Assembly: GCA_963835575.1 (NCBI GenBank) | Contig: CAWIGG010000004.1 | Coordinates: 992,001-1,056,000, forward strand | Reading direction: 5' to 3' | Source of the DNA: an uncultured Spirochaetota bacterium | GTDB taxonomy: Bacteria; Spirochaetota; Brevinematia; Brevinematales; JAOACQ01 | Length of the DNA: 64,000 nucleotides | Part shown: one piece after another, positions 1 to 64,000 of the stretch | Position numbering within the stretch: the first letter of the stretch is position 1 | Layout of the letters: each line of letters starts with the position of its first letter | Translations under genes and position numbers: made by a program | Notes under the pieces: model-generated | The model's input: the letters and a program-made list of their open reading frames with translations, nothing else | Told to the model about the DNA's origin: nothing | Database searches by the model: none

Positions 1-817
1 CCCGGAGCATTTTTTCCCGGCCTTCCGGGTCAAGACTGCCCGCCGCCGTCGTGGCTGGAATATGCGCGCGCGGCAGAAGCAGGCGGACGAGCGATACGGC
101 GCGGAGCGTATGTTCAAACGATAGCTGGGGCGAACCCCCAAGCGGCGTATCGGGATGGGGGATAAAAGGGCCGATCCCGACCATATCCAGTTCGAGCTTC
201 CGGCAGAGCAGGGCATTCTGTACGCGGATCTCTTCGGTTTCACCCGGCAGGCCGGTCATATAGCCGGAGCCCGTTTCATAATCCAATTCCTTCAAGTCGG
301 CAAGGGCCTGAAGCCTCTCTTCAAGGGTCCGGCCGTTCCGGAGATGCCTGTGCAGGTCCGGGCCGGCTGTTTCAAAGCGCAGAAGATAGCGGTCGGCGCC
401 GGCTTTTTTAAAAGCCCGGTATTCTTCCTTTTTCCGGATGCCGCATGAAAGCGTCAGGGCGGCTTCCCCGTTTGTCTTTGTTTTTATTTTTTCGATCAGG
501 GCGGTTAATATTTTACCAGTGTAAAAATCGTCCTCGCCGCTCTGGAGGACAAATGTCCTCAGGCCCGCCTTAAAACCTTCCCTGATAATTTCCAGTATTT
601 GCTTTTCATCCAGCCTGTATCGGCTGATTTTTAAATTGCCCGCCCTGATCCCGCAGTACAGGCAGTCTCTCCGGCAATAGTTTGAGAACTCGACGAGGCC
701 GCGGAGCCACACGGTATTGCCATGATTTTCACGGCAGACCCGGTCGGCCTGTTTTGACAGTTCTTCGGGAGAAGCGGTTTTGTAGAAGTCGATGATGGTT
801 TTTATATCTTTTTCCAT
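1..817 (-). CDS. hydE: [FeFe]-hydrogenase maturation radical SAM protein HydE (runs off the window edge)
   Basis: Not in the ORF track. Read manually from ATG at 817: MEKDIKTIIDFYKTASPEELSKQADRVCRENHGNTVWLRGLVEFSNYCRRDCLYCGIR. Has the CxxxCxxC motif and an RGLVEFSN motif, and lies downstream of hydG. Confidence 0.85.
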   Translation of the reverse strand, partial: MEKDIKTIIDFYKTASPEELSKQADRVCRENHGNTVWLRGLVEFSNYCRRDCLYCGIRAGNLKISRYRLDEKQILEIIREGFKAGLRTFVLQSGEDDFYTGKILTALIEKIKTKTNGEAALTLSCGIRKKEEYRAFKKAGADRYLLRFETAGPDLHRHLRNGRTLEERLQALADLKELDYETGSGYMTGLPGETEEIRVQNALLCRKLELDMVGIGPFIPHPDTPLGGSPQLSFEHTLRAVSLVRLLLPRAHIPATTAAGSLDPEGREKMLR

Positions 818-824
818 TTTATTT

Positions 825-1078
825 CACCGCCAAGACACCAAGAACACAAAAAGGCACAAACGGGGATTAATAATTCTTTATTGTATCAATTAAAGCCATC
901 TATTAGCATTTCTTTTTTTTGGAATCAAATTGAGTAATCCGCTAAGTCACGCGAATGAACGCTAATATAATGTAACTATTAGAAACCTTCATTTTCATTC
1001 TTGATTCTTTGCGTGTATTCGCGTGCATTCGCGGATTACCCTAGTTGGCGGTCCTTGGTGTTCTTTGTGTCTTGGTAG
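825..1078. repeat. Nested imperfect inverted repeats (CACCAAG/CACGAAG-type and CACGCGAAT-type) with no gene inside
   Basis: caccgccaagacaccaagaacac pairs with ttggcggtccttggtgttctttgtgtcttggt. gtaatccgctaagtcacgcgaatgaacgc pairs with gcgtgtattcgcgtgcattcgcggattac. Confidence 0.7.
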
Positions 1079-1099
1079 TTAATCTGAACATTTCTCATT

Positions 1100-1891
1100 T
1101 TATTTTCCCTTTCTATATATGACCGTTGCCGAGGCCTGATGGGTCGGCATCAGCGTGATCTCGGAAATCTGGACGTGCTCCGGTGCGGATACGGCATAGA
1201 GAACAGCGTCCGCTATATCCTCCGCGTCGAGCGGTTTGACGCCTTCGTAAAATTTATGGGCGCGCTCTATGTTGCCATGAAAGCGGACGATGCTGAATTC
1301 CGTTTCGGCCAGGCCGGGCTGGATATTCGTCACGCGGATGGGCCGGTCGACAAGCTCCATCAGGAGGGCGTCGGATATAAAACGCACGGCGGCTTTCGAT
1401 GCGCAGTAAACGGCGCCGTGCGCGTAAGCCTGCTTCCCGGCGATGGAGCCGATATTTACGATATGGGCCTTTGCCCCGGCCGGAAGGGATTTTAAAAAAA
1501 GCTGTGTTATGTAGAGAAGTCCTTTTATGTTTGTGTCGATCATCGCGTCCCAGTCGTCCGGGTCGCCGTCCTGTACTTTTTCAAGTCCGAGCGCGAGGCC
1601 GGCGTTATTAATAAGAATGTCAATCTGTTTCCATTCACCGGGAAGATTTTTAAACCAGTCTTCGCAGGCGGAACGGTCCCGGACATCCAGCTTTCCAGAG
1701 TACAATTTCACACCGTACTTTTTTTGAAGACCTTTTGAGACTTCCTCAAGCCTGTCCATCCGCCTCGCGCAGAGGACCAGCCGCGCTCCTGCCCCTGCGA
1801 ATTTTTCCGCGCAGGCTTTGCCGAAGCCGCTCGAAGCGCCGGTGATAAAAACGGTCTTGTTTTTTAAGATTGTCCGCATATGATCCCTCAA
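1100..1891 (-). CDS. SDR-family NAD(P)-dependent oxidoreductase (YdfG-like)
   Basis: TGASSGFG, NNAG and YCASK motifs. Confidence 0.9.
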   Translation of the reverse strand: MRDHMRTILKNKTVFITGASSGFGKACAEKFAGAGARLVLCARRMDRLEEVSKGLQKKYGVKLYSGKLDVRDRSACEDWFKNLPGEWKQIDILINNAGLALGLEKVQDGDPDDWDAMIDTNIKGLLYITQLFLKSLPAGAKAHIVNIGSIAGKQAYAHGAVYCASKAAVRFISDALLMELVDRPIRVTNIQPGLAETEFSIVRFHGNIERAHKFYEGVKPLDAEDIADAVLYAVSAPEHVQISEITLMPTHQASATVIYRKGK

Positions 1892-3294
1892 AAATAAATG
1901 TCCCGTTCGCCATTACCGATTTTTTCAAGGACCTCCGCCATTCTCTTTTTTAAGGCGGGTTTATCCGCGCCGTTTATAAGTGAATCGATCAGCTTGAGCC
2001 CTTTTTCCCTGACATCAGGGGAAGCGTAATCGCTGAGATATTCCTTGAATGTAAATACAGCGTTCGGAAAACAGAATTCCTTGATCAGCCCGGGTTTCGC
2101 CAGGTCCATAAAGTCATGACCTACCCTTCCCTTCCGGTAGCAGCCCGTGCAGAAGGAAGGAATATATTTATCGTCGATCAAAGCGGAAATGACTTCCTCC
2201 AGCGACCGGTGGTCGCCCAGCGAGAACTGCCCGCCCTTATCGTTATTAATATGGGCCGCGTAAGCGCCGGGATTTGTCCGGGAACCTGCCGAGATCTGGC
2301 TGATGCCGTAATGGAAGAGCTCCGTGCGGAGCTTTTCGCTTTCGCGCGTCGAGAGAATGATCCCGGTGTAAGGCAGCGCGATGCGGATGACGGCGACGAT
2401 CTTTTTAAAGTCCTCGTCGCTCACAGGATAGGGAATATGGCGCGAGAGCGGCGCGCCGTCCGCCGGTTCGATCCTGGGGACGCTCACGGTATGGGGGCCG
2501 CAGCCGAACGCTTTTTCCAGATGAGCGGCATGCTCCATCAGCGCCAGCACCTCAAAGCGGTAATCCGCCAGGCCGAAAAGTGCGCCGATGCCGACATCGT
2601 CGATGCCGCCCGCCATTGCGCGGTCCATGACGGTCAGGCGCCATTCATAATCCGCCTTTCTGCCGGAGGGATGGTATTTTTTATAAAGCTCTTCGTCGTA
2701 TGTTTCCTGGAAGCAGACGTATGTGCCGATTTTTTCCGCCTTGAGCTTTTTAAAACCTTCTATATCCTGAGGGGCGATCTCGACATTGACCCTCCGGATG
2801 TAAGCCTCCCCGGCCCGCGCGGCGTACGCCGTCCGGATCGCCGAAAGAAAATAATCCGGCGGCAGTTCCTCAGTCTCGCCGCAGAGCATAAGAAGCCTTT
2901 TATGCCCCTGCTCGAGGAGCGTGATCACTTCTTTTTCAACCTGCGGCAGTGTGAGATTTGTCCTGTGTATTGATTTGTTGTCTTTGCGGAACGCGCAGTA
3001 AAGGCAGTTGTTCGAACAGATATTGCCGATGTAAAGAGGCGCGAACAGAACCAGGCGGTTGCCGTAAATCTCCTGTTTGACCTTGTTGGCGGTGATGAAT
3101 ATTTTTTTCAGCTGGTCTTTATCTTTTATCTGGAGAAGGGCGGAAACGTCTTTTTGGTTCAAGCCCTTGAGTATGAGCGCTTTTTCCAGGATGGCGTTTA
3201 CTTCGCTTTCAGTAGGTTCAAGTCTATCTATCAGTCCGTAGAGCCTATCCCTGTCAATGAAATTCTTCGGGCCCGAAGCCTTCGTTTGGGTCAT
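1888..3294 (-). CDS. hydG: [FeFe]-hydrogenase maturation radical SAM protein HydG
   Basis: LFAPLYIGNICSNNCLYCAF motif, plus C-terminal PSFCTGCYRKGR...C auxiliary-cluster motif. Confidence 0.93.
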   Translation of the reverse strand: MTQTKASGPKNFIDRDRLYGLIDRLEPTESEVNAILEKALILKGLNQKDVSALLQIKDKDQLKKIFITANKVKQEIYGNRLVLFAPLYIGNICSNNCLYCAFRKDNKSIHRTNLTLPQVEKEVITLLEQGHKRLLMLCGETEELPPDYFLSAIRTAYAARAGEAYIRRVNVEIAPQDIEGFKKLKAEKIGTYVCFQETYDEELYKKYHPSGRKADYEWRLTVMDRAMAGGIDDVGIGALFGLADYRFEVLALMEHAAHLEKAFGCGPHTVSVPRIEPADGAPLSRHIPYPVSDEDFKKIVAVIRIALPYTGIILSTRESEKLRTELFHYGISQISAGSRTNPGAYAAHINNDKGGQFSLGDHRSLEEVISALIDDKYIPSFCTGCYRKGRVGHDFMDLAKPGLIKEFCFPNAVFTFKEYLSDYASPDVREKGLKLIDSLINGADKPALKKRMAEVLEKIGNGERDIYF

Positions 3295-3550
3295 TATCTT
3301 CCTCCCTGTATCTGGTCAAAACCGATTTGACCTGGATGCCCTCCAGCTTTCCGATCTTTCCTGTCAGGGCGCCGATCTGGTCCGTATCGCCTTCCACAAT
3401 GAGGGAGATGATGTGAATGCCTTTATCGCGGAGAGGCAGGCCCATCCTGCCGATAATGATCTCTCCATGCTCGGACAAAAGCGAGTTGAGTTTCGGGACG
3501 TTTTTTGTTTCTTTGAGAAGAATTGCGACAACGCCGATTCTCTTTTCCAT
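3254..3550 (-). CDS. Iron-only hydrogenase system regulator (TM1266-like)
   Basis: MEKRIGVVAI...IIGRMGLP...IGALTGKIGKLEGIQVKS. Directly upstream of hydG, with GGAG RBS before ATG 3550. Confidence 0.85.
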   Translation of the reverse strand: MEKRIGVVAILLKETKNVPKLNSLLSEHGEIIIGRMGLPLRDKGIHIISLIVEGDTDQIGALTGKIGKLEGIQVKSVLTRYREEDNDPNEGFGPEEFH

Positions 3551-3670
3551 CAGATGTCTCCTCCGGATCAGTCTGGGATTCAAACGGCTCCTTGATACAA
3601 TGAGTGATCGTATCTTAGAGGCTGATAGATTTTACGCCTGTTTTTTACAAATGTCAAAATAATAGGTATA

Positions 3671-4160
3671 ACCACGAAGGGCACGAAGAACACGAAGAAG
3701 CACTAACGGGGGATTAACAGGCGGGAAGGGGGAACGGACGGGGTAATCCGCGAAGCCACGCGAATGGACGCTAAGGGGATTAACAGGAAGTCACGAAGAC
3801 GGGAAGGGAAACGGGGGGTCAGCCACGGAATTTCACGGAAGGGCACGGAAAGGACTGAAATCGGGGGGCTATGCCCGGCGGAGGAAAGATTTTGATTGAG
3901 AAGACCTTTTTGTTTTATTAAAAATTATTGTACGACTCAATTTCACACAGATTACACGGATTAAGGCGGATTTATAGGATTTAGTTTTACTTGACGATGC
4001 TTGTAAAGTTTTAATCGGTGTCTGGTATGAGATAGGACGCTTGTGAACGGGGATTTTATAAGGGGGCTACGCCTGAAATATGAAAGATTAAATTTTATTA
4101 TTCTTTAATGTAATATCCGATTGTTCACACAGATGATGCGGAATGGATGGATTTATGCGG
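3671..4160. repeat. Left composite repeat arm flanking the DUF2971-like gene
   Basis: Series of short motif blocks (accacgaagggcacgaagaacacgaag, ccgcgaagccacgcgaatggacgc, ccacggaatttcacggaagggcacggaa, gggctacgcctgaaata) whose reverse complements occur at 5140-5610. Confidence 0.75.
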
Positions 4161-4163
4161 AAA

Positions 4164-5069
4164 TTAATGTTCGCGAAATGCAGGTAATATTTTTGGACCA
4201 CTTTCAAACCAGTGAATACTATAAAGATCAATATTCTTTTCTTTACACAATGGCCATAATTTACTCTTTTCTTTATTTGTTACTTTATCACCAATAACAA
4301 TGGCTTGAATTGTCGATGTAATATCAAAATAAATATCAATATTTTGTTCATTATAAATCATAATTCTAAATTCATTTTCATCCTGATAATCTTTGAATTT
4401 ATAAAACAGGGATTCAAATAATATTTTCTTGTTTGATTGGTAATAGCGTTCAGCATCTTGTTTAGGATTGATTCCATTATAGTGGGGAATATGTCTCAAT
4501 GACTCAAAAGCACCAGGTAATAGATTTTTATAAATAACTTTTTCTGCATACAAGTTTTCATCAGAATAAAAATTTTTAACCGTTTCTATTAATTTTTGTT
4601 TAATAAAAACTAAACATACACCTTCATGCCCATTTGCATATTGTCCCCACATTCTTGATCTTCCATATCCTTTTAAGAATGGGTCATCATGAATTGAACC
4701 ACTTTTATCTATACAAAAACAGCAAACTCGATGATTTTTCTTTTCCGAATTGATTATTTTCTCATATTCTTTGCGAAATTGGGACTCACTATCGGATCTT
4801 CCAAGAATTGAATCGGGTTCCTTGCCAAATATTTGTTCTTGAGTTAAAGAAAAAGTAGGGAAATATTCCTTATATTCCAACGGATCGTTTGTCATATTCA
4901 TTCGATTAAACAAAAGCTTGTTCGTTTTTAGTACTTTGAAAGCTTTTTTTGAATCTGTATAATGGTAAAGTAATTCATCTGTATATTGTGAATAAAGAAG
5001 TTCATCTATTTTTTTATTCATAATTGTGAAAGCTTCTATCATTTTCTTTATTTTATTTCTCCAAAACAT
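4164..5069 (-). CDS. DUF2971-like domain protein, AT-rich
   Basis: LYHYT, NDPLE, CFC, MWGQYANGHEGVCL and K..YQDENEFR motifs. Confidence 0.8.
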   Translation of the reverse strand: MFWRNKIKKMIEAFTIMNKKIDELLYSQYTDELLYHYTDSKKAFKVLKTNKLLFNRMNMTNDPLEYKEYFPTFSLTQEQIFGKEPDSILGRSDSESQFRKEYEKIINSEKKNHRVCCFCIDKSGSIHDDPFLKGYGRSRMWGQYANGHEGVCLVFIKQKLIETVKNFYSDENLYAEKVIYKNLLPGAFESLRHIPHYNGINPKQDAERYYQSNKKILFESLFYKFKDYQDENEFRIMIYNEQNIDIYFDITSTIQAIVIGDKVTNKEKSKLWPLCKEKNIDLYSIHWFESGPKILPAFREH

Positions 5070-5139
5070 AGATTGAAAAATTAATCTATTTTATTCATTT
5101 TAAATAGTTCATTAATAATTATCAATTAACTTCCACAAA

Positions 5140-5610
5140 AAATCCATGTTAATCCGTCTGTTTTGTGAAATTAGCGTTAAATTGTGGTCTGAAAAACAAC
5201 TTTTATAAATTATTCAAGAATTCAATATTAAAATTCTTTGTCTGCCGGGCGTAGCCCCCAATCAATCTCAATTACCAACCATCTGCGTAAGATTATGCGC
5301 CGGGTAAAAGAGTAAAGGCGGCTTTGAACAAAACTAAATCCTTTAAAATTCGATTAATCCGCGTAATCCGTGATAAATTGGGGTCTGATAAATTGTTTTA
5401 ATATCATTTAAAAGAATTCTTTGTTAAAATCCTTTGTATTTCAGGCGTAGCCCGCCTAATTCTTCTTCCGTGATCTTCCGTGCAATTCTGTGGCTAACCT
5501 CGTCGTTTCTTCCTTTCTTCCCGCCTGTTAATCCTTTTCATTCGCGTCCATTCGCGTGGATTCGCGGATGACCCCCGTTTGTGTTTCTTCGTGTCCTTGG
5601 TACCCTTGGT
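5140..5610. repeat. Right composite repeat arm flanking the DUF2971-like gene
   Basis: tatttcaggcgtagccc, ttccgtgatcttccgtgcaattctgtggct, ttcgcgtccattcgcgtggattcgcgg and cttcgtgtccttggt are inverted counterparts of 3671-4160. Confidence 0.75.
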
Positions 5611-5688
5611 AATGAAAAAAAAGTATTGACATTCATCGCATTACTTATTATTTATTATAATAGCATTTCACAATCAAGGAGGTTTGAA

Positions 5689-6651
5689 ATGAAAGCTATT
5701 TTAATTCATGAATTCGGCGGGCCGGAAGTCCTCAGGCTTGAGGAAGTTCCTACACCGGTTCCTTCAGCCGGGCAGGTGCTGGTCCGTATCTATGCCGCCG
5801 GCGTCAACCCGGCCGACACATACACGCGTACTGGGAATTATGCGGTCAAGCCCCAGCTTCCCTTTACGCCGGGCACTGACGGCGCCGGTACAATTGAAAG
5901 TGTGGGCAGCGGCATAACAAAAGTAAAGCCCGGCGACAGGGTCTATCTGGCGCGCTCCATTACCGGCGCTTATGCCGAATACGCGCTGGCGCTGGGATCC
6001 CAGGCGCACCGTCTGCCGGACAATGTTTCCTATTCTCAGGGTGCCGGCGTTTATGTCCCTTATGGCACGGCCTACCACGCCCTTCATCACCGGGCGAAAG
6101 CGCTCGCCGGTGAGACGGTCCTTGTCCATGGGGCAAGCGGCGGTGTCGGCATCGCGGCGGTGCAGATGGGCGCGGCTATGGGGCTCAAAGTCTTCGGTAC
6201 GGCAGGAAGCGCGAGAGGGCTTGAGCTGGTAAAAAAAGAAGGAGCTATAGCCGTTTTCGATCATAACAAACCGGGCTATCAGGATAAAATCCTTGAAAAA
6301 ACGGAAGGCAGAGGCGTCGACATCATCCTTGAAATGCTGGCCAATGTCAATCTGGGCGCCGACCTGAAGCTTCTCTCAAAAAACGGGCGCGTTGTGGTTA
6401 TCGGAAGCAGGGGAGATGTGACAATTACTCCCCGGGAGTTGATGGCCCGCCGAGCTTCAATCCATGGCATGATGCTTTGGAATATTACGGAACCTGAGAC
6501 TGAGGAAATCCATGCCGGGATTATCGAAGGGCTTGAAAAAGGGGCGCTCCGGCCCGTTGTCGGTAAGGAACTGCCTCTTGCGGAGGCTGCCCGCGCCCAT
6601 AAAGAAATTATGGAACCGGGCGCTTATGGTAAGATCGTCTTGCTGCCGTAA
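5689..6651 (+). CDS. NADPH:quinone oxidoreductase (zeta-crystallin/MDR family)
   Basis: MKAILIHEFGGPEVL, GVNPAD and HGASGGVG motifs. AGGAGG RBS before ATG 5689. Confidence 0.9.
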   Translation: MKAILIHEFGGPEVLRLEEVPTPVPSAGQVLVRIYAAGVNPADTYTRTGNYAVKPQLPFTPGTDGAGTIESVGSGITKVKPGDRVYLARSITGAYAEYALALGSQAHRLPDNVSYSQGAGVYVPYGTAYHALHHRAKALAGETVLVHGASGGVGIAAVQMGAAMGLKVFGTAGSARGLELVKKEGAIAVFDHNKPGYQDKILEKTEGRGVDIILEMLANVNLGADLKLLSKNGRVVVIGSRGDVTITPRELMARRASIHGMMLWNITEPETEEIHAGIIEGLEKGALRPVVGKELPLAEAARAHKEIMEPGAYGKIVLLP

Positions 6652-6700
6652 ATCAATAATGATTATTACAAAAGTAATATATGAATCGTGTACAAAATGC

Positions 6701-6844
6701 GTCATTGCGAGAAATTCGTTTTAAACCATGCCGATGATTATCGAGCGAAGCAATCTGTTTAATAATAAAGATATCTTCATATATAGACAGATTGCTTCGT
6801 ACTTTGCATAGTGGCGAAGTTTAATTCTTGCGACTAGCAATGAC
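6701..6844. repeat. Inverted pair of GTCATTGCGAG...GAAGCAATCT REP-like elements
   Basis: gtcattgcgag...gcgaagcaatctgt followed by acagattgcttcg...ctagcaatgac. Same family as 34233-35444. Confidence 0.8.
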
Positions 6845-6952
6845 AGCTTTTTTATTTAAAATAAGATGAGTAATTAATGTTTACATACTTTTAACTTATT
6901 TATTTGCAAAACGGGCTGTTATTCCTTATAATTTATTTCCCGTATAATAAAT

Positions 6953-8257
6953 ATGGATTTTGGAATGAGTGAAAAATATAGTGTGAAGCCCTATCAGGGA
7001 AGAATAAAAGCCGAGCTTTCACTGCCCGGCTCGAAAAGCATCACAAACCGCGCGCTTCTTCTTTCGGCCCTGGCCGATGGAAAAACAAAGCTTTTCAATT
7101 TCCTTTTTTCCGATGATACGGATTTTATGTTTAAGGCGCTCAGGCAGACAGGAATGTCAATTACCGCTGATGATATCAATAAGACATGCGAAATAGAAGG
7201 CGGAAAACTTCCGGAAGGCAGTTTCAGCCTTTTTGTCGGTAATGCCGGCACGGCGATGCGTTTTCTGTCGTCTTACTATACTCTCGGGAAAGGGGAGTTT
7301 CTTCTTGACGGCGATGAGAGAATGCGCCAGCGGCCCATACAGGACCTGTTAAACGCTCTTTCACAGCTGGGCTGTAATATTCAATCGGTAAAAGACAGCG
7401 GCTGTCCGCCGGTCCGAATTATTTCTGATGGTATGCCGGGCGGGGAGTGCATGGTCGTCGGAAAAAACTCCAGCCAGTATATTTCTTCCATATTAATGTC
7501 GGCGCCTTACAGCAGGAACGGCGTCAGGATCAAACCATCCGGGGAAGTTGCTTCCCGGCCCTATCTGGATATGACAATAAAAATGATGGAACAGTTCGGT
7601 TTGAAGATCTCCCGGAATTCGTATAAGGAATTCAGCGTGCCGGCCGGAGCTTACAAGAGCCCGGGAGAATATTATATTGAACCGGACGCCTCCAGCGCGT
7701 CTTATTTTTTAGCGGCGGCCGCTATTTTAGGGGGTGAGATAACTATCAAAGGGCTTGGGAGAAATTCCCTGCAGGGTGACGCTCTTTTTGTAAAATACCT
7801 TGAGCAGATGGGCTGTTCGGTTGAATTGAATGATGATTTGATCAAACTCATATCGGATGGGAAATTAAAGGGAATTGATGCGGACATGAACTCTCTTCCC
7901 GACATGGCGCCGACGCTGGCCGTGACAGCGCTTTTTGCGGAAGGGCCGACCCGCATCAGAAATGTGGCCAATTTAAGGATCAAAGAAAGCGACCGGATCA
8001 GCGCGCTCGCTGCGGAATTGAAAAAACTCGGGGCGGAAGTCAAAGAATCCGCCGCCGGCCTTGATATATTTCCGAAAAATAATTATAATCATGCTCTTAT
8101 TGAAACCTATAATGATCACAGGATAGCAATGGCTTTTTCCATTGCCGGGCTTAAAATTGAAGGTGTGGAAATTTCCAATCCTTCATGCGTGTCGAAAACA
8201 TTTCCCGATTTTTATGAATATTTCGGAAGTGTATTTAATAATCAGCATAATTTTTGA
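6953..8257 (+). CDS. aroA: 3-phosphoshikimate 1-carboxyvinyltransferase
   Basis: PGSKSITNR, GNAGTAMR, SSQY, KESDRI and DHRIAM motifs. Confidence 0.96.
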   Translation: MDFGMSEKYSVKPYQGRIKAELSLPGSKSITNRALLLSALADGKTKLFNFLFSDDTDFMFKALRQTGMSITADDINKTCEIEGGKLPEGSFSLFVGNAGTAMRFLSSYYTLGKGEFLLDGDERMRQRPIQDLLNALSQLGCNIQSVKDSGCPPVRIISDGMPGGECMVVGKNSSQYISSILMSAPYSRNGVRIKPSGEVASRPYLDMTIKMMEQFGLKISRNSYKEFSVPAGAYKSPGEYYIEPDASSASYFLAAAAILGGEITIKGLGRNSLQGDALFVKYLEQMGCSVELNDDLIKLISDGKLKGIDADMNSLPDMAPTLAVTALFAEGPTRIRNVANLRIKESDRISALAAELKKLGAEVKESAAGLDIFPKNNYNHALIETYNDHRIAMAFSIAGLKIEGVEISNPSCVSKTFPDFYEYFGSVFNNQHNF

Positions 8258-8297
8258 CATTTTTTTAAAAACAAGTGTATAATAAAAAATGCTACGA

Positions 8298-8370
8298 GCC
8301 CATATAGCTCAGCTGGTAGAGCACCTCCATGGTAAGGAGGGGGTCGGCGGTTCAATCCCGCCTGTGGGCT
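8298..8370 (+). tRNA. tRNA-Thr(GGT)
   Basis: gcccata acceptor stem, D arm agctcagctggtagagc, anticodon arm cctcc-atGGTaa-ggagg, ggttcaatcc T loop. CCA is not encoded. Confidence 0.93.
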
Positions 8371-8488
8371 AATGTGTGTAACAGGCTGCCGGTTGAAAAT
8401 TGGGCTTGAAGGGATCGCTTAAAACCAGCGGCTTGTTGAAGATATATATAAATTTTTATATTAATGCAAATAGAGATGGAGTGTTTTT

Positions 8489-8641
8489 ATGCAGATTGTT
8501 ACGTTGGAATGCGAAACCTGCGGAGAAAGAAATTACACAACGAATAAAACGAAAGAAATGGTCCAGCAAAGGGTAAAATTGAATATTAAAAAGTACTGCC
8601 CGCGCTGCAGAAAGCATACGGTTCATAAAGAAGTAAAATAA
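8489..8641 (+). CDS. rpmG: 50S ribosomal protein L33 (zinc-ribbon type)
   Basis: Manual translation: [50 protein letters not shown]. Confidence 0.95.
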
Positions 8642-8646
8642 AGCGG

Positions 8647-8760
8647 AAAGCTAAAAGCTAAAAGCTAAAAGCGGGCAGGGAGAAATTTCCTGAAAGCAAG
8701 CGATAGTTTTTTATTATGTATTCCCGGCTTTTTGCTTTCTGACTTTCAGCTTTGAGCTAA
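8647..8760. repeat. Short-period AAAGCT tandem repeats with inverted counterpart
   Basis: aaagctaaaagctaaaagctaaaagc ... gctttttgctttctgactttcagctttgagct. Similar motifs at 20555-20700 and 21450-21520. Confidence 0.55.
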
Positions 8761-8766
8761 TAATAT

Positions 8767-8839
8767 AGGCCTGTAGCTCAATTGGCAGAGTAGCGGTCTC
8801 CAAAACCGTTGGTTGGGGGTTCGATTCCCTCCAGGCCTG
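8767..8839 (+). tRNA. tRNA-Trp(CCA)
   Basis: aggcctg acceptor stem, anticodon loop ctCCAaa, ggttcgattcc T loop. Canonical position before secE. Confidence 0.94.
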
Positions 8840-8856
8840 ATTACTAGGAGTTTAAT

Positions 8857-9099
8857 ATGGCGACTTTGATATATTGGATTATAATTGGAGCCGGGGTTCT
8901 CATTGTCGGAATTGTACTGATTGTACAAAGGGCTTTTGTCAAGGAAAGCCTGGATGAGTTGAAAAAAGTTACCTGGCCTTCCAGGGAGCTGGCGCTGACT
9001 TCCGCTACTGTAACGATTATTTTCGTTGTTGTGTTTTCGCTTATGCTGGCTGTACTGGATTATGTCGCTAATTTAGTTGTAAAAGGCATGGTTAGATAG
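8857..9099 (+). CDS. secE: Preprotein translocase subunit SecE
   Basis: ELKKVTWPSR motif followed by a TM helix. Confidence 0.93.
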   Translation: MATLIYWIIIGAGVLIVGIVLIVQRAFVKESLDELKKVTWPSRELALTSATVTIIFVVVFSLMLAVLDYVANLVVKGMVR

Positions 9100-9100
9100 A

Positions 9101-9664
9101 ATGGCAAGAGGATGGTTTGTAATTCAGGTCTATACCGGATATGAAAAGAGGACAACGAATGATCTGCTTGCGAAAAAAACCAATGGGTCTCTCAAGGATA
9201 TTTTGCTGGATGTGAAAATCCCCGAAGAAGAATATGTAGTTGAAAAGAAAAATAAAAAAGTCGTTAAGAAAAGAAATCTTTATCCTGGTTATATATTAGC
9301 CGAGCTGGACCTTCCCGACGATGATGCAGTCTGGAAGAAGGTTTATTCCGAGATCCGCTCTATTACGGGAGTGGGTATGTTTTTAACGGCCGGGGGCGGG
9401 AACAAAAGGCCTTCCCCGCTGGCTTATGATGATGTAAAGTCCATCTTTGAAAAAACAGGCGAGATTAAACCGCATCTGGCAAAACTGGAATCGGGATTTT
9501 CTATCGGCGATAAGGTCAAGATCAATGAAGGTCCTTTCAAGGATTTTGAGGGCGAGGTCCAGGAAATCCATAATGAGAAGAACAGCCTCACTTTAAGGGT
9601 TGAGATTTTCGGACGGCTGACGCCGGTAGAGCTGGATTTCAATCAGATCCAGCGGATTTCATAG
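9101..9664 (+). CDS. nusG: Transcription termination/antitermination factor NusG
   Basis: [16 protein letters not shown] and [11 protein letters not shown]...[10 protein letters not shown] motifs. Confidence 0.96.
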
Positions 9665-9686
9665 AGGTGAAAGAAGGAGAATTCAA

Positions 9687-10121
9687 ATGGCACCGAAAAC
9701 AAAAAAGTTAAAAGCGATTGTAAAATTACAGATTCCCGCAGGGCTTGCCAATCCGGCTCCGCCTGTCGGGACGGCCCTCGGACCTCATGGCATTCCTTTA
9801 ATGGATTTCTGCAAGCAGTTTAATGACGCGACAAAAGATAAAGCGGGTTTTATTATTCCCGTTGTTTTAAGCGTTTTTGAGGACAGGACGTTTACTTTTA
9901 TAACCAAGACGCCGCCTGCTTCCAATCTCATTAAAAAAGAGCTGGGCCTTGAAAAGGGTTCTTCCGAATCCAATAAGCAGAAGGTCGGGAAGATCACGAT
10001 GGAACAGTTGAAAAAGATCGCGCAGATCAAGATGCAGGATTTGAACGCGAAGGACATAGACGCGGCGGCCAGGATTATCGGCGGGACCGCCAGAAATATG
10101 GGTATAGAGCTGGAGGGGTAA
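9687..10121 (+). CDS. rplK: 50S ribosomal protein L11
   Basis: [18 protein letters not shown] and KTPPAS motifs. Confidence 0.97.
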
Positions 10122-10835
10122 ATGAAAAGTTTAGTCAAAAACGGCGTTATTTTTAAAGGCGGGAAAAGATACCTGTCTTTGATAGAAAAAAACGACCTCT
10201 TCAAGGCTTACGCGTTTGATGAGGCCTGCAAGATGGTCAAGACATTGGCCACAGCCAAGTTTGATGAATCGATAGACCTGAGCTATAAGCTCAATATCAA
10301 GCAGAAGCACACGATCCGCGATGTGGTTGTACTTCCGCATTCCATCGGGAAAAAGATACGGGTGCTTGTTTTCGCCGCGGGAGATAAGGCGGCGGAAGCC
10401 CAGCAGGCCGGCGCGGACTTTATCGGCGGGGAAGACCTTGTCGAAAAGATATCCCAGGGCTGGCTTGAATTTGACGCTGTGCTGGCGACGCCGGATATGA
10501 TGAAGATCCTGAGTAAAGTAGCCCCGATATTGGGCCGGCGTAAAATGATGCCGAACCCGAAAACCGGAACTGTTACAATGGATATAACCCGTGTCGTGAA
10601 AGAATCAAAAGCCGGAAAGGTCGAGATCCGGGCCGATAAAACCGGGAATGTTCATGTCGTAGTCGGCAAGAAATCTTTGTCCGATCAGGACCTCTTTGAA
10701 AACGCGTTTGCCATTCATAAAGTCCTGATAAAGAATAAGCCTGCGGATTTGAAAGGGGATTATATAAAAACCATGGCCCTGTCCTCAACGATGAGCCCCG
10801 CCGTTCAGGTGGATTTCAAAAAAATTGCCGTATAG
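10122..10835 (+). CDS. rplA: 50S ribosomal protein L1
   Basis: AKFDESID and MPNPKTGTVT motifs. Synteny. Confidence 0.97.
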   Translation: MKSLVKNGVIFKGGKRYLSLIEKNDLFKAYAFDEACKMVKTLATAKFDESIDLSYKLNIKQKHTIRDVVVLPHSIGKKIRVLVFAAGDKAAEAQQAGADFIGGEDLVEKISQGWLEFDAVLATPDMMKILSKVAPILGRRKMMPNPKTGTVTMDITRVVKESKAGKVEIRADKTGNVHVVVGKKSLSDQDLFENAFAIHKVLIKNKPADLKGDYIKTMALSSTMSPAVQVDFKKIAV

Positions 10836-10872
10836 AATCCCGGTTTAAAATTGAGTTATAAGGAAGGTTTGT

Positions 10873-11391
10873 ATGCCGAATCCAGAAAAAATAAAGTATG
10901 TGGAAGCGATAAAAGAGGACCTGAAAGGGATTGACGGCCTGGTGCTGGCCGATTTTAAAGGCCTGACTGTTCTGGAGCAGGATGATCTGAGAAAAAAAGT
11001 TGATAAGGAAGGCGGTTCGGCCAGGGTTATCAAAAACACGCTCTTAAAAAAGGCCTTTGATGATTCAAAGATCGAAGGCTTGAACGATTTCTTGATCAAC
11101 AACACCATCGTTTTTTCTTCAAAGACCGATATTATGCGGCTTCTTAAAATCGTCTCGGATTTTTCCAGACAGCATGACAAGTTTACGCTTAAGGGCGGTT
11201 ATCTTGACGGCAGGGCATATGATAAGGCCGGTGTTATCGTGATGGCCCAGATGCCTTCAAGGAAGGAATTGCTCGGTCAGATTGCCGGCAATATGTACGC
11301 GATGGTCGGGAATGTTGTCGGGGTACTGGACGCTATTGTGACCAAATTTGTTGGTACAGTTGAAGCGCTTGAAAAAAAGAAAGAAAACTAA
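10873..11391 (+). CDS. rplJ: 50S ribosomal protein L10
   Basis: DFKGLTV, VIKNTL and PSRKELL motifs. Synteny. Confidence 0.95.
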   Translation: MPNPEKIKYVEAIKEDLKGIDGLVLADFKGLTVLEQDDLRKKVDKEGGSARVIKNTLLKKAFDDSKIEGLNDFLINNTIVFSSKTDIMRLLKIVSDFSRQHDKFTLKGGYLDGRAYDKAGVIVMAQMPSRKELLGQIAGNMYAMVGNVVGVLDAIVTKFVGTVEALEKKKEN

Positions 11392-11420
11392 GCTTATAAA
11401 ATAATAGAAGGAGTACAAAT

Positions 11421-11807
11421 ATGGCTGAAAATAAGATTCAGGAAGTCATCGATTTAATTTCTAATATGACTGTATTAGAATTGAACGAACTCAGAAAGGC
11501 GATGGAAGAAAAGTTTGATGTAAAAGCGGCTGCTCCGATGGCCTTCGCGGCTCCTGCGGCCGGCGCCGGCGCTGCTCCTGCTGCGGAAGAAGCTTCTACG
11601 GTTTCTGTTTTCATTAAAGATGCAGGCGCCAAGAAGATTGAAGTAATTAAAGTTGTCAGAAATATTACAGGACTTGCTTTGAAAGAAGCGAAGGAACTGG
11701 CTGAAGGCGGCGGAAAGTCGGCTGTTAAGGAAAACATTTCCAAAGCGGACGGCGATAAGCTCAAAAAAGAGCTTGAAGAAGCCGGAGCTGTCGTTGAGGT
11801 TAAGTAA
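11421..11807 (+). CDS. rplL: 50S ribosomal protein L7/L12
   Basis: Ala-rich hinge and [20 protein letters not shown] motif. Confidence 0.97.
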
Positions 11808-11866
11808 GCATTTCTTACCCATACTGTTTCATCTCTTATTTAATGTAGTCAAATGTTGAGTTGTAT

Positions 11867-11894
11867 CTTCCCCTTCTTATTAAGGAAGGGGAAG
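11867..11894 (+). terminator. Hairpin between rplL and rpoB (terminator/attenuator or REP-derived)
   Basis: cttccccttcttattaaggaaggggaag followed by a T-rich tract. Resembles the CCCCTCC-n-GGAGGGG repeat family. Confidence 0.55.
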
Positions 11895-11931
11895 TTGTGT
11901 TTATTTTATAAATAAGGCAGGGGAGTAATAT

Positions 11932-14900
11932 ATGGTAGTGAGTCAAGAAAGGATTACATTCGCGAAGAATAAAGACAGAGCGCCTCTTCCCGATCTGCTT
12001 GATATTCAATTAAGGTCCTTCAAAGATTTTCTCCAGATTGATAAAAAACCCACCCAGAGGGAAAGCAAAGGCCTGGAGCATGTTTTCAGGAGCTTTTTTC
12101 CCATCGAAGGCGCTAACGGCGAGATCATTATTGAATATGTCAGTTATGAAGTGGGCGCGTGCAAATATACGGAAGACGAGTGCTTCGATAAAAATCTGAC
12201 TTACAGCGTTCCCGTCAAGGCGATATTCCGTTTGATCGACAGGAAAACAGGCGAAATAAAGGAAAAAGATATATACATAGGCGATTTTCCCCTGATGACG
12301 AAGAGGGGGACATTTATTTTTAACGGCGCCGAACGGGTTGTCGTGAACCAGATCTATAAATCGCCCGGCGTTCTTTTCAGCTATAAAAACAAGGAATTTT
12401 CCTCAAAAATCGTGCCTGAGAAAGGTTCCTGGCTCGAATTTATTATAGACACGAAAAAGGACCTGATGTATGTCCGTATCGACTCGAGAAGAAAAGTCCT
12501 GGTTACCATGTTCCTCAGGGCCCTAGAGCTGAGCACGGCCGATATCATCAACGCATTTTTCAAAATCAGGAAGATTGACCTTTCCAGGATCGAGAAGGAT
12601 GAGGCCATCACGCGTCTGGTCGGCAAGTATGTGGCCGAGGACGTTCTGGACGAAGAGAATAATATTATGATAGGAGCTGTCGAAAAACTCTTCCCGAACA
12701 GCATCAACCAGCTCTATCAGAAAGGGAAGACGATCATTAAAATTATCGATCCCAAATCGGTCATAGAAAACAGGCCGCTCATCAATACCCTCGAAAAGGA
12801 TGACACCAAGGACGCTGTTAATAAGGCCATCAAAAAGATTTACAGCATTCTTCATCCCGGCGAAGCGGCGCCTCTTGAAAGCATCGTGAAGGAACTCCAT
12901 AATATGTTCTTCAGCCCCAAGATGTACGACCTGGGCGAAGTCGGCCGGTACAAACTGGTACTCAAGCTCTATCCCGAAATAACGCAGGACGAGAAGAACG
13001 CCCTGATCGAGCAGAGGACGCTGTCCTTTGAGGATATCAACAGGACGCTGTCGCATCTTGTCAAGGTTTATAATAAACAAACAAACCTGGACGATGTCGA
13101 TCATCTGGGCAATAGAAGGGTCCGGAACGTGAATGAGCTTCTTGTGAACCAATTGATCTCCGCTTTTACGAAAGTGGAAAAATCGATCCATGAAAAGCTT
13201 TCTTCAAGGGAAATAGAAGACCTGACGCCCCAGAGCATCATCGCGATCAAGCCCATTGTCTCGGCTTTGAATGATTTCTTCGGGATGAGCCAGCTTTCCC
13301 AGTTTATGGACCAGACGAACCCGATTTCCGAATTGACGCATAAAAGAAGGCTCTCTGCCCTCGGCCCCGGCGGCCTCTCAAGGGACAGGGCCGGATTTGA
13401 AGTCCGCGACGTTCATAATACGCATTACGGCAGGGTCTGCCCCATTGAAACGCCGGAAGGCCCGAACATCGGCCTGATTGTTTCTCTGGCGACATATGCT
13501 AATGTTAACAACTATGGATTTCTCGAAACCCCCTATGTGGTCATTAAGAACAGAAAAGTAACGGATGAGATCCGCTATCTATCGGCCACTGAAGAAGAAA
13601 ATTATTATATAGCCCAGGCCAACGCGAAGCTCAACGCCAAAGGCGAAATCGTGGAAGATTTTGTCCAGTCACGATATAAAGTGGAATTCGAGCTGGCCCC
13701 GAGCGATAAGATCCAGCTGATGGACGTTGCGCCGAAACAGATCCTTTCCGTATCGGCTTCCATTATTCCCTTTATCGAGCACGACGACGCCAACCGCGCC
13801 CTGATGGGCTCGAACATGCAGAGACAGGCTGTTCCTCTTCTTGCATCCGACGCGCCCATCGTGGGAACAGGTATGGAATATTATGTGGCGAGGGATTCAC
13901 GCGCTGTTGTTCTCTCCGAAGTGGACGGCAAAGTCTTAAAAGTGGATTCGCAGGCCATCACGGTCCATGAAAACCGTAAGGGCGACGTGACATATAATCT
14001 TGTCAAGTTCAGAAGGACCAATCAGGATACAAGCTTCAATCAGAAGCCGATCGTCGATGAGGGCGATATTGTCAAAAAAGGGACTGTCCTCGCGGACGGT
14101 TTCGCGAGCGCGGGCGGAGAACTGGCGCTGGGTAAAAATATCCTCGTCGCGTTCATGCCCTGGAACGGCTATAATTATGAAGATGCGGTGCTCATCAGCG
14201 AAAAACTTCTTAAAGATGATGATTTTACTTCCATATACACGACGGTTTTTGAATGTAAAGCCCTGGAAACCAAGCTGGGCAGCGAAGAGATAACCAATGA
14301 GATCCCCAATGTAGGCGAGGACGCCGTCAGGAACCTGGATGAAAACGGGATCATCCGCGTCGGGGCATATGTCAAACCCGGCGATATACTGGTCGGCAAA
14401 GTAACTCCGAAAGGCGAGCCGACGGAAACCCCTGAGTTCAGGCTTCTCCATGCCATCTTCGGCGAAAAGGCCAAGGACGTCAGGGACACATCGCTGCGCG
14501 TGCCGCATGGCGAAGGTGGCGTTGTCGTGGATGTCAAAGTGTTCAGCGCAGACAAGGGCGACGAGCTGGCGCCCGGAGTGCTCAAGCTTGTCAAAGTCTA
14601 TATGGCAAAGAAAAGAAAAATAAAACCCGGCGATAAAATCGCGGGACGCCATGGAAATAAAGGTGTCATTTCCCGCGTTCTGGCGGAAGAGGATATGCCT
14701 TATCTGCCTGACGGGACGCCGGTTGATATCGTATTGAACCCTCTCGGCGTGCCGAGTAGAATGAATATCGGCCAGCTTTTTGACAGCCTTCTGGGACTGG
14801 CGGGCTGGAAACTGGGCGTGCAGTATGAATGCCCCGTTTTCGAAGGCGCGACACTGGAAGAAATTGAAAAGCAGCTCGAACTGGCCAATGATAAAACGAA

Positions 14901-15462
14901 AAAGGAAATCATAAAGGAAAGGAAGAATTACGGCGAATCGGACAGGGAAATACACCGCTATTATGAAAGGATCAAGCTTCAGAAAGACGGCAAATTCCTG
15001 GTCAGGGACGGCAAAACGGGCGACTTATTTGAAAAGCCCGTGTTTGTCGGCGTGATGTACATTATGAAGCTGCACCATATGGTGGATGATAAGATACACG
15101 CGCGCTCCGTCGGCCCGTACTCGCTTGTGACCCAGCAGCCGCTGAGAGGAAAGGCGAACTTCGGAGGGCAGAGGCTCGGCGAAATGGAAGTCTGGGCGCT
15201 GGAAGCTTACGGCGCGGCGAACCTTTTACAAGAGATGCTGACAATAAAATCGGATGATACGGACGGAAGGGTGAGGATTTACGAAGGCGTCATCAAGGGC
15301 AAGTACACGGCTTCGCCCGGTATTCCGGAATCGTTCAATGTGCTGGTCCAGGAACTCCGCGGTCTGGCGCTGGACATCCAGGTTTATGACAAGAACGGAA
15401 AAAGGGTCCCTCTGAACGATAAGGAAAAAGAATTGATCGATATGAAGGTGCATTTAATATAA
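11932..15462 (+). CDS. rpoB: DNA-directed RNA polymerase subunit beta
   Basis: SQFMDQTN, GRVCPIETPEGPNIG, GDKIAGRHGNKG and GGQRLGEME motifs. Confidence 0.99.
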   Translation: MVVSQERITFAKNKDRAPLPDLLDIQLRSFKDFLQIDKKPTQRESKGLEHVFRSFFPIEGANGEIIIEYVSYEVGACKYTEDECFDKNLTYSVPVKAIFRLIDRKTGEIKEKDIYIGDFPLMTKRGTFIFNGAERVVVNQIYKSPGVLFSYKNKEFSSKIVPEKGSWLEFIIDTKKDLMYVRIDSRRKVLVTMFLRALELSTADIINAFFKIRKIDLSRIEKDEAITRLVGKYVAEDVLDEENNIMIGAVEKLFPNSINQLYQKGKTIIKIIDPKSVIENRPLINTLEKDDTKDAVNKAIKKIYSILHPGEAAPLESIVKELHNMFFSPKMYDLGEVGRYKLVLKLYPEITQDEKNALIEQRTLSFEDINRTLSHLVKVYNKQTNLDDVDHLGNRRVRNVNELLVNQLISAFTKVEKSIHEKLSSREIEDLTPQSIIAIKPIVSALNDFFGMSQLSQFMDQTNPISELTHKRRLSALGPGGLSRDRAGFEVRDVHNTHYGRVCPIETPEGPNIGLIVSLATYANVNNYGFLETPYVVIKNRKVTDEIRYLSATEEENYYIAQANAKLNAKGEIVEDFVQSRYKVEFELAPSDKIQLMDVAPKQILSVSASIIPFIEHDDANRALMGSNMQRQAVPLLASDAPIVGTGMEYYVARDSRAVVLSEVDGKVLKVDSQAITVHENRKGDVTYNLVKFRRTNQDTSFNQKPIVDEGDIVKKGTVLADGFASAGGELALGKNILVAFMPWNGYNYEDAVLISEKLLKDDDFTSIYTTVFECKALETKLGSEEITNEIPNVGEDAVRNLDENGIIRVGAYVKPGDILVGKVTPKGEPTETPEFRLLHAIFGEKAKDVRDTSLRVPHGEGGVVVDVKVFSADKGDELAPGVLKLVKVYMAKKRKIKPGDKIAGRHGNKGVISRVLAEEDMPYLPDGTPVDIVLNPLGVPSRMNIGQLFDSLLGLAGWKLGVQYECPVFEGATLEEIEKQLELANDKTKKEIIKERKNYGESDREIHRYYERIKLQKDGKFLVRDGKTGDLFEKPVFVGVMYIMKLHHMVDDKIHARSVGPYSLVTQQPLRGKANFGGQRLGEMEVWALEAYGAANLLQEMLTIKSDDTDGRVRIYEGVIKGKYTASPGIPESFNVLVQELRGLALDIQVYDKNGKRVPLNDKEKELIDMKVHLI

Positions 15463-15466
15463 TACA

Positions 15467-15500
15467 CCGGTAGAGACGTTGCATGCAACGTCTCTACCGG
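15467..15500. repeat. Perfect 34-bp palindrome of the GTAGAGACG REP-like family
   Basis: ccggtagagacgttgcatgcaacgtctctaccgg, between rpoB and rpoC. Confidence 0.85.
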
Positions 15501-15528
15501 GACAACATTAAAATAAAAGGAGATAAAC

Positions 15529-18500
15529 ATGAAGGGATCGACCAGTTTTGGAGCGATATCCATTCAGCTTGCTTCTTCTGAACTTATCAAGAGTCTATCC
15601 TACGGCGAGGTCAAGAAGCCGGAAACAATAAATTACAGAACGCTCAGGCCCGAGCGGGAAGGCCTTTTCTGTGAAAAGATCTTCGGACCGACAAAGGACT
15701 ATGAATGTTCGTGCGGGAAATTCCGCTCCATCCGCTACAAGGGCATTGTCTGCGACAAGTGCGGCGTGGAAGTGACGGAAGCGAAGGTCAGGCGCTACAG
15801 GACAGGCCATATCGAGCTGGCTGCGCCGGTGGCCCATATCTGGTACTACAGGATTGTGCCGAGCAAGATCGCCCTTCTCCTTGAAGTCGCTCCCGCGGAT
15901 ATCCAGAGCATCCTTTATTTTGAAAAGTATATTGTCATCGATCCGGGCGAGACGGACCTGGAACAGAACCAGGTGCTGACGGACGAGGAATTTGAGGAAT
16001 ACAAGGAGAAATATAAAGAGGCTTTTACGGCCGACACGGGGGCCGTGGCCATTAAAAAGATCTTAAAGAACCTCGATCTGGACGTCCTGATCGATATGCT
16101 TCGCAATCATGTGGACAGCAAACTGAAAGTGGACAAAAAGGTATTAAAGAGGCTGGAGCTTGCCGAGGAGATCCGGAAGTCCAATAATAAGCCCGAATGG
16201 GTGGTACTGGACATTATTCCCGTCATTCCGCCGGATTTAAGGCCGATGGTTCCGCTGGACGGGGGACGGTTCGCCACTTCCGACATTAATGATTTATATA
16301 GAAGGCTCATCAACAGGAATAACCGTTTGAGGAAACTCAAATCGGTTAACGCGCCCGATATCATCATCAAGAATGAAATGAGAATGGTCCAGGACGCCGT
16401 TGATTCGCTTTTTGATAATTCAAGGCGCTCACACCCCGTGACGGGGAACGGCGACAGGCCGCTCAAATCACTGTCCGACATATTGAAAGGAAAACAGGGG
16501 CGTTTCAGACAGAACCTTCTCGGAAAGAGAGTGGACTACTCCGGACGTTCCGTTATTATAGTAGGCCCGAACCTCAAGCTGCACCAGTGCGGCCTGCCGA
16601 AACTGATGGCGCTTGAGCTTTTCAAGCCCTTTGTCATGCGCGGGCTGGTCGAGCAGGGTTACGCTCATAATATCAAAGCCGCCAAGCGGATGATCGAAAC
16701 GGAGCATGAACTGGTATGGGGAATTCTGGAGAATGTCGTCAAAGGGCATCCGGTGCTGTTAAACCGCGCTCCGACGCTCCACAGGCTCGGCATCCAGGCC
16801 TTTGAGCCGATCCTGATCGAAGAAAAAGCCATTCAGCTTCATCCCCTTGTCTGTCATGCCTACAACGCGGACTTCGACGGCGACCAGATGGCGGTCCATG
16901 TCCCTCTGACGCCTGAAGCCCAGATCGAGGCGTGGCTTTTGATGCTTTCATCGAGGAACCTGCTGAACCCGGCAAACGGAAAACCGATCGTCTATCCGAC
17001 GCAGGACATGGTGCTCGGGATTTACTACCTGACAAAACCGGAAGGCGATGTCCCGAAACGGTACAAGCATTTTGACAATATAGAGGAAATATTTCTGGCC
17101 ATTGAAACAAGAAACGCGCAGTATAACCAGAGGATAAAATTTAAAAAGAACGGCAAATGGATAGAAACGACATACGGCAGGGTGATCTTTAATGAAGTTA
17201 TTCCCGCACAGATGGAATTTATCAACGACACGCTGACAAGCAAGAAAATAGAAAATCTGATCGCCGCCTGCTACAAACTTTATGGGATCAAGGAAACAGC
17301 GCAATTGGTGGACGATCTGAAAACACTCGGGTTCAAATATTCGACAATTTACGGCGTGACCATTTCCGTATCGGATGTGGAAATTCCGGAAGAGAAGTAT
17401 GAGATCGTTGAGAAGACCGAGAAAGAAGTGGAAAAGACGGAAGACAACGCCCGGAAGGGTTTGATCACGCATGATGAAAAATACAACCAGGTGATCGACC
17501 TCTGGGCCAGCGCCAACGAAAAAGTAAAAAAGCTGGTCGAGGCGAAATTGAAGGAAAGCGACAAAGGCTTCAATTCGCTTTACGCGATGATGGACTCCGG
17601 CGCGAGAGGCTCGAGGGAACAGATCCGCCAGCTGGCGGGAATGAGAGGCTTGATGGCAAAACCGTCGGGCGAAATCATCGAGCTTGCCATTAAATCGAAT
17701 TTTAAAGAAGGGCTTTCCGTGCTTGAGTACTTTATCTCGAGCCACGGCGCGAGAAAGGGTCTGGCCGATACGGCTCTCAAGACGGCGGACGCCGGCTACC
17801 TGACAAGAAAGCTGGTTGATATCTCGCAGGATGTCGTGGTCACGGAAACAGACTGCGGCACTGTCAAGGGTATTGATATTTCCTCGATAAAGGAAGGCGA
17901 CGAAGTGATCAAGCCTTTAAAGGAAAGGATCCTCGGACAGACTGTCGTGTCGAATATTTACGACCCGCGCAACGGTAATCTGCTTGTTCAGGCCAATGAT
18001 CTGCTTGATGAGGAAAAGACCAAACTGATAGAAGATTCGGGGATTGAAACAATAAAGATCCGCAGCGTGCTGACATGCGAAGCGGCACATGGCGTATGCG
18101 GAAAATGCTACGGCTGGGACCTCTCCGCGCGTTCGCTTGTGAATATCGGCGAAGCCGTGGGAATCATAGCGGCGGAATCGATCGGCCAGCCCGGCACACA
18201 GCTGACGATGAGAACATTCCATATCGGCGGTACGGCGGCGACGCAGCTTGAGGAAAGCGAATTGAAGCTGACTTACGATTCCTATATTGTCGACCTGCCC
18301 GAAAACCTTATTTCCAAGGAAATGGACGGGCTTGAAAAAGTGATCGTTCCCAGGAAGTCTTATGTCAGGGTCAGGAAGATCGTCCAGGTATTCAACAGGG
18401 CGGACATTGACAATAAGAAGGAACTGCCGTCGCTCAACGGCAAGGAATTCCTCAGCGAAAAAACCGTTTTTGTTTTAAAAGACGGGACCGAGGTGAAATT

Positions 18501-19611
18501 CGGAAAGAAAATCTTTGTCGTCATCAAGGACAAGGATGTTTATATACTGGAAAGCTCTATAAATGAATATCCCGTAAAGATCGGCTCGTTCATCTATGTC
18601 AAGCAGGGGCAGGTGGTGAAAAAAGGCGAGAAGATCGCCGACTTTGACCCGTATAACGAAGTATTCATCAGCGAGCATGACGGTATTGTCGGGTTCGCCA
18701 TGGAAAAATCCGGCGAAGAGGAAGAAAAGAATAAAAATATTCTGGTCATCTATAGCGATAAAAAGAAAGAATTGGAAAGGTTCGTTCTAGTCCACGGTAC
18801 AGCGCTGGCCGTTCCCGAAGGGGACAAGGTCCGCCGCGGCGATATCGTGGCGAGAAGGCCTGTGGCCAAGAGAAGAACAAGAGACATCATCGGCGGTCTG
18901 CCGCGCGTGACGGAACTGTTTGAATCGAGGAAGCCGAAAAACATCGCGGTCATCTCTAAGATCAACGGTATCGTGGAAGATATCGAGCAGAAGAAGGGAA
19001 AATACATCATTCTGATAAAGGGCAGCAACGGCATAAGCTTCTCGCATGTCGTGCCGACGGGCAAGAACATCTTCGTGAGGATCGGCGACAAAGTCCAGGC
19101 GGGAGAATCGATCTGCGACGGCGTCGTCAGCTCGCATGACATCCTGAAGGTCCTCGGCTATACGAAAGTGAACGAATTCCTTCTGAACGAGATCCAGTCC
19201 GTTTACCGCCTGCAGGGCGTGGACATCAACGAAAAGCACATCAGCGTGATCATCCGCCAGATGCTCAAAAAGGTTGAGGTAGTCAACCCCGGCGATACGG
19301 AATTCATCACCGGTCAAAATATCGACAAGAGCAAGTTCTACAAGGAAAACGAAAAGATCTCCAGCCAGGGCGGCCAGGCCGCGAAGGCGCGTCCGATCCT
19401 GATGGGCCTCACCAAGGCCTCGCTCTTTACCGAAAGCTTCCTTTCGGCCGCGTCGTTCCAGGAAACGCCCCGGGTGCTCTCGAGCGCCGCTTTGAAGAGC
19501 GCGAGGGACAAGCTCGAAGGCCTGAAGGAAAACCTCGTGATCGGCCAGCTCATCCCGGCCGGCACGGGCATCAAGAACTACCAGGGAGTCAAGATCAAGA
19601 TACCGGATTGA
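15529..19611 (+). CDS. rpoC: DNA-directed RNA polymerase subunit beta'
   Basis: [17 protein letters not shown] and TQLTMRTFH motifs. Confidence 0.99.
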
Positions 19612-19620
19612 TTGGGTTTC

Positions 19621-19695
19621 ACCACGAAGACACGAAGAACACGAAGAAACACCAACAGGGTAGCACGCGAATTCATGCGAATAGACGCGAATAAG
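19621..19695. repeat. CACGAAG and CACGCGAAT repeat blocks (same families as 3671-3770)
   Basis: accacgaagacacgaagaacacgaag and cacgcgaattcatgcgaatagacgcgaat. Confidence 0.65.
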
Positions 19696-19816
19696 AAAGA
19701 ATGGAGAGGTTTAACAGGAAGGCGGGAAGAATTCTTATGTTATATATAAATTTACAGGGACGCTGAATGAAGCGTCCCTGATCTGCGTACGGGGGAATAT
19801 AAATTTTGCGGATCAA

Positions 19817-20152
19817 TTATTGATTTTTATAAAAGATGAAAAATGTGTAGAAGCTGTTCCCTCTTGGAATATCGGCGCAGTAGGCTGTTTTCAATTCATA
19901 GCCTTTAGAGGCCATATCCAGTAATAATTTTGTAACGGAGACATATTTTATAGTCTCTCTTTTCGCAATACCGTAATCAATTTCCGCTTCTCCGGACATT
20001 TGATAGACACCCATAGAGCCAAGCCCGGCAAAGTCATGATTAAATTTAACTATGCATATTTTGCTTTCACCGTCTGCAGAGAGCATAATTAAAGGGAATA
20101 ACGTTAATATGCATGCCAGGACCACAACTCTTAAAATAGATTTTTGACTCAT
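19817..20152 (-). CDS. Small secreted hypothetical protein
   Basis: 111-aa ORF with a hydrophobic N-terminal signal-like segment and an AGGAGG RBS. Confidence 0.6.
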   Translation of the reverse strand: MSQKSILRVVVLACILTLFPLIMLSADGESKICIVKFNHDFAGLGSMGVYQMSGEAEIDYGIAKRETIKYVSVTKLLLDMASKGYELKTAYCADIPRGNSFYTFFIFYKNQ

Positions 20153-20707
20153 TTTATTCCTCCTAAAGTATTTTCCTGTTTTAGAATAAATTTTACTCTA
20201 ACAAGCTGGATATCATTTTCGCAGCAGTCAAATTTGTTATCGGAAAGACATAAAATCCATCGGGTATTCCTAACCGTTAACTTTAATCAGCTTCCCGGGA
20301 TTTTTGAATTGTTGTAACTTAATGTATATAATACTCCGAAGATCCGGATATTTTGCAAATTAAAAAAATATTTTTATAATTCATAAATGATTTCTGTAAT
20401 TAAAATTTGACCATGCGTCTTCCCCTGCAGGCTGCCTCCTGCGGTGTTACCTTTATGGGTACGCTTCGGCAAGCTGCGCATCAGTGCGGGTCACGCCGCA
20501 GGCAAAAAGAAAGGACTGGGTGTTCGATTATTATCTGAAAAAAGAGGAACGGCAGTTATCGGTTGGCTATTAGCGGTTAGCAGGAAACGGATGGAAGCTG
20601 ATGGCTAGAAGCTGACAGCTAAAAGCTATATGTGGTGTTCGACTATTATCTGAAAAAAGGAGACTAGCCGTTAGCTGTCGGCAATTAATTTTCAGCAGCT
20701 TTTTATT

Positions 20708-20736
20708 TGACAATATAACCAAATGGTTATATTGTT
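20708..20736 (+). promoter_or_regulatory. TA promoter with palindromic operator
   Basis: TTGACA overlapping the inverted repeat acaatataacc-aaat-ggttatattgt. A paralogous site is at ~62519. Confidence 0.7.
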
Positions 20737-20751
20737 TATAAAGGATAAGAT

Positions 20752-21105
20752 ATGAAAGTCAAATTTTATATTAATTCCGCCGGGAAATTTCCTGTGCTGG
20801 ATTCTATTAATGTGTTGGGCAAAGAGGATCAAGTAAAGATCATTGGTTGTCTTGAAAATATTCAGCAATTAGGCTTTAACTGTCCCCGCGTAGAATTCAG
20901 GCAGATTGAAGGCAAACTCTGGGAAATTAAAATCAGGATCCAAAGCGGCGGTTATAGAATTTTTTATTTATCTATTAATAAAGATATAATTGTGTTATTG
21001 CATATGTTTAAGAAGCAGGGGCAAAAAACACCGGCAAAAGATATAAAAACAGCCATGAATCGTTTAAAGGAGGTGATTGATAATGAAGCCGATTACATTA
21101 GATGA
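20752..21105 (+). CDS. Type II TA toxin, RelE/ParE (HigB/Gp49-like) family
   Basis: LWEIKI..GGYRIFY...LLHMFKKQGQKTP motif. Toxin-first order. Confidence 0.88.
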   Translation: MKVKFYINSAGKFPVLDSINVLGKEDQVKIIGCLENIQQLGFNCPRVEFRQIEGKLWEIKIRIQSGGYRIFYLSINKDIIVLLHMFKKQGQKTPAKDIKTAMNRLKEVIDNEADYIR

Positions 21106-21382
21106 AGTCATCCGGGAGAATTTAAAAAATGAAGAATTTGCCATTTTATATGAAAAAGAAAAAATAATAAACAAAATAGCCTGCGCGGTTGTGGACATGA
21201 GGCAGAGACAGGGATTAACTCAGGAAGAATTGGCTGAAAAGGCCAATACATCGCAGCCGGTTATCGCAAGGCTGGAAAGGGGAGCCGATTCAAGAATCCC
21301 GTCATTAGAACTATTAGGCCGTATTGCGCATGCTCTTGGTAAAGAAATAGTCATAGATTTTAAAACTACTTCACAGCATTAG
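21083..21382 (+). CDS. XRE-family HTH antitoxin
   Basis: GLTQEELAEKANTSQPVIARLE. Overlaps the toxin 3' end, with AGGAGG RBS. Confidence 0.88.
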   Translation: MKPITLDEVIRENLKNEEFAILYEKEKIINKIACAVVDMRQRQGLTQEELAEKANTSQPVIARLERGADSRIPSLELLGRIAHALGKEIVIDFKTTSQH

Positions 21383-21938
21383 TAATTATTCATTAGTCAT
21401 TAAGCTTTACTTGTCCTATGGAAATATTAATTTTGACTGAAGAAATAGAGGTTAGCTGATAGCTGTTGGCTATTAGCGGTTAGCAGGAAACGGTTGGAAG
21501 CTGACAGCTAATAGCTAATTGTTCCCTCCGTTCCCGAGGCCATTTTCCTCCTGGCTTAAATCTGCAAATAAAACATCTCAATTTCAAGGCGTGTTATCCG
21601 CTATTATAATAGAAGACTGAAGTACATGTTTTTGACACGGATGTCAAAACCGACGCATAAAGTCATTGGACGGCGAGATAAGGAGGCTATTTCAATGAGG
21701 GATCGTTTTATAAAACCGGATAACACACATCCATACAAACAGACAGCTTAGTATGAAAATGGCCTCGACCTGTTTTCTTTCTTTAGCGCGATATTTCTTT
21801 CTTTTCGAAAAGAAAGAAATATCGTGATCCCCGATTGCCGGTCGTGGCAAAATAGTTGCCGCCGTTGCCTGTCGGTTTTTATAACATGCTTCATGGACAT
21901 ACGGCAGGGTTCCCGTTAAAATAAAACGGGAGAAAAAG

Positions 21939-23405
21939 ATGGCAAGATTTGAAAAGAACAGCCTGGAGCAGGGTGAGTTCCTCGCGATCAATATAGGCGA
22001 GCAGTTTGATGAGAATTCCAGAGAATTTATACTAAAAGAATTCATCAAAAACCGTATTAAACTGGAGGATTTCGCGGCTTACTATAAGAACAACCATAGA
22101 GGCAGAGAGATTAAAAATCCTCGGGATGTGATCTGTGCGGTACTCTACGGTTACATTACGGGAAATCGTATCAGCCGAAAGATAGAAGATTTGCTGAAAA
22201 AACACATTGGGTTTATGTATGTTTCAAACCGGCTGAAAATTGACCATTCGGTAATTTGCGAGTTCAAGGTACTTTTTCAGGAAAAGATCGAGGAGTTGTT
22301 CAGCCAGCTTTTATATATACTCAACGAAATGGGGTCTATAGATTGGGACATGGTAGTGGGTGACGGCACAAAGATCAAGGCCTACGCGAGTAAGAATAAG
22401 AATGTGGGAAAGAAACATACCCGGAAGCTGATGGACACTTACCAGAAGATGGCGGAAAAGATTGTGAAACAAGACCTGGAACTGGAAGAATCTTACCGGG
22501 AAGGCAAGCTGGAGCAGCCTTATTACGAAGCGGAGAAGAAGCGGGTATCAAGGCGGAAAAAGATTTACGATAGTGTTTTGAACCAAATCGATGAATACAA
22601 AAAACAGGTAGAGAGAGGGGAAAAGACAGACGAAGAATTCACCAACCTGACTGATCCCGAAAGCAAGCTGATGTCTGGAAATCCGCATAGTGTGTTTATA
22701 CAGGGATATAATTCGGCGATGATGGTCAGTAATAATGATGTGATTATAGATTTTGAAGCAATCACAACACCGGAAAAACAGCATACGGAAGAAATGGTAA
22801 AGAGGGTGGAACAGAAAAAAGCGGAATTAAAAGTTGATAAGGCTAGCAAATACCTTTTTGATTCGGGTTTTCAGGACATGGAAGAGACAATCCGGATGGT
22901 GGAGGAAGGAAAAGACCTTTATGTGGATACGAAAGAGCGGGATTTCAGTGATAAATCACAGAAGCGAAGAGACTTTAAACTGGAAAAGATTGATGACGAA
23001 TATATCCTGGGATGCCGGGGCGGCCGTAAGGAAAATGGGTATTTAGATCGAAATAACCAAAGATATACATTTTTGTATTCACGGAAGGGCTGTGAAAGAT
23101 GTCCATTTTTCAGTGAGTGTTATAAAAACATCAAACCGAAAACACAGCAAAAGACAGTAATTTTCAGTGAGTTTGAATTGAATAATCGGTCTAAGATTGA
23201 TGCTTATTTAACAAAACTTTACAGCGAAGAAGGGCAAAAGATATACAACCGCAGGATAGGTAAAGAACACGTATTTTCAAACATCAAAACACAGAAGGGT
23301 TATGTTCAGACAGTTTACAGAGGTCAACGGAAAGTGAATTTGGAGCTATGCTGGGTATCCCTTGCGCATAATTTTATGAAATATGCCCAATATTTGAGAA
23401 AATAG
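21939..23405 (+). mobile_element. IS1182-family DDE transposase
   Basis: DUF772-like N-terminus (LYGY...SRKIE...FMYVS...DHSVICEF), DGTKIKAYASK, TDPES, GYN, DSGF and EHVFSNIK motifs. Terminal inverted repeats not identified. Confidence 0.85.
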
Positions 23406-23890
23406 AGAGGATTTTGTATAGTCTGAGTATCGATTATTCGAAATTTATTATTAAAATCAGCTAAGCTGACAAAATTTTTATTTGCCCGCTTATTGTAAGG
23501 GGCTGGTTTGACTCCGAAAATGAAATAACCGACAGGCAAGCTGGACAAAAGAAAGTGAACAACCTCTGGCAATAATTGCCAAGCCAATACTCTGGAGATT
23601 ATTATATCAAAATCGAATCGGGTCAAAATTTTAAAAAATAAATTTTTAAAAAGTCAAATATTTATTTGACAGACTTAAAATTACAAATTAGAATACTTCC
23701 TGTAAACGGAGCCGTGCTCCGAAAATATTTTTGCTGAAAATTTCATTTTTTCCAGGTCGGGGGAGTATTCTTATAGAGAGAAATTGAAAAGCGGGCAGCT
23801 TAAATAACCCCGTTCATAAGGCGGTATTATTTATGCTGCCGCTCTCTCATATGATAAATTTGTCGAAAGACAAAATGGCCGGAGAAAAGC

Positions 23891-26800
23891 GTGAAGCGGT
23901 GGGCGGTATTTTTAATTTTCTTTTTATTCTTTTCCTGCGACAAAATGGCCCGGGACCAGGGGGCGAAAAAACCGGAAGGCCGTTCCGACAGGGCAGCCCT
24001 GACGGAAAACGGCGGCAGGCCTCTTTTGAATGAAAAAAATGAGGAAGCGGCGCGGTTTTTAGAAAAATATCCTGTACGGAAAGGGTTTGAAAACGGGAAA
24101 GAGATTATTGCGATTGGAAATGTCAAATTCACTGGAATCGGCTTCAATAGCAGCCTCGTCAAAAAAGATCCGGAAAGCTACATCATCGAAATCCGTCAAT
24201 ATAATGATGAATACAAAGGTTATCTTGCCAAAAACGGGATAGTCATCGGCTATTATGTCCCGGATAACGAATTGATCGTCAGATGCCCGAAGGACATTCA
24301 GGAACTCAGACGGCTCAATGGAATAAAAAGCGTCATACCCTACCAGCCGTTCATGAAAATCGCGGAAGCCGACGGCGATACCGCCGGGATAAAAAAGGCC
24401 AAGGTCATGCTGTGGGAAAAAGCGGACAGGGCCTGGTTTGAGGAATACAGCCGGAAGAACGGCGTCCGAATCATGGCAAAAGCCGGCAATGATTATATGG
24501 TTGAAACGGAAGACATCAAGCCCCTGCTCTTTGAGGACAGGGTCCTGAGGGTGGAAAAGTACAGGGAGCCGGCCGTGTTTTCATTTTCGGCGAATGAGAT
24601 TGAAAAAGTTCTTACTATAAATAACCCGGCTTACTTAAGGGACGCTCCTGTTGCCGTTTCCGTTTTTGACGTCGGTGTGGACAGTTCGCAGAACAACCTT
24701 TCGGGCGCGCTGAGAAATGTCTTTGACACGGCCCTGGACGGCGACAAGGGCGAGTTTGTATCCCACGGCACGCATATCAGCGGCATCATCGCCGGGCGGG
24801 GTAATAACTCCATGGGCGGCGTATCCGGCGTCAACCCGGAAGCGAAGATTGATTTTTACGCCATGGGCGACAGCCTGAAGGGCCTCATCATACCGCCGTC
24901 GATGGCGGACCTTTTCAATACATCGATCAATAATAACGCATATATCGCCAATTTAAGCTGGGGAACATATGACGATGGAAACGAGGGGCGGTACCTGTCC
25001 ATCAGCCGCGATATCGACGAATTCATTTATGAACACCCCGGATTTATCATAATCGCCGCGGCGGGAAATAACGGCGTCAGCATCGCGTCGCCCGCGACGG
25101 CTAAAAACGTTATTTCAGTCGGCGCCCTGGACGGGAATGCCCTGGCTTCCTACTCCCCGACTAACTTCTGTTATGACGGAAGGGTCAAGCCGGACATCAC
25201 GGTACAGGGCAGCGCGGTTAATTCGCTGAACCTGAACAACGGCTACATCGTTTTAAACGGCACAAGCCAGGCGGCCGCGCTTGTCAGCGGGTTCGTATCG
25301 AAGATCTATTACGGGATGAAAATGGACTTCGGCATCAGCCCGACGCACAGCGCCGTCAAATCCGTACTGGCCGCCAGTTCCGGGGACGCTGAAACAAAAA
25401 ACGGCTACGGGTACGGCAAACTCTTCTTCAACACGCCTTTCTCAAAAAAATATTATGATATAGAGAACCTGGAAGGCCCGTCCGGCGTAATGGAATTTTC
25501 CAGATGGCTGACGAACGGCGACGAGATCAGGGCCGTACTTTCATGGACTGACCCGCCGGCGTATGAATTCGCCCTTTACGCGCTGATCGACAATTATGAA
25601 CTGGAGATCGAGACGCCCGATGGAGAGAAGATAAGGACGGGCGATCCGCTGGATAATATCAAAAAAATCACTTACCATACAACAAAGGCCGGAGTTTACT
25701 TCTTCAGGATCATTCCCGCCGGCGTCCCTCTGCCGGTCAGGGACATGACGCTGGTTGTGAGGAGCCTCGCCGGTGTTATTGAAAACCCGCCGCAGGAAAC
25801 CAATCAGAACCCGAACCCTGTTTCGGGCGGACCGCAGAGTTCGGGCAATTTGCTGGCCGATCAGGTCCTGCATGACGCTCCTTCTGATATTCAGAGCGAG
25901 GTCCAGACCATGCTTCAGGAGAACGGAAGCTCGAGCTCTCCGGCGATGAACCCGCAGAGCGGAAATAACGGCCAGACCGGCGGTGTTCCAGCCGATCCCG
26001 GCACAGCGCTCGGCGGCCTTTCCAGCGCATCGAACGCCGCGGCGGAATATCAGTTATACAGGAAATACGGAATCAACGCCTATTCCCTGCGCGGCCTTGG
26101 ATTCGATGACGTCGACTTCATCGGAGCGACTTTCAGCATTTCCAATCTGCCGGACCAGTATTTTACGGTACCGGTCAAAAGCTTTACGAATGCAAATGAT
26201 ACGAACGAAGGTTATAAAAAGGTCCAGCTCAATATCCCGGACAGCTCGGCGATCCTGAACTCTTCCCTTCTTGTCAAAAACGACAATACGCAGGAGACCA
26301 ACGCTGTTTCCGTCAAGTTCATCCTGGACAGCACAGCGCCCTCTTTCGGGGACCGCGATCCTTTGAATAACGGTATATTGACTTCGCCTTCAGCCTGGAT
26401 CGAGATCATCGATACACAGAGCGGCGTGGACACAAATTTTACCGTCAGCGTGAACGGCGCGGCCCTTTCGAACGGCCAGTACGATTATAATTACGGGAAT
26501 AATAAATTGACGCTTTATCTCGATAGGGTCCTTGTCCTGACGAACGTGAATATAGTTGACGTCCGGCTCATCAATGTCTGCGACATGGTCGGCAACGCGG
26601 CGCCGGCCGAGGAGTGGAAGTTCATCACATACATAACGAACAACACGACGCCTCCCGCGAAGCCGGAAGGGCTGACGGCCCATGTCTCGAACAGGACGGT
26701 ATTCCTGGACTGGCATGCGAACCGCGAGACGGATTTAAAAGGGTACAAAGTCTATCTTGTCAAGGGCGATTACAGTTCGTCAGAGCCGCTGACGGCGGCC

Positions 26801-29800
26801 CCTATCGCGCAGAATCATTATGAGATAAACAGGCAGAATGTGGAAATCGCCGGCGTGACGGCTCTGGACCAGGCGGGGAATGAAAGCGAAACGGCCTATG
26901 TCGATGTGAGCTATATTGATATGAATTACCCGCCGGATATTTTCATTAAAAACGTGCCGGAAAGGACTAACGGGAATGTCATCGCCGATATTCAGATACG
27001 GGATGACGGATATATCGCCATGACGAACGTCATACTGGACGCGCAGAACCTGTACGGGACCTGGTCGAACCAGGACGGCTATTTTACGATAGACGGGAAC
27101 GGACCTCATACCCTGACGGTGATTGCCCGCGATGACGACGGGAATACCGTGACGAACGCGGTCTCGTTCGAGATCGATAAAAACGCGCCCAATCCGCCGG
27201 ATTTTGTGACGTGGCAGGCGCAGAGGAAGAACGTCCTCCTGACATGGGGCGAAGTGAATAAAAACGGAAATAACTGCAGTTACCGGGTTTACCTGAATAA
27301 TCAGAACCTTGAGGAAAACTGGCCTTTGAGCAATTATACAATCTCGCCGGCAGATTACGGACGTTTCTCTATAGGCGTGAGCGCCGTCGACAGCCTGGGC
27401 AATGAAAGCGCGGTAAAGTACGTCATCGCCGATACGGAAACAGGCATTGCCGTCAATATCGGCGGAACTCTTGTCAGCGGGAATATCCATGTCGAAGCGG
27501 ATGCGCTTCTCGCTTCAACGCGCTATGACAGTCTCGGCGTCCGGTTAAGCAGCGGGAACAGCGTGAAAAACTGGGATTTCGCCGGCACGAATTATATCAA
27601 TGAGGATTTGAGTTTAGCGGGCATACCCGACGGGGATTATACATTGACCGTCTTTGTTTCCTCAAACGGCGCGCCGGTCAATACGGCCGCGTTTAATACA
27701 AACATCACCGTGGACCAGACGCCTCCGGTCATAGTTCTTGCCGACGGGAACATAACGAACACGGCGCCTTTTATGATCACGCGCAGCGATCATGTGGAAA
27801 TGATCGTGAGCGACGCGCATTACCAGTCCTGCCTTGTGAACACGGGAAATTCGGCGCCCCTCTATTATTACACAAATCATATCGGCCTTTCCATCGCCGG
27901 GGAGGCTTATATCAGCGTCCGGGCGTCCGACGCGGCCGGCAATACGCTCGAAAAGAGCTTCCGGATCGTAAGCGATACGGAGCCGCCGCTGATCGACATC
28001 GCGTACGCAGACGGCTTTATTTTTGGAAGGATTAACGACGCTTATCTAAAAGGCTACAGCCTGTATTCCGGGATGGGGCCCGATTCCATGACAAACCTGT
28101 TCTATTCCTCCGATTTTCCCGCGGACGGGATCATCTCTTCCGTTCCCTTTGGGAGCAGTACCGTAGAGGCGGTCGCATTCGACATGGCGGGGAACACAAA
28201 CACGGCTTTTGTCGATATTCCCCAGAGTAATACAACAAACGCGCCGGACTCGATCGACGAGATCCTGGTGAATAACGGGAGCGGCGTTTACTTTAACGCC
28301 CGTTCAATAGATATTTCATTCAGGGGCAGCCTGGGCGGCTTTGTCCGCTTTGATGTCTTTCAGAATAACAATCCGCTCGTTTCCTCGGGCGATATTCTCC
28401 AGCAGAGCTATACCGTCAGCGGGCTGAACGACGGGGAATACACGCTCCGCGTGAGCGGCTCGGGGCTCTGGAAGGAAAAGAATATCGTGATCGACACGCT
28501 GGGCCCTGTTATCGTCATCGGCACCAACGCTTTCGCGGGGCAGAAGATAAGCTCCGCCGTATCGATCAATGAGCCCAACCCGGCAAACACGGAATACTGG
28601 ATCATGAAAGAAGGGAGCGGCCTGGACCTGCGGCTCGCGGACCCGGACGAGCTTTTTGAACAGGGCCTGTACACCATTCAGGTCAACTGCTCCGACCTCG
28701 CCGGCAACACTGCCGAGAATACCGGGCTGGTGGAAGTCATCGACGCGAGGACGAACTGGCTCGCCGCGCACTTCACCGGCATTACGGACGGCGGATTTTA
28801 TAATTCGCCCGTCAGGCTCGGCATACTGGAAAAGGACACGGCCGTACAGTACCGGGTGAACGGCCTTCCGGGCGGGGATTATCTCGACAAAGAAGGCGTC
28901 TATTACATAGATGTCTCGGCCCGCTCGCTTGTATCGAACATGATCTACACCAACAGCGCCGGCATTACTCTTGATTTTACGCCGCCCCTTATCGTCTGCT
29001 CCATTACGGACGGAGGGTATTATCCCGCGCTTCCGCCCGTTTTCATCGACGACCGCTATTTACTGGACAAAGACATCCGGATAGACGGCATGAGCTATTC
29101 GAACGGCGATATCGGCGACGGCCTTCATTCCATCATGGTCCGGGCATGGGACAGGGCGGGCAACTCGAACAGCTTCGCGGCTTCCTTTAATATAGACACG
29201 GAACCGCCCTCGGTCAGCGTCCAGCCTGCGGACGGTTCCTATACGCAGATAAATTTAACGGTCAGCGCGGACGACGGCGGCGGGATCGCCGGCATGGAAT
29301 ACTCCGTCAACGGGAAAAGCTTCCCGGCGAACGGCTCTTTTGACAGCGAGGGCGATTATTTCCTGACCGTGACGGCTTCCGACAGGGCGGGCAACCAGAC
29401 CTCCGTTTCCAGGTATTATTCCATCGACAGGACGCCTCCGGTGATCGCGCTGAATATAGAAGACGGCGGGTATTACGGAACAAACCTTGTCGTTGCAGGA
29501 ATGAACCAGGACCTTCATCCTTCAACGCTTGATATTTACATAGACGGGTTGAAATACACCGGCTTCGGGATCAATACCGAAGGGCCGCATACCCTCCGCG
29601 CGGCGGCTTCCGACAGGGCCGGCAATTCCTCCGTGAAAGAGGCGCGTTTTATCATCGACGGGACGCCGCCTTTGATCTCTGTGAGCGGCGTCGAAAATAA
29701 CGGCGCGTACAAAATGCCGGTTTCTTATTCCGTCAGCGTTTCCGACCCGAATATCGACAGCTCTGAAATCCTTCTGGACGGCGAGACGGCGCCGATGACG

Positions 29801-32800
29801 GGCTCCGCCGGCACGGAAGGCGACCATCTCCTGAGGATCACGGCAAGGGACAAAGCCGGCAATACAAGCATAAAGGAGATCAATTTCTACTGCGGCGAAA
29901 CACTGCCTCTGCTGGCGATATCGGGCGTGCAGAACGGGATGAGCTACGGCGGCGCCGTGGAATACAGGGTCGAAAAAACAACGTCGGATGTTTTCGACAT
30001 CCATGTCGTTCTGAACGGCGCGGACGCTGCGGAGAACGGCTCCTGCGCAGACGAGGGGACATATACGCTGACGGCGAGTGCGCATGACGCAAGCCTGAAT
30101 TACTTTGAAAGGACAATCCGTTTTAATATCGATAAAACGCCCCCGCGATTTGTCATAACCGGGATTTCTGACGGCGGGTTTTATAACCATCCGGCCGTCT
30201 ACAGCTTCGGCGCGCTGGACGCTAACGGCGCGGACATCGCGGCGTACCATAACGGGGCTCCTATACCTGCGAACGGGACGCTGGACGGCGAGGGGGGCCA
30301 TTCCGTCCGGCTTACGGCTTCCGACATGGCCGGGAACAGGAGCGAAACGAACATCTCTTTTGTCATCGACAGGACCGGGCCGCGCATCAGCATCATAGGC
30401 GCGGAGGACGGCGTCATATACAGGACAAGCCGGTATATCGAGATCGGCATCGACGAAGCGAACCTCGATCATTATTCGGTAAAGATAAACGGCGACGAGA
30501 CGAACGCGACTAATCTCCTGATCTCCGCGGACGGGACATTCAGCCTGGATGTGACGGCGTACGATAAAGCGGGCAACACGGCGGAGGAGCAGGCGAAATT
30601 CATGGTCGATTTGACCCCCCCGCAGATCAGCCTGGAAGACTTTTCGCCATGCATGAATAACCTCAACGCCGGGATCCATATCGCGGACAGCGAGGTTTTC
30701 AATCAATTTTATATCTACCTGAACGGATCGACCGTCATGCGGGCGTCGAACATCGCGGCGGCCGAAACCAATATTTACCTGAGGGACCTTATGATAAACG
30801 GCAGTCCGGCCGTAAGCGGGGACGGGAATTACACGCTGGAAGCCATAGCGATAGACAGGGCGGGCAACCCGGCCGACACGCGCGTCCAGGGCTTTATTTA
30901 CGACACAACCCCGCCGGCGCTGTATTCGCTCTATCCCCCGGACGGCGCGGTGCTGACAAGGGCGGACGTCAGGGCCGTCGTGATGGACCAAAATCTTCAG
31001 AGCGCCTCTGTCTATTTGAACGGCTCGCTCGCGGCGAGCGTGAACAGCGATACGAACATGATCACGCTTCTGCCCGGAGCTGTCACGGCCGAGGGCGTCT
31101 ACCATATGCAGGTGTCCGCGATTGACAAAGCGGGCAATCAGTCCGCCACAAACACCGTTTTTATCATTGATAATACGCCGCCAATCATAACCGTGAACGG
31201 CATTACGCCGGGCGGCTGGTACAACGGAGGCAGGCCCATTACTATTACTAACCTGGACGCGAACCTCGGGGCGTATTACATCACCGACGATTGCCATTAC
31301 ACAAACGGCTGGACGCCATACGCCCATTCAGGCAGCAACGCTGACGGGGTATATTCTTTCAATTCCGCGAATGAAGGCGCCCATACTTTAACGGTGACGG
31401 CCAGCAACAAGGCGGGCTTAATAACGACGACAAATATTGTTTATTATATTGACGAGCATAGCCCGGAATTATGGATAAGAGGCGGCGTTGATATTACGAA
31501 TGGCGGGTTCTACCGCAATGATCCGGGTTTAACCGCCGAAATATTTGATAACATGAACAGTTATGCAATTCCGAATGCCATAGAATCAATCAACCTATGG
31601 GTGTCTTACAGTAATGCCGCAGGATGGGCCGATTATGAAAACTGGACAAATCTCGGAACATATACCCTCGCTCTTTCCGTGAACAAAACTTACAATATCG
31701 GCGCCAGGGCTGTTGATAAAGCCGGGAACGCGTTAATAACCAACATAATTATTACTTTAGATTCAATCCCGCCGGATATCGCCGTTACAGGCGTTACAGA
31801 CAGCGGGAAATATAACAGCAACAGGTTTATAAACGTTACGCTTTCGGACGATTACCTGGACCCCACCCGGTGCCTTGTCCGGCTTGACGGCGCCGATCAG
31901 GGGCCTCTGGCGCTGGCCGGAAGAGACCTGACAATGAACGTTCCGGACAGCCGGGAATCAAGCAATAAGGAACTGTTTGTCGAGGCCTTTGACAGGGCGG
32001 GGAATTCGAACATCAGGGACATTCATTACATGCTCGATATGACCCGGCCGTCTGATGTGGTTTTTGCAGGCATCACCAACGGCGCGCTGACGAACGGCGG
32101 CTGGCTCGGTATGACGTCCGCGGACGCGTGCTCGGGAGTGGAATGGCTTTTCTATACGATAAACGGCATTGAATTCTCTAATAATAATTCGGCATGCAGT
32201 AATCATTTCGGAACGAACGATTCCCCGGCCGCTGTTTTTGATAATAACGGCACGAACAATATAAGCGCTTACGCTGTTGATTACTGCTCGAACCATTCCG
32301 CGACAAACTATATGTCATTCATGTTGGACACGATTTCGCCGCAAGTCGCAATAGAAGGCTGGGACAGCATCAGCAATTATTATTCTACAAATAATATTAC
32401 ACAGAATATCGATACGAATACCAGTTTCCGGTTCCGGGTTATAGTCAATGACAATTATCTTCTGAATACGGTCACCGTCTTTGAAAATTCAAACCCGCTG
32501 GGCACACTGTCTATAACCGGCTCCTCTTTCACGAATGTTTATACCGGGCACACATTTGACGGGAATTGCGGGCCTTTTGACATCACTGTCAACGCTTCCG
32601 ACAGGGCCGGAAACCTGACAACCAATAAAACATTTAAATATAGTTTTCAGGATGATACACCGCCGCAAATTATTGTCATGAACTCAAACCAGTTGGTCCA
32701 GGACAGCGGTTTTTACGCCTCAAGGACGAATTTTACGGGCCTTGTCCAGATCTATGATTCCGGAGGAATTGACTATTCAACTCTCAGGCTGTCCGGTTCA

Positions 32801-33418
32801 AGATACCAGTCCGGCGACAGCGCGACGAACGCGTTTTCTTCATTCAGCCTTGTTTCGAACAGCTGGTCCAACTGCACCGTCATTGTTCCCTGCGGCGGCA
32901 ATAATATGCAGGAGACGGTTTACCAGCTGTCTGTTGAAGTGTCAAACAAGAGCAAATGTTTTACCAGCAACGATATCATGTTCCTGGTGGATGAAAAGCC
33001 GCCGGAAGTTACAGTTTCAGGATTTTCTCATTACGGAGGTGTTACAAACTCAATGATCTGTTATATGGGCGGCTCATGTTCTATATATGATATAGCTCAA
33101 AATAGCAGTTTTTGTTATAACGGGCCCCAAAGCTGTCCTGTAACTATTGAAGTTTTCGATTCATTAAGCTGTCATGGTTCTTTTAACTTTTCTGCCATTA
33201 ATAGTAATAACACGGTTTCTTTTAATATTGCTCCCACATATAGCGTGGTAGAAGGAGGCATGTTTAATTTTGGCACACTCAATTATGCGTATAGTTTAAG
33301 AATAATTGACGCTGTCGGGAACACAAATTATTTAAGTGACTCTGATACGAGTTATTGGATTATTTCAAATACAACATGCGGTAATTCATCTGGGAGCGGG
33401 GGGGGGAGTGGTCTGTAA
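23891..33418 (+). CDS. Giant lipoprotein: S8 (subtilisin-like) protease plus FN3/Ig-like repeats
   Basis: Lipobox-like FFSC. Catalytic D (FDVG), H (HGTH) and S (GTSQA), plus AAGN and ATAKNVISVGA. Many 'A.D.AGN...ID.TPP' Ig-like repeats. Confidence 0.85.
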   Translation: MKRWAVFLIFFLFFSCDKMARDQGAKKPEGRSDRAALTENGGRPLLNEKNEEAARFLEKYPVRKGFENGKEIIAIGNVKFTGIGFNSSLVKKDPESYIIEIRQYNDEYKGYLAKNGIVIGYYVPDNELIVRCPKDIQELRRLNGIKSVIPYQPFMKIAEADGDTAGIKKAKVMLWEKADRAWFEEYSRKNGVRIMAKAGNDYMVETEDIKPLLFEDRVLRVEKYREPAVFSFSANEIEKVLTINNPAYLRDAPVAVSVFDVGVDSSQNNLSGALRNVFDTALDGDKGEFVSHGTHISGIIAGRGNNSMGGVSGVNPEAKIDFYAMGDSLKGLIIPPSMADLFNTSINNNAYIANLSWGTYDDGNEGRYLSISRDIDEFIYEHPGFIIIAAAGNNGVSIASPATAKNVISVGALDGNALASYSPTNFCYDGRVKPDITVQGSAVNSLNLNNGYIVLNGTSQAAALVSGFVSKIYYGMKMDFGISPTHSAVKSVLAASSGDAETKNGYGYGKLFFNTPFSKKYYDIENLEGPSGVMEFSRWLTNGDEIRAVLSWTDPPAYEFALYALIDNYELEIETPDGEKIRTGDPLDNIKKITYHTTKAGVYFFRIIPAGVPLPVRDMTLVVRSLAGVIENPPQETNQNPNPVSGGPQSSGNLLADQVLHDAPSDIQSEVQTMLQENGSSSSPAMNPQSGNNGQTGGVPADPGTALGGLSSASNAAAEYQLYRKYGINAYSLRGLGFDDVDFIGATFSISNLPDQYFTVPVKSFTNANDTNEGYKKVQLNIPDSSAILNSSLLVKNDNTQETNAVSVKFILDSTAPSFGDRDPLNNGILTSPSAWIEIIDTQSGVDTNFTVSVNGAALSNGQYDYNYGNNKLTLYLDRVLVLTNVNIVDVRLINVCDMVGNAAPAEEWKFITYITNNTTPPAKPEGLTAHVSNRTVFLDWHANRETDLKGYKVYLVKGDYSSSEPLTAAPIAQNHYEINRQNVEIAGVTALDQAGNESETAYVDVSYIDMNYPPDIFIKNVPERTNGNVIADIQIRDDGYIAMTNVILDAQNLYGTWSNQDGYFTIDGNGPHTLTVIARDDDGNTVTNAVSFEIDKNAPNPPDFVTWQAQRKNVLLTWGEVNKNGNNCSYRVYLNNQNLEENWPLSNYTISPADYGRFSIGVSAVDSLGNESAVKYVIADTETGIAVNIGGTLVSGNIHVEADALLASTRYDSLGVRLSSGNSVKNWDFAGTNYINEDLSLAGIPDGDYTLTVFVSSNGAPVNTAAFNTNITVDQTPPVIVLADGNITNTAPFMITRSDHVEMIVSDAHYQSCLVNTGNSAPLYYYTNHIGLSIAGEAYISVRASDAAGNTLEKSFRIVSDTEPPLIDIAYADGFIFGRINDAYLKGYSLYSGMGPDSMTNLFYSSDFPADGIISSVPFGSSTVEAVAFDMAGNTNTAFVDIPQSNTTNAPDSIDEILVNNGSGVYFNARSIDISFRGSLGGFVRFDVFQNNNPLVSSGDILQQSYTVSGLNDGEYTLRVSGSGLWKEKNIVIDTLGPVIVIGTNAFAGQKISSAVSINEPNPANTEYWIMKEGSGLDLRLADPDELFEQGLYTIQVNCSDLAGNTAENTGLVEVIDARTNWLAAHFTGITDGGFYNSPVRLGILEKDTAVQYRVNGLPGGDYLDKEGVYYIDVSARSLVSNMIYTNSAGITLDFTPPLIVCSITDGGYYPALPPVFIDDRYLLDKDIRIDGMSYSNGDIGDGLHSIMVRAWDRAGNSNSFAASFNIDTEPPSVSVQPADGSYTQINLTVSADDGGGIAGMEYSVNGKSFPANGSFDSEGDYFLTVTASDRAGNQTSVSRYYSIDRTPPVIALNIEDGGYYGTNLVVAGMNQDLHPSTLDIYIDGLKYTGFGINTEGPHTLRAAASDRAGNSSVKEARFIIDGTPPLISVSGVENNGAYKMPVSYSVSVSDPNIDSSEILLDGETAPMTGSAGTEGDHLLRITARDKAGNTSIKEINFYCGETLPLLAISGVQNGMSYGGAVEYRVEKTTSDVFDIHVVLNGADAAENGSCADEGTYTLTASAHDASLNYFERTIRFNIDKTPPRFVITGISDGGFYNHPAVYSFGALDANGADIAAYHNGAPIPANGTLDGEGGHSVRLTASDMAGNRSETNISFVIDRTGPRISIIGAEDGVIYRTSRYIEIGIDEANLDHYSVKINGDETNATNLLISADGTFSLDVTAYDKAGNTAEEQAKFMVDLTPPQISLEDFSPCMNNLNAGIHIADSEVFNQFYIYLNGSTVMRASNIAAAETNIYLRDLMINGSPAVSGDGNYTLEAIAIDRAGNPADTRVQGFIYDTTPPALYSLYPPDGAVLTRADVRAVVMDQNLQSASVYLNGSLAASVNSDTNMITLLPGAVTAEGVYHMQVSAIDKAGNQSATNTVFIIDNTPPIITVNGITPGGWYNGGRPITITNLDANLGAYYITDDCHYTNGWTPYAHSGSNADGVYSFNSANEGAHTLTVTASNKAGLITTTNIVYYIDEHSPELWIRGGVDITNGGFYRNDPGLTAEIFDNMNSYAIPNAIESINLWVSYSNAAGWADYENWTNLGTYTLALSVNKTYNIGARAVDKAGNALITNIIITLDSIPPDIAVTGVTDSGKYNSNRFINVTLSDDYLDPTRCLVRLDGADQGPLALAGRDLTMNVPDSRESSNKELFVEAFDRAGNSNIRDIHYMLDMTRPSDVVFAGITNGALTNGGWLGMTSADACSGVEWLFYTINGIEFSNNNSACSNHFGTNDSPAAVFDNNGTNNISAYAVDYCSNHSATNYMSFMLDTISPQVAIEGWDSISNYYSTNNITQNIDTNTSFRFRVIVNDNYLLNTVTVFENSNPLGTLSITGSSFTNVYTGHTFDGNCGPFDITVNASDRAGNLTTNKTFKYSFQDDTPPQIIVMNSNQLVQDSGFYASRTNFTGLVQIYDSGGIDYSTLRLSGSRYQSGDSATNAFSSFSLVSNSWSNCTVIVPCGGNNMQETVYQLSVEVSNKSKCFTSNDIMFLVDEKPPEVTVSGFSHYGGVTNSMICYMGGSCSIYDIAQNSSFCYNGPQSCPVTIEVFDSLSCHGSFNFSAINSNNTVSFNIAPTYSVVEGGMFNFGTLNYAYSLRIIDAVGNTNYLSDSDTSYWIISNTTCGNSSGSGGGSGL

Positions 33419-33581
33419 ATTCTGTTTTTAATGAAGAGAGCATCTTGTTTTTGGAGGTCTGCCGAAAACTGTGCGAGGGCAGGCAGTAAAAGAGAAGACA
33501 AGACACTTGCAATGACAGACATGGCGGCGAGACACTTAGATTAAAGTTTACAATTAAACAAAATAGAGGAGGACACATTTT

Positions 33582-34169
33582 ATGGATTGGAGAAAAACAG
33601 CTTTAGTTACCGTGGTTATGGGGACAATATTGGTGTTATTGACAGTATCATGCGCCTCGGCGCCCGGTGGAAGCGGGAACGGAGGCGGGAGTTCCGGCGG
33701 CCTTGACCTGACCGGTGAATGGTTAGACCCGCAAGTGGATCAAATGACAAACGGAACTATTTATACAAATTACTTTGGAGCTTTTATCGGTGATACTCTT
33801 GAAATAAAGAGCGATAATAATATAAATTTAAAATTTTATAATAATATTGGGTCAATAAATCTTATTTATACGGCGACAAATTACGCTAAAATCGTTGTAG
33901 ATGAAGCCAATAAAACTATTACGCTTTGCGGGAATGGCCTTTTTACGAATATATATATTGATCCATTTGAAACTAATACTAATATCTATTATTTTACCAA
34001 TACTTGGACCTGTACAACAATATCATCTACAACAATTCATATTACGAATGTTGTGAAGAACAGATCTTATTTAATGTATGATGATGTGGCTTCGAATTTT
34101 GTAACTAATTTTAATAGCGTGGGTTATGGAAGCGAATATTTATTTACTGAAGAGGGTAAGCTGCCTTAA
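33582..34169 (+). CDS. Hypothetical lipoprotein
   Basis: Lipobox LTVSC, Gly-rich tether, GGAGG RBS. Confidence 0.75.
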   Translation: MDWRKTALVTVVMGTILVLLTVSCASAPGGSGNGGGSSGGLDLTGEWLDPQVDQMTNGTIYTNYFGAFIGDTLEIKSDNNINLKFYNNIGSINLIYTATNYAKIVVDEANKTITLCGNGLFTNIYIDPFETNTNIYYFTNTWTCTTISSTTIHITNVVKNRSYLMYDDVASNFVTNFNSVGYGSEYLFTEEGKLP

Positions 34170-34232
34170 TTCGAAAAAATTGAATTTTTAACGGAATTGA
34201 GAACGGGTATTACTATAAAGTTTGATTTATGT

Positions 34233-35444
34233 ACAGACAGATTGCTTTGTGCGGAAGCCGACGGCGAGGGAGAAAGCATGGCGCTCGTAATGACGGAGCC
34301 GGTGCGGAGCGGCGGCGTGGAAGTTTTTTTTGCTTGCAATGATGCGGTATGTGCTGAGACGGAGCACAAAAACGTCATTGCGAGAGGAGGGATTTCTGCT
34401 GTGACGAAAGCTGGCGCACGAAGCAATCTGTAAGGAAAAATAGGAGAGTAAAATAAAAGGGAAAGGCGGATATGTGTATATCCTGGCAGCAAAATATAAT
34501 AAATTGCTTTATACCGGTGTAACAAATGATTTGAAAAGAAGGGTATATGAACATAAATCCGGGATTGAAAAAGGATTCTCAAAAAAATACAATGTTAACA
34601 AACTTGTTTACTATGAAAAGTTTGATAGTATCACTCAAGCCATTAGCAGGGAAAAGCAGATAAAAGGCGGCTCAAGGGAAAAGAAGGTTGAGTTAATAGA
34701 GAAGATGAATCCTGGATGGAAAGATATGTATGATGAGTTATAAAGGACTCATTTTGTGCAGACAGATTGCTTCGCACTGGTGTCAGCGGCGAAGGAGACA
34801 GCATGGCGCTCGCAAAGACGCGATATGTGCCGAGAAGGCCGAAAAAGCCACCTTTATGTACAGACAGATTGCTTCGCATGAAGGTCGGCGGCAAAGGAGA
34901 AAGCATGATGCTCGCAATGACACGGTATATGCTGAGACGGAATACCAAAGCCGTCATTGCGAGTGGAGAGATTTCTACTGTGACGAAAGCTGGCGTACGA
35001 AGCAATCTGTAAGGAAAAATAGGAACTTTTATGTATAGACAGATTGCTTCGCGCTGGAATCAGCGGCGGGGGAGACAGCATGACGCTCGCAATGACGCGG
35101 CATTCGCAGAAACGGAGCAAAAAAACGTCATTGCGAGTGGAGGGATTTCTGCTGTGCCGAAAGCTGGCGCACGAAGCAATCTGTCGGCAAAAGAAACAGG
35201 TTTTATATGCAGACAGATTGCTTCGCGCTGGAATCAGCGGCGAGGGAGGCAGCAGGGTGCTCGCAATGACGCGGTATCCGCAGAAACGAAGTACAAAAAC
35301 GTCATTGCGAGGGGACGGATATCTTCCGGGCCGATGGCTGCAATCCGAAGCAATCTGTCGGTAAAAGAAACAGGTATTATATGCAGACAGATTGCTTCGC
35401 GCGGAAGCCGGCGGCGAGGGATCAAGCATGGCGCTCGTAATGAC
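34233..35444. repeat. Cluster of ~10 GTCATTGCGAG...GAAGCAATCT REP-like elements around a GIY-YIG gene
   Basis: ~58-60 bp units in mostly alternating orientation at ~34233, 34374, 34760, 34863, 34953, 35038, 35127, 35212, 35301 and 35385. Confidence 0.88.
34453..34743 (+). CDS. Small GIY-YIG nuclease (REP-associated type). The likely start is ATA at 34453; the ORF track uses GTG at 34474.
   Basis: GYVYIL...LYTGVTNDLKRRVYEHK...AISREKQIKG..R.KK...I...NP.W.D. The AGGAG RBS precedes the in-frame ATA. Confidence 0.85.
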   Translation: MKGKGGYVYILAAKYNKLLYTGVTNDLKRRVYEHKSGIEKGFSKKYNVNKLVYYEKFDSITQAISREKQIKGGSREKKVELIEKMNPGWKDMYDEL

Positions 35445-35484
35445 GGGCGTTGTGCGGAGAAGGGGTTTGACAGGAGTATATTGT

Positions 35485-36510
35485 ATGAATAAACTGTTTA
35501 TTTTATTGTTGACGTTATTATTCATATGCGGTTTTATTTACCCGGGTGAGCTTTTTTTGAAAGGGGACTACTCCTTATACAAGATTTACAGCCTGGAGGG
35601 CGCGTCGGGGCCGTTCCCCCCGTCCAATGCGCCGCTGCTGTTATTTGACGGGAGGAAGGACACGGCCGTGTTTGTCAGCACATACAAATACCCGAAGAGC
35701 TTTTGGGTTGTTTTCGGCAGTCCGGTGGAATTCAGCCGGATAGCCCTTTACGGAGGATTTCAGAAAAGCGGAACGGATTTCTATTATTACGCCCGGCCGA
35801 AGGCGGTGAACATATACTCGTATGATCCGAAGAAAAAGGAGAAGCGCGGGGCGCTCATCACGAACATAGTCATGGAAGACACGATGGGGGGGCAGGCCGT
35901 GGATTTCGAGGGCGTCCTGACCGAACCGGGGCTTGTGTTTGAGGCCGCGTCGTACTATCCCAGCACGAACTGCTCCTGCATAAGCAGGCTCGCATTCAGC
36001 GAGGTCGAGCTGTACTACGGGGATGAAAAATACCGGGTCCTGAATTTTGACGCCGCCTCGAAGGAATACAAAAGGACATGCAGGAATGACAGGCTGAGCG
36101 AGATGAAGGGCTTCTTTTCGGTCCTGAGGAAGGCGGAATTCTTCACCAACGCCGATGCCGTCTTAAGCCTCTGGGGACAGCTGGGAGTAAAGAAAAGCGA
36201 TATTTACATCTATAAACAGGCCGGGATGAACGAAATGGCGATGCTGGAGCTGACGTTCAACGGGGAAGGCGGGTATTCCGGGAAGGTCCTCGCCGGCCGG
36301 AACGGCGGCAGGTTCGTCGAGATCAAAAACAACGGAAGAGCGACGGGGCGTTTTCATCTGGCGGAATCCGTCGAACTGGGAAGCTGGAAGATCGACGAGG
36401 ACGGCGCCATCTGGGTCCAGGCCGGCCGCGGGCCGTGGAAGGCCTGCACCGGGACGGGATATTTTGAGGGTACGGACATCGGGGCGTTTGAAAGCGTGAC
36501 GTACCCGTGA
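35485..36510 (+). CDS. Secreted hypothetical protein, possible discoidin/glycan-binding-like N-terminal domain
   Basis: Signal peptide MNKLFILLLTLLFICGFIYP after an AGGAG RBS. LFDG..DTA, GGFQKS, ARPK and SEVELY motifs. Confidence 0.65.
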   Translation: MNKLFILLLTLLFICGFIYPGELFLKGDYSLYKIYSLEGASGPFPPSNAPLLLFDGRKDTAVFVSTYKYPKSFWVVFGSPVEFSRIALYGGFQKSGTDFYYYARPKAVNIYSYDPKKKEKRGALITNIVMEDTMGGQAVDFEGVLTEPGLVFEAASYYPSTNCSCISRLAFSEVELYYGDEKYRVLNFDAASKEYKRTCRNDRLSEMKGFFSVLRKAEFFTNADAVLSLWGQLGVKKSDIYIYKQAGMNEMAMLELTFNGEGGYSGKVLAGRNGGRFVEIKNNGRATGRFHLAESVELGSWKIDEDGAIWVQAGRGPWKACTGTGYFEGTDIGAFESVTYP

Positions 36511-36511
36511 G

Positions 36512-36597
36512 ACCACCCCCGACCCCTCCTCAATGAGGAGGGGAGTCAGGCATATTATATAGCTCCCCTCCTTTTTAAGGAGGGGGTAGGGGTGGTG
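36512..36597. repeat. Inverted doublet of ACCACCCC-CCCCTCC-n-GGAGGGGAG REP-like palindromes upstream of the DUF559 gene
   Basis: accacccccgacccctcctcaatgaggaggggag, then the inverted copy ctcccctcctttttaaggagggggtaggggtggt. Confidence 0.85.
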
Positions 36598-36620
36598 TAT
36601 AATATAATCAGGAAAGTTAT

Positions 36621-37049
36621 ATGAATTTTAAAATTAATAATAGAAAAGAATTAAAAGAAAAGCGCAGATTATTAAGGAATAATTTGACATCAGCAGAAGC
36701 AAAACTATGGAAATATTTGCAAGGGAAAAAGCTGGATGGACGGAAATTCCGCCGTCAGCATAGTGTTGGTTATTATATTCTGGATTTTTATTGTCCGGGT
36801 GAAAAGTTATGTGTGGAATTAGACGGTATGGGACATTGTAGTAATGAAGGCCATGAATATGATATTGTACGAACAGAATATTTGAATAGTTTAAATATAA
36901 AAGTATGCAGAATTGAAAATAAGAGGGTGTTTGAAAATTTAGATGGAGTTTTAATGGAAATAAGCAGTTATTTCAAAACTACTCATGATTCGTCATCAGG
37001 AGAAAATAAGGCAGGTTGTTGTTTGCCGGAGGAATTGAATGAAGAGTAA
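36621..37049 (+). CDS. DUF559 (Vsr-like) endonuclease domain protein
   Basis: LRNNLTSAEAKLWKYL...KFRRQH..GYYILDFYC...VELDG..H motifs. Confidence 0.9.
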   Translation: MNFKINNRKELKEKRRLLRNNLTSAEAKLWKYLQGKKLDGRKFRRQHSVGYYILDFYCPGEKLCVELDGMGHCSNEGHEYDIVRTEYLNSLNIKVCRIENKRVFENLDGVLMEISSYFKTTHDSSSGENKAGCCLPEELNEE

Positions 37050-40000
37050 ATCGCTAGCTGCAGCGCTCTTATTAACGTGTTTTCTTGTTCTTGTCTACGC
37101 GGGGACAAAGATCGCGCTTCAGATAAACGGCAAAAAGGTGGACATCGCGGCTCAGAACGACAGCAGGAACCCGTACCTTTACAATACGCGCCTCAGGGAC
37201 ATACAGGCAAAGCTGAATAAAGTCCTCTCTTTCAACCTGACGAATTACGCGCCGATCGAGGAAAACGGCTTTTATAATAAAGAAACGGAAGCGGCGCTCG
37301 AGCAGTTCCGGGAGATGTACTACAAAAAATACAGCCTCCAGCGCTACTACGCGTTCAGCGCGGAGGATGCCGTGGAGCCTTCGTCTGTTGAAGGACTCCT
37401 GGACCGGGAAATACCGGCGGCGGCGGATTTCGCCCGCGAATACCAGGAGGGGATGAAGCTCAAGAACGGCGACCCTGCGAAGTACTACGGAAATTCCGCG
37501 TGGGACGAGGTCCTCAGGATCGAGAAGGGCATGGACGGCGATACCGTCGATCCCGTAACGGGCGAGCTTTCGAAAACCATACCGCTCTACCAGACGCCGG
37601 CCGGGAACGACCATCTGATGCCGATCCAGCTGACCGCGAGGTACGGATCGCAGTACTCGGGGAACTGCGGCCTGGGCGACAACTGGTACCTGACGGAGAG
37701 CTATTCCCTCTGGTTCAGCTACGAGAAGAACGAGATGATCGTCCAGGACGGGAGCGGCATATCGCAGAAGTTTAATTTTACAAACGGCGGCTTCTCGCGC
37801 GATACGAACAACAATACCGACGGGGGGCTGTTCCTCAATGTTATGCTGGACGGGGCGCTGGGCACGGAAGGCAGTACGATCTGTGTTATAACGGCGAGGG
37901 GCGAAACGATGATATTCGAGTGCGCCGACAACAAAGGCCAGGACTCGGTATCCAATGTCATCGAGTCGATCTCTACAAATAGTCTCGAGGTTTACGGCTA
38001 CTGTATCGTGGAAGACCTGAGGATATATGAAGTGACCAATTATACGAGAGATTTTATGTGGTCATTAAAAACCAATATATCGGTGAGCAATTACGGGCCG
38101 ACCATAAAAATGGGATTGTACGCCGATTCCTCCAATGCCCTGGATATGACTATGACCAACTCGGCATATACCAATTTCAGCGATTGGTTAAATAATGGCC
38201 ATCAGACGGTCACCGGACAGAAAATGATCTGCGATAAGGAGGAATTCAAAAATAAAGTATGGAAATTGAGCGACACGTCCGAGGGCGGATGGAGCGTGAG
38301 CTATTACGCGGCGCCCCTGGCGACTAACGCTATTGAGTTTGTAACAAACTGGATCTGGGGGGGTGCGCCGCTTTCCAACTGCACGCAGTCAGACACAAAT
38401 TTTGACATGCGCGTCAAGGTAAATACAAACATCGTTTACACGCAGGGCACAAGCTATTCCTTCCGGAGACAGCCCATGGGGCAGGCCGGTATTTACGCCG
38501 GCTATGTGCTGACAAATTCGATGAACCGGTTCGGGTCGGTAAAAAGCTACAGTTATGACGGCTTTCAGAAGCTGTTGAGCATCAATTCCTATTCCCCCGG
38601 CGGAACGGAGATAGACGGCGTAAGCATTACCTACTCCCCGGCGGGCGAAAAAGGATTTATCAAAGTGATAACAACCGGGCTTGCGTCCTCCGCGAACGGC
38701 GTCATCACATTCAGCTATACGGGAAACCAGCCCGACCACCAGCTGCTTGATACCGCCGTAGTTATGATGGACGGAAAGGCGGACGCGCACAGGATGGCCT
38801 ATCATTCCGAGCTCCTTTTCGGGCCGGGGTCGCCGGATGGGGTGAAGCTCAGCAATTCGATTTTCAGCAATTACAGCGCGCTGACGAACAGCTTTACCTA
38901 CATAACAAATGAAATATCATTTATAACCAGTAATATAGGGGAATTGGTCCAGCAGAATTATGTCTATTTCTGGGAAATGTACACGAACATTACCGAAACG
39001 ATAACCCATAACGGGATAAATACTACTACAAATATTTCATCGAGTTTGTTCTACGATGATAAATATTATAATAATTCAAAAGACTACTATGACCTTCTTG
39101 TCCAGTTTATGGAAAGCCAGCTGCCCGACCTCATCAGCAATATCAGCAGTCTGACGGACCAGATCTCGAACTACAACAGCGGCGATCTCTTCCCGCGCCT
39201 GGCCCTCCTGGATTCTCATATCGACAGCGCCGGCCCATGGCAGGAGTACCGCTACGGCAGTTTCGACACGAACATGTTCGGCGTCACGAACAGGGAGAGC
39301 GCCTTCAGGACGACCATCGTGCGGAAGCAGGGCGCGGAATGCCGGCTGGATTACTCCGGCGGCTATACGGAGTACCATAATTTCAGCGGCAATACTTTTA
39401 AATTTCATTATGATATAAACCAGACGAATTACGACGAAAGGCATGTGGACCGCATTGTTTACCCGGACAATTCAACCGTATCCTTCGGCTATGATAAGAA
39501 GGGGAATATCACGGCCGTGACGAACGAGATTAATAACGCCTATTCATACGGCTATGACGATTTCGGCAATGTGACGAATAAGAGCATGCCCGGGCGGAAT
39601 TGGTATTATGAATATAACAGCGTGATCGGCAGATACCTGGGCCGCCCGACGAAGATAGTCCAGCCCGACCATACGGTTTACACTATGGCTTATGACGAAA
39701 ACGGTGAAATGACGAACCAGACGCTCAAAGCAAACGATGCGGACCAGGGGAAAACCCTTGTCCAGGTCTTTTTCTCGCCGCTGTCCGCCAACGGGTTTGT
39801 CAAGACAAACAGGGACATGTACGGAAGCGAGACTGTTTACACATACGACGGCAGTCACAGCCCGGTCAGCGTTAAAAATCCCGACGGGGGCGTGACCGCC
39901 TATATTAACGACTCCTTCGGAAAGCCGCTGATCGAGAATAGAAGTAATCTGGTAACAAACATCTGCGTTTATGATTCGAGAGGGAACATCGTCGAGCAGG

Positions 40001-43000
40001 GCATAGCAGGGCTGAACCACAGCTTCACGGAATACGACGCCGCCGGAAGACGCCTGTCCTCGACGGACCCTATGAGCAATAAAACAATCTATGAATACGG
40101 CGCCGGGAACAGCCTCGCCGGGGTCATTTTCCCCTCGGGAGAGGAAGTCCGCTATTCTTACGACGGCGACGGGAACAAAACGAACGAGGCGTATTACGCG
40201 CAGTCCGGCTTTACCATCGCGAATAAAAGCATCGTCTACGCGTACGATCCGGAGTACAGGCTGACGAACAAGGCCCTTGTCCAGGACGGCGAGACGTTCA
40301 ATTATTCCTTCCAGTACGACGCCGCCGGCAATATGACCCTCCAGACGGCTGAAAGCGTTCTGCCGGACGGGAATGTCCCTGCCGGCGTCAGCAACAGCTA
40401 CGCCTACGACGCCATCAGCATCCTGACAAATCAGAGCGATTTAATATCAGGGAAAAACATCTCGTATTATTACGATCCGATGGGAAGGCTGACTTTTGAA
40501 AACCGGACTGTGACGAACGGGAGCGGGTACGGATTTTCATTGTCCAATACATACGACATCCTGGGCCGGAACACGGCAAGTTTTAGTTTCACGAACGGGG
40601 CCGCCGTCATAATGACGTCGAATGACTATCAGGACAATGACCGCGTAACCGTTAAAATCGACCGGTACGGCAATCAGTCCGTGAATTACATGGACTTCCG
40701 CAATAACGTGACGAACCTGCAGTACTCTGTATTCAATCCGCTGACGGAAGAAAATGAGCTTTATACGCATTCCTATATTTACGACACCCTGGGGAATAAA
40801 ACAGAGGAAATATACCCCGACGGCACGCGCCAGAAATGGCAGTTTGTTTTCGGGAACCGGCTTTTAAAGGAAAGCGGCCGGTATTCGGACGAAAGCGCCG
40901 CGGCCTGGAAGACTTACTCCCGCGACGCCGCCGGACGCGTGACGGCCGTCAATGATTTTGAGAATAAAACATGGGGAAAATCATACAACAGCCTGGGCCG
41001 GCTCAGTTCCGAAACCGATCCGGACGGCAGGCAGATTTTTTATATCACGGACCTCTGGGGCAATCCCATGACGGTCCAGCAGGGAAGCCGGCGCAGGGAT
41101 ATTTCCTATAATATCCTCAACAAGCCCGTTACGGTAAACTACGGGGACGGCGCGGCCGACTCCGCCCTTTATGACGCGATGGGGAATGTTGTTCAGTCTA
41201 TGCCCGGCGGAGCGTCCAACCTGCAGACAGTCTCGAGATATGACAACGAGGGGAAAAAGACATATGAAGCCGGCTTCGGCCTCGAAACATACTTCGCCTA
41301 CGACGCGCAGGGAAATTTGATATATAAAAAGGCGGCCACGGCCCCCTCCAACCACCCCCAGCCCCTCCTTAATAAGGAGGGGAGTAGAACTTGGACTTAT
41401 GCGTATGACGCCTGCGGCAGGATTACGGAAGAGCATTTACCGGACGGAACGTTCATCAGCCATGACTATGCCGTTTCGAACGGCCTCCTGATTGAGACCG
41501 TCTCCGGGCCGAAAAGGCATAATACATCCGCCGCGGACACGACGGTCAACACATACGACCAGATGGACCGCCTGATACGCAGCCAGGTCTGCGACGATGG
41601 ACTGGAAGCGGCCTGCGATATCGGCTTCTTCGCCGGGAAGGGGCTTATCTCCGGCAAGGTGTTCGACAGGGCCGGCCTTCCCGTCAAAGAGGTGCGTCCG
41701 GGAAATAAGATAAAGAATTATAAATACTCGCCGGAAGGCCGGGTGACGAACGAGGAAAACGAGGCCGGCGAAGTGAAAAGTTCCGTTTATGATAAAAACG
41801 GTAATCTGACATATATGACGGATTTCGACGGGAACAGCTTCAGCAACACCTATTATAATTCCGGTAAATTAATGAAATCATTAGAGCCGGGCAATGCCGT
41901 CACTTCTTATTATTACGACGCGTACGGGAACATGAATAAGAAAGTACTGCCGGACGGCAGTACATGGCTTTTCGAGACCGACGCGAGGGGAAGGACCGTA
42001 AAGGAAACAAACCCCTTCGGAGGCACCGCGGCGTTCGAGTACGACGCGCTGGGCAGAAAAATGGCCGAAACGGGCCCCGGCGGAAGTTATACCGCCTATG
42101 ATTATGACGGGAACGGAATACCGACGGGCATAGAGACGCAGGGCAACGACGGGGAAAACGCAGTCAAGATTTCAGCTGCTGTGGACGGGTTCGGGGAGAC
42201 GAATAGGGTGGAATACCCAACCACCCCCAGCCCCTCCTCAGGCAAGGAGGGGAGTCAGGGTCTGATTGTAACATATCAATATGATAATATGGGGCGGGTG
42301 ACGAATAAAACAACCACCCCCAACCCCCTCCTTAATAAGGAGGGGAGCAGGACCACACGCTATAAATATAGAGAAGATGGAAGGCTGAAAAGGACGGATA
42401 ATCCGGACGGGACGGCCGAAATGTACGCCTACAGCGCGGCGTGGCTGCTGACGAACAGGACCGTCCTGGGGGATACTAATAAGGGCGATTTGCCGCCGAA
42501 AAGGGTGACGGCGTATTATTACGGCGGGTACGGGGACGGAGACGTACGGCCGTACGTCTCTACGGGAGGGTTCGGCGATGTTGAATGCGCTGTTGATTAC
42601 CGCGGAATTGTCACGGCGTCGTATTACGATAAGGCCGGGCGGCTGACGAACCGCTCCGAAACGGCGGGGACGGAACCGAGGAATACCATAACGATTTACG
42701 GGCTTACTAATATAAATAATCTCTTTTATCGGACAATGGAAACATGGAAAGAGGAGACGCACAGCCGTGCGTCTCTACAGATGGAATGGTCAAAAACCGT
42801 GACTGATTTCAGGGGGAATGTCCTGAAGGTTTACCGGATGGAAAAGGGGCAGGAACTGCTGACGGCCGATAACACATACAACGCGGCGGGAAAATTGGTT
42901 TCTGAGGTCCGGCAGGAGGACCTGGGCAGTCCCGAGACAAGATACGAATACGGCGCGAACGGCGCGCTTTCGAAAAAAACGGAGCCCTCGGGACTGATCA

Positions 43001-46000
43001 CCGAATACAGTTACGACAGCGCGGGAAGGATAACGGAAACGAGGGAGTATCCCGCGGACAATTATTCACAGGCGAGGAAAACGGATTATCAATATCACCA
43101 GAACGGAAGGCTGAAGCGCAAAGTATTGTATGATTTTTCCGGCCCGGCGCTGGAGGACACGTCCTATTCCTACGACTTCCGGGGGAACGTCATTAATAAA
43201 ACGGACAACCTAAGGAATACCGCTTTTATAACTTTTTATAACGCCTACGGCGAGAAAACAGAGGAAAGCACACTCTGGAACGGAGAGTCATCGGACAGGC
43301 ATTACAGCTATGACGCCGCCGGAAGACTTTATCAGACCACCGGCGAACTGGGCAGTGTGACGACTTATACATACGGGGATTTCGGGCAGACGGCGACGAA
43401 GGGGATATCGTACAGAGGAGACGTACAGCCGTACGTCTCTACGAGTTATTTTTATGATTCACGGGGAAATGTAATTACAGAAACCGTATATGGGATGACC
43501 CCCTCCGGCTCCCCCTCAGGCAAGGGGGAGAGCCGGCTATTGTCTTATACCACGAGCTATCAGTACGACGGGTGGGGGAACCGCACAAACACCGTATATC
43601 CCGACGGGAGTTTTGAAACATCCGAATATGACGGGTCCGGGCAGAAGATAAACGAGACCGACAGGTACGGATACCGGACGGCGTATGAATACGATGAGAA
43701 CGGCAGGGAGACAAAACGGACATCCGGCACGCCCAACGGGAACCTGATAACTGAGACAGTTTACGATAATTCCGGGCGGAAGATTTCAGAGACAAGCCAT
43801 GGGGAAACGGGACCCTCAAGGACCGCGCAGTATCAATATGACAGTTCGGGAAGGCTGATCAATCAGCAGATTGGGGACGTGTCATCCTCGACAGGGTACG
43901 ACGCCTTCGGGAATAAAACATGGACAACCACCCCCGGCCCCTCCTTAAATAAGGAGGGGAGCAGTACCTGGTATTACCAGTACGACGCGGCGGGAAGGAC
44001 GACCGTCAGCATCGACGGAGAGGGGAACAGGACGGAGACGAGCTACGGATTTGACGGCGATTGGAGGCTGACGGTAACTACCACCCCCAACCCCTCCTCA
44101 GGCAAGGAGGGGAGCCGGAAAATTATTTATGACGGGTTCGGGAATAAGATTGAGGATGTTGACGCGAACGGGAACAGCGAATATTACCAATATAACGCGG
44201 CCGGCAAGCCGACGGTATATACCGACAGGAACAGCAATCAGACTGTATATATTTATGACTCTCTGGGAAGACAGACCGCGACTGTCGACGCGAACGGGAG
44301 CGTATTGTCGAACGTGTACGACAGCTTTAATAATATAATTGAGGTCGTTGACAAGGAAGGGCGCCATCTTTACAGGGAATTCGACTGGGCGGGAAGGATG
44401 ATATGGACGAAAGACGCCTTAGGTAATGAGGCGAGATACGAATACACAACCACCCCCAAACCCCTCCTTGGCAAGGAGGGGAATCCGCTTGGGTATGAGG
44501 TTGAGGTCTTCACAGACGCGGAGGGGAACAAAGCAACCACATATAAATACGGCAAGATGACGCTGGCTGTTCAGGACGCGCTAGGCAATATCACGAGCTA
44601 TCAATACAACGCCTTCGGCGAATTAACGGCGACGGTCGACCCGAAGGGGAATACGACAAGTCTTACATATGACTTGCGGGGCAACAAAACAGGTGAAACA
44701 ACGGCTTTAGGCTTCAGCACGACATATCAATATGACAATAACGGCAACGTGATAAATGAGATCAACGGCGAGGGCTGGATAAAAACGACATACAACAGGA
44801 ACAACCAGCCAGTGAGAAAAGATTATAGCGATGGAAACACAAAAAACTTCCTCTACGATTCTTTGGGAAGGTTGACAAGAGCGCGGGACAATTTCAGCGA
44901 CTATTCATATCTTTATGATAATAATGGAAGCTTGACTAACAGGTATGATAATATCAATAAAGAGACGCTGGCGTATGAGTATGACGGGAACGGGAACCGC
45001 GTTAAAATGACTGCTCAAGATAAGATTGTAAATTATGATTATGACGCTTTAAATCAAATTAAGAAAGAAACGGTATTAACCACGAAGATCACGAAGGACA
45101 CGAAGGAAGAAATTAATGTGGCCTCCGGCTTCATAACGAACCTTTCAATTGATTACAGTTATTCTCCTATGGGGAGGGTCACGAATAAGACATATTCTTC
45201 GGGGCTGGTCGTCAATTATGAATATGACCCTATTTACAGGCTGATGAAAATAAACAACACGACCAATGGATTGTTTTTATCATCGTTCGGGTATACATAC
45301 GACAAAGTGGGGAACAGGACAAAGGAAACGGCCCGCGAATCCACGCGAATAGGCACGAATGGGGATGGTTCGGCCTCCGGCGGGGAACGGGTGTCGGCGT
45401 TTCTTTATGATAAGGCGTACAGGCTTGTCAAGGCCGATTATAGTGAAGGTAAGTTCGAGGAATTCGAATACGACAATTCAGGTAACCGGCTAAGGAAGAC
45501 TTCAAATTTAGACGGCTCTAATACCGTTACGACCGGCTATGTCATCGACAACGACAACAGACTCCTCTGCGAACAGAAGCCTTCCGGCAATATCAGCTTT
45601 ATTTATGACCGCGCTGGACGGATTATCAAGAAAGTAGAAGGGGATAAAGTAGAACGCTATCAGTACAACCAGCGCGACTTGATGACGAAGTACACCGTCG
45701 AGCAGAACGGCAGTATCACTTCCGTAAGTGAATACACCTACGACATCAACAACCTCCGCACCGTTAAGAAAGAAACCCCTGAGACGCCGGGAAGTGTCGG
45801 AGATAACACAACACGCTTTACCTATGACGGAGACAATATATTATATGAAGGCCCGTCTTTTTATTTGAATAACATCTTTATCAATAGTTACGAAGCGGAA
45901 ATACAGCCGCTGAGGACGGCGGTCTATGTAAAGGACGCGCTGGGAAGCGTGAGGGGCGAAATCTACGACAACCCGCTCCCGCCTGTAGAGTCTGGCGGCT

Positions 46001-47847
46001 CTGGAATCGCGCTGAAAGAATTTAATTATACCGCCTTCGGGGAAATGCTGGCTATAGGCGATCAGATTGCAATAGACAACGATGCTAAAAAAGGCATTTC
46101 TTATACTGGACATTATTTTGATAAAGACACAAAATTATACTATGCCCGCGCCCGCTACTACGATCCGGGCATAGGGCGGTTTATTACAAGTGATCCGATT
46201 CAAGACCCATCGAAGAGATATGCTCCCGCCGGGCTGAACAGGTATGTTTACGGAGATAACTCGCCTCTGCGTTATATCGACCCTGAAGGCCAATTCGGGT
46301 TGGACGATCTCATAGCAGGAATCGTGGGCGGAATTATCGGAGCGATCAGTAATGTTATTGCTGATATAGCCAGCGGGGACTATAAGGACATTCTTCTTGA
46401 TTCCATACTCGGCAGTACGGCTGGATTTATAAACGGCGTGGTGGAGCATTATGGAATACCGATGTATATATCGTTCAACACAAGGGGATTCGGCGCCGGA
46501 GTGGGCTACAACTTAGGCGGGGTTGTCAGCGTCGGCGCGGGAATTCATTCAGACTGGAGCGGACAGAATTACGGTTTCAGCGTAAACGCCGGACTTGGCG
46601 GTGTTGATAAGTACAAAGGCCTTAGTCTGGGATTCTCGGCGGGCATTGACTACGGCCCTGAAGGCCAGAAGAGCTACTTCGGGTTTAACGCCGGCGCAGG
46701 ATCGATTAATTTCGGCGCTAACTGGAATTATGTTAACGGGCAATACGCCGGTTTCGGGGTTAACGGCGGTTTTGGCGGGGACATCGGTAAAGGTTATTCA
46801 CTCGGACTTAACCTTGGAGCGAACTTTGACGCGAAGGGCAATTACTCAGGCGGCAGCGCAGGAATAAATATCGGGTATAATGAGAGGATTAAAGATTCAA
46901 AGGATTCAATGCAGTATAACGGAAGTCTGGGCATAAATTTCAGCGCGGACGGAAAAGTAACTCCTTACGCTAATTTTACCGCGACGAGGTGTATTAATAT
47001 TCAGAAGAATGCTGAAACGGGGAAGAAAGCCGGGAATAAGACGGCTAACGAAATTGAAATGGAGCGGCAGGGCTTGCAGCGGGATATGGCCGAGAGAATG
47101 AAAACAACTGTAATGAGTATGGAAGCCGGGATGGAAAGACCGGAAACGCCGGGAATGATGGTAATCGGCCAGAGTGTGAACGATGCCAATGACAACCAGA
47201 CTGCGGGCGATGCGATGACTGCCGGGAACGAGAAAGTGGCGGCGGCGAAAGCGGCGTATAATCAGGAAAAACAGCAGGCTATTCAGAACGGGACGCTGGG
47301 GCAATTCTATAAACGGGAAATGCTTGAAAATCTTACTTTTAACCAGGATACAGGATATTGGGTAACAACAATAGACGGGCAGACAATAAATATCGGCAGA
47401 ACAAATATTGATTTAGATTTCAGCACAACCGCAACCTATACTTTAGATCAAAGTAAGGAACATATCTACACGGTTGTTTCAAATATGACTGATGATGCAA
47501 TTATTGGGTTTGCCAACTTCACAAACCATAATGAAGGCTTCGTTGTTACCAGCATGTGGCGAAATACTAATGATCCTCATGGTCATGGGACTGCTTTTGA
47601 TATGGTATTCGGAAATAACACACCTGTTTATGCGGCTGAAGGTGGTATAGTAACTACTGCTGGGAATTATGGAGGAGCCGGAATTATGATTACAATTAGC
47701 GGGACAGATAATTTAAAATACACTTATATGCACAACAATCAGCTATACTATAGTGTAAATGCAAATGTTGATGCTGGGAATAAAATTTCTTTATCGGGTG
47801 GTACGCCAAATTATGCGCCACATTTACATTTCCAAATTGGTAGATAA
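37039..47847 (+). CDS. Secreted Rhs/YD-repeat polymorphic toxin (3602 aa) with C-terminal M23-like peptidase
   Basis: Signal peptide, PG-binding-like N-domain, GDTVDPVTGEL, many YD repeats, core end NSPLRYIDPEG (DPEG at 46279-46290), Gly-rich linker, and C-terminal PVYAAEGG...YMH...PHLHFQI. Confidence 0.92.
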   Translation: MKSKSLAAALLLTCFLVLVYAGTKIALQINGKKVDIAAQNDSRNPYLYNTRLRDIQAKLNKVLSFNLTNYAPIEENGFYNKETEAALEQFREMYYKKYSLQRYYAFSAEDAVEPSSVEGLLDREIPAAADFAREYQEGMKLKNGDPAKYYGNSAWDEVLRIEKGMDGDTVDPVTGELSKTIPLYQTPAGNDHLMPIQLTARYGSQYSGNCGLGDNWYLTESYSLWFSYEKNEMIVQDGSGISQKFNFTNGGFSRDTNNNTDGGLFLNVMLDGALGTEGSTICVITARGETMIFECADNKGQDSVSNVIESISTNSLEVYGYCIVEDLRIYEVTNYTRDFMWSLKTNISVSNYGPTIKMGLYADSSNALDMTMTNSAYTNFSDWLNNGHQTVTGQKMICDKEEFKNKVWKLSDTSEGGWSVSYYAAPLATNAIEFVTNWIWGGAPLSNCTQSDTNFDMRVKVNTNIVYTQGTSYSFRRQPMGQAGIYAGYVLTNSMNRFGSVKSYSYDGFQKLLSINSYSPGGTEIDGVSITYSPAGEKGFIKVITTGLASSANGVITFSYTGNQPDHQLLDTAVVMMDGKADAHRMAYHSELLFGPGSPDGVKLSNSIFSNYSALTNSFTYITNEISFITSNIGELVQQNYVYFWEMYTNITETITHNGINTTTNISSSLFYDDKYYNNSKDYYDLLVQFMESQLPDLISNISSLTDQISNYNSGDLFPRLALLDSHIDSAGPWQEYRYGSFDTNMFGVTNRESAFRTTIVRKQGAECRLDYSGGYTEYHNFSGNTFKFHYDINQTNYDERHVDRIVYPDNSTVSFGYDKKGNITAVTNEINNAYSYGYDDFGNVTNKSMPGRNWYYEYNSVIGRYLGRPTKIVQPDHTVYTMAYDENGEMTNQTLKANDADQGKTLVQVFFSPLSANGFVKTNRDMYGSETVYTYDGSHSPVSVKNPDGGVTAYINDSFGKPLIENRSNLVTNICVYDSRGNIVEQGIAGLNHSFTEYDAAGRRLSSTDPMSNKTIYEYGAGNSLAGVIFPSGEEVRYSYDGDGNKTNEAYYAQSGFTIANKSIVYAYDPEYRLTNKALVQDGETFNYSFQYDAAGNMTLQTAESVLPDGNVPAGVSNSYAYDAISILTNQSDLISGKNISYYYDPMGRLTFENRTVTNGSGYGFSLSNTYDILGRNTASFSFTNGAAVIMTSNDYQDNDRVTVKIDRYGNQSVNYMDFRNNVTNLQYSVFNPLTEENELYTHSYIYDTLGNKTEEIYPDGTRQKWQFVFGNRLLKESGRYSDESAAAWKTYSRDAAGRVTAVNDFENKTWGKSYNSLGRLSSETDPDGRQIFYITDLWGNPMTVQQGSRRRDISYNILNKPVTVNYGDGAADSALYDAMGNVVQSMPGGASNLQTVSRYDNEGKKTYEAGFGLETYFAYDAQGNLIYKKAATAPSNHPQPLLNKEGSRTWTYAYDACGRITEEHLPDGTFISHDYAVSNGLLIETVSGPKRHNTSAADTTVNTYDQMDRLIRSQVCDDGLEAACDIGFFAGKGLISGKVFDRAGLPVKEVRPGNKIKNYKYSPEGRVTNEENEAGEVKSSVYDKNGNLTYMTDFDGNSFSNTYYNSGKLMKSLEPGNAVTSYYYDAYGNMNKKVLPDGSTWLFETDARGRTVKETNPFGGTAAFEYDALGRKMAETGPGGSYTAYDYDGNGIPTGIETQGNDGENAVKISAAVDGFGETNRVEYPTTPSPSSGKEGSQGLIVTYQYDNMGRVTNKTTTPNPLLNKEGSRTTRYKYREDGRLKRTDNPDGTAEMYAYSAAWLLTNRTVLGDTNKGDLPPKRVTAYYYGGYGDGDVRPYVSTGGFGDVECAVDYRGIVTASYYDKAGRLTNRSETAGTEPRNTITIYGLTNINNLFYRTMETWKEETHSRASLQMEWSKTVTDFRGNVLKVYRMEKGQELLTADNTYNAAGKLVSEVRQEDLGSPETRYEYGANGALSKKTEPSGLITEYSYDSAGRITETREYPADNYSQARKTDYQYHQNGRLKRKVLYDFSGPALEDTSYSYDFRGNVINKTDNLRNTAFITFYNAYGEKTEESTLWNGESSDRHYSYDAAGRLYQTTGELGSVTTYTYGDFGQTATKGISYRGDVQPYVSTSYFYDSRGNVITETVYGMTPSGSPSGKGESRLLSYTTSYQYDGWGNRTNTVYPDGSFETSEYDGSGQKINETDRYGYRTAYEYDENGRETKRTSGTPNGNLITETVYDNSGRKISETSHGETGPSRTAQYQYDSSGRLINQQIGDVSSSTGYDAFGNKTWTTTPGPSLNKEGSSTWYYQYDAAGRTTVSIDGEGNRTETSYGFDGDWRLTVTTTPNPSSGKEGSRKIIYDGFGNKIEDVDANGNSEYYQYNAAGKPTVYTDRNSNQTVYIYDSLGRQTATVDANGSVLSNVYDSFNNIIEVVDKEGRHLYREFDWAGRMIWTKDALGNEARYEYTTTPKPLLGKEGNPLGYEVEVFTDAEGNKATTYKYGKMTLAVQDALGNITSYQYNAFGELTATVDPKGNTTSLTYDLRGNKTGETTALGFSTTYQYDNNGNVINEINGEGWIKTTYNRNNQPVRKDYSDGNTKNFLYDSLGRLTRARDNFSDYSYLYDNNGSLTNRYDNINKETLAYEYDGNGNRVKMTAQDKIVNYDYDALNQIKKETVLTTKITKDTKEEINVASGFITNLSIDYSYSPMGRVTNKTYSSGLVVNYEYDPIYRLMKINNTTNGLFLSSFGYTYDKVGNRTKETARESTRIGTNGDGSASGGERVSAFLYDKAYRLVKADYSEGKFEEFEYDNSGNRLRKTSNLDGSNTVTTGYVIDNDNRLLCEQKPSGNISFIYDRAGRIIKKVEGDKVERYQYNQRDLMTKYTVEQNGSITSVSEYTYDINNLRTVKKETPETPGSVGDNTTRFTYDGDNILYEGPSFYLNNIFINSYEAEIQPLRTAVYVKDALGSVRGEIYDNPLPPVESGGSGIALKEFNYTAFGEMLAIGDQIAIDNDAKKGISYTGHYFDKDTKLYYARARYYDPGIGRFITSDPIQDPSKRYAPAGLNRYVYGDNSPLRYIDPEGQFGLDDLIAGIVGGIIGAISNVIADIASGDYKDILLDSILGSTAGFINGVVEHYGIPMYISFNTRGFGAGVGYNLGGVVSVGAGIHSDWSGQNYGFSVNAGLGGVDKYKGLSLGFSAGIDYGPEGQKSYFGFNAGAGSINFGANWNYVNGQYAGFGVNGGFGGDIGKGYSLGLNLGANFDAKGNYSGGSAGINIGYNERIKDSKDSMQYNGSLGINFSADGKVTPYANFTATRCINIQKNAETGKKAGNKTANEIEMERQGLQRDMAERMKTTVMSMEAGMERPETPGMMVIGQSVNDANDNQTAGDAMTAGNEKVAAAKAAYNQEKQQAIQNGTLGQFYKREMLENLTFNQDTGYWVTTIDGQTINIGRTNIDLDFSTTATYTLDQSKEHIYTVVSNMTDDAIIGFANFTNHNEGFVVTSMWRNTNDPHGHGTAFDMVFGNNTPVYAAEGGIVTTAGNYGGAGIMITISGTDNLKYTYMHNNQLYYSVNANVDAGNKISLSGGTPNYAPHLHFQIGR

Positions 47848-47863
47848 TGGGAGGATACCTTTA

Positions 47864-48628
47864 ATGAAACACTTTCTAATTTTTTGCCTGATTTTTATTT
47901 TTGCCGAATTGTACAGCCAAGTCAAGTTAAATGTGGTAGCAAAGACAGGTTTGTTTTTGAGAGATAAAGCAGATAAAAATGGAAAGATATTAACTCAAGT
48001 TCCCTATGGTTCTTCTGTGGATGTAATCAAAAAAGACAGAAAATTTACATTTGATAATATTAATGGTAATTGGGTATTTGTTGAGTACAACAAATTAAAA
48101 GGTTATATTTTTAGTGGTTATTTGTCTGACTTGCCTGCACCAATCATAAATAGTAGCATTAAGGACTATTTTATAAAGCAGATAAAAGTTGAAAAAGTTA
48201 TTAGCTCCAACTTTATTATTTACAATGAAACCAATCATTATACGAATGCCAGTTATGTAACCGTGCTTTTTGGATATGATATTGTCCAAGATTATGTGGA
48301 TGCGGGAATTAAAGAAGGAGAATACGAAGCGGGATTGTATTATAGCACATATTTGTTCAAAAAAAGAAAAATAGAGGAAGTTTTTGTTGTCTTAAAAGCT
48401 CTGGGGTTTTGTAAATACATTGACTATTTTCCAATAAGTACAATTAATTTTCCTCAAAAAGATAAAGAAAGGTATTTAATTGATAAAATTCAAGTGAAGC
48501 GTAAAAGTAATAGGATTGAAGAAATCAAGGTAATTGATTATCCCATGTCAGGTCATAGAGTTATCCAAACTTTAAAGGTTACAAACAATAATGATGTGGT
48601 GTATATTTGGGACGAGTATGGAGATTAG
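47864..48628 (+). CDS. SH3b-domain secreted protein, probable cognate immunity protein
   Basis: Signal peptide MKHFLIFCLIFIFAELYSQ and GLFLRDKA...VPYG...NWVFVEY...GYIFSGYLS. Immediately follows the Rhs gene, with GGAGG RBS. Confidence 0.75.
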   Translation: MKHFLIFCLIFIFAELYSQVKLNVVAKTGLFLRDKADKNGKILTQVPYGSSVDVIKKDRKFTFDNINGNWVFVEYNKLKGYIFSGYLSDLPAPIINSSIKDYFIKQIKVEKVISSNFIIYNETNHYTNASYVTVLFGYDIVQDYVDAGIKEGEYEAGLYYSTYLFKKRKIEEVFVVLKALGFCKYIDYFPISTINFPQKDKERYLIDKIQVKRKSNRIEEIKVIDYPMSGHRVIQTLKVTNNNDVVYIWDEYGD

Positions 48629-48924
48629 GAAAAACAAAAGATTGAAAGCCCGTAGTGGCTACTTTCAATTTTTCAAGTAAGAAATTATAAATGAAAGGGG
48701 AAATAAAGTAAAAAAGAGCGGCAGAAAGGAGAGCAAGCGGAGGGGGTTAAGCCGGTTTCCGGACGGGAATCGGTAAAACCGGATGCTTCAGGTCGCAGGC
48801 TGGACGGAGCCGGTTGATAAGACAGACTGAAGTAAAACGGATGAAGAAGCACGAAGCGATCCGGCGGTTTATGAAGGATTATTTTGACATCCGGGTGAAG
48901 GATTGAGATTATTAAAGACAGATA

Positions 48925-48960
48925 GAAGCCCCGCCGGTAGTTCCGGCGGGGCTTTTTTGT
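48925..48960 (+). terminator. Intrinsic terminator
   Basis: aagccccgccgg-tagtt-ccggcggggcttttttgt. Confidence 0.8.
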
Positions 48961-49044
48961 CATCTCCCCGGCTGGATCGCGCTGATCCGGCTGACCGGGT
49001 TGGCCGGATCGGGAGAAACCGGCGGCTTCTATAGTCCGGATGAT

Positions 49045-49073
49045 TTGACAAAACCATTGCATCGGGATATTAT
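49045..49073 (+). promoter_or_regulatory. Near-consensus sigma70 promoter (duplicated on the minus strand at ~52428-52456)
   Basis: TTGACA - 17 bp - TATTAT. Confidence 0.75.
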
Positions 49074-49133
49074 TTATTGCTTTCAGATCAAGGGGCTTAT
49101 GTTCTTATCATTGAGGTGAGAGTGGGGAAATGG

Positions 49134-49159
49134 GCGATGGCTAAACCGTCGCTTTTTTT
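49134..49159 (+). terminator. Terminator-like hairpin just before the cargo gene RBS
   Basis: gcgatgg-ctaaa-ccgtcgc-ttttttt. Confidence 0.65.
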
Positions 49160-49180
49160 ATTTATAGAGGAAAAATAATT

Positions 49181-50107
49181 ATGAAAAAAAGAAACATGAA
49201 ATACCTTAGACCCAGTATCAATATCATTACCTCAATGCTGACTCTATTATCCATGGTTTACTTACTTTTTGTAGGATTTGGAATTAAAATAATTGAAAAC
49301 GACACAGAAGGGATAATTGCTATCGTTGCAGGTTTTATAGTTTCTATCAGTTTCATTTACTGGCTATTTTTTGTTTTAATTCTTAATTTAATTCAATTTA
49401 CAATCAACATTTTTAATTCTAAAAGTATATCAGAAGAAACTGCTAATATTCATGACGCCGCTCTTAATGGAGATTTAGAAACTGTTAATAGATTAATAAA
49501 AAATGGAACTGCTGTAAATGCCACAAACGATAAAGGGTTTACTCCTCTTACTATGGCAGCCTTTAATGGACATATTAATATAGTAAAAGCCTTGTTAAAT
49601 GCAAAAGCCGACATTAATGCAAAAAATAAGAAAGGGGTAACTTCACTAATGGGTGCAACTTATAAAGGCCATTCTTATATTGCGTGGACTTTACTATCAG
49701 CCGGAGCTGATGTGAACAAAAAGTCTGAAGTGGGAACAACTGCTTTAATAGGATCGGCAGATAAAGGAAATTATGAAATAATGAGGATTCTTCTAAATGC
49801 CGGAGCAGACCCAAATGAGAGCGATAATAACGGTCTTACAGCTTTGATGATTGCAGGTTCATACGGATATACCGATATTGTAAAAATATTAATCGAAAAA
49901 GGAGCTAATGTAAATGCCTATGATGCTGGTGGAGCAACTCCTTTGATGGGGCCATCAGCAAATGGACATGCTGAAATAGTTAAACTTCTCTTGGAAGCAG
50001 GAGCTAAAAATGACTACAAAACTATCGACGGATTAACTGCGCTACAACTTGCAAAAAGTAACAAACACTTTGATATAGTTGATCTCCTGAAAAATTCTAG
50101 GAGTTAA
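49181..50107 (+). CDS. Membrane-anchored ankyrin-repeat protein
   Basis: Two N-terminal TM segments and ~6-7 ankyrin repeats (G.TPL..AA.NGH..IV..LL..GA..N). Confidence 0.9.
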   Translation: MKKRNMKYLRPSINIITSMLTLLSMVYLLFVGFGIKIIENDTEGIIAIVAGFIVSISFIYWLFFVLILNLIQFTINIFNSKSISEETANIHDAALNGDLETVNRLIKNGTAVNATNDKGFTPLTMAAFNGHINIVKALLNAKADINAKNKKGVTSLMGATYKGHSYIAWTLLSAGADVNKKSEVGTTALIGSADKGNYEIMRILLNAGADPNESDNNGLTALMIAGSYGYTDIVKILIEKGANVNAYDAGGATPLMGPSANGHAEIVKLLLEAGAKNDYKTIDGLTALQLAKSNKHFDIVDLLKNSRS

Positions 50108-50203
50108 TTCTTTGGAGTTTAAATATTCAATGTTAAATAACTTTACATGGCAATAACAATCTTTTTAAAACCATTTGTTTCTATGGGGAATATTAGCGAA
50201 ATT

Positions 50204-50947
50204 TTATTTAATAAACACAGCAAAGGGAAAATAGTAATTTCTTCTTCCTTTGATTAATTCTGGTGTTTGTCTTCCAGATGTTTCTGATATAACTTTTCTA
50301 TTAGCTAAATCAAAAGCATCAACTATATCAATAACTCTATAACCATCTTGTGAAAGATCATAATTATCAATATTCATTTCTGAGATTAAGCTACTTGAGA
50401 AATATCCGCCTTTTGAATCTTCCCCTGCACTTTCGTCAATGCGGCATGAATTGATTTGAATTAATCCAGTTTCACAATGTTCAAGATATTTTTCAAAATA
50501 ATAGCGGGAATAAGTTGAATCCTGAGACCTACGTTCGCTAAATGACAATTTATATGAATCTTGGATGATTTCCTTAAGTTTTGTTCTACAGCAATCCAAT
50601 ATTAACAATTGTTTTTTTGCTCCTTTAGTTAATTCTTTATAATCAATATTTTCATTTTGATTTAATTCTAGCATTGTTGTATTTCTTGATTCCGAAAACC
50701 AACCATGTCCACAAAAAACTATAAACGCATAATCTGCTGTAGATTGTATATTAGCTATTGTGCTGATGACTTGATTTTGAGATGGTTTTACTTTTGCAAT
50801 AATTTCACTAGAATTCCAAGCGCCACCTATTGGGGATTTTAAAAAAGATTCATAATTTTTAATATCAGCAAAAACACCCGGACAATAATTTTTTGCATTT
50901 TCTTCACCAGGATTGCCAATTAGTAAAGCATATTTTTTAATACTCAT
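50204..50947 (-). CDS. Caspase-family (C14-like) protease
   Basis: YALLIG, FCGHG (His), ILDCCR (Cys), GGYFS and GRQTP motifs. Confidence 0.85.
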   Translation of the reverse strand: MSIKKYALLIGNPGEENAKNYCPGVFADIKNYESFLKSPIGGAWNSSEIIAKVKPSQNQVISTIANIQSTADYAFIVFCGHGWFSESRNTTMLELNQNENIDYKELTKGAKKQLLILDCCRTKLKEIIQDSYKLSFSERRSQDSTYSRYYFEKYLEHCETGLIQINSCRIDESAGEDSKGGYFSSSLISEMNIDNYDLSQDGYRVIDIVDAFDLANRKVISETSGRQTPELIKGRRNYYFPFAVFIK

Positions 50948-50966
50948 TATCAACCTCCAACTAATT

Positions 50967-51413
50967 TTATATTATAAAGGAGTTTATATATTTTTGAAAT
51001 TTTAAATCATAACCAACTATATTTTCAATTATTCCGCTTGGATTCTTCCACCAATTTTTATGTCTTATTGCCATTTCTTGAACACTTAAAAACGATTCTA
51101 TTTTACTTTTACTTCCTTTAAAATATTTCCATAGATTTTCCAACAAATTAAATACAATGCAACAATAATTATCATAACGCATATATCTTTCTTCTTTTGG
51201 ATTATTATTATCAATCCATTTGCTACAAAAATCATTATCTTCTAAATATGGATATTCAATTGCGATCTGATTTATTTGCAAAATTTGGTTTTCAAGCCAC
51301 AATTCATATTGCTTGGCAATTGATTTTCTTACTGTGTAATAAGAAACAATCCAAGCTATAATTGAAGAAACAACAGCAGATATTAAAGTAGATATCGGAT
51401 TCCAGTCAATCAT
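50967..51413 (-). CDS. Hypothetical protein with N-terminal TM helix
   Basis: 148-aa AT-rich ORF in an operon with the caspase gene. Confidence 0.65.
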   Translation of the reverse strand: MIDWNPISTLISAVVSSIIAWIVSYYTVRKSIAKQYELWLENQILQINQIAIEYPYLEDNDFCSKWIDNNNPKEERYMRYDNYCCIVFNLLENLWKYFKGSKSKIESFLSVQEMAIRHKNWWKNPSGIIENIVGYDLKFQKYINSFII

Positions 51414-51461
51414 AATTTCCTTCCTATCTTTTAAATTAGTTTTTGCCGCAAATCATGATAA

Positions 51462-52271
51462 TTATTTGATTTTAAGTAAAATCCCATTTATAAAAACAAA
51501 TGAGCTGATCATAAAGATGATATTAACAATTATATACAAGAATTGAGATTTATAAATTTTACCTATTTTCTCTAATAAGGATATAATCTTTTGATTATTT
51601 TTAGAAAAATCGCTGAAATCTAATATTAGCAAAATTGCATCATATAGAGTTCTCATCAAATTATAAAAAATAAGCAATATTAATAAAACAACACCAATAA
51701 ATTGCCAAAGTAAATAAACTAAGGCCGGACTATTCCATAAGGTAAAAATCACTCTCCAATTATGAGTAATCTCTTTTTTCATAGCCAATAAATTTGAGTT
51801 ATGCTTTAAAGGATTATCAAAGAAATACAAACTTATCAGTGCAAATAACCAAATTATCAACATTAATTTCTGCCTTAATTTTATATCAGAAATATTTTTA
51901 TCTTTGTTTTTAAGAAAAATCAAATTTGTTGTTATTGAATAAAGAATTCCAAAAACAGCTAAAACTATAATAATTGAAAATATAATTGATTTGTTTATAA
52001 GTAAAAAGATGGAACCCGCTATGAGAAATAATAAAAATAATGTCATGTAAACAAATATATTATCTTTTGTATAATTATAGGAAATTGTAATTTTTACTTT
52101 ATATTCATATATTCTTTGATATATTAATCGAGTTGATAAAACTATATTTTCTTGTTTTTTGTTTTTATCCAAAAGCTTGAAAACAATTATATCAATTGGA
52201 ATGAATAAAACAGCACTGATCAATCCGGCTAAAATAGGGTCAATATTTTTACTTAACCAATCAACTATCAT
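51462..52271 (-). CDS. Multi-pass membrane hypothetical protein
   Basis: About 6 hydrophobic segments. AGGAG RBS. Confidence 0.65.
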   Translation of the reverse strand: MIVDWLSKNIDPILAGLISAVLFIPIDIIVFKLLDKNKKQENIVLSTRLIYQRIYEYKVKITISYNYTKDNIFVYMTLFLLFLIAGSIFLLINKSIIFSIIIVLAVFGILYSITTNLIFLKNKDKNISDIKLRQKLMLIIWLFALISLYFFDNPLKHNSNLLAMKKEITHNWRVIFTLWNSPALVYLLWQFIGVVLLILLIFYNLMRTLYDAILLILDFSDFSKNNQKIISLLEKIGKIYKSQFLYIIVNIIFMISSFVFINGILLKIK

Positions 52272-52329
52272 AATAAAACTCCTTTTGAATATTCGGTTTA
52301 TTTAAAAATTCATTTTGAAGACTTGTAAC

Positions 52330-54512
52330 TCCTCTATAAATAAAAAAAGCGACGGTTTAGCCATCGCCCATTTCCCCACTCTCACCTCAATGATAAGAAC
52401 ATAAGCCCCTTGATCTGAAAGCAATAAATAATATCCCGATGCAATGGTTTTGTCAAATCATCCGGACTATAGAAGCCGCCGGTTTCTCCCGATCCGGCCA
52501 ACCGGATCAGCGCGATCCAGCCGGGGAGATGACAAAAAATCCCCGCCGGAATGCCAGCGGGGCTTCTATCTGTCTTTAATAATCTCAATCCTTCACCTGG
52601 ATATCGAAATAATCCTTCATAAACCGCCGGATCGCTTCGTGCTTCTTCATCCGTTTTACTTCAGTCTGTCTTATCAACCGGCTCCGTCCAGCCTGCGACC
52701 TGAAGCATCCGGTTTTACCGATTCCCGTCCGGAAACCGGCTTAACCCCCTCCGCTTGCTCTCCTTTCTGCCGCTCTTTTTTACTTTATTTCCCCTTTCAT
52801 TTATAATTTCTTACTTGAAAAATTGAAAGTAGCCACTACGGGCTTTCAATCTTTTGTTTTTCCTAATCTCCATACTCGTCCCAAATATACACCACATCAT
52901 TATTGTTTGTAACCTTTAAAGTTTGGATAACTCTATGACCTGACATGGGATAATCAATTACCTTGATTTCTTCAATCCTATTACTTTTACGCTTCACTTG
53001 AATTTTATCAATTAAATACCTTTCTTTATCTTTTTGAGGAAAATTAATTGTACTTATTGGAAAATAGTCAATGTATTTACAAAACCCCAGAGCTTTTAAG
53101 ACAACAAAAACTTCCTCTATTTTTCTTTTTTTGAACAAATATGTGCTATAATACAATCCCGCTTCGTATTCTCCTTCTTTAATTCCCGCATCCACATAAT
53201 CTTGGACAATATCATATCCAAAAAGCACGGTTACATAACTGGCATTCGTATAATGATTGGTTTCATTGTAAATAATAAAGTTGGAGCTAATAACTTTTTC
53301 AACTTTTATCTGCTTTATAAAATAGTCCTTAATGCTACTATTTATGATTGGTGCAGGCAAGTCAGACAAATAACCACTAAAAATATAACCTTTTAATTTG
53401 TTGTACTCAACAAATACCCAATTACCATTAATATTATCAAATGTAAATTTTCTGTCTTTTTTGATTACATCCACAGAAGAACCATAGGGAACTTGAGTTA
53501 ATATCTTTCCATTTTTATCTGCTTTATCTCTCAAAAACAAACCTGTCTTTGCTACCACATTTAACTTGACTTGGCTGTACAATTCGGCAAAAATAAAAAT
53601 CAGGCAAAAAATTAGAAAGTGTTTCATTAAAGGTATCCTCCCATTATCTACCAATTTGGAAATGTAAATGTGGCGCATAATTTGGCGTACCACCCGATAA
53701 AGAAATTTTATTCCCAGCATCAACATTTGCATTTACACTATAGTATAGCTGATTGTTGTGCATATAAGTGTATTTTAAATTATCTGTCCCGCTAATTGTA
53801 ATCATAATTCCGGCTCCTCCATAATTCCCAGCAGTAGTTACTATACCACCTTCAGCCGCATAAACAGGTGTGTTATTTCCGAATACCATATCAAAAGCAG
53901 TCCCATGACCATGAGGATCATTAGTATTTCGCCACATGCTGGTAACAACGAAGCCTTCATTATGGTTTGTGAAGTTGGCAAACCCAATAATTGCATCATC
54001 AGTCATATTTGAAACAACCGTGTAGATATGTTCCTTACTTTGATCTAAAGTATAGGTTGCGGTTGTGCTGAAATCTAAATCAATATTTGTTCTGCCGATA
54101 TTTATTGTCTGCCCGTCTATTGTTGTTACCCAATATCCTGTATCCTGGTTAAAAGTAAGATTTTCAAGCATTTCCCGTTTATAGAATTGCCCCAGCGTCC
54201 CGTTCTGAATAGCCTGCTGTTTTTCCTGATTATACGCCGCTTTCGCCGCCGCCACTTTCTCGTTCCCGGCAGTCATCGCATCGCCCGCAGTCTGGTTGTC
54301 ATTGGCATCGTTCACACTCTGGCCGATTACCATCATTCCCGGCGTTTCCGGTCTTTCCATCCCGGCTTCCATACTCATTACAGTTGTTTTCATTCTCTCG
54401 GCCATATCCCGCTGCAAGCCCTGCCGCTCCATTTCAATTTCGTTAGCCGTCTTATTCCCGGCTTTCTTCCCCGTTTCAGCATTCTTCTGAATATTAATAC
54501 ACCTCGTCGCGG
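52330..54512 (-). repeat. Right arm of ~2.2 kb inverted duplication
   Basis: Reverse complement of 46979-49171. Confidence 0.95.
52863..53627 (-). CDS. Identical second copy of the SH3b probable immunity protein
   Basis: Translation identical to 47864-48628. Confidence 0.75.
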   Translation of the reverse strand: MKHFLIFCLIFIFAELYSQVKLNVVAKTGLFLRDKADKNGKILTQVPYGSSVDVIKKDRKFTFDNINGNWVFVEYNKLKGYIFSGYLSDLPAPIINSSIKDYFIKQIKVEKVISSNFIIYNETNHYTNASYVTVLFGYDIVQDYVDAGIKEGEYEAGLYYSTYLFKKRKIEEVFVVLKALGFCKYIDYFPISTINFPQKDKERYLIDKIQVKRKSNRIEEIKVIDYPMSGHRVIQTLKVTNNNDVVYIWDEYGD

Positions 54513-56195
54513 AATAATTCGCGTAAGGCGTTACCCTCCCATCCGGGCTGACGTTAATCCCTATGCTTTCATTATGAAGCATCGAATCATTAGAGCCTTC
54601 AATCCCCTGCCTGTACCCGATGTTTACGCCGAAGTTCGCTCCGGCATAATTGCCTTTAGCGTCGAAGTTCATTCCGAGGCTAAGGCCCGCATTGTAGCCT
54701 TTGCCGACATCACTGCCGATGCTTCCGTTAAATCCGTACCCCGCATACTGGCCGTTCTGGAAATTCAGTCCCGCGCCAACGCTTACCGCTCCGAATCCGG
54801 CGCTGAAGCCTATGTTGCTGCTGTTTGTACCGTTAGAATAGTAATCAACACCCGCCGAAAATCCCATGTGGAACCCGCTGTAAGGGTCGGCGCTTCCAAG
54901 CCCGGCGTTCACGTTGAAACCGAAATTAGAATTGTCCCATTTCCCATGAACTCCCGCGCCAACTGTAACGGCATTGCCAATAGAATAGCCGACTCCGGCG
55001 CTGTATCCTCTTGTCGAGAGACTTATATACAGTGGTATTCCATGCCCCGTCATTTCCATTGATGCCGCGCCTGAAAAAGCCCCAAGATTCAGATTCATGA
55101 AGTAGTCCCGCCGAAATTCATTGTCCCGTTTAACAGATCGCCTATATTTGTTATCGCCGCATTTATAGTCCCGATTACTCCGCCGACTATCGCAAGGAAA
55201 AGTTCATATATAAATTTTCCTTCGGGGTCGGTGTAACGGAAAGGATTGTTGTTGCCATAGACATATCTGTTTAATCCGGGGGGTGAATACCGCAAATCGG
55301 GGTTACTGACAGGATCGCTTGAGATAAACCGGCCCGCGCTCGCGTCATAATAGCGCGCGCGGTTATAATAAAGCTTTGAATCCTTATCGAAATAAGAACA
55401 GGTATAGGAAATTCCCTGTTTAGCATTGCCGTCAATAGTTATCGCCGAGGTTTTCCCCAAAGGCGGTGTAATCGAAAGTCTATGAAAGAGAATGAAACCG
55501 TAGTGGTATATGATAGTAATGGGGTTGTCATATATCTCGCCCCTCACGCTCCCGAGGGCGTCCTTGACATAAACGGCCGTCCTCAACGTCTGTATTTCTG
55601 CTTCGTAACCGTTTATCATAATATTATTGAGATAAAAAGACGGGCCTTCATATAATATATTATCGCCGTCGTAAGTGAAGCGGGTTGTATTGTCCCCCAT
55701 ACTTCCGGCGGTCTCCGGCGTTTCTTTTTTCAATATTCTTAAATTATTAATATCGTAAGTGTATTCTGAAAAAGCGACTATTTCCCCGTTCCGCTCAATG
55801 GTGTATTTCGTCATCAAATCGCGCTGGTTATACTGATAGCGTTCTACTTTATCCCCTTCGGTCTTCTTGACCAGCCTTCCGGCTCTGTCATAGATATAAG
55901 AAATGTTACCCGAAGGCTTTTGCTCACACAATAAGCGATTGTCGTTATCATAGACGTAGTTTATGGTAACAGTATTGCTCCCATCTAAATTCGACGTCTT
56001 TTTCAGCCGGTTACCTGAATTGTCATAAGCGAATTCCTCAAACTTTCCTCGGTCATAATCGGCCTTGACAAGCCTGTACGCCTTATCATAAAGAAACGCC
56101 GACACCCGTTCCCCACCGGAGGCCGAACCATCCCCATTCGTGCCTATTCGCGTGGATTCGCGGGCCGTTTCCTTCGTCCTGTTCCCCACTTTGTC
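53644..56195 (-). pseudogene. Orphan Rhs 3' fragment (core end, linker, M23-like tip), frameshifted
   Basis: Homologous to 45301-47847. Split into two ORFs at ~55095. A locally shifted frame at ~55440-55490 hides FDYTAFGE. Contains NNPFRYTDPEG. Confidence 0.85.
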
Positions 56196-56447
56196 ATATT
56201 GATATTCTTTTTCTCTCCCCCATGCGCGTTAAGAAAACAATTCAGGGCTGCCGGAAAAATTATTAATTATTGGCCGGTGGTACTCCCGCTTTTTAAGACC
56301 CGCGCACTCAAGCCCGCGTCCCTGGGAAAAGCCGGCAAACCATAGCCTGAGAGCTATAACCGCAAAAAACGGGAGGAATGAGATTAAGCCTCATTCCCCC
56401 CGCCGGAAATAGTTTATCAAACTGATTTGAAAAAGGCAAGAAAAGAT

Positions 56448-57425
56448 TTAATTGTTTTCGGGACGCGCCTCATCACCGTCATTGACGAGCATACCGGTAC
56501 AGCGGGGATGCGTTTTTTCATAAACCTTCCGCAGATCAACGGGCATGACGCGGGAATAAATCTGAGTGGTGCTGAGGAAGGCATGTCCTAAAAGTTCCTG
56601 AACATAGCGGATGCTTGCCCCGTTGGCGATTAAATGGGTGGCGCAGGTATGGCGCAGGGTATGAGTGGAAACCCTCTTTTTAATCCCCGATTTCAGGACG
56701 TAGTTATGCAATGCGGCGCGGAAAGTTCCGGGGACAAGGCTGTCTCGTCCGACGGTGAAAAACACATTTTCGTTAGCCGCATTATTGCAATAGAGAGGCC
56801 GGACTTTATCAAGATACAGCTTGAGGAACCTTTTGGCCTGTTTTGTGATGGGTACAACCCGGTCTTTAGAACCTTTGCCCTTGATGAAAAGGTAGGGGCC
56901 TTCAAGGTCGAGGTCGTTGAGTTTAAGGGAACAAAGTTCCGCGCTTCGGATTCCGCTTCCGTAGAATATTTCAAGGATGGCCCTGTTGCGAAGCCCGACC
57001 GGATGTTTTATATTCGGCTGTCGGAGCAGGAGCTTCATTTCCTCGACGGAAAGGATGTCTTTAGGAAACGGGCGTTCAACGCGTTCCAGCGGAATATTGC
57101 GGGCGGGGTTTATGAAGATCATATCATTATTTTCAAGGAAGGAAAGCCAGAGGCGGAGGAAACTTGTCTCAGTCCTGCGGTAGCTGTCGCTGAAGGGCTT
57201 TCCGTTTTTCTTGCGGTGGTTTTTGAGGGAAAGGATGAATTTCTCAATATGTTCTGTTTTAATGTCCGTAACGTCCCGGACGGAAGGGGTGCACCCCAAA
57301 GATTCGAGGAACGGGAAAAGGTGATTGAAGAAAGTGTCAAACCTCAAGATTGTGGCCCCGCTCAAGTTCCTTTTTCTGAGGTGTTCGATGAACTTTTCCC
57401 TTGCGATGTAAATGGATTTATTCAT
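56448..57425 (-). CDS. Tyrosine recombinase (XerC/D-like) 2
   Basis: YGSGIRSAEL, KGKGSKDR, HTLRHTCATH and LGH....TQIY catalytic motifs. Confidence 0.93.
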   Translation of the reverse strand: MNKSIYIAREKFIEHLRKRNLSGATILRFDTFFNHLFPFLESLGCTPSVRDVTDIKTEHIEKFILSLKNHRKKNGKPFSDSYRRTETSFLRLWLSFLENNDMIFINPARNIPLERVERPFPKDILSVEEMKLLLRQPNIKHPVGLRNRAILEIFYGSGIRSAELCSLKLNDLDLEGPYLFIKGKGSKDRVVPITKQAKRFLKLYLDKVRPLYCNNAANENVFFTVGRDSLVPGTFRAALHNYVLKSGIKKRVSTHTLRHTCATHLIANGASIRYVQELLGHAFLSTTQIYSRVMPVDLRKVYEKTHPRCTGMLVNDGDEARPENN

Positions 57426-58734
57426 GATTTTCCTCCTGCGTGTTCTCTTGAGATATTATCTCTCTTGGATGGAATGCCCGGAGCATGCGTTTAAGGTCTC
57501 CTTTTACCACTCTTGTGTAGGTTTCCGTCGTGTCGAGGCTTGTGTGCCCCAGCATTTCCTGAATATAGCGGATGTCCGCGCCGTTTTTAAGCATGTGGGT
57601 TGCGCATGCATAGCGGAAGGAATGAGGGATGAGGTGTTTTTTGATCCCGGCCTTAAGGGCGTATTTTTTTATCAGGCTTCCGATGAGGTTAACTGTCATC
57701 CGCTTTTTGAAAACGGAGAGAAAGAGGGCTTTGAGGTGCACCTCTTCATCCGGGTTATGAGGCGTGCCTTCCGGGCGTTCTTTCAGGTAATCCCGGATGC
57801 GGGAAAGGGCGATGTCATTGATCGGGACAGCGCGGTCTTTTTTATTCTTGCCTTTGTAAACGGTGATAAGTTTTTCGGTAAAATCGACGTTCCCGATATC
57901 GAGGTTAACCAGTTCTTTGACCCGGATTGCCGAGCCGTAGAGCGTTTCAATGATGGCGATGTCGCGGGAGCCGTAAGGCACGCCCCTGTGGCTTTTCATT
58001 TCGATAGAGCTTATAAGGCGGTCGATTTCGGCGAGGGTGGGGATATCGCGGGATATCCGCTTCGGGACTTTTGGGATTTCCACGGATTTTGAAGGGTCTG
58101 TAAGGATGATATTTTCGGAGCAGAGGAACTTGAAGAAGTTGCGGACATTCACAAGGATATTCGCGCGGGTGGTAACGTTGTAAGGCTTTTGTATTTTGCT
58201 CTTTCCCCGGCTTCCTTTGTAAACGAGGAGATAAAGGGCATAGCCGGAAACAACTTTTTTATCTACCCGCGCGATGTCCGTTATATTATTATTTTCAAGG
58301 TATTCCAGAAAGCGCCGGATGAGCGAGCGGGTAATATCAAGGGTGCGTTCGGAAACTTCCTTTGACGAGGAGATACGGCGGATATATCTTTCGAGAAGTT
58401 CCGTAAAGGGAATTGCGTTCGGGGAAACGGAATCTCTTGAAGCTCCCGGAATAAAGTTCTTCCATTCGAGGAACCGGACGAACTCGCGGGTCTTAAAGTA
58501 CCCGGTTTTATTGGGTTTATGGGAACTCCACTCCCCGGTCCCGTGTTTAATCATGGCGAGATATTTATCCGACTGTTCCCTTGTGAAGCCGGAAAGCGGC
58601 ATATTGTTCTTCTCAAGATATTCCAGAAGCTTCCGTGCGTAAAGGGCCTTATGCTTCAAGACATTTTCCTTTAACGGCTTAAAAGCCTTCGCGTGTGTAA
58701 TGTACTCTTTCAGTACGGCGTCTTTATCAATCAT
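57418..58734 (-). CDS. Tyrosine recombinase (XerC/D-like) 1, with extended N-terminus
   Basis: YGSAIRVKEL, KGKNKKDR, HSFRYACATH and LGH..LDTTETY motifs. Confidence 0.92.
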   Translation of the reverse strand: MIDKDAVLKEYITHAKAFKPLKENVLKHKALYARKLLEYLEKNNMPLSGFTREQSDKYLAMIKHGTGEWSSHKPNKTGYFKTREFVRFLEWKNFIPGASRDSVSPNAIPFTELLERYIRRISSSKEVSERTLDITRSLIRRFLEYLENNNITDIARVDKKVVSGYALYLLVYKGSRGKSKIQKPYNVTTRANILVNVRNFFKFLCSENIILTDPSKSVEIPKVPKRISRDIPTLAEIDRLISSIEMKSHRGVPYGSRDIAIIETLYGSAIRVKELVNLDIGNVDFTEKLITVYKGKNKKDRAVPINDIALSRIRDYLKERPEGTPHNPDEEVHLKALFLSVFKKRMTVNLIGSLIKKYALKAGIKKHLIPHSFRYACATHMLKNGADIRYIQEMLGHTSLDTTETYTRVVKGDLKRMLRAFHPREIISQENTQEENHE

Positions 58735-58855
58735 ACGGTAATACCTCCTTTCAAAATATTTTGGCTCTGCCTCTCCCCCCGCTCCTACCGCTCACACTCG
58801 ATTCAAGCCTTATTTTACAAAGGTTTGAAGCTCAAAAGTGTGAGCGCTCGCAGTT

Positions 58856-61738
58856 TCACACACTCACACGGTCGGCAGAGCGAAGCCGGAGTGACATTTC
58901 TTCCGGCGTGGGGATTCTATCAAGCATTAAACGCTCCATTTCTTCTTCCAGAATGATCCTGTAAGCGTGGGTCTGGCCTCTGAAAGAACCCGATATGATT
59001 TCCAGAAACTCATAGTCGGCGAGAATCCCGGTATATTTCCTCACTTGAAAATGGCTCCAGCCGGAGTATTCCCATACCATCTTCCTGGTAAAGAGAATGT
59101 CCTTGACAGGCTTGTTATTCTCCCCGGATATCTCCGATACCATCTCCCTGATTATTCCATAAAGGTCTCTGGCGTTTTTCGGAATATCGGAAAGGGTGTT
59201 CGAGAGGATCCCGCTTTTGACGAGAAGGTCATAGGTTATTTTATAGTCGTCGAGGCTGGCTTCGATGTACTCAAAGGTTTCTTTTGCCGCCGCGTCCTCA
59301 ATCGTTTTCCTTTCCCGCCGGTATTGATTGAAAAAAGTAACGGCGTTAAGCACCTGAATGAATTTCATCTGATCGCGCCGGGCTTCCAGCCTTCTTTCAG
59401 GGAATCCCATCAGTTCGGCGTAAGGATTGATGACTAAAACCGGCTTTAAAAGCTTCTGCGCGGCCTTATGCTTTTCAATGATAGCGGGGATTTTCCGCTT
59501 TATGAGGAAGCCGGCCGGGGTTTGAAGGAATCTCTGATACTCAAGGATTCTTGCCGTCTGTTCCTGCGTTTCATCGACAAAGAGGACAAGGCACCGGTTA
59601 AGGTTTTCAGGATTGAGGTTTTCAATCCTGCTGGCCGTCTCGATGTAGGCGATCGGCCCCTTTGTTTTTATTTTGACGCTTTTCATCTGTCCCGTTTTCT
59701 CATCTTTCATCGTAACAAAGCGGGTGATCTCCTTACTTGAGATAAGTTCCCTTAACGGGTACTCTATATTTTCATTGCCCTTGCTTTCTCCGAGGCAGAC
59801 GAACTTATGGCTTAAATCGGAAGCGTAGTAGAGTGCTGTGTCCGACGCGCTGGATATGGCGACGACTTCCTCATCAGGCAGGAGCTTCCTGACTGTCTCC
59901 ACAAGCTTGGTTTTACCGGCGGAAGAACGGGAAATGATAATGCTGGCCAGAGGTTCTTCCATCTTCCGGGAAGCGGCGATGAGATAGACAAGGATTTTAT
60001 TCATTTCCTCCCCGATGTAGCCCAATGTCGATAAATCGTTTCTCACTTCCTCAAGGAGGGAAGGACTTTTGAGAAGTTCCAGCCCTATGGCTTTTTCCTC
60101 GTCCGAGAGGGAAACTTCCACCGCCCCGGCCTTTGAAAGTATCTGGTTATCCCGGAGCCTTTCCAGCCTGTCGAGGATCGTTTCAAGGTGTGAAAGGATT
60201 GTTTCAAAGGAAACCTCGAAGCGCGCCCCGATAGTGTTCGCGAAGGCGGCGCGCATCCGGGCGGAGTAAAGGTTCACGCTGTCATAGAAGAAGTTTTCCT
60301 CTTTAAGGTGATGGACGCGGACTCCGGCCTTGAGGCTATTTTCAAAATCTTCCTTTATTCCCCTGAGCCGATAAGTAAAGCCGTCGATAGTGAATTCATA
60401 ATCTCCATTCGGAAGCTGTTTCATTTCGTTTGATTGTACTTCTTGAGGCGGACTCTCTTCTATTATATTAGAAGCTGGCGCGATGTTTTGAGGCGGAGCT
60501 GTGAACCGCGTTTCTTGAGGTATTACCGGAGGTATCACTTCTTCAACAAGCCGTTTCATTTCTTCGGGGGTGGCCTTACCTGCCGGAATAGATAAAATTT
60601 TCTGAGCTATATCATCAATGCCCTGCGCTTCCTCGATTAATCTTTTGAGTGAGAGTCCGCCTTCCTCGATGGATGAAATCTTCATCAAGAGTTCATTAAT
60701 GTCTTTGACTTTGAGGCCGCGCGTCTCCTCTGGAATAGTCAGGGTAAAGACATGGGAAAAGCCTTCTTTCTTAATCCGTTCGGAAAGCTTTTTTGAAGCG
60801 AACTTTCCCGCCCCGTCATTATCATAGGCTATGATTATTTTGCGGGTATTGTTTTCCTCCATAAGTTTGAGGTGGTTTTCGGTAAAGCCCTGAATTCCGA
60901 AAGAAGCCGTTACGTTCAGGAAGCCGAGCCGGACACAGGACAGCGCGTCAATGACGCTTTCGGTTATTATGATTTCCTCATACACCTTGAAAGCTTTTGA
61001 GTTGAACACCCCTTCGTGTTTTCCCTTAAGGTAGCGGTGCTTGATCTTGGCTTCTTCATTGATAGAGCGTCCATAGATTTCAACAACGCGGTTTTCCCCG
61101 TCCATAATCGGAAAGATGATACAGCCTTTGAATAACTCAAAGACGCTTTCCTTTCCGGATTTGTTTCTAAGTCTGCCGATGATACCGAGGCTTTCAAGGA
61201 TTTCCAGCTCTTCGCCGGTCTTTGAAAGCGTTTCCGGTATGTTGCCTTTAGAAAATCCGAGTTTAAAGGTATTTATTATTTCCGGCGTTCCGATTCCTCT
61301 TTGTTCAAGGTATTTTAGAGCCTCTGGACTTTCTAAAAGGTTTTTATGATAGATTTCAGCAAGTCTTTCAAGAATCGGGATTCTTTTATTCTTATCAAGG
61401 CTTACAGGCTCCGGCGCGGTTTCTTTCTTAAGAGATACTTTCACTTTTTTAACCGGCTCTTGAATGTTCAAATTACCGGCAAGATAATTTACCGCCTCAT
61501 TGAATTTGAGGCCGCGCCTTTTCATCACATAGCTGAATATATCCCCGCCCTGTTCACAGCCGAAGCAATGGTAAAGCTGTTTTTCTGTATCGACGGAAAG
61601 CGAAGGCGTTTTATCATCGTGAAAGGGACAGAGCGTCATAAATTTTCCCTGCCCCGCCGGGATGAGGTCATGCCCCTCCCGCCGGAGGTATTCCTCCAGC
61701 GGGAGAGAGTTCTTGATTTTCTCTTTAATGTTTTCCAT
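58856..61738 (-). CDS. DnaG-like primase (CHC2 zinc finger + Toprim) fused to a P-loop ATPase/helicase-like domain
   Basis: CPFHDDKTPS...HCFGC, ITESVIDALS, YDND.AG, KDINE and SRSSAGKT motifs. Confidence 0.9.
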   Translation of the reverse strand: MENIKEKIKNSLPLEEYLRREGHDLIPAGQGKFMTLCPFHDDKTPSLSVDTEKQLYHCFGCEQGGDIFSYVMKRRGLKFNEAVNYLAGNLNIQEPVKKVKVSLKKETAPEPVSLDKNKRIPILERLAEIYHKNLLESPEALKYLEQRGIGTPEIINTFKLGFSKGNIPETLSKTGEELEILESLGIIGRLRNKSGKESVFELFKGCIIFPIMDGENRVVEIYGRSINEEAKIKHRYLKGKHEGVFNSKAFKVYEEIIITESVIDALSCVRLGFLNVTASFGIQGFTENHLKLMEENNTRKIIIAYDNDGAGKFASKKLSERIKKEGFSHVFTLTIPEETRGLKVKDINELLMKISSIEEGGLSLKRLIEEAQGIDDIAQKILSIPAGKATPEEMKRLVEEVIPPVIPQETRFTAPPQNIAPASNIIEESPPQEVQSNEMKQLPNGDYEFTIDGFTYRLRGIKEDFENSLKAGVRVHHLKEENFFYDSVNLYSARMRAAFANTIGARFEVSFETILSHLETILDRLERLRDNQILSKAGAVEVSLSDEEKAIGLELLKSPSLLEEVRNDLSTLGYIGEEMNKILVYLIAASRKMEEPLASIIISRSSAGKTKLVETVRKLLPDEEVVAISSASDTALYYASDLSHKFVCLGESKGNENIEYPLRELISSKEITRFVTMKDEKTGQMKSVKIKTKGPIAYIETASRIENLNPENLNRCLVLFVDETQEQTARILEYQRFLQTPAGFLIKRKIPAIIEKHKAAQKLLKPVLVINPYAELMGFPERRLEARRDQMKFIQVLNAVTFFNQYRRERKTIEDAAAKETFEYIEASLDDYKITYDLLVKSGILSNTLSDIPKNARDLYGIIREMVSEISGENNKPVKDILFTRKMVWEYSGWSHFQVRKYTGILADYEFLEIISGSFRGQTHAYRIILEEEMERLMLDRIPTPEEMSLRLRSADRVSV

Positions 61739-61749
61739 GCTGTCCTCCC

Positions 61750-62115
61750 TTATTTCCAGATAACAAGGAACCGGACGGAGAGTTCAAGGCAGATGCGGAG
61801 CGTTGAGCCTGTGCCTCTGGAAATGCCATCCCAGAACAGGACAACAAAATCGCAATATTTTACCAGCTCCCTATTTCTGACAATGCCCGCAGACCGTCCG
61901 TATTTATGCCACAGGGCCGGAAACACTTTCAAGTCCAGCGCATGGGCGCGGGCATACCGCTCCGCGAGGGCGTCAGCGCCTTGAGGACATCCGCCCGACA
62001 CCACAACATCGGCGCAGGACAAATCCAGAGCGTCGAGCGTTTTCTCAAGCTTCGCATAGTCGGTAAAAGAACGCGAGCCGACAACCCCGATTTTCACATA
62101 GTTTTTATTTTCCAT
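61750..62115 (-). CDS. SLOG-superfamily protein (YspA/DUF2493-like)
   Basis: VVGSRSF, VSGG..GADALAE.YA, W...G..AG..RN and FWDG.S.GT motifs. Confidence 0.85.
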   Translation of the reverse strand: MENKNYVKIGVVGSRSFTDYAKLEKTLDALDLSCADVVVSGGCPQGADALAERYARAHALDLKVFPALWHKYGRSAGIVRNRELVKYCDFVVLFWDGISRGTGSTLRICLELSVRFLVIWK

Positions 62116-62225
62116 TTATTCCTCCCGCCTTCATGCTGGCCGCTATGCCGCTTTTGAAGACGCCCGGTCGTACCCCCGCTGATACCCTTTTGTCAAGTAC
62201 TTTTTTAGATTTATTTTACTGATAC
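61998..62225 (-). repeat. Element head, repeated in inverted orientation at 63770-64000
   Basis: Identical to the reverse complement of 63770-64000 except one short patch (cgaccggg vs aaggggtttcc). Confidence 0.93.
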
Positions 62226-62563
62226 TTTCAGTACAAAGACTTGAAAAAAGAAAATATCCGGCCTTTGATTAAAAGCCTTAATGACTTTCATAACTAAACA
62301 CAAACAGGCCATGTCGTTTTGGCATGGGTTTTGACATTCGCAGAAACCCATGCCAAAACGGAGAAAGCTTTAGAATGGAATAATAAGACATCTCCGTTCC
62401 GGCATATTTTTTGACGGCCGCAAAAAGATATGCCGGAACGGTGTTACCTCAATTCTTAAAATTATTAGTTTATTAACAATTCAATAATGTCTTTAAGTGT
62501 TTTGCAGACTCTTATTATTTGACAAAATATCCATATGGGTATATATTATTTTAGGATTGAAAG

Positions 62564-62944
62564 ATGGAATTAAAATTTTTTACGTCAAAAGATGGAAAAC
62601 AACCTGTTCTTGATTTCATACGTTCTTTAGAAAAGCCGGACCGTGCTAAAATATACGGATGTCTTGACAGTATAGAAATGTTAGGTTTTGAAACACCCAG
62701 AGTAGAATTCCGGCAAATTGAAGGAAAGCTCTGGGAAATCAAGATAAAGACTGTTTCGGGCGGATATAGAGTATTTTATATATCCATCCATCATCATATC
62801 CTTGTTTTACTTCACGTTTATAAGAAACAGTCGCAAAAAGCGCCAGCAAAAGAAATAAAGACAGCGAAAACCCGTTTAAAGGAGGTAATTGAAAATGAGG
62901 GCGATTACATTAAAGGAAGCGATAGCGGAAGAAATGAAAGATGA
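62564..62944 (+). CDS. Type II TA toxin, RelE/ParE (HigB/Gp49-like) family
   Basis: Paralog of 20752-21105 (shared PRVEFRQIEGKLWEIKI). Confidence 0.88.
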   Translation: MELKFFTSKDGKQPVLDFIRSLEKPDRAKIYGCLDSIEMLGFETPRVEFRQIEGKLWEIKIKTVSGGYRVFYISIHHHILVLLHVYKKQSQKAPAKEIKTAKTRLKEVIENEGDYIKGSDSGRNER

Positions 62945-63191
62945 GGAATTCGCAGTCCTTTTTGAGAATGAGAGAATAATAAATAACTTAGCTAAAACTA
63001 TAGTGGAGATGAGGCAAAAAAGAGGCTTGACACAAGCTGAATTAGCCGAAAAAGCCCATACTACACAGCCGGTAATAGCTCGTCTGGAAAAAGGTTCTGA
63101 TTCGCGGATTCCATCATTGGAGCTTTTAAACCGAATTGCTCATGCGCTTGGCAAAGAAATATTCATTGATTTTAAGCCAGACCATCATTAA
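62895..63191 (+). CDS. XRE-family HTH antitoxin
   Basis: Paralog of 21083-21382. Confidence 0.88.
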   Translation: MRAITLKEAIAEEMKDEEFAVLFENERIINNLAKTIVEMRQKRGLTQAELAEKAHTTQPVIARLEKGSDSRIPSLELLNRIAHALGKEIFIDFKPDHH

Positions 63192-63882
63192 AACACTCTT
63201 CTAAAAACAGTAAAGCCCTGTTCTTTTTAAAAGCTAAAGTATAATCGCTTTAATATAAGGACAGGGCTTTTTTATTTAAAATGGAAAGTCAGCCTCTCAT
63301 TTAAAACAAAAAGATTACTTCACTCTGGTATGGGTTTTGCATCCGCATAAACCCATACCAGAGTGCCGAAAGCTTTTCGCAGTAAAAAAGGAGTTTTCTA
63401 ATTATGAATAGACAAATAGTCGTCTTCACTTTGGCACGGGTTTTGACATTCGCACAAACCCGTGCCAAAGTGCTGATGGCCTTTCTATTATAATAATAAA
63501 TGGGTATTATTCATTAGACAGAAGCCTTTCTTCATCGCCTTATGTTTTTAAAAAAAGCCCTCTTCGCCCTGGCATAGTTTTTGACGTCCGCAAAAAACTA
63601 TGCCAGGGCGTACAAATCTTTTCAAAACGAAAAAGAGAAATTTATCAAAATCCTTTGTTCAAAGGCGGTTATCAACAAACCTTTGTTTTTAAAGAAAGAA
63701 TTAATTATCTAACCGTTCACTTTTAAAACATTCCTTGTTATTAAATGCAAGCCATGTGTTTTCAATCCCGTATCAGTAAAATAAATCTAAAAAAGTACTT
63801 GACAAAAGGGTATCAGCGGGGGTAAAGGGGTTTCCCGTCTTCAAAAGCGGCATAGCGGCCAGCATGAAGGCGGGAGGAATAA

Positions 63883-64000
63883 ATGGAAAATAAAAACTAT
63901 GTGAAAATCGGGGTTGTCGGCTCGCGTTCTTTTACCGACTATGCGAAGCTTGAGAAAACGCTCGACGCTCTGGATTTGTCCTGCGCCGATGTTGTGGTGT
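63883..64000 (+). CDS. Second copy of the SLOG protein (truncated by the window end)
   Basis: MENKNYVKIGVVGSRSFTDYAKLEKTLDALDLSCADVVV, identical to the start of 61750-62115. Confidence 0.88.
   Translation, partial: MENKNYVKIGVVGSRSFTDYAKLEKTLDALDLSCADVVV

What the first reader, a model, noticed from the sequence alone, without database searches (positions are those of the whole stretch)
41351..44482. Seven DUF559-type REP palindromes inserted in-frame inside the Rhs coding sequence
Seen: the repeat found intergenically at 36512-36597 recurs at ~41351, 42220, 42313, 43497 (variant), 43927, 44080 and 44449 within the open 3602-aa frame. All copies have one orientation and encode NHPQPLLNKEGS, TTPSPSSGKEGS, TTPNPLLNKEGS, TPSGSPSGKGES, TTPGPSLNKEGS, TTPNPSSGKEGS and TTPKPLLGKEGN, between YD strands. 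Known: Rickettsia palindromic elements insert in-frame into genes. Inference: the Rhs shell loops tolerate or recruit selfish repeats, possibly spread by the adjacent DUF559 nuclease, creating new peptide loops and internal recombination points.
Basis: partly seen in the sequence, partly recalled or inferred. Interest (0 to 1): 0.8.

Follow-up and report, generated by a model that had tools for sequence, protein, structure and literature searches.

The report
Selfish repeats crowd Rhs toxin loops
A giant secreted toxin-container gene of a spirochaete has recently gained a dozen tiny DNA repeats of three unrelated kinds as extra surface loops, including seven of the genome's ten copies of a hairpin that also flanks the small nuclease gene next door, and relatives fill the same loops with other repeats, which makes it a good place to test how such repeats spread.

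Summary
Observation confirmed. Seven copies of a 34-35-nt C-rich/G-rich hairpin lie in the intact 3602-codon Rhs/YD gene, in one orientation. They are 7 of 10 copies in the genome, about 255 times the intergenic density, and none lies in 2.46 Mb of other gene interiors. No homolog has them at the same site (9-11 per site; one is 73% identical). An AlphaFold model (pLDDT 85.5) places six in loops between strands directly; the seventh lies outside it. Several replace native loop residues. Relatives fill the same loops with other repeat families; one has 277- and 209-codon stop-free pile-ups. The hairpin has BoxC-like triplex architecture and flanks both DUF559 genes of the genome; this scan found the DUF559-hairpin link before on other DNA. 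Tolerance alone cannot explain enrichment over intergenic DNA, so local copying is inferred. A relative with a GIY-YIG cassette in the same upstream slot has GIY-YIG repeats in its Rhs, but there are counter-examples. Nuclease action and expression are unshown. New variant of Rickettsia-type coding palindromes.

The parts
37039..47847 (+). Rhs/YD-repeat gene, 3602 aa: hydrophobic N-terminus (signal-peptide-like, by eye), YD shell about aa 800-3085, DPxG motif at aa 3081, C-terminal M23 peptidase
   Evidence: PF05593, PF01551; TIGR01643, TIGR03696; Foldseek to solved Rhs cores
36621..37049 (+). DUF559 (Vsr-like PD-(D/E)xK nuclease family) gene, 142 aa, overlapping the Rhs start by 11 nt; repeat pair upstream, no hairpin downstream
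   Evidence: (PF04480, E 5e-30)
36512..36545 (+). Intergenic type-A hairpin, first unit of the inverted pair; the 7 nt that follow it equal the loop 7-mer of three coding copies
36563..36596 (-). Intergenic type-A hairpin, second unit of the inverted pair
41351..41384 (+). Coding copy 1 (aa 1438), 34 nt; loop 3-11 residues longer than in 9 homologs; outside the folded model
42220..42254 (+). Coding copy 2 (aa 1728): clean 12-residue insertion against 10 of 10 homologs
42313..42347 (+). Coding copy 3 (aa 1759); G006 and G009 carry other repeat families in this loop
43498..43532 (+). Coding copy 4 (aa 2154), subtype A2; mostly replaces native loop (+5 against most homologs); same subtype in other loops of G005 and G009
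43927..43961 (+). Coding copy 5 (aa 2297); absent from 73%-identical P0124; net +7; supplies the turn glycine
44080..44114 (+). Coding copy 6 (aa 2348); replacement, net +2 against P0124
44449..44483 (+). Coding copy 7 (aa 2471); P0124 has a GTAG-type peptide here, L172 a heptamer array, G009 an 831-nt pile-up
42539..42563 (-). GTAG-type REP in frame (aa 1834); GTAG end on the - strand
42754..42778 (-). GTAG-type REP in frame (aa 1906)
43418..43442 (-). GTAG-type REP in frame (aa 2127)
45081..45104 (+). Heptamer array (CRCGAA family, which brackets GxxExxY genes) in frame at aa 2681; loop +15 against P0124
45334..45359 (+). Heptamer array in frame at aa 2766; shared with the two orphan Rhs modules of this genome
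35392..36510 (+). 372-aa partner gene (NADase-type glycan-binding domain, below cut-off), syntenic upstream of the Rhs in all five relative loci read

Best explanation
The loops of this Rhs shell act as landing pads for miniature repeats, and the DUF559-type hairpin was amplified locally. Shown: the gene is an intact YD shell; the elements are recent, lie in loops, keep the frame and share one orientation; the hairpin is the end-piece of DUF559 cassettes; 7 of 10 genome copies are in this gene. Inferred: (1) the cassette just upstream, or the first copy in the gene, served as donor; (2) copies were written into nearby DNA by short-patch, element-bounded synthesis (template switching at a nick or a stalled fork, favoured by the triplex-forming strand and possibly started by the cis-acting DUF559 nuclease), often overwriting native loop codons; (3) purifying selection kept only in-frame events in loops, in the orientation that gives a polar Pro/Gly-rich peptide whose tail can stand in for the native YD turn. 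The new loops are probably near neutral.
For: Density 255 times intergenic for type A (binomial P 6e-13, copies not independent), 18 times for GTAG, 1.5 times for heptamers; 0 hairpins in 2.46 Mb of other gene interiors. G000 has the highest count (9 strict matches) among 301 genomes of the phylum; 294 have none. Three of 7 coding copies have a loop 7-mer equal to the 7 nt after the upstream intergenic copy, seen in 0 of 198 outside copies; one also shares that 3' flank, seen in 4 of 198. Both DUF559 genes of the genome are flanked by this family (the second by divergent copies read by eye), and 6 of 142 outside loci have DUF559 within 9-142 nt. Parallel: G009 has a GIY-YIG cassette in the same upstream slot, and of its 11 strict GIY-type repeats 5 are in the cassette and 4 in the Rhs, all four in one orientation. 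G017 has a clean slot and a clean Rhs. All 11 hairpins found by one scan in Rhs cores of three genomes have the same orientation. G009 loops hold 831 and 627 nt without a stop (0 and 4 of 20000 shuffles).
Against: No enzyme activity is shown. G000 has a GIY-YIG cassette one gene further upstream and 157 pattern matches of that family genome-wide, yet none in its Rhs. G009 has at least three hairpins in its Rhs but its DUF559 genes are on other contigs (genome 57% complete). In L172 the upstream repeats and the loop inserts are of different kinds. The 3175-aa Ig-domain gene 3-13 kb upstream and Rhs aa 1-1437, nearest the nuclease, have no copy. The GTAG copies have no RAYT nearby. 136 of 142 outside loci lack a DUF559 in the DNA held (45 of them under 1.5 kb). 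The frame bias holds within G000 only; G009 uses other frames.
Confidence: 0.5

Rival explanations
1. Enzyme-free hot locus. The repetitive YD-coding DNA breaks and recombines often; repair captures whatever structured small repeats the genome holds, and loop-to-loop gene conversion multiplies them. The DUF559 cassette is only another passenger of the same hot spot.
For: Many unrelated families use the same loops. The upstream slot holds different elements in each genome. One pair of copies (aa 1438 and 2297) shares 3' flank: 64 nt at 83%, rank 1 of 2249 for a 36-nt flank. The GTAG-type peptide at aa 2127 recurs at another loop in P0124. Triplex motifs stop polymerase in vitro and sit in variable regions in E. 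coli (PMC4666352, passages).
Against: Most flank comparisons show no shared flank; mean identity 0.33 against 0.28 for random in-frame pairs. The abundant GIY and heptamer families are not enriched, while the rare family next door is. 69 distant Rhs loci (142 kb of YD-coding DNA) have no such hairpin.
Confidence: 0.27
2. Selected diversification. Loop inserts change the outer surface of a secreted antibacterial container (receptor, protease or phage contact), and selection favours them; the upstream nuclease slot works as a local mutator.
For: The same loops change independently in many lineages; two strains (L172, L173) differ in copy number of 15-nt units in three loops; enrichment far exceeds intergenic DNA.
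Against: G017, P0004, P0125 and P0129 show no or few recognisable inserts and are intact. The peptides converge on no function. G009's gene with pile-ups also has three frame breaks. No fitness data.
Confidence: 0.12
3. The gene came from a donor genome rich in this repeat and brought the copies along.
For: Three of four same-genus genomes have no match and one has only C-terminal modules, so the locus is patchy. The family is common in other phyla.
Against: The locus is syntenic across the family and order. No genome among 301 of the phylum has more than 5 strict copies apart from G000. A repeat-rich donor would still need 7 hits in 7 kb.
Confidence: 0.07
4. Ordinary protein repeat or assembly artefact.
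For: No reads could be laid on the stretch, so the assembly is unchecked.
Against: Homologs lack the peptides; synonymous sites are invariant; the copies differ from each other in loop and linker; the same DNA occurs intergenically and in other phyla; the ORF stays open through 12 inserts.
Confidence: 0.02

Closest known systems
Rickettsia palindromic elements (RPE) and intragenic GTAG/CGTC REPs (as summarised in PMC10969869 and PMC3733652; passages read; the Ogata papers were not held)
   Same: Palindromic repeats read in frame inside apparently working genes, proposed to sit in loops; Di Nocera et al. report single and double REP inserts per gene in Opitutus terrae and R. conorii.
   Different: RPEs are about 150 bp and spread over unrelated genes. 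Here 12 elements of three families sit in one gene, which holds most genome copies of one family, and the same loops are refilled independently across a clade. No Rhs gene is in that paper's supplementary list of intragenic REPs (4 files searched).
BoxC / PIT / TM-ECO intrastrand-triplex repeat (PMC4666352; passages read)
   Same: Three-block purine-type triplex architecture on one strand, about 35 nt, single or inverted pairs, wide phylogenetic spread.
   Different: The strict TM-ECO consensus is not met (0 of 9). TM-ECO is always intergenic in E. coli K-12, and the paper has no mention of DUF559 or an endonuclease.
REP/REPIN with RAYT transposase (PMC3116915, PMC3733652; passages read)
   Same: A small nuclease gene flanked by its own repeat; repeat clusters beside the gene; inverted doublets. 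The three GTAG copies are of this kind.
   Different: The partner of the hairpin is a Vsr-like PD-(D/E)xK protein, not an HUH tyrosine transposase; no GTAG end; mobilisation untested.
Rhs/YD polymorphic toxins (solved cores 8qja, 7q97, 7pq5; bioRxiv 2024.02.26.582050, passages read)
   Same: Beta-hairpin shell, DPxG motif, variable C-terminus, orphan modules downstream; loop lengths differ between solved cores.
   Different: About twice as long a shell, no PAAR or VgrG match, M23 peptidase tip. Known Rhs variation is C-terminal exchange, whereas here the shell loops vary by repeat capture.

Membership tests
RPE-like coding palindromes | Palindromic DNA repeat also found outside genes | tested here: met
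   3 intergenic copies in the genome; 126 of 144 outside matches not inside a reading frame of 200 aa or more
RPE-like coding palindromes | In frame, absent from homologs at the same site | tested here: met
   0 of 9-11 homologs per site carry it
RPE-like coding palindromes | Located in loops of the protein | tested here: met
   six hairpin and three GTAG sites in coil between strands (one GTAG site runs into a strand); aa 1438 by alignment only
RPE-like coding palindromes | Dispersed over many unrelated genes; about 100-150 bp | tested here: not met
   34-35 nt; all coding copies in one gene
RPE-like coding palindromes | Host gene expressed with the insert | not testable with these tools
   no sequencing run was available
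BoxC/PIT/TM-ECO | Three-block antiparallel purine triplex with short loops | tested here: met
   perfect 8-triplet motif in 9 of 9 window copies (sequence rule only)
BoxC/PIT/TM-ECO | TM-ECO consensus sequence | tested here: not met
   0 of 9
BoxC/PIT/TM-ECO | Triplex forms in vitro | not testable with these tools
   needs CD, NMR or DMS footprint
REP/REPIN-RAYT (for the hairpin) | GTAG or CGTC end and a RAYT partner | tested here: not met
   partner is DUF559; no GTAG end
REP/REPIN-RAYT (for the three GTAG copies) | GTAG end plus palindrome, same family flanking a RAYT gene | tested here: met
   family lies in and beside the Y1_Tnp gene at C2:500549
MITE | Terminal inverted repeats and target-site duplication | tested here: not met
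   asymmetric ends, no duplicated flank seen by eye; loop residues often lost
Rhs/YD polymorphic toxin | YD shell, Rhs-associated core, DPxG motif, variable tip, orphan modules | tested here: met
Rhs/YD polymorphic toxin | Toxic activity neutralised by the downstream immunity gene | not testable with these tools
   M23 tip and downstream SH3 gene only annotated

The most novel reading that the evidence does not exclude
The slot just upstream of this Rhs clade holds exchangeable mini-cassettes (DUF559, GIY-YIG) whose nucleases act in cis to write their own end-repeats into the downstream gene's loop-coding DNA. This would be a local, nuclease-driven diversifier of a secreted toxin shell and the first direct link of DUF559 and stand-alone GIY-YIG proteins to repeat mobility.
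Probability: 0.15. Interest if true: 0.85.

Novelty: new variant of a known kind. Interest (0 to 1): 0.62.

Why it matters
How BoxC-like hairpins and similar tiny repeats move is an old open question, and what DUF559 does beside them is unknown. This locus gives filled and empty sites at known loops, a candidate enzyme next door, and a natural swap of cassette type in a relative, so cis-mobilisation can be tested directly. It also shows Rhs shells varying in their loops, not only at the toxin tip, and suggests that single loops can take 200-280 extra residues, which bears on how YD and teneurin-type shells gain domains.

Tried and rejected
Sequencing runs: none was listed and no RNA holder was listed; this is no evidence on expression, and no reads were laid. 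Single-sequence AlphaFold gave pLDDT 35 and was discarded. A 13-mer scan of the gene against the genome was too noisy and its output was cut. The loose 8-nt GIY pattern gave 60 chance hits in control genes, so only the strict pattern was counted. Rfam gave only sub-threshold miRNA matches. YD-unit duplication carrying the element was rejected as the main route: one pair of 14 flank tests is suggestive, and YD phase inflates it. A peptide-level scan of 243 YD proteins found the signature in the query (6 of its 7 copies) and P0003, plus 2 weak hits elsewhere that were not checked as DNA. The promoter scan was uninformative. Gene calls for the census come from my own hexamer caller (3664 genes, 83% coding), so densities are approximate. 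Dropped rows: G000's own loci were left out of the outside census; G009 was used only up to aa 2400 in the alignment; for P0124, P0125, P0129, P0131, P0004 and P0015 only proteins were available, so their repeat calls rest on peptides. Ogata 2002 and Elhai 2008 were not held. Searches without a paper on repeats in Rhs loops or on DUF559 with such repeats; most subscription journals and bioRxiv supplements are not covered. Taxonomy was not tested directly: spirochaete rests for the partner gene, Brevinematales-like on an unchecked scan note.
Full report
Observation. The window is G000:C4:992001-1056000 of a 4.39-Mb, 94% complete genome. ORF 37039-47847 encodes 3602 aa with YD repeats, an Rhs-associated core, a DPxG motif at aa 3081 and an M23 peptidase tip. 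A DUF559 gene (36621-37049) overlaps its start and is preceded by an inverted pair of hairpin units that folds far better than shuffles (z -5.7). Six canonical copies and one variant lie in the ORF in one orientation; shuffles give none. Stems and the third block are invariant, including synonymous positions, while loop and linker vary.

Census. With my own gene calls the type-A family has 10 copies: 7 in this gene and 3 intergenic. Two more divergent copies flank the second, broken DUF559 gene (by eye). Related hairpin types B and C have 10 and 2 copies, all intergenic. A broader scan found 7 hairpins in 6.9 kb of the YD core and 0 in 2.46 Mb of other gene interiors. Density against 750 kb of intergenic DNA is 255-fold, or 153-fold with the divergent copies. 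The ORF also has 3 GTAG-REP copies (18 intergenic; 18-fold) and 2 heptamer arrays (147 intergenic; 1.5-fold). Outside this gene and RAYT-like ORFs, in-frame GTAG copies were seen in a TPR protein and an SH3 protein. Intergenic DNA is freer than any loop, so tolerance alone cannot give this pattern; this is my inference.

Homologs. Full or partial relatives came from G005, G006, G009, G017, G004, L172/L173 and the protein sets, at 32-73% identity over the aligned core. None has the hairpin peptide at the same site (9-11 homologs per site). At aa 1728 all 10 are exactly 12 residues shorter. P0124 (73%) covers three sites and lacks all three: net +7 at aa 2297, net +2 at aa 2348, and a GTAG-type peptide at aa 2471. 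So the copies are recent and several overwrite native residues.

Structure. A 30-sequence AlphaFold model of aa 1690-2560 has mean pLDDT 85.5 and pTM 0.78 and matches solved Rhs cores (E 1e-32). The six hairpin and three GTAG sites inside it fall in coil between strands, mostly at the local confidence minima; one GTAG site runs into the next strand. Most are at the variable turn, two (aa 1834, 2471) at the YD turn, read from the sequence. Inside versus outside of the shell was not determined.

Clade-wide pattern. At DNA level G005, G006 and G009 carry GIY-YIG-type, TTCGRC-type, GTAG-like and triplex hairpins in loops, often the same loops (aa 1759, 1905, 2120, 2255, 2471, 2659, 2743, 2765). 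L172/L173 have 15-nt tandem units that differ in number between the two strains and a heptamer array at aa 2471. G009 has repeat-rich stretches of 831 nt at aa 2471 and 627 nt at aa 2680 with no stop in the Rhs frame and 5-15 stops in the others. Its gene also has three frame breaks, so it may be decaying or mis-assembled. G017 is clean. Distant Rhs genes mostly lack this: 0 hairpins in 69 loci, and one shared TTCGRC-type insert before the first YD repeat in five related loci.

What the hairpin is. On the minus strand 9 of 9 window copies satisfy a perfect 8-triplet purine-type intrastrand triplex rule, but none matches the E. coli TM-ECO/BoxC consensus (PMC4666352, passages). The BoxC lead came from earlier scan notes. 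In G000 the other families also bracket small nuclease genes: heptamers at 7 of 9 GxxExxY matches, GTAG at 1 of 2 Y1_Tnp matches, GIY repeats at 1 of 4 GIY-YIG matches. DUF559 is grouped with Vsr (PMC3424549, passages).

Mechanism. For a local source: the rarest family is the most enriched; three copies carry as loop the 7 nt that follow the upstream copy (0 of 198 elsewhere); no genome among 301 of the phylum is richer; and G009, with a GIY-YIG cassette in the same slot, has 9 of its 11 strict GIY repeats in that cassette and the Rhs. Against a simple cis rule: G000's GIY cassette one gene upstream left no copy; G009 has hairpins without an adjacent DUF559; L172 does not match; the nearest 4 kb of the Rhs and the Ig-domain gene are empty. 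Similarity between copies ends at the element except for one pair, so the element, not the YD unit, is what is copied. I put local element-bounded copying filtered by selection at 0.5, an enzyme-free hot locus at 0.27, selected diversification at 0.12, import at 0.07.

Novelty. In-frame palindromes are known from Rickettsia and from REP surveys (PMC10969869, PMC3733652; passages and four supplementary files). This scan has noted DUF559-linked in-frame hairpins in at least 22 genomes (unchecked notes) and single small inserts in rhs genes. I found no paper on Rhs loops as recurrent multi-family sinks or on an upstream cassette slot. Verdict: real, a new variant of a known kind, interest 0.62.

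Noticed in passing
window 46979-48998 and 52494-55098 (-); G000:C4:1061809-1064454: An inverted orphan copy of the Rhs C-terminus plus the SH3 gene (92% identical over 2.5 kb), and a second orphan module with another tip beyond the window. Between them lie two inverted copies of a primase plus two tyrosine recombinase genes. This could be an inversion or exchange system for toxin tips.
   Followed up: no
window 34227-35471: GIY-YIG gene (about 34468-34683) in an array of GIY-type repeats with 174-nt spacing.
   Followed up: partly
L010:13780-14610 and 15276-15902 (G009): Two stop-free pile-ups of mixed repeats (277 and 209 codons) in Rhs loops; they share long stretches with each other; the gene has three frame breaks nearby.
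   Followed up: partly
L172:4127-12145 and L173:4187-12163: Two strains differ in copy number of 15-nt palindromic tandem units in three Rhs loops; the family was not characterised.
   Followed up: partly
G000:C5:410121-410348: A Y1_Tnp (RAYT-like) domain lies inside a 1208-codon open frame, suggesting an in-frame insertion of a whole cassette.
   Followed up: no
L019:3-1853 (G005) and L067:979-2130: DUF559 flanked by the hairpin lies in one open frame with a DegT aminotransferase and with a type ISP restriction domain.
   Followed up: no
G000:C4:798766-801689 and C2:499558-500496: A TPR protein with two in-frame GTAG REPs, a neighbour ending in heptamer arrays, and an SH3 protein with one GTAG REP next to the RAYT gene.
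   Followed up: partly
window 20519-21516: A Gp49/HTH toxin-antitoxin-like pair (20752-21382) bracketed by short-period repeats of another family.
   Followed up: no
window 23891-36510: A 3175-aa subtilase/Ig-repeat gene and the 372-aa glycan-binding-domain gene precede the Rhs; the 372-aa gene is conserved in all five relative loci read, suggesting a secretion or display module without PAAR or VgrG matches.
   Followed up: partly
L182, L194, L198, L203, L208: Related distant Rhs genes share one in-frame TTCGRC-type element just before the first YD repeat.
   Followed up: partly

Follow-up and report, generated by a model that had tools for sequence, protein, structure and literature searches.

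Exchange of the C-terminal tip of Rhs and CDI toxins has been ascribed to homologous recombination since 2009, and a circular intermediate has been proposed, the source of which is left open in the accessible part of that report (PMC2935791). In the known Rhs orphan arrays (Jackson et al. 2009, PMC2935791; Koskiniemi et al. 2014, PMC3967940), start-less fragments consisting of core plus tip lie with a partner gene behind a full-length rhs gene, and the old tip has been displaced downstream. The locus described here is alike in both respects. Unlike the tips of those arrays, as far as the accessible text of the two reports describes them, each tip here comes bundled with a primase-ATPase plus recombinases, and its start lies at a fixed junction.

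Arrays of orphan cdiA-CT/cdiI modules contain integrase and transposase genes among the orphans, and site-specific recombination as well as insertion of new modules into cdiA has been suggested (Ruhe et al. 2016, PMC4927057). The accessible passages of that report do not name an element, a primase, a family of recombinases or a target site, and the words 'XerC' and 'recombinase' do not occur in its main text. Polyimmunity loci lie beside XerC/D recombinases, which were proposed to aid accumulation (Zhang et al. 2012, PMC3482391); these loci hold immunity genes only, and 'primase' is absent from the available text of the report.

We analyzed a stretch of 64,000 nucleotides from an uncultured Spirochaetota bacterium (the window), in which a full-length rhs gene (the resident) is followed by an element of this kind. 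The contig (C4) extends to window position 74873, and window numbering is kept throughout. A first-pass annotation had read, on the minus strand, the order SLOG, primase, two tyrosine recombinases, Rhs fragment, immunity gene, non-coding module and cargo, and the open reading frame listing and Pfam matches bore this out, with an SH3 gene at the place of the immunity gene (Table 1). The unit that emerges, a primase with an MCM-like ATPase, one or two XerC-like recombinases, a start-less tip and a partner gene, is a widespread family.

Table 1. Features of the rhs locus and of the two element copies, in window coordinates.
Feature	Position	Strand	Remarks
S8 peptidase / Ig-repeat protein, 3175 aa	23891..33418	+	upstream of rhs
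Resident full-length Rhs, 3602 aa	37039..47847	+	Pfam RHS_repeat; Peptidase_M23 at 3520-3600; Rhs-associated core 2997-3085
Candidate left junction in rhs	45292..45354	+	codon 2752, Y-x-Y-D-K-V-G-N-R; onset of homology to both orphan fragments
SH3 gene directly 3' of resident tip	47759..48628	+	Pfam SH3_3; putative immunity, from position
Non-coding module	48629..49171	+	terminator-like hairpin; strong promoter-like site ahead of cargo
Ankyrin-repeat cargo gene	49181..50107	+	Pfam
Copy 1 cargo	50204..52271	-	caspase-family gene and two genes without family; 26% G+C
Inverted copy of non-coding module	52330..52862	-	97% identical to first copy
Second SH3 gene	52863..53732	-	identical to resident's
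Copy 1 orphan rhs fragment	53644..56201	-	54512-53644 identical to resident tip, remainder more distant
Element-side spacer	56202..56447	-	ends at candidate right junction (56204-56202)
Tyrosine recombinase 2, 325 aa	56448..57425	-	Pfam; R-K-H-R-H-Y catalytic motifs by eye
Tyrosine recombinase 1, 438 aa	57418..58734	-	N-terminal extension; catalytic motifs by eye
DnaG-type primase, 960 aa	58856..61738	-	CHC2, DNAG_N and Toprim, fused to PF27228 P-loop domain
SLOG (YspA-related) gene	61750..62115	-	Pfam YAcAr
Head-to-head spacer	62226..63769	+	Gp49-like toxin gene 62564-62944; HTH gene 62889-63191; five related hairpins
Copy 2 start	63770..64000	+	junction 69794-69796; tip end 72454; SH3 gene to 73622

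The resident Rhs has an N-terminus that resembles a signal peptide by eye, and its C-terminal tip is an M23 peptidase (Pfam). From its position and by analogy, the SH3 partner is a putative immunity protein. Three tips (A, B and C) were found in all, each with H-x(4-6)-D and H-x-H motifs. Tip A belongs to the M23 family (Pfam); tips B and C matched no Pfam tip family, tip B matched no PDB sequence, and from the motif B and C are putative zinc peptidases. The predicted roles are cell-wall hydrolases for the tips and immunity for the SH3 partners. The promoter-like site in the non-coding module is TTGACA-17-TATTAT at 49045. Only two full copies of this module are present in the genome, and an Rfam search of 33000-64000 gave no family match.

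The rpoC gene (named from its translation) ends at window position 19611, a second contig (C6) starts with the third tip and an SH3 gene and reaches rpsL at 7248, and rpoC and rpsL are at most 200 bp apart in 4/4 genomes of the same genus. These positions point to a single island: the entire cluster probably occupies the gap between rpoC and rpsL, with an assembly gap between C4 and C6. At both island ends (20519-20698, and 3600-3900 of L002), 14-bp tandem repeats come after a copy of the 3' end of an SH3-family gene, hinting at remnants of older cassettes. The island contains two Gp49-like/HTH toxin-antitoxin pairs, at 20752-21382 and 62564-63191, which are 72% identical; the toxin gene at 62564-62944 is presumably of the RelE type. 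Other repeats were also seen. A short palindromic repeat (CCCCTCCT...AGGAGGGG) occurs six times within the open rhs frame at 41351-44490 and a seventh time at 36512, with nine matches in the whole genome, and a 95-nt repeat occurs six times in the intergenic region upstream of rhs (34227-35471), several copies being spaced 174 nt apart.

The order of genes upstream (23891-36510), a giant S8-Ig gene, a discoidin-like gene and then Rhs, is repeated in three relatives (G271, G174 and G276). S8-PTS likewise have an S8 peptidase gene, placed upstream of the genes for a polymorphic toxin and its immunity protein. As described in the accessible text (Li, Tan and Zhang 2022, PMC9424270), their peptidase has a single domain and their toxins are BetaH toxins of Gram-positives, whereas here the S8 domain is part of an Ig-repeat protein of 3175 aa and an Rhs is the toxin. 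The S8-Ig, discoidin-like and Rhs genes might form a module, possibly an undescribed one, by which these Rhs proteins are secreted or processed.

The 960-residue protein is predicted to be a primase-helicase with an MCM-like fold. For a model of residues 350-960 (mean pLDDT 64), the Foldseek matches listed were all MCM helicase chains; the best match of the ATPase-domain model had an E-value of 2.9e-7 and a TM-score of about 0.3. The Pfam name of the domain PF27228, MTBMA_p00010_2nd, presumably derives from a gene on the small replicon pME2001. This plasmid functions as a replicon, according to the accessible text of one report (PMC8609365). The domain content and the predicted fold suggest that the element may be self-replicating. 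A SLOG gene lies ahead of the primase in two other loci as well (L147 and L148).

Tyrosine-recombinase catalytic motifs, as in integrative elements that use such an enzyme, were recognized by eye in both recombinases. Each scored below the curated cut-offs for the host proteins XerD (222 and 228 vs 329.6 bits) and XerC (202 and 226 vs 335 bits), and below that for the IntI-type integrases of integrons (100 and 111 vs 265 bits). The best NCBIfam match of recombinase 2 was PRK01287, under all cut-offs. Both PF27228, an ATPase domain, and PRK01287 'XerC', an annotation of enterobacterial recombinases, are names to which no described system is attached.

Some integrative elements and phage satellites insert into a gene and rebuild its 3' end. 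The present element resembles them in its tyrosine recombinase and its predicted primase-helicase module, and its E. coli relative (below) also in a short core common to the junctions; unlike in those, the 3' end supplied here is a different toxin domain. It has the integrase and the primase/helicase module of phage satellites (PICI, P4-like), but no capsid, terminase, packaging or capsid-redirecting families were found among the open reading frames scanned with Pfam. Likewise, a Pfam scan of 22 + 10 open reading frames revealed no relaxase or type IV secretion genes, which sets the element apart from ICE and IME. RIT elements have three adjacent recombinase genes, and the units here have two.

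The earlier annotation had also described two mirrored arrangements, at the tail and at the head of the element, and the beginning of a second copy. All were found. At the tail, 46979-48884 matches its inverted copy with 0 mismatches, and six substitutions and indels of 1 and 9 nt follow between 48884 and the end of the mirror at 49171/52330. At the head, 61998-62225 is mirrored at 63770-64000. Copy 2 continues beyond the window and is full, in the opposite (+) orientation, from 63770 to about 73620. The cores of copies 1 and 2 (56202-62225 in copy 1) differ by one SNP and one 10-column block, and the tip and SH3 gene of copy 2 both differ from those of copy 1, the tip of which is that of the resident. 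The copy 1 Rhs fragment is frameshifted near 55100 and is split into two open reading frames (55095-56189 and 53644-55098). Five hairpins of ~45 bp (62305-63615) flank the toxin-antitoxin pair in the spacer between the copies, and a sixth lies behind copy 2 at 74095; the five spacer hairpins were absent from the ten related loci compared.

The proposal that copies accumulate tail-to-tail and head-to-head was not supported. Every other multi-copy locus that we inspected is a direct head-to-tail tandem array, and the inverted orientation is a local exception. Reversing 50150-62225 restores an ordinary direct array, so that one later inversion would account for both mirrors; a single unit (about 50150-62225) would have been inverted after the array had formed. 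We considered it quite improbable that the inverted arrangement is an assembly artefact, a chimeric path through repeats in an otherwise real family. There are near-identical repeats of 6 kb and 1.9 kb through which such a path could run, contig C4 terminates inside the array, and the arrays elsewhere are direct. However, unique spacers of 3.2 kb and 1.5 kb part the arms, and the arms differ in small indels, substitutions and cargo; a fold-back chimera is expected to give an exact palindrome. Even less likely is an invertible switch in which the recombinases would flip 45292-56204 and thereby exchange the fragment fused to the resident rhs. The junctions at 45292 and 56204 are in inverted orientation and two recombinases with catalytic motifs adjoin them, but the same tip is present on both fragments, that of copy 1 is frameshifted, and inversion was seen at no other multi-copy locus inspected.

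We compared the resident with the two orphan fragments to locate the junction. Homology of the orphans to the resident rhs starts at 45292 (resident), 56204 (copy 1) and 69794 (copy 2), earlier than 46979, and from 45456 to about 46900 the homology between resident and fragment is weak (38-81% per 100-column window, mostly 55-80%). To the left of the junction, copies 1 and 2 are identical at 240/240 nt and the resident matches at 12/60; to the right, 55-56 of 60 nt are common pairwise to the resident, copy 1 and copy 2. The first difference between the two copies, at 56201/69797, is at most 3 nt from the start of rhs homology. Element-side identity therefore ends where rhs homology begins, as would follow if one element had displaced two different rhs ends, both at a single site. 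In a distant element (L150, primase 35% identical) the fragment starts at the same codon, 2752; in a closer relative (L147, primase 64% identical) it starts about 155 codons earlier. No inverted-repeat core was visible at the window junction, and to its left only TAT is in common. Perfect identity between the tips of the resident and copy 1 begins at 46979 and not at the junction, which points to homologous exchange as well. A CGCGAAT repeat with a 10-bp period lies in frame within rhs at 45333. We rejected its three copies just inside the junction as arm sites for the integrase, because the sequence is a genome-wide short repeat with 60 matches.

The C-terminal region of the primase was found in 28/400 other genomes of the same phylum, often in two or three copies. 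Matches were present at a minimum of 71 GTDB loci (counted in the best 80 of 91 stretches), at 10 metagenome loci, on 37 plasmid records and in 4,262 cluster representatives at E-values up to 1e-30. The nearest named relatives are mostly from Spirochaetota. The primase had no match in 50,697 phage records or viral contigs, and one Atlas cluster of its family contains viral members. Among the 81 GTDB and metagenome loci, many of which are cut by contig ends, recombinases chained behind the primase numbered two or more in 60, one in 10 and none in 11. Leaving out 43 loci with no recombinase or with less than 1.2 kb of room, we scored the remaining 38, which are not independent because several come from one genome. 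A fragment of Rhs core or YD repeats was present within 2.5 kb behind the recombinases on the same strand in 16 and on the opposite strand in 0; six more had an Rhs core upstream, and 16 had none on either side. The association of homologous elements with toxin fragments, on which the first-pass annotation depended, was found repeatedly in other genomes.

Individual loci illustrate the range of this association. In G344, four primase-recombinase units lie behind a full-length Rhs, and the boundary is common to five orphans; contig ends of this array were joined assuming circularity. In Enterobacter, the core occurs three times behind a CdiA gene; we detected no DNA or protein homology of the orphans to cdiA there, and thus mapped no junction. 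In Janthinobacterium, the core lies behind an FG-GAP/Rhs gene. The position of the fragment boundary varies between lineages. Several variants were seen as well. Arrays of family f15 in G061, G114 and G353 (L043-L051) consist of a tandem core with one recombinase and a ParA-like gene, placed among large non-Rhs toxin-like open reading frames and partner genes. Another candidate site is found on the orphan side of L085 (13728-13771), where a perfect 9-bp inverted repeat surrounds 11 bp at an NNP-DPTG motif and is absent on the full-length side. At L098 (2267-4937), the primase is interrupted by three adjacent recombinase matches on the opposite strand, probably an inserted RIT-type element.

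Alleles with and without the element could be compared in E. coli. One primase-xerC type was present in 56/5,426 complete E. coli genomes, and the ansP-vgrG-rhs-pptA locus was its site in all five strains inspected. This relative has one recombinase, and its primase family matches that of the window at only about 30%. In strain CREC-2, a full-length rhs is followed by two units, the last orphan consisting of tip Z and its partner gene. In three other strains, the full-length rhs itself ends in tip Z, and the primase and xerC are absent (empty alleles). Empty and filled alleles match at 1493-1499 of 1500 nt on the left and at 2198/2200 on the right, and the insert of the filled allele, which is 16,625 bp long and lies inside rhs, holds the two primase-xerC units. 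Sequence in common with the empty site amounts to 15 nt at the left junction and to 0 nt upstream of the right one. The link to tip exchange that had been proposed for the window thus gained support, in that the comparison shows displacement of a tip at a 15-bp core. A single event may lie behind all three empty alleles, and they could be deletions at a short repeat; integration or excision both fit.

In E. coli, Shigella and Lonsdalea, 13/13 element-side junctions have the sequence CCC[GT]AT-GAYCCG-ATAGGG, in which the two arms of an inverted repeat flank 6 bp, the layout of a tyrosine-recombinase site. The left arm was present in 0/15 other sites. ATAGGG was present in 28/28 E. coli, Shigella and Lonsdalea sites, which are not independent of one another, vs 1/5 K-12 rhs sites, a small control in which lineage effects are possible. 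Two further candidates were rejected. The R12/MP1 pair, considered as a second site-specific event, differs by one unit and has its crossover 770-800 bp upstream of the site, indicating that homologous recombination acts too. The 8,758-bp circular Shigella record NZ_CP055112.1, considered as an excised circle, holds one unit that starts and ends inside the primase; it is colinear with a chromosomal tandem array and is either a circle formed by homologous recombination or a collapsed repeat. Two small plasmid records with the element were typed as non-mobilizable.

We think it probable, with considerable room for doubt, that the element integrates site-specifically inside rhs, its own tip and partner gene replacing the old tip, which is pushed downstream. 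A unit composed of tip, immunity gene, cargo, primase-helicase and recombinases would excise as a circle, be copied by the primase and the MCM-like helicase, and re-integrate at the junction. One site would lie at the 5' end of the tip and its counterpart in the resident toxin gene; once the recombinases had joined the two, the new tip would be fused in frame and the old tip and immunity gene would land, silent, behind the recombinases. Arrays would arise from repeated integration. Copying of the excised circle or amplification of the array by the primase-helicase would fit the near-identical cores with different tips, and homologous recombination between tandem copies would then shuffle, duplicate and delete units.

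The tips might instead reach the resident only by RecA-type recombination within the common rhs stretch, the element being a replicon with silent tips and its recombinases serving to resolve dimers of the circle or to act at another site. We regard this as rather unlikely, although several observations fit it. The identity tract that copy 1 has in common with the resident begins at 46979, the R12/MP1 crossover is off-site, the boundary in L147 is displaced, NZ_CP055112.1 is one unit cut inside the primase, and 1.7 kb of homology is on offer in the window. It is also the published model, as set out in the accessible text of the reports (PMC2935791, PMC3967940). On the other hand, the E. coli crossover falls within the first 15 bp of an 84-bp stretch that is only 74-84% alike, the conserved inverted repeat is confined to the element side, and each lineage has a single common boundary.

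The orphans of the known Rhs arrays are in the same orientation as the full-length gene, which is true of copy 2, whereas copy 1 is inverted. Core fragments whose length varies through homologous recombination and the lack of a dedicated recombinase are likewise features of Rhs arrays, whereas here there is one boundary and there are two recombinases per unit; a single boundary with recombinases was also seen in G344 and E. coli. Neighborhoods of the type xerC-primase-symE-rhs presumably occur in proteobacterial annotations, and the gene cluster may already have been pointed out in other work. A full-text literature search, with subscription journals mostly beyond its reach, yielded no description of the element. 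The main text of six further reports, searched by key terms, gave no mention of it, and their supplements could differ (PMC3150448, PMC8138268, PMC10539506, PMC4428218, PMC11278526, PMC11606950). In the main text of a classification of tyrosine recombinases, 'Rhs' and 'primase' are absent.

For tip change in Rhs and CDI systems, the element family offers candidates for the enzyme, for the site and for the replication module. The E. coli relative, in which the core is defined to 15 bp and empty and filled alleles occur naturally, makes the question of tip change testable. The family would add a group of recombinases with target sites that lie within coding sequence, and a bacterial protein that joins a primase to an MCM-like helicase. 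We see an even chance that it represents a widespread class of replicons, lacking capsid and conjugation genes and built from a fusion of DnaG primase and MCM-like helicase with one or two Xer-like recombinases, in which the attachment site came to lie inside polymorphic toxin genes (Rhs, CdiA and others). If this is true, every integration, from spirochaetes to E. coli, would supply the host toxin with a fresh tip and its immunity gene while the old pair is kept, and the element would be a dedicated engine of toxin-tip displacement that is costly to lose.

What the first reader, a model, noticed from the sequence alone, without database searches (positions are those of the whole stretch)
62315..63610. 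Five covarying hairpins with a conserved loop between the two divergent element heads
Seen: five same-orientation palindromes, e.g. cgttttggcatgggttt-tgacattcgcag-aaacccatgccaaaacg, cactttggcacgggttt-tgacattcgcac-aaacccgtgccaaagtg and cgccctggcatagtttt-tgacgtccgcaa-aaaactatgccagggcg. Stem sequences change with compensatory pairing while the loop is conserved, which points to selection on structure. Start-to-start spacing is 79, 927, 106 and 138 bp. The TA operon fills the 927-bp gap and the other spacers are unique and AT-rich. Inference: these could be attC-like single-strand recombination sites for the neighbouring recombinases (TA as a cassette), primase/origin hairpins, or a repeated structured RNA. 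The TTTTGACAT and TCGCA-AA parts loosely resemble Xer/dif arms, which is speculative. They are not CRISPR repeats or canonical attC sites.
Basis: partly seen in the sequence, partly recalled or inferred. Interest (0 to 1): 0.85.

Follow-up and report, generated by a model that had tools for sequence, protein, structure and literature searches.

The report
Stand-alone sigma-54-box DNA hairpins
The five hairpins are real and are free-standing relatives of a small stem found inside this bacterium's integron-like repeats; each carries a sequence spaced like a sigma-54 RNA-polymerase box, so they are more likely docking or insulating marks at the head of a mobile element than gene-swapping sites.

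Summary
Observation confirmed. The five hairpins, plus a sixth 10 kb beyond the window, have 17-bp stems with 101 of 102 Watson-Crick pairs; 10 of 17 pairs covary (0 of 500 shuffles as high).

They are not attC sites. They lack the outer AAC...GTT helix, the toxin-antitoxin operon has its own promoter and terminator-like hairpin, and a model of the hairpins found no convincing copy in 97 plus 20 other loci of related primase-recombinase elements.

Their kin lie elsewhere. Among 718 hairpin loci in the genome, a profile of the six ranks the inner helices of the host's attC-like repeats at places 7 to 17. The same two-armed module occurs in attC-like repeats of other genomes, in the inverted ends of one related element, and as facing pairs in viral contigs.

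On the + strand all six arms have sigma-54 spacing (GG-N10-GC or GA), and the host has rpoN. Best guess (0.4): a sigma-54 polymerase docking site acting as roadblock or insulator. Against it: four of six have A at -12, single boxes are common, and nothing was tested at the bench.

The parts
62315..62360 (+). Hairpin HP1: 17-bp perfect stem, 12-nt centre; sigma-54-spaced box (GG-N10-GA) at 62320-62334
62394..62441 (+). Hairpin HP2: 19-bp stem with one T-G pair; box (GG-N10-GA) at 62400-62414; loop close to the attC-like inner helix read on its bottom strand
63321..63365 (+). Hairpin HP3: 17-bp perfect stem, 11-nt centre; box (GG-N10-GC) at 63326-63340
63427..63472 (+). Hairpin HP4: 17-bp perfect stem; box (GG-N10-GA) at 63432-63446; loop nearly identical to HP1
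63565..63610 (+). Hairpin HP5: 18-bp perfect stem; box (GG-N10-GA) at 63570-63584
62519..62547 (+). Sigma-70-type promoter of the TA operon (11 of 12 consensus)
   Evidence: homologous promoter at the second TA copy
62564..63191 (+). Gp49/RelE-like toxin (62564-62944) and HTH antitoxin (62889-63191)
63205..63277 (+). Separate terminator-like hairpin with T run after the TA operon; not of the HP family
   Evidence: I22; z -5.0; not called by the simple terminator scan
55537..62225 (-). Left copy of the element: SLOG gene (61750-62115), CHC2-Toprim primase with C-terminal ATPase-like part (58856-61738), two tyrosine recombinases (57418-58734, 56448-57425), Rhs stub (55095-56189)
   Evidence: the ATPase reading is from a P-loop-like motif seen in the sequence, not from a family hit
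63770..64000 (+). Head of the right copy (promoter region and start of SLOG gene). It continues beyond the window to 70473; further on, outside the window, lies hairpin HP6 (G000:C4:1066101-1066147; GG-N10-GC on both strands), after the Rhs tip and SH3 gene and before a hicA gene

Best explanation
The hairpins are free-standing, perfected copies of a two-armed DNA module that also forms the inner helix of this host's attC-like repeats, and they likely work as docking sites for sigma-54 RNA polymerase that would damp read-through into the toxin-antitoxin and primase-recombinase operons they precede. Shown: the structure, the likeness to the attC-like inner helix, the absence of attC outer arms, sigma-54 spacing on the + strand in 6 of 6, and rpoN in the genome. 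Inferred: that sigma-54 holoenzyme binds; that without an activator it sits as a closed complex and acts as a roadblock; and that arm complementarity is kept because the folded form rebuilds the box and ends it in a mismatch or fork near -12, a shape the holoenzyme binds tightly (PMC5505868, passages). My odds: kinship about 0.85, sigma-54 docking about 0.4.
For: Kinship: in an unpatterned test over 718 hairpin loci of the genome, an HP-only profile ranks the six first and attC-like inner helices at ranks 7-17; model R2 gives the same next-best hits. The HP + strand lines up with the attC-like bottom strand, loop included. The module recurs in 4 of 200 other genomes of the phylum: three in attC-like flanks and one in the 0.9-kb inverted ends of a related ATPase-recombinase-TA element. 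Sigma-54 reading: GG-N10-G(C/A) in 6 of 6 + arms, with variation concentrated in the unspecified positions. Anchored score of 10 or more of 13 in 12 of 17 module loci against 4 of 701 other hairpin loci. The genome's only two 13-of-13 matches are the two arms of one attC-like helix. In attC-like repeats and the G074 end the intact box sits on the bottom strand (17 of 25 arms, three of them from a divergent repeat type) rather than the top (2 of 21), the same strand sense as HP +. The nifH promoter printed in PMC5505868 has the same GGCA-N4-TTTT-GC form. Facing pairs occur in viral contigs, often in arrays and with unpaired middles (48 of 124 pairs), as expected of protein sites. rpoN and six strong activator-domain hits are present.
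Against: Four of six + arms (four of the five in the window) have A instead of C at -12, and the - strand of HP1-5 has N11 spacing. Single boxes are common and not enriched for the right spacing: 122 N10 against 141 N11. The 17 module loci are one family, so they count as about one draw (roughly 0.6-3% by the null, before allowing for my having chosen the motif after seeing it). Seven of 25 attC-like bottom arms are N11 and one is GT, so some repeats have no intact box. The top/bottom asymmetry can come from attC bottom-strand folding bias alone (inference). The viral and phylum hits were found with HP-derived patterns, so their shared letters are partly circular. In HP1, 2, 4 and 5 the stem opens at about -14/-13, not -12/-11. 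Each downstream operon seems to have its own TTGACA-type promoter (scan hit only for the TA; the others read by eye). No binding or expression data.
Confidence: 0.4

Rival explanations
1. The folded single strand is a handle for a DNA enzyme, either the host's integron-like recombinase (which would meet the same helix inside attC-like repeats) or the element's own primase or recombinases as an origin or loading hairpin; the sigma-54 likeness would be chance.
For: Almost pure Watson-Crick pairing on both strands. The middle four positions pair in 23 of 24 cells here and 43 of 48 in cellular relatives, against 48 of 124 in viral pairs. One related element carries the module in both inverted ends. 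HP clusters sit just upstream of the primase operon.
Against: No convincing R2 match in 97 non-own sources (best 17.1 bits) or in 20 more element loci. The closest relative available (L036, same SLOG gene and promoter) lacks it in 1.7 kb upstream. Many loci are short and may stop before the region.
Confidence: 0.22
2. They are near-neutral relics of attC-like inner helices that were copied into the island and perfected by template switching between the arms.
For: Template switching corrects imperfect inverted repeats, more so with long arms (PMC5941160, passages). Outer pairs are perfect while mismatches next to the loop persist. Copies are mosaics of one another (HP3 has HP6's outer stem and HP1's inner stem). 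Absent from most related elements.
Against: Six copies keep one orientation, the invariant GG.A and TTTTG and a 33-35 nt GG-to-CC span while spacers are unrelated. No outer attC-like arms came along.
Confidence: 0.18
3. They act as RNA hairpins in read-through transcripts (RNase III cleavage, 3' protection or pausing).
For: Long stable stems in one orientation, between transcription units.
Against: One G-U-type pair in 102, few for an RNA helix (own knowledge), though template switching would also remove them. No U-tract after the stems and no terminator call. No Rfam family.
Confidence: 0.12
4. One reading: attC-like recombination sites for the two neighbouring recombinases, with the TA operon as an excisable cassette.
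For: HP1-HP2 and HP4-HP5 form similar doublets on either side of the TA. Both recombinases show intact-looking catalytic motifs (read). The hairpin is kin to part of an attC-like repeat.
Against: No outer AAC...GTT helix: best 6-8 of 12 pairs for HP1-5 and none for HP6, against 9-11 in 7 of 8 host repeats. The second TA copy (72% identical) has no hairpins, and likeness starts at the promoter and ends at the stop codon. The sharp junction with the full Rhs gene lies at the Rhs stub, about 6 kb away. Both recombinases score far below the integron-integrase cut-off (100 and 111 against 265 bits).
Confidence: 0.08

Closest known systems
Integron attC sites, in particular the inner (variable terminal) part of this host's attC-like repeats
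   Same: Same two-armed helix, same GG/GT-CA-N4-TTTT-G spacing, shared loop letters, compensatory changes in the middle.
   Different: No R/L outer arms, 45-48 nt against about 160-170 nt for the host repeats (published attC range 55-141 nt, PMC7370490 passages), perfect on both strands, not one per gene, no integron-type integrase next to them.
Sigma-54 (RpoN) -24/-12 promoters and binding sites; early-melted nifH fork substrate
   Same: GG-N10-GC/GA spacing on the + strand; GGCA-N4-TTTT-GC form as in nifH; rpoN present. Non-promoter binding sites with possible repressive roles are discussed in PMC3844500 (passages).
   Different: Embedded in a perfect palindrome with a second, facing arm; A at -12 in four of six; no activator site identified; binding untested.
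rAID systems of Bacteroidales (bioRxiv 10.1101/471110 and 10.1101/2025.05.03.651265, passages)
   Same: Tyrosine recombinase near toxin-immunity-type genes, with repeated intergenic motifs likened to integrons.
   Different: Here a primase and two recombinases; the hairpins lie upstream of the operon, not between co-oriented immunity genes. I did not see the rAID motifs themselves (supplementary figure not read).
REP/BIME-type palindromes
   Same: Short intergenic palindromes in a cluster (own knowledge).
   Different: Six stand-alone copies within 12 kb of one island, no further strong match in 4.39 Mb; the genome's dispersed palindrome families are different sequences.

Membership tests
attC site | Outer R''/R' boxes (RYYYAAC ... 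GTTRRRY) with a paired L helix | tested here: not met
   6-8 of 12 pairs at best for HP1-5, no AAC/GTT pair for HP6; host repeats 9-11 in 7 of 8.
attC site | One site after each gene of a cassette array | tested here: not met
   Three of four spacers are 33-92 nt with no gene; the TA has its own promoter and terminator-like hairpin.
attC site | Integron integrase | tested here: not met
   Neighbouring recombinases score 100 and 111 bits on TIGR02249 (cut-off 265); the host's candidate on C7 scores 212 and lies elsewhere.
attC site | Recombination of the folded bottom strand | not testable with these tools
   Needs an assay.
Inner helix of the host's attC-like repeats (kinship) | Same arm sequence, spacing and pairing | tested here: met
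   Ranks 7-17 of 718; 80% of cells paired across 15 rows, 0 of 500 shuffles (rows partly chosen by pattern).
Sigma-54 binding site | GG at -24 and GC at -12 with N10 between | tested here: inconclusive
   Exact in HP3 (+) and HP6 (both strands); GA variant in HP1, 2, 4, 5; N11 on the - strand of HP1-5.
Sigma-54 binding site | Host encodes sigma-54 and activators | tested here: met
   One rpoN hit, E 4e-54; six strong PF00158 hits of 11.
Sigma-54 binding site | Holoenzyme binding; activator-dependent start | not testable with these tools
   Needs binding and transcription assays.
Xer/dif site | Fixed 11-bp arms with a 6-8 bp centre (recalled) | tested here: not met
   Arms differ between copies, centre 10-13 nt; the only ATAA-N6-8-TTAT in the island is in a spacer at 63496.
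REP family | Many dispersed copies genome-wide | tested here: not met
REP family | Linked RAYT transposase | not tested
   No RAYT search was run; none among the island genes scanned.
Intrinsic terminator | Short GC stem followed by a T run | tested here: not met
   One search lists none of the five; the T run is inside the stem.
Known RNA family | Rfam match at gathering score | tested here: not met
   best 26.6 bits against cut-off 60; 0 matches in 4 loci.
CRISPR array | Near-identical repeats at regular spacing | tested here: not met
   62-80% identity, spacing 79-927; cas genes not searched.
Core site of the primase-recombinase element family | Present in related elements | tested here: not met
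   No convincing match in 97 non-own sources or 20 more element loci; one exception, G074. Closer relatives (67-86% primases) had no DNA available except L036.

The most novel reading that the evidence does not exclude
A portable DNA hairpin made of two facing sigma-54 boxes is shared by integron-like cassette sites, toxin-tip mobile elements and phages. When single-stranded or extruded it rebuilds an early-melted sigma-54 promoter and captures RNA polymerase, coupling the folding state of mobile DNA to silencing or priming.
Probability: 0.2. Interest if true: 0.8.

Novelty: new variant of a known kind. Interest (0 to 1): 0.5.

Why it matters
The inner part of large attC sites is usually treated as structural filler (own knowledge). 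Finding it alone, in six perfected copies, suggests it has a job of its own. If that job is binding sigma-54 polymerase, it gives mobile DNA a way to insulate toxic or replicative genes and makes the role of facing sigma-54 pairs testable with a 46-nt substrate. If binding fails, the locus is still a clean natural case of palindrome homogenisation. The limit is that the stand-alone form is known from this genome and one weaker relative only.

Tried and rejected
Model R1 was built on a structure string one column off (shown); its searches are largely sequence-driven and found only the six own copies convincingly; I rely on R2. One search was mis-registered; one search is the valid count. The pair scan recovered only 1 of 6 own hairpins, so I do not use it. 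The scan sees the HP6/attC class only (0 hits in 860 kb of related loci). Strict HP patterns: 0 in viral contigs; 1 imperfect match in 400 other genomes; 1 chance-like match in 42 other genomes of the class. blastn of HP3-5 in plasmids and phages gave only short chance hits. The genome-contig scan with a single protein gave 1 locus. Sequencing runs: no RNA holder listed; low-depth contigs, no joints, which says nothing on excision. General hairpin scans of related loci found other hairpins but not this family. Paper searches for the element or for sigma-54 boxes in attC sites or phage palindromes showed no description in the listings; I read listings and passages only, no supplements, and most subscription papers are outside the library.

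Full report
OBSERVATION. A sixth (HP6) lies 10 kb past the window end, at G000:C4:1066101. Over the six 17-bp stems, 101 of 102 pairs are Watson-Crick. Ten of 17 pairs change on both sides, 0 of 500 shuffles reach that, and slid registers fall to 33-49% paired. Both strands fold as DNA with z from -6.3 to -10.7. The stems are not free: GG.A and TTTTG are invariant.

SETTING. The hairpins fill a 1.5-kb island between two inverted copies of a 6.7-kb element that differ at one base over about 5.8 kb. Each copy encodes a SLOG protein, a CHC2-Toprim primase, two tyrosine recombinases and an Rhs stub. Related elements are widespread: 553 homologs, 31 plasmid records with a near-full-length match and 23 of 400 other genomes of the phylum. 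In the four plasmid records I opened, they sit beside haemagglutinin-like, M23 or nuclease-tip genes and small toxin or TA genes, three with repeated copies in the stretch shown and one of these an 11.3-kb circular record. The likeness to the full Rhs gene starts sharply at the stub, which is where I would expect the element's own crossover (inference).

NOT CASSETTE SITES. The hairpins have no enclosing AAC...GTT helix (6-8 of 12 pairs at best; host attC-like repeats 9-11 in 7 of 8), which is the defining part of attC (PMC7370490, passages). The TA operon has its own promoter and a separate terminator-like hairpin. A second, 72% identical TA copy in the window has no such hairpins, and likeness runs from promoter to stop codon only. 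Model R2 found no convincing match in 97 non-own sources of about 0.9 Mb (best 17.1 bits) and none in 20 more element loci. The closest relative with DNA in hand, L036, shares the SLOG gene and promoter but not the hairpins. Many of these loci are short, so absence is not proven for each.

WHAT THEY ARE KIN TO. R2's next-best hits in the genome lie inside 160-170 nt repeats with AAC and GTT ends; a profile found 36 full or partial matches, and a recombinase on contig C7 scores 212 bits on the integron-integrase model, below its cut-off of 265. Earlier scan notes describe this array as integron-like; I checked the repeats' ends but not their mobility. In a test that used no pattern, I collected all 718 hairpin loci of the genome and scored them with a profile of the six arms: the six came first and attC-like inner helices took ranks 7-17. 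The hairpins' + strand matches the repeats' bottom strand, loop included. A pattern for the module hit 4 of 200 other genomes: three in attC-like flanks and one, G074, stand-alone. The G074 copies lie in 0.9-kb inverted ends around a homolog of the primase's C-terminal part (31%, E 8e-72), a recombinase (33%) and a Panacea-domain gene. A variant pattern hit 2 of 41 genomes, both with attC-like flanks, one partial.

SIGMA-54 READING. All six + arms read GG-N10-GC or GG-N10-GA, the spacing of the sigma-54 -24 and -12 elements (GG and TGC per PMC3844500, passages; the full consensus I scored against is recalled). The nifH promoter printed in PMC5505868 has the same GGCA-N4-TTTT-GC form, and that paper states that holoenzyme binds tightly to DNA mismatched at -12/-11 (passages). 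Folded HP6 pairs through -12 and opens there; HP1, 2, 4 and 5 open one or two bases earlier. Twelve of 17 module loci score 10 or more of 13, against 4 of 701 other hairpin loci. The host has rpoN and activator genes, and rpoN was found in 5 of 5 other genomes tested, four of which hold the module. In viral contigs the module occurs in 33 plus 11 stretches, often as arrays of facing boxes (14 of the 44 viewed) whose middle bases mostly do not pair (48 of 124), whereas cellular copies do (23 of 24 here, 43 of 48 in relatives).

AGAINST IT. Four of six have A at -12; the - strand of HP1-5 is N11; single boxes are common (122 N10, 141 N11); 8 of 25 attC-like bottom arms have no intact box; the family counts as about one draw and I chose the motif after seeing it; pattern-found relatives are partly circular. 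Perfect covariation needs no selection if template switching homogenises the arms (PMC5941160, passages), and the copies are mosaics of each other.

MECHANISM. Most likely (0.4): sigma-54 holoenzyme docks on the module, in duplex or folded form, stays closed without activator (PMC7057263, passages) and limits read-through into the TA, hicA and primase-recombinase operons that follow. Binding, roadblock and insulation are inferred. Rivals: a folded handle for a DNA enzyme (0.22), neutral perfected relics (0.18), RNA hairpins (0.12), cassette sites (0.08).

NOVELTY. No Rfam family. Eight paper searches on the element or the module listed no description; I saw listings and passages only and no supplements, which matters most for the rAID intergenic motifs (10.1101/471110 and 10.1101/2025.05.03.651265, passages). 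Earlier unchecked scan notes report facing sigma-54 pairs in phages and in one bacterial repeat family; a word look-up for a link to attC-like repeats returned nothing. I file this as a new variant of known kinds, with interest 0.5.

Noticed in passing
G000:C7:3180-3214; C2:3620-46203 and C2:2028738-2045375: The inner helix of the host's attC-like repeats carries a sigma-54-spaced box on the bottom strand in most copies; the C7 copy has the genome's only two perfect consensus matches, facing each other.
   Followed up: partly
window 19612-64000 and G000:C6:1-7247: The whole Rhs and element region seems to lie between rpoC (ends 19611) and rpsL (C6:7248), so C4 and C6 are probably adjacent; gene names are my reading of the translations.
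   Followed up: no
window 46451-49171 and 52330-55043: A second inverted duplication (93%) repeats the Rhs M23 tip, its SH3 gene and 550 nt of structured downstream DNA; the left element copy carries nearly the same tip as the full Rhs.
   Followed up: partly
window 56199, 45297 and L153:about 7570: Both Rhs stubs join the element at the same point of the Rhs core, a candidate crossover for toxin-tip exchange.
   Followed up: partly
L153:11635-11825 and 11955-12175; G000:C6:5104-5311; L036:120-870 and 1340-1520: Long (190-250 nt) imperfect palindromes flank HP6; similar-looking ones lie on C6 and upstream of the closest relative's primase operon.
   Followed up: no
L239:223-1220 and 6958-7600: G074 element with about 0.9-kb inverted ends that include decayed pieces of its own recombinase gene's 3' end and the hairpin module.
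   Followed up: partly
L032:1-11289: An 11.3-kb circular Lonsdalea record made almost only of primase, xerC-like, symE, toxin-tip and immunity genes; may be an excised form of this element family.
   Followed up: no
L053:3163, L059:5224, L069:120, L108:1032: A different hairpin with a TTGGC-containing loop lies upstream of the primase operon in four related elements, next to a divergent HTH-like gene in three.
   Followed up: no
L196, L205, L209, L217, L221, L199, L201, L197 (around position 1500): Viral contigs with clusters of facing sigma-54-like boxes 3-4 nt apart, mostly outside long reading frames.
   Followed up: partly
window 62163-62170 against 63825-63835: The two element heads differ in one 8-11 nt patch just downstream of the shared TTGACA, inside otherwise identical sequence.
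   Followed up: no
G000:C1 and C7: Two small contigs carry a MobF relaxase, ParA-like and recombinase genes and share genes with each other; possibly a mobile platform for the attC-like array.
   Followed up: no
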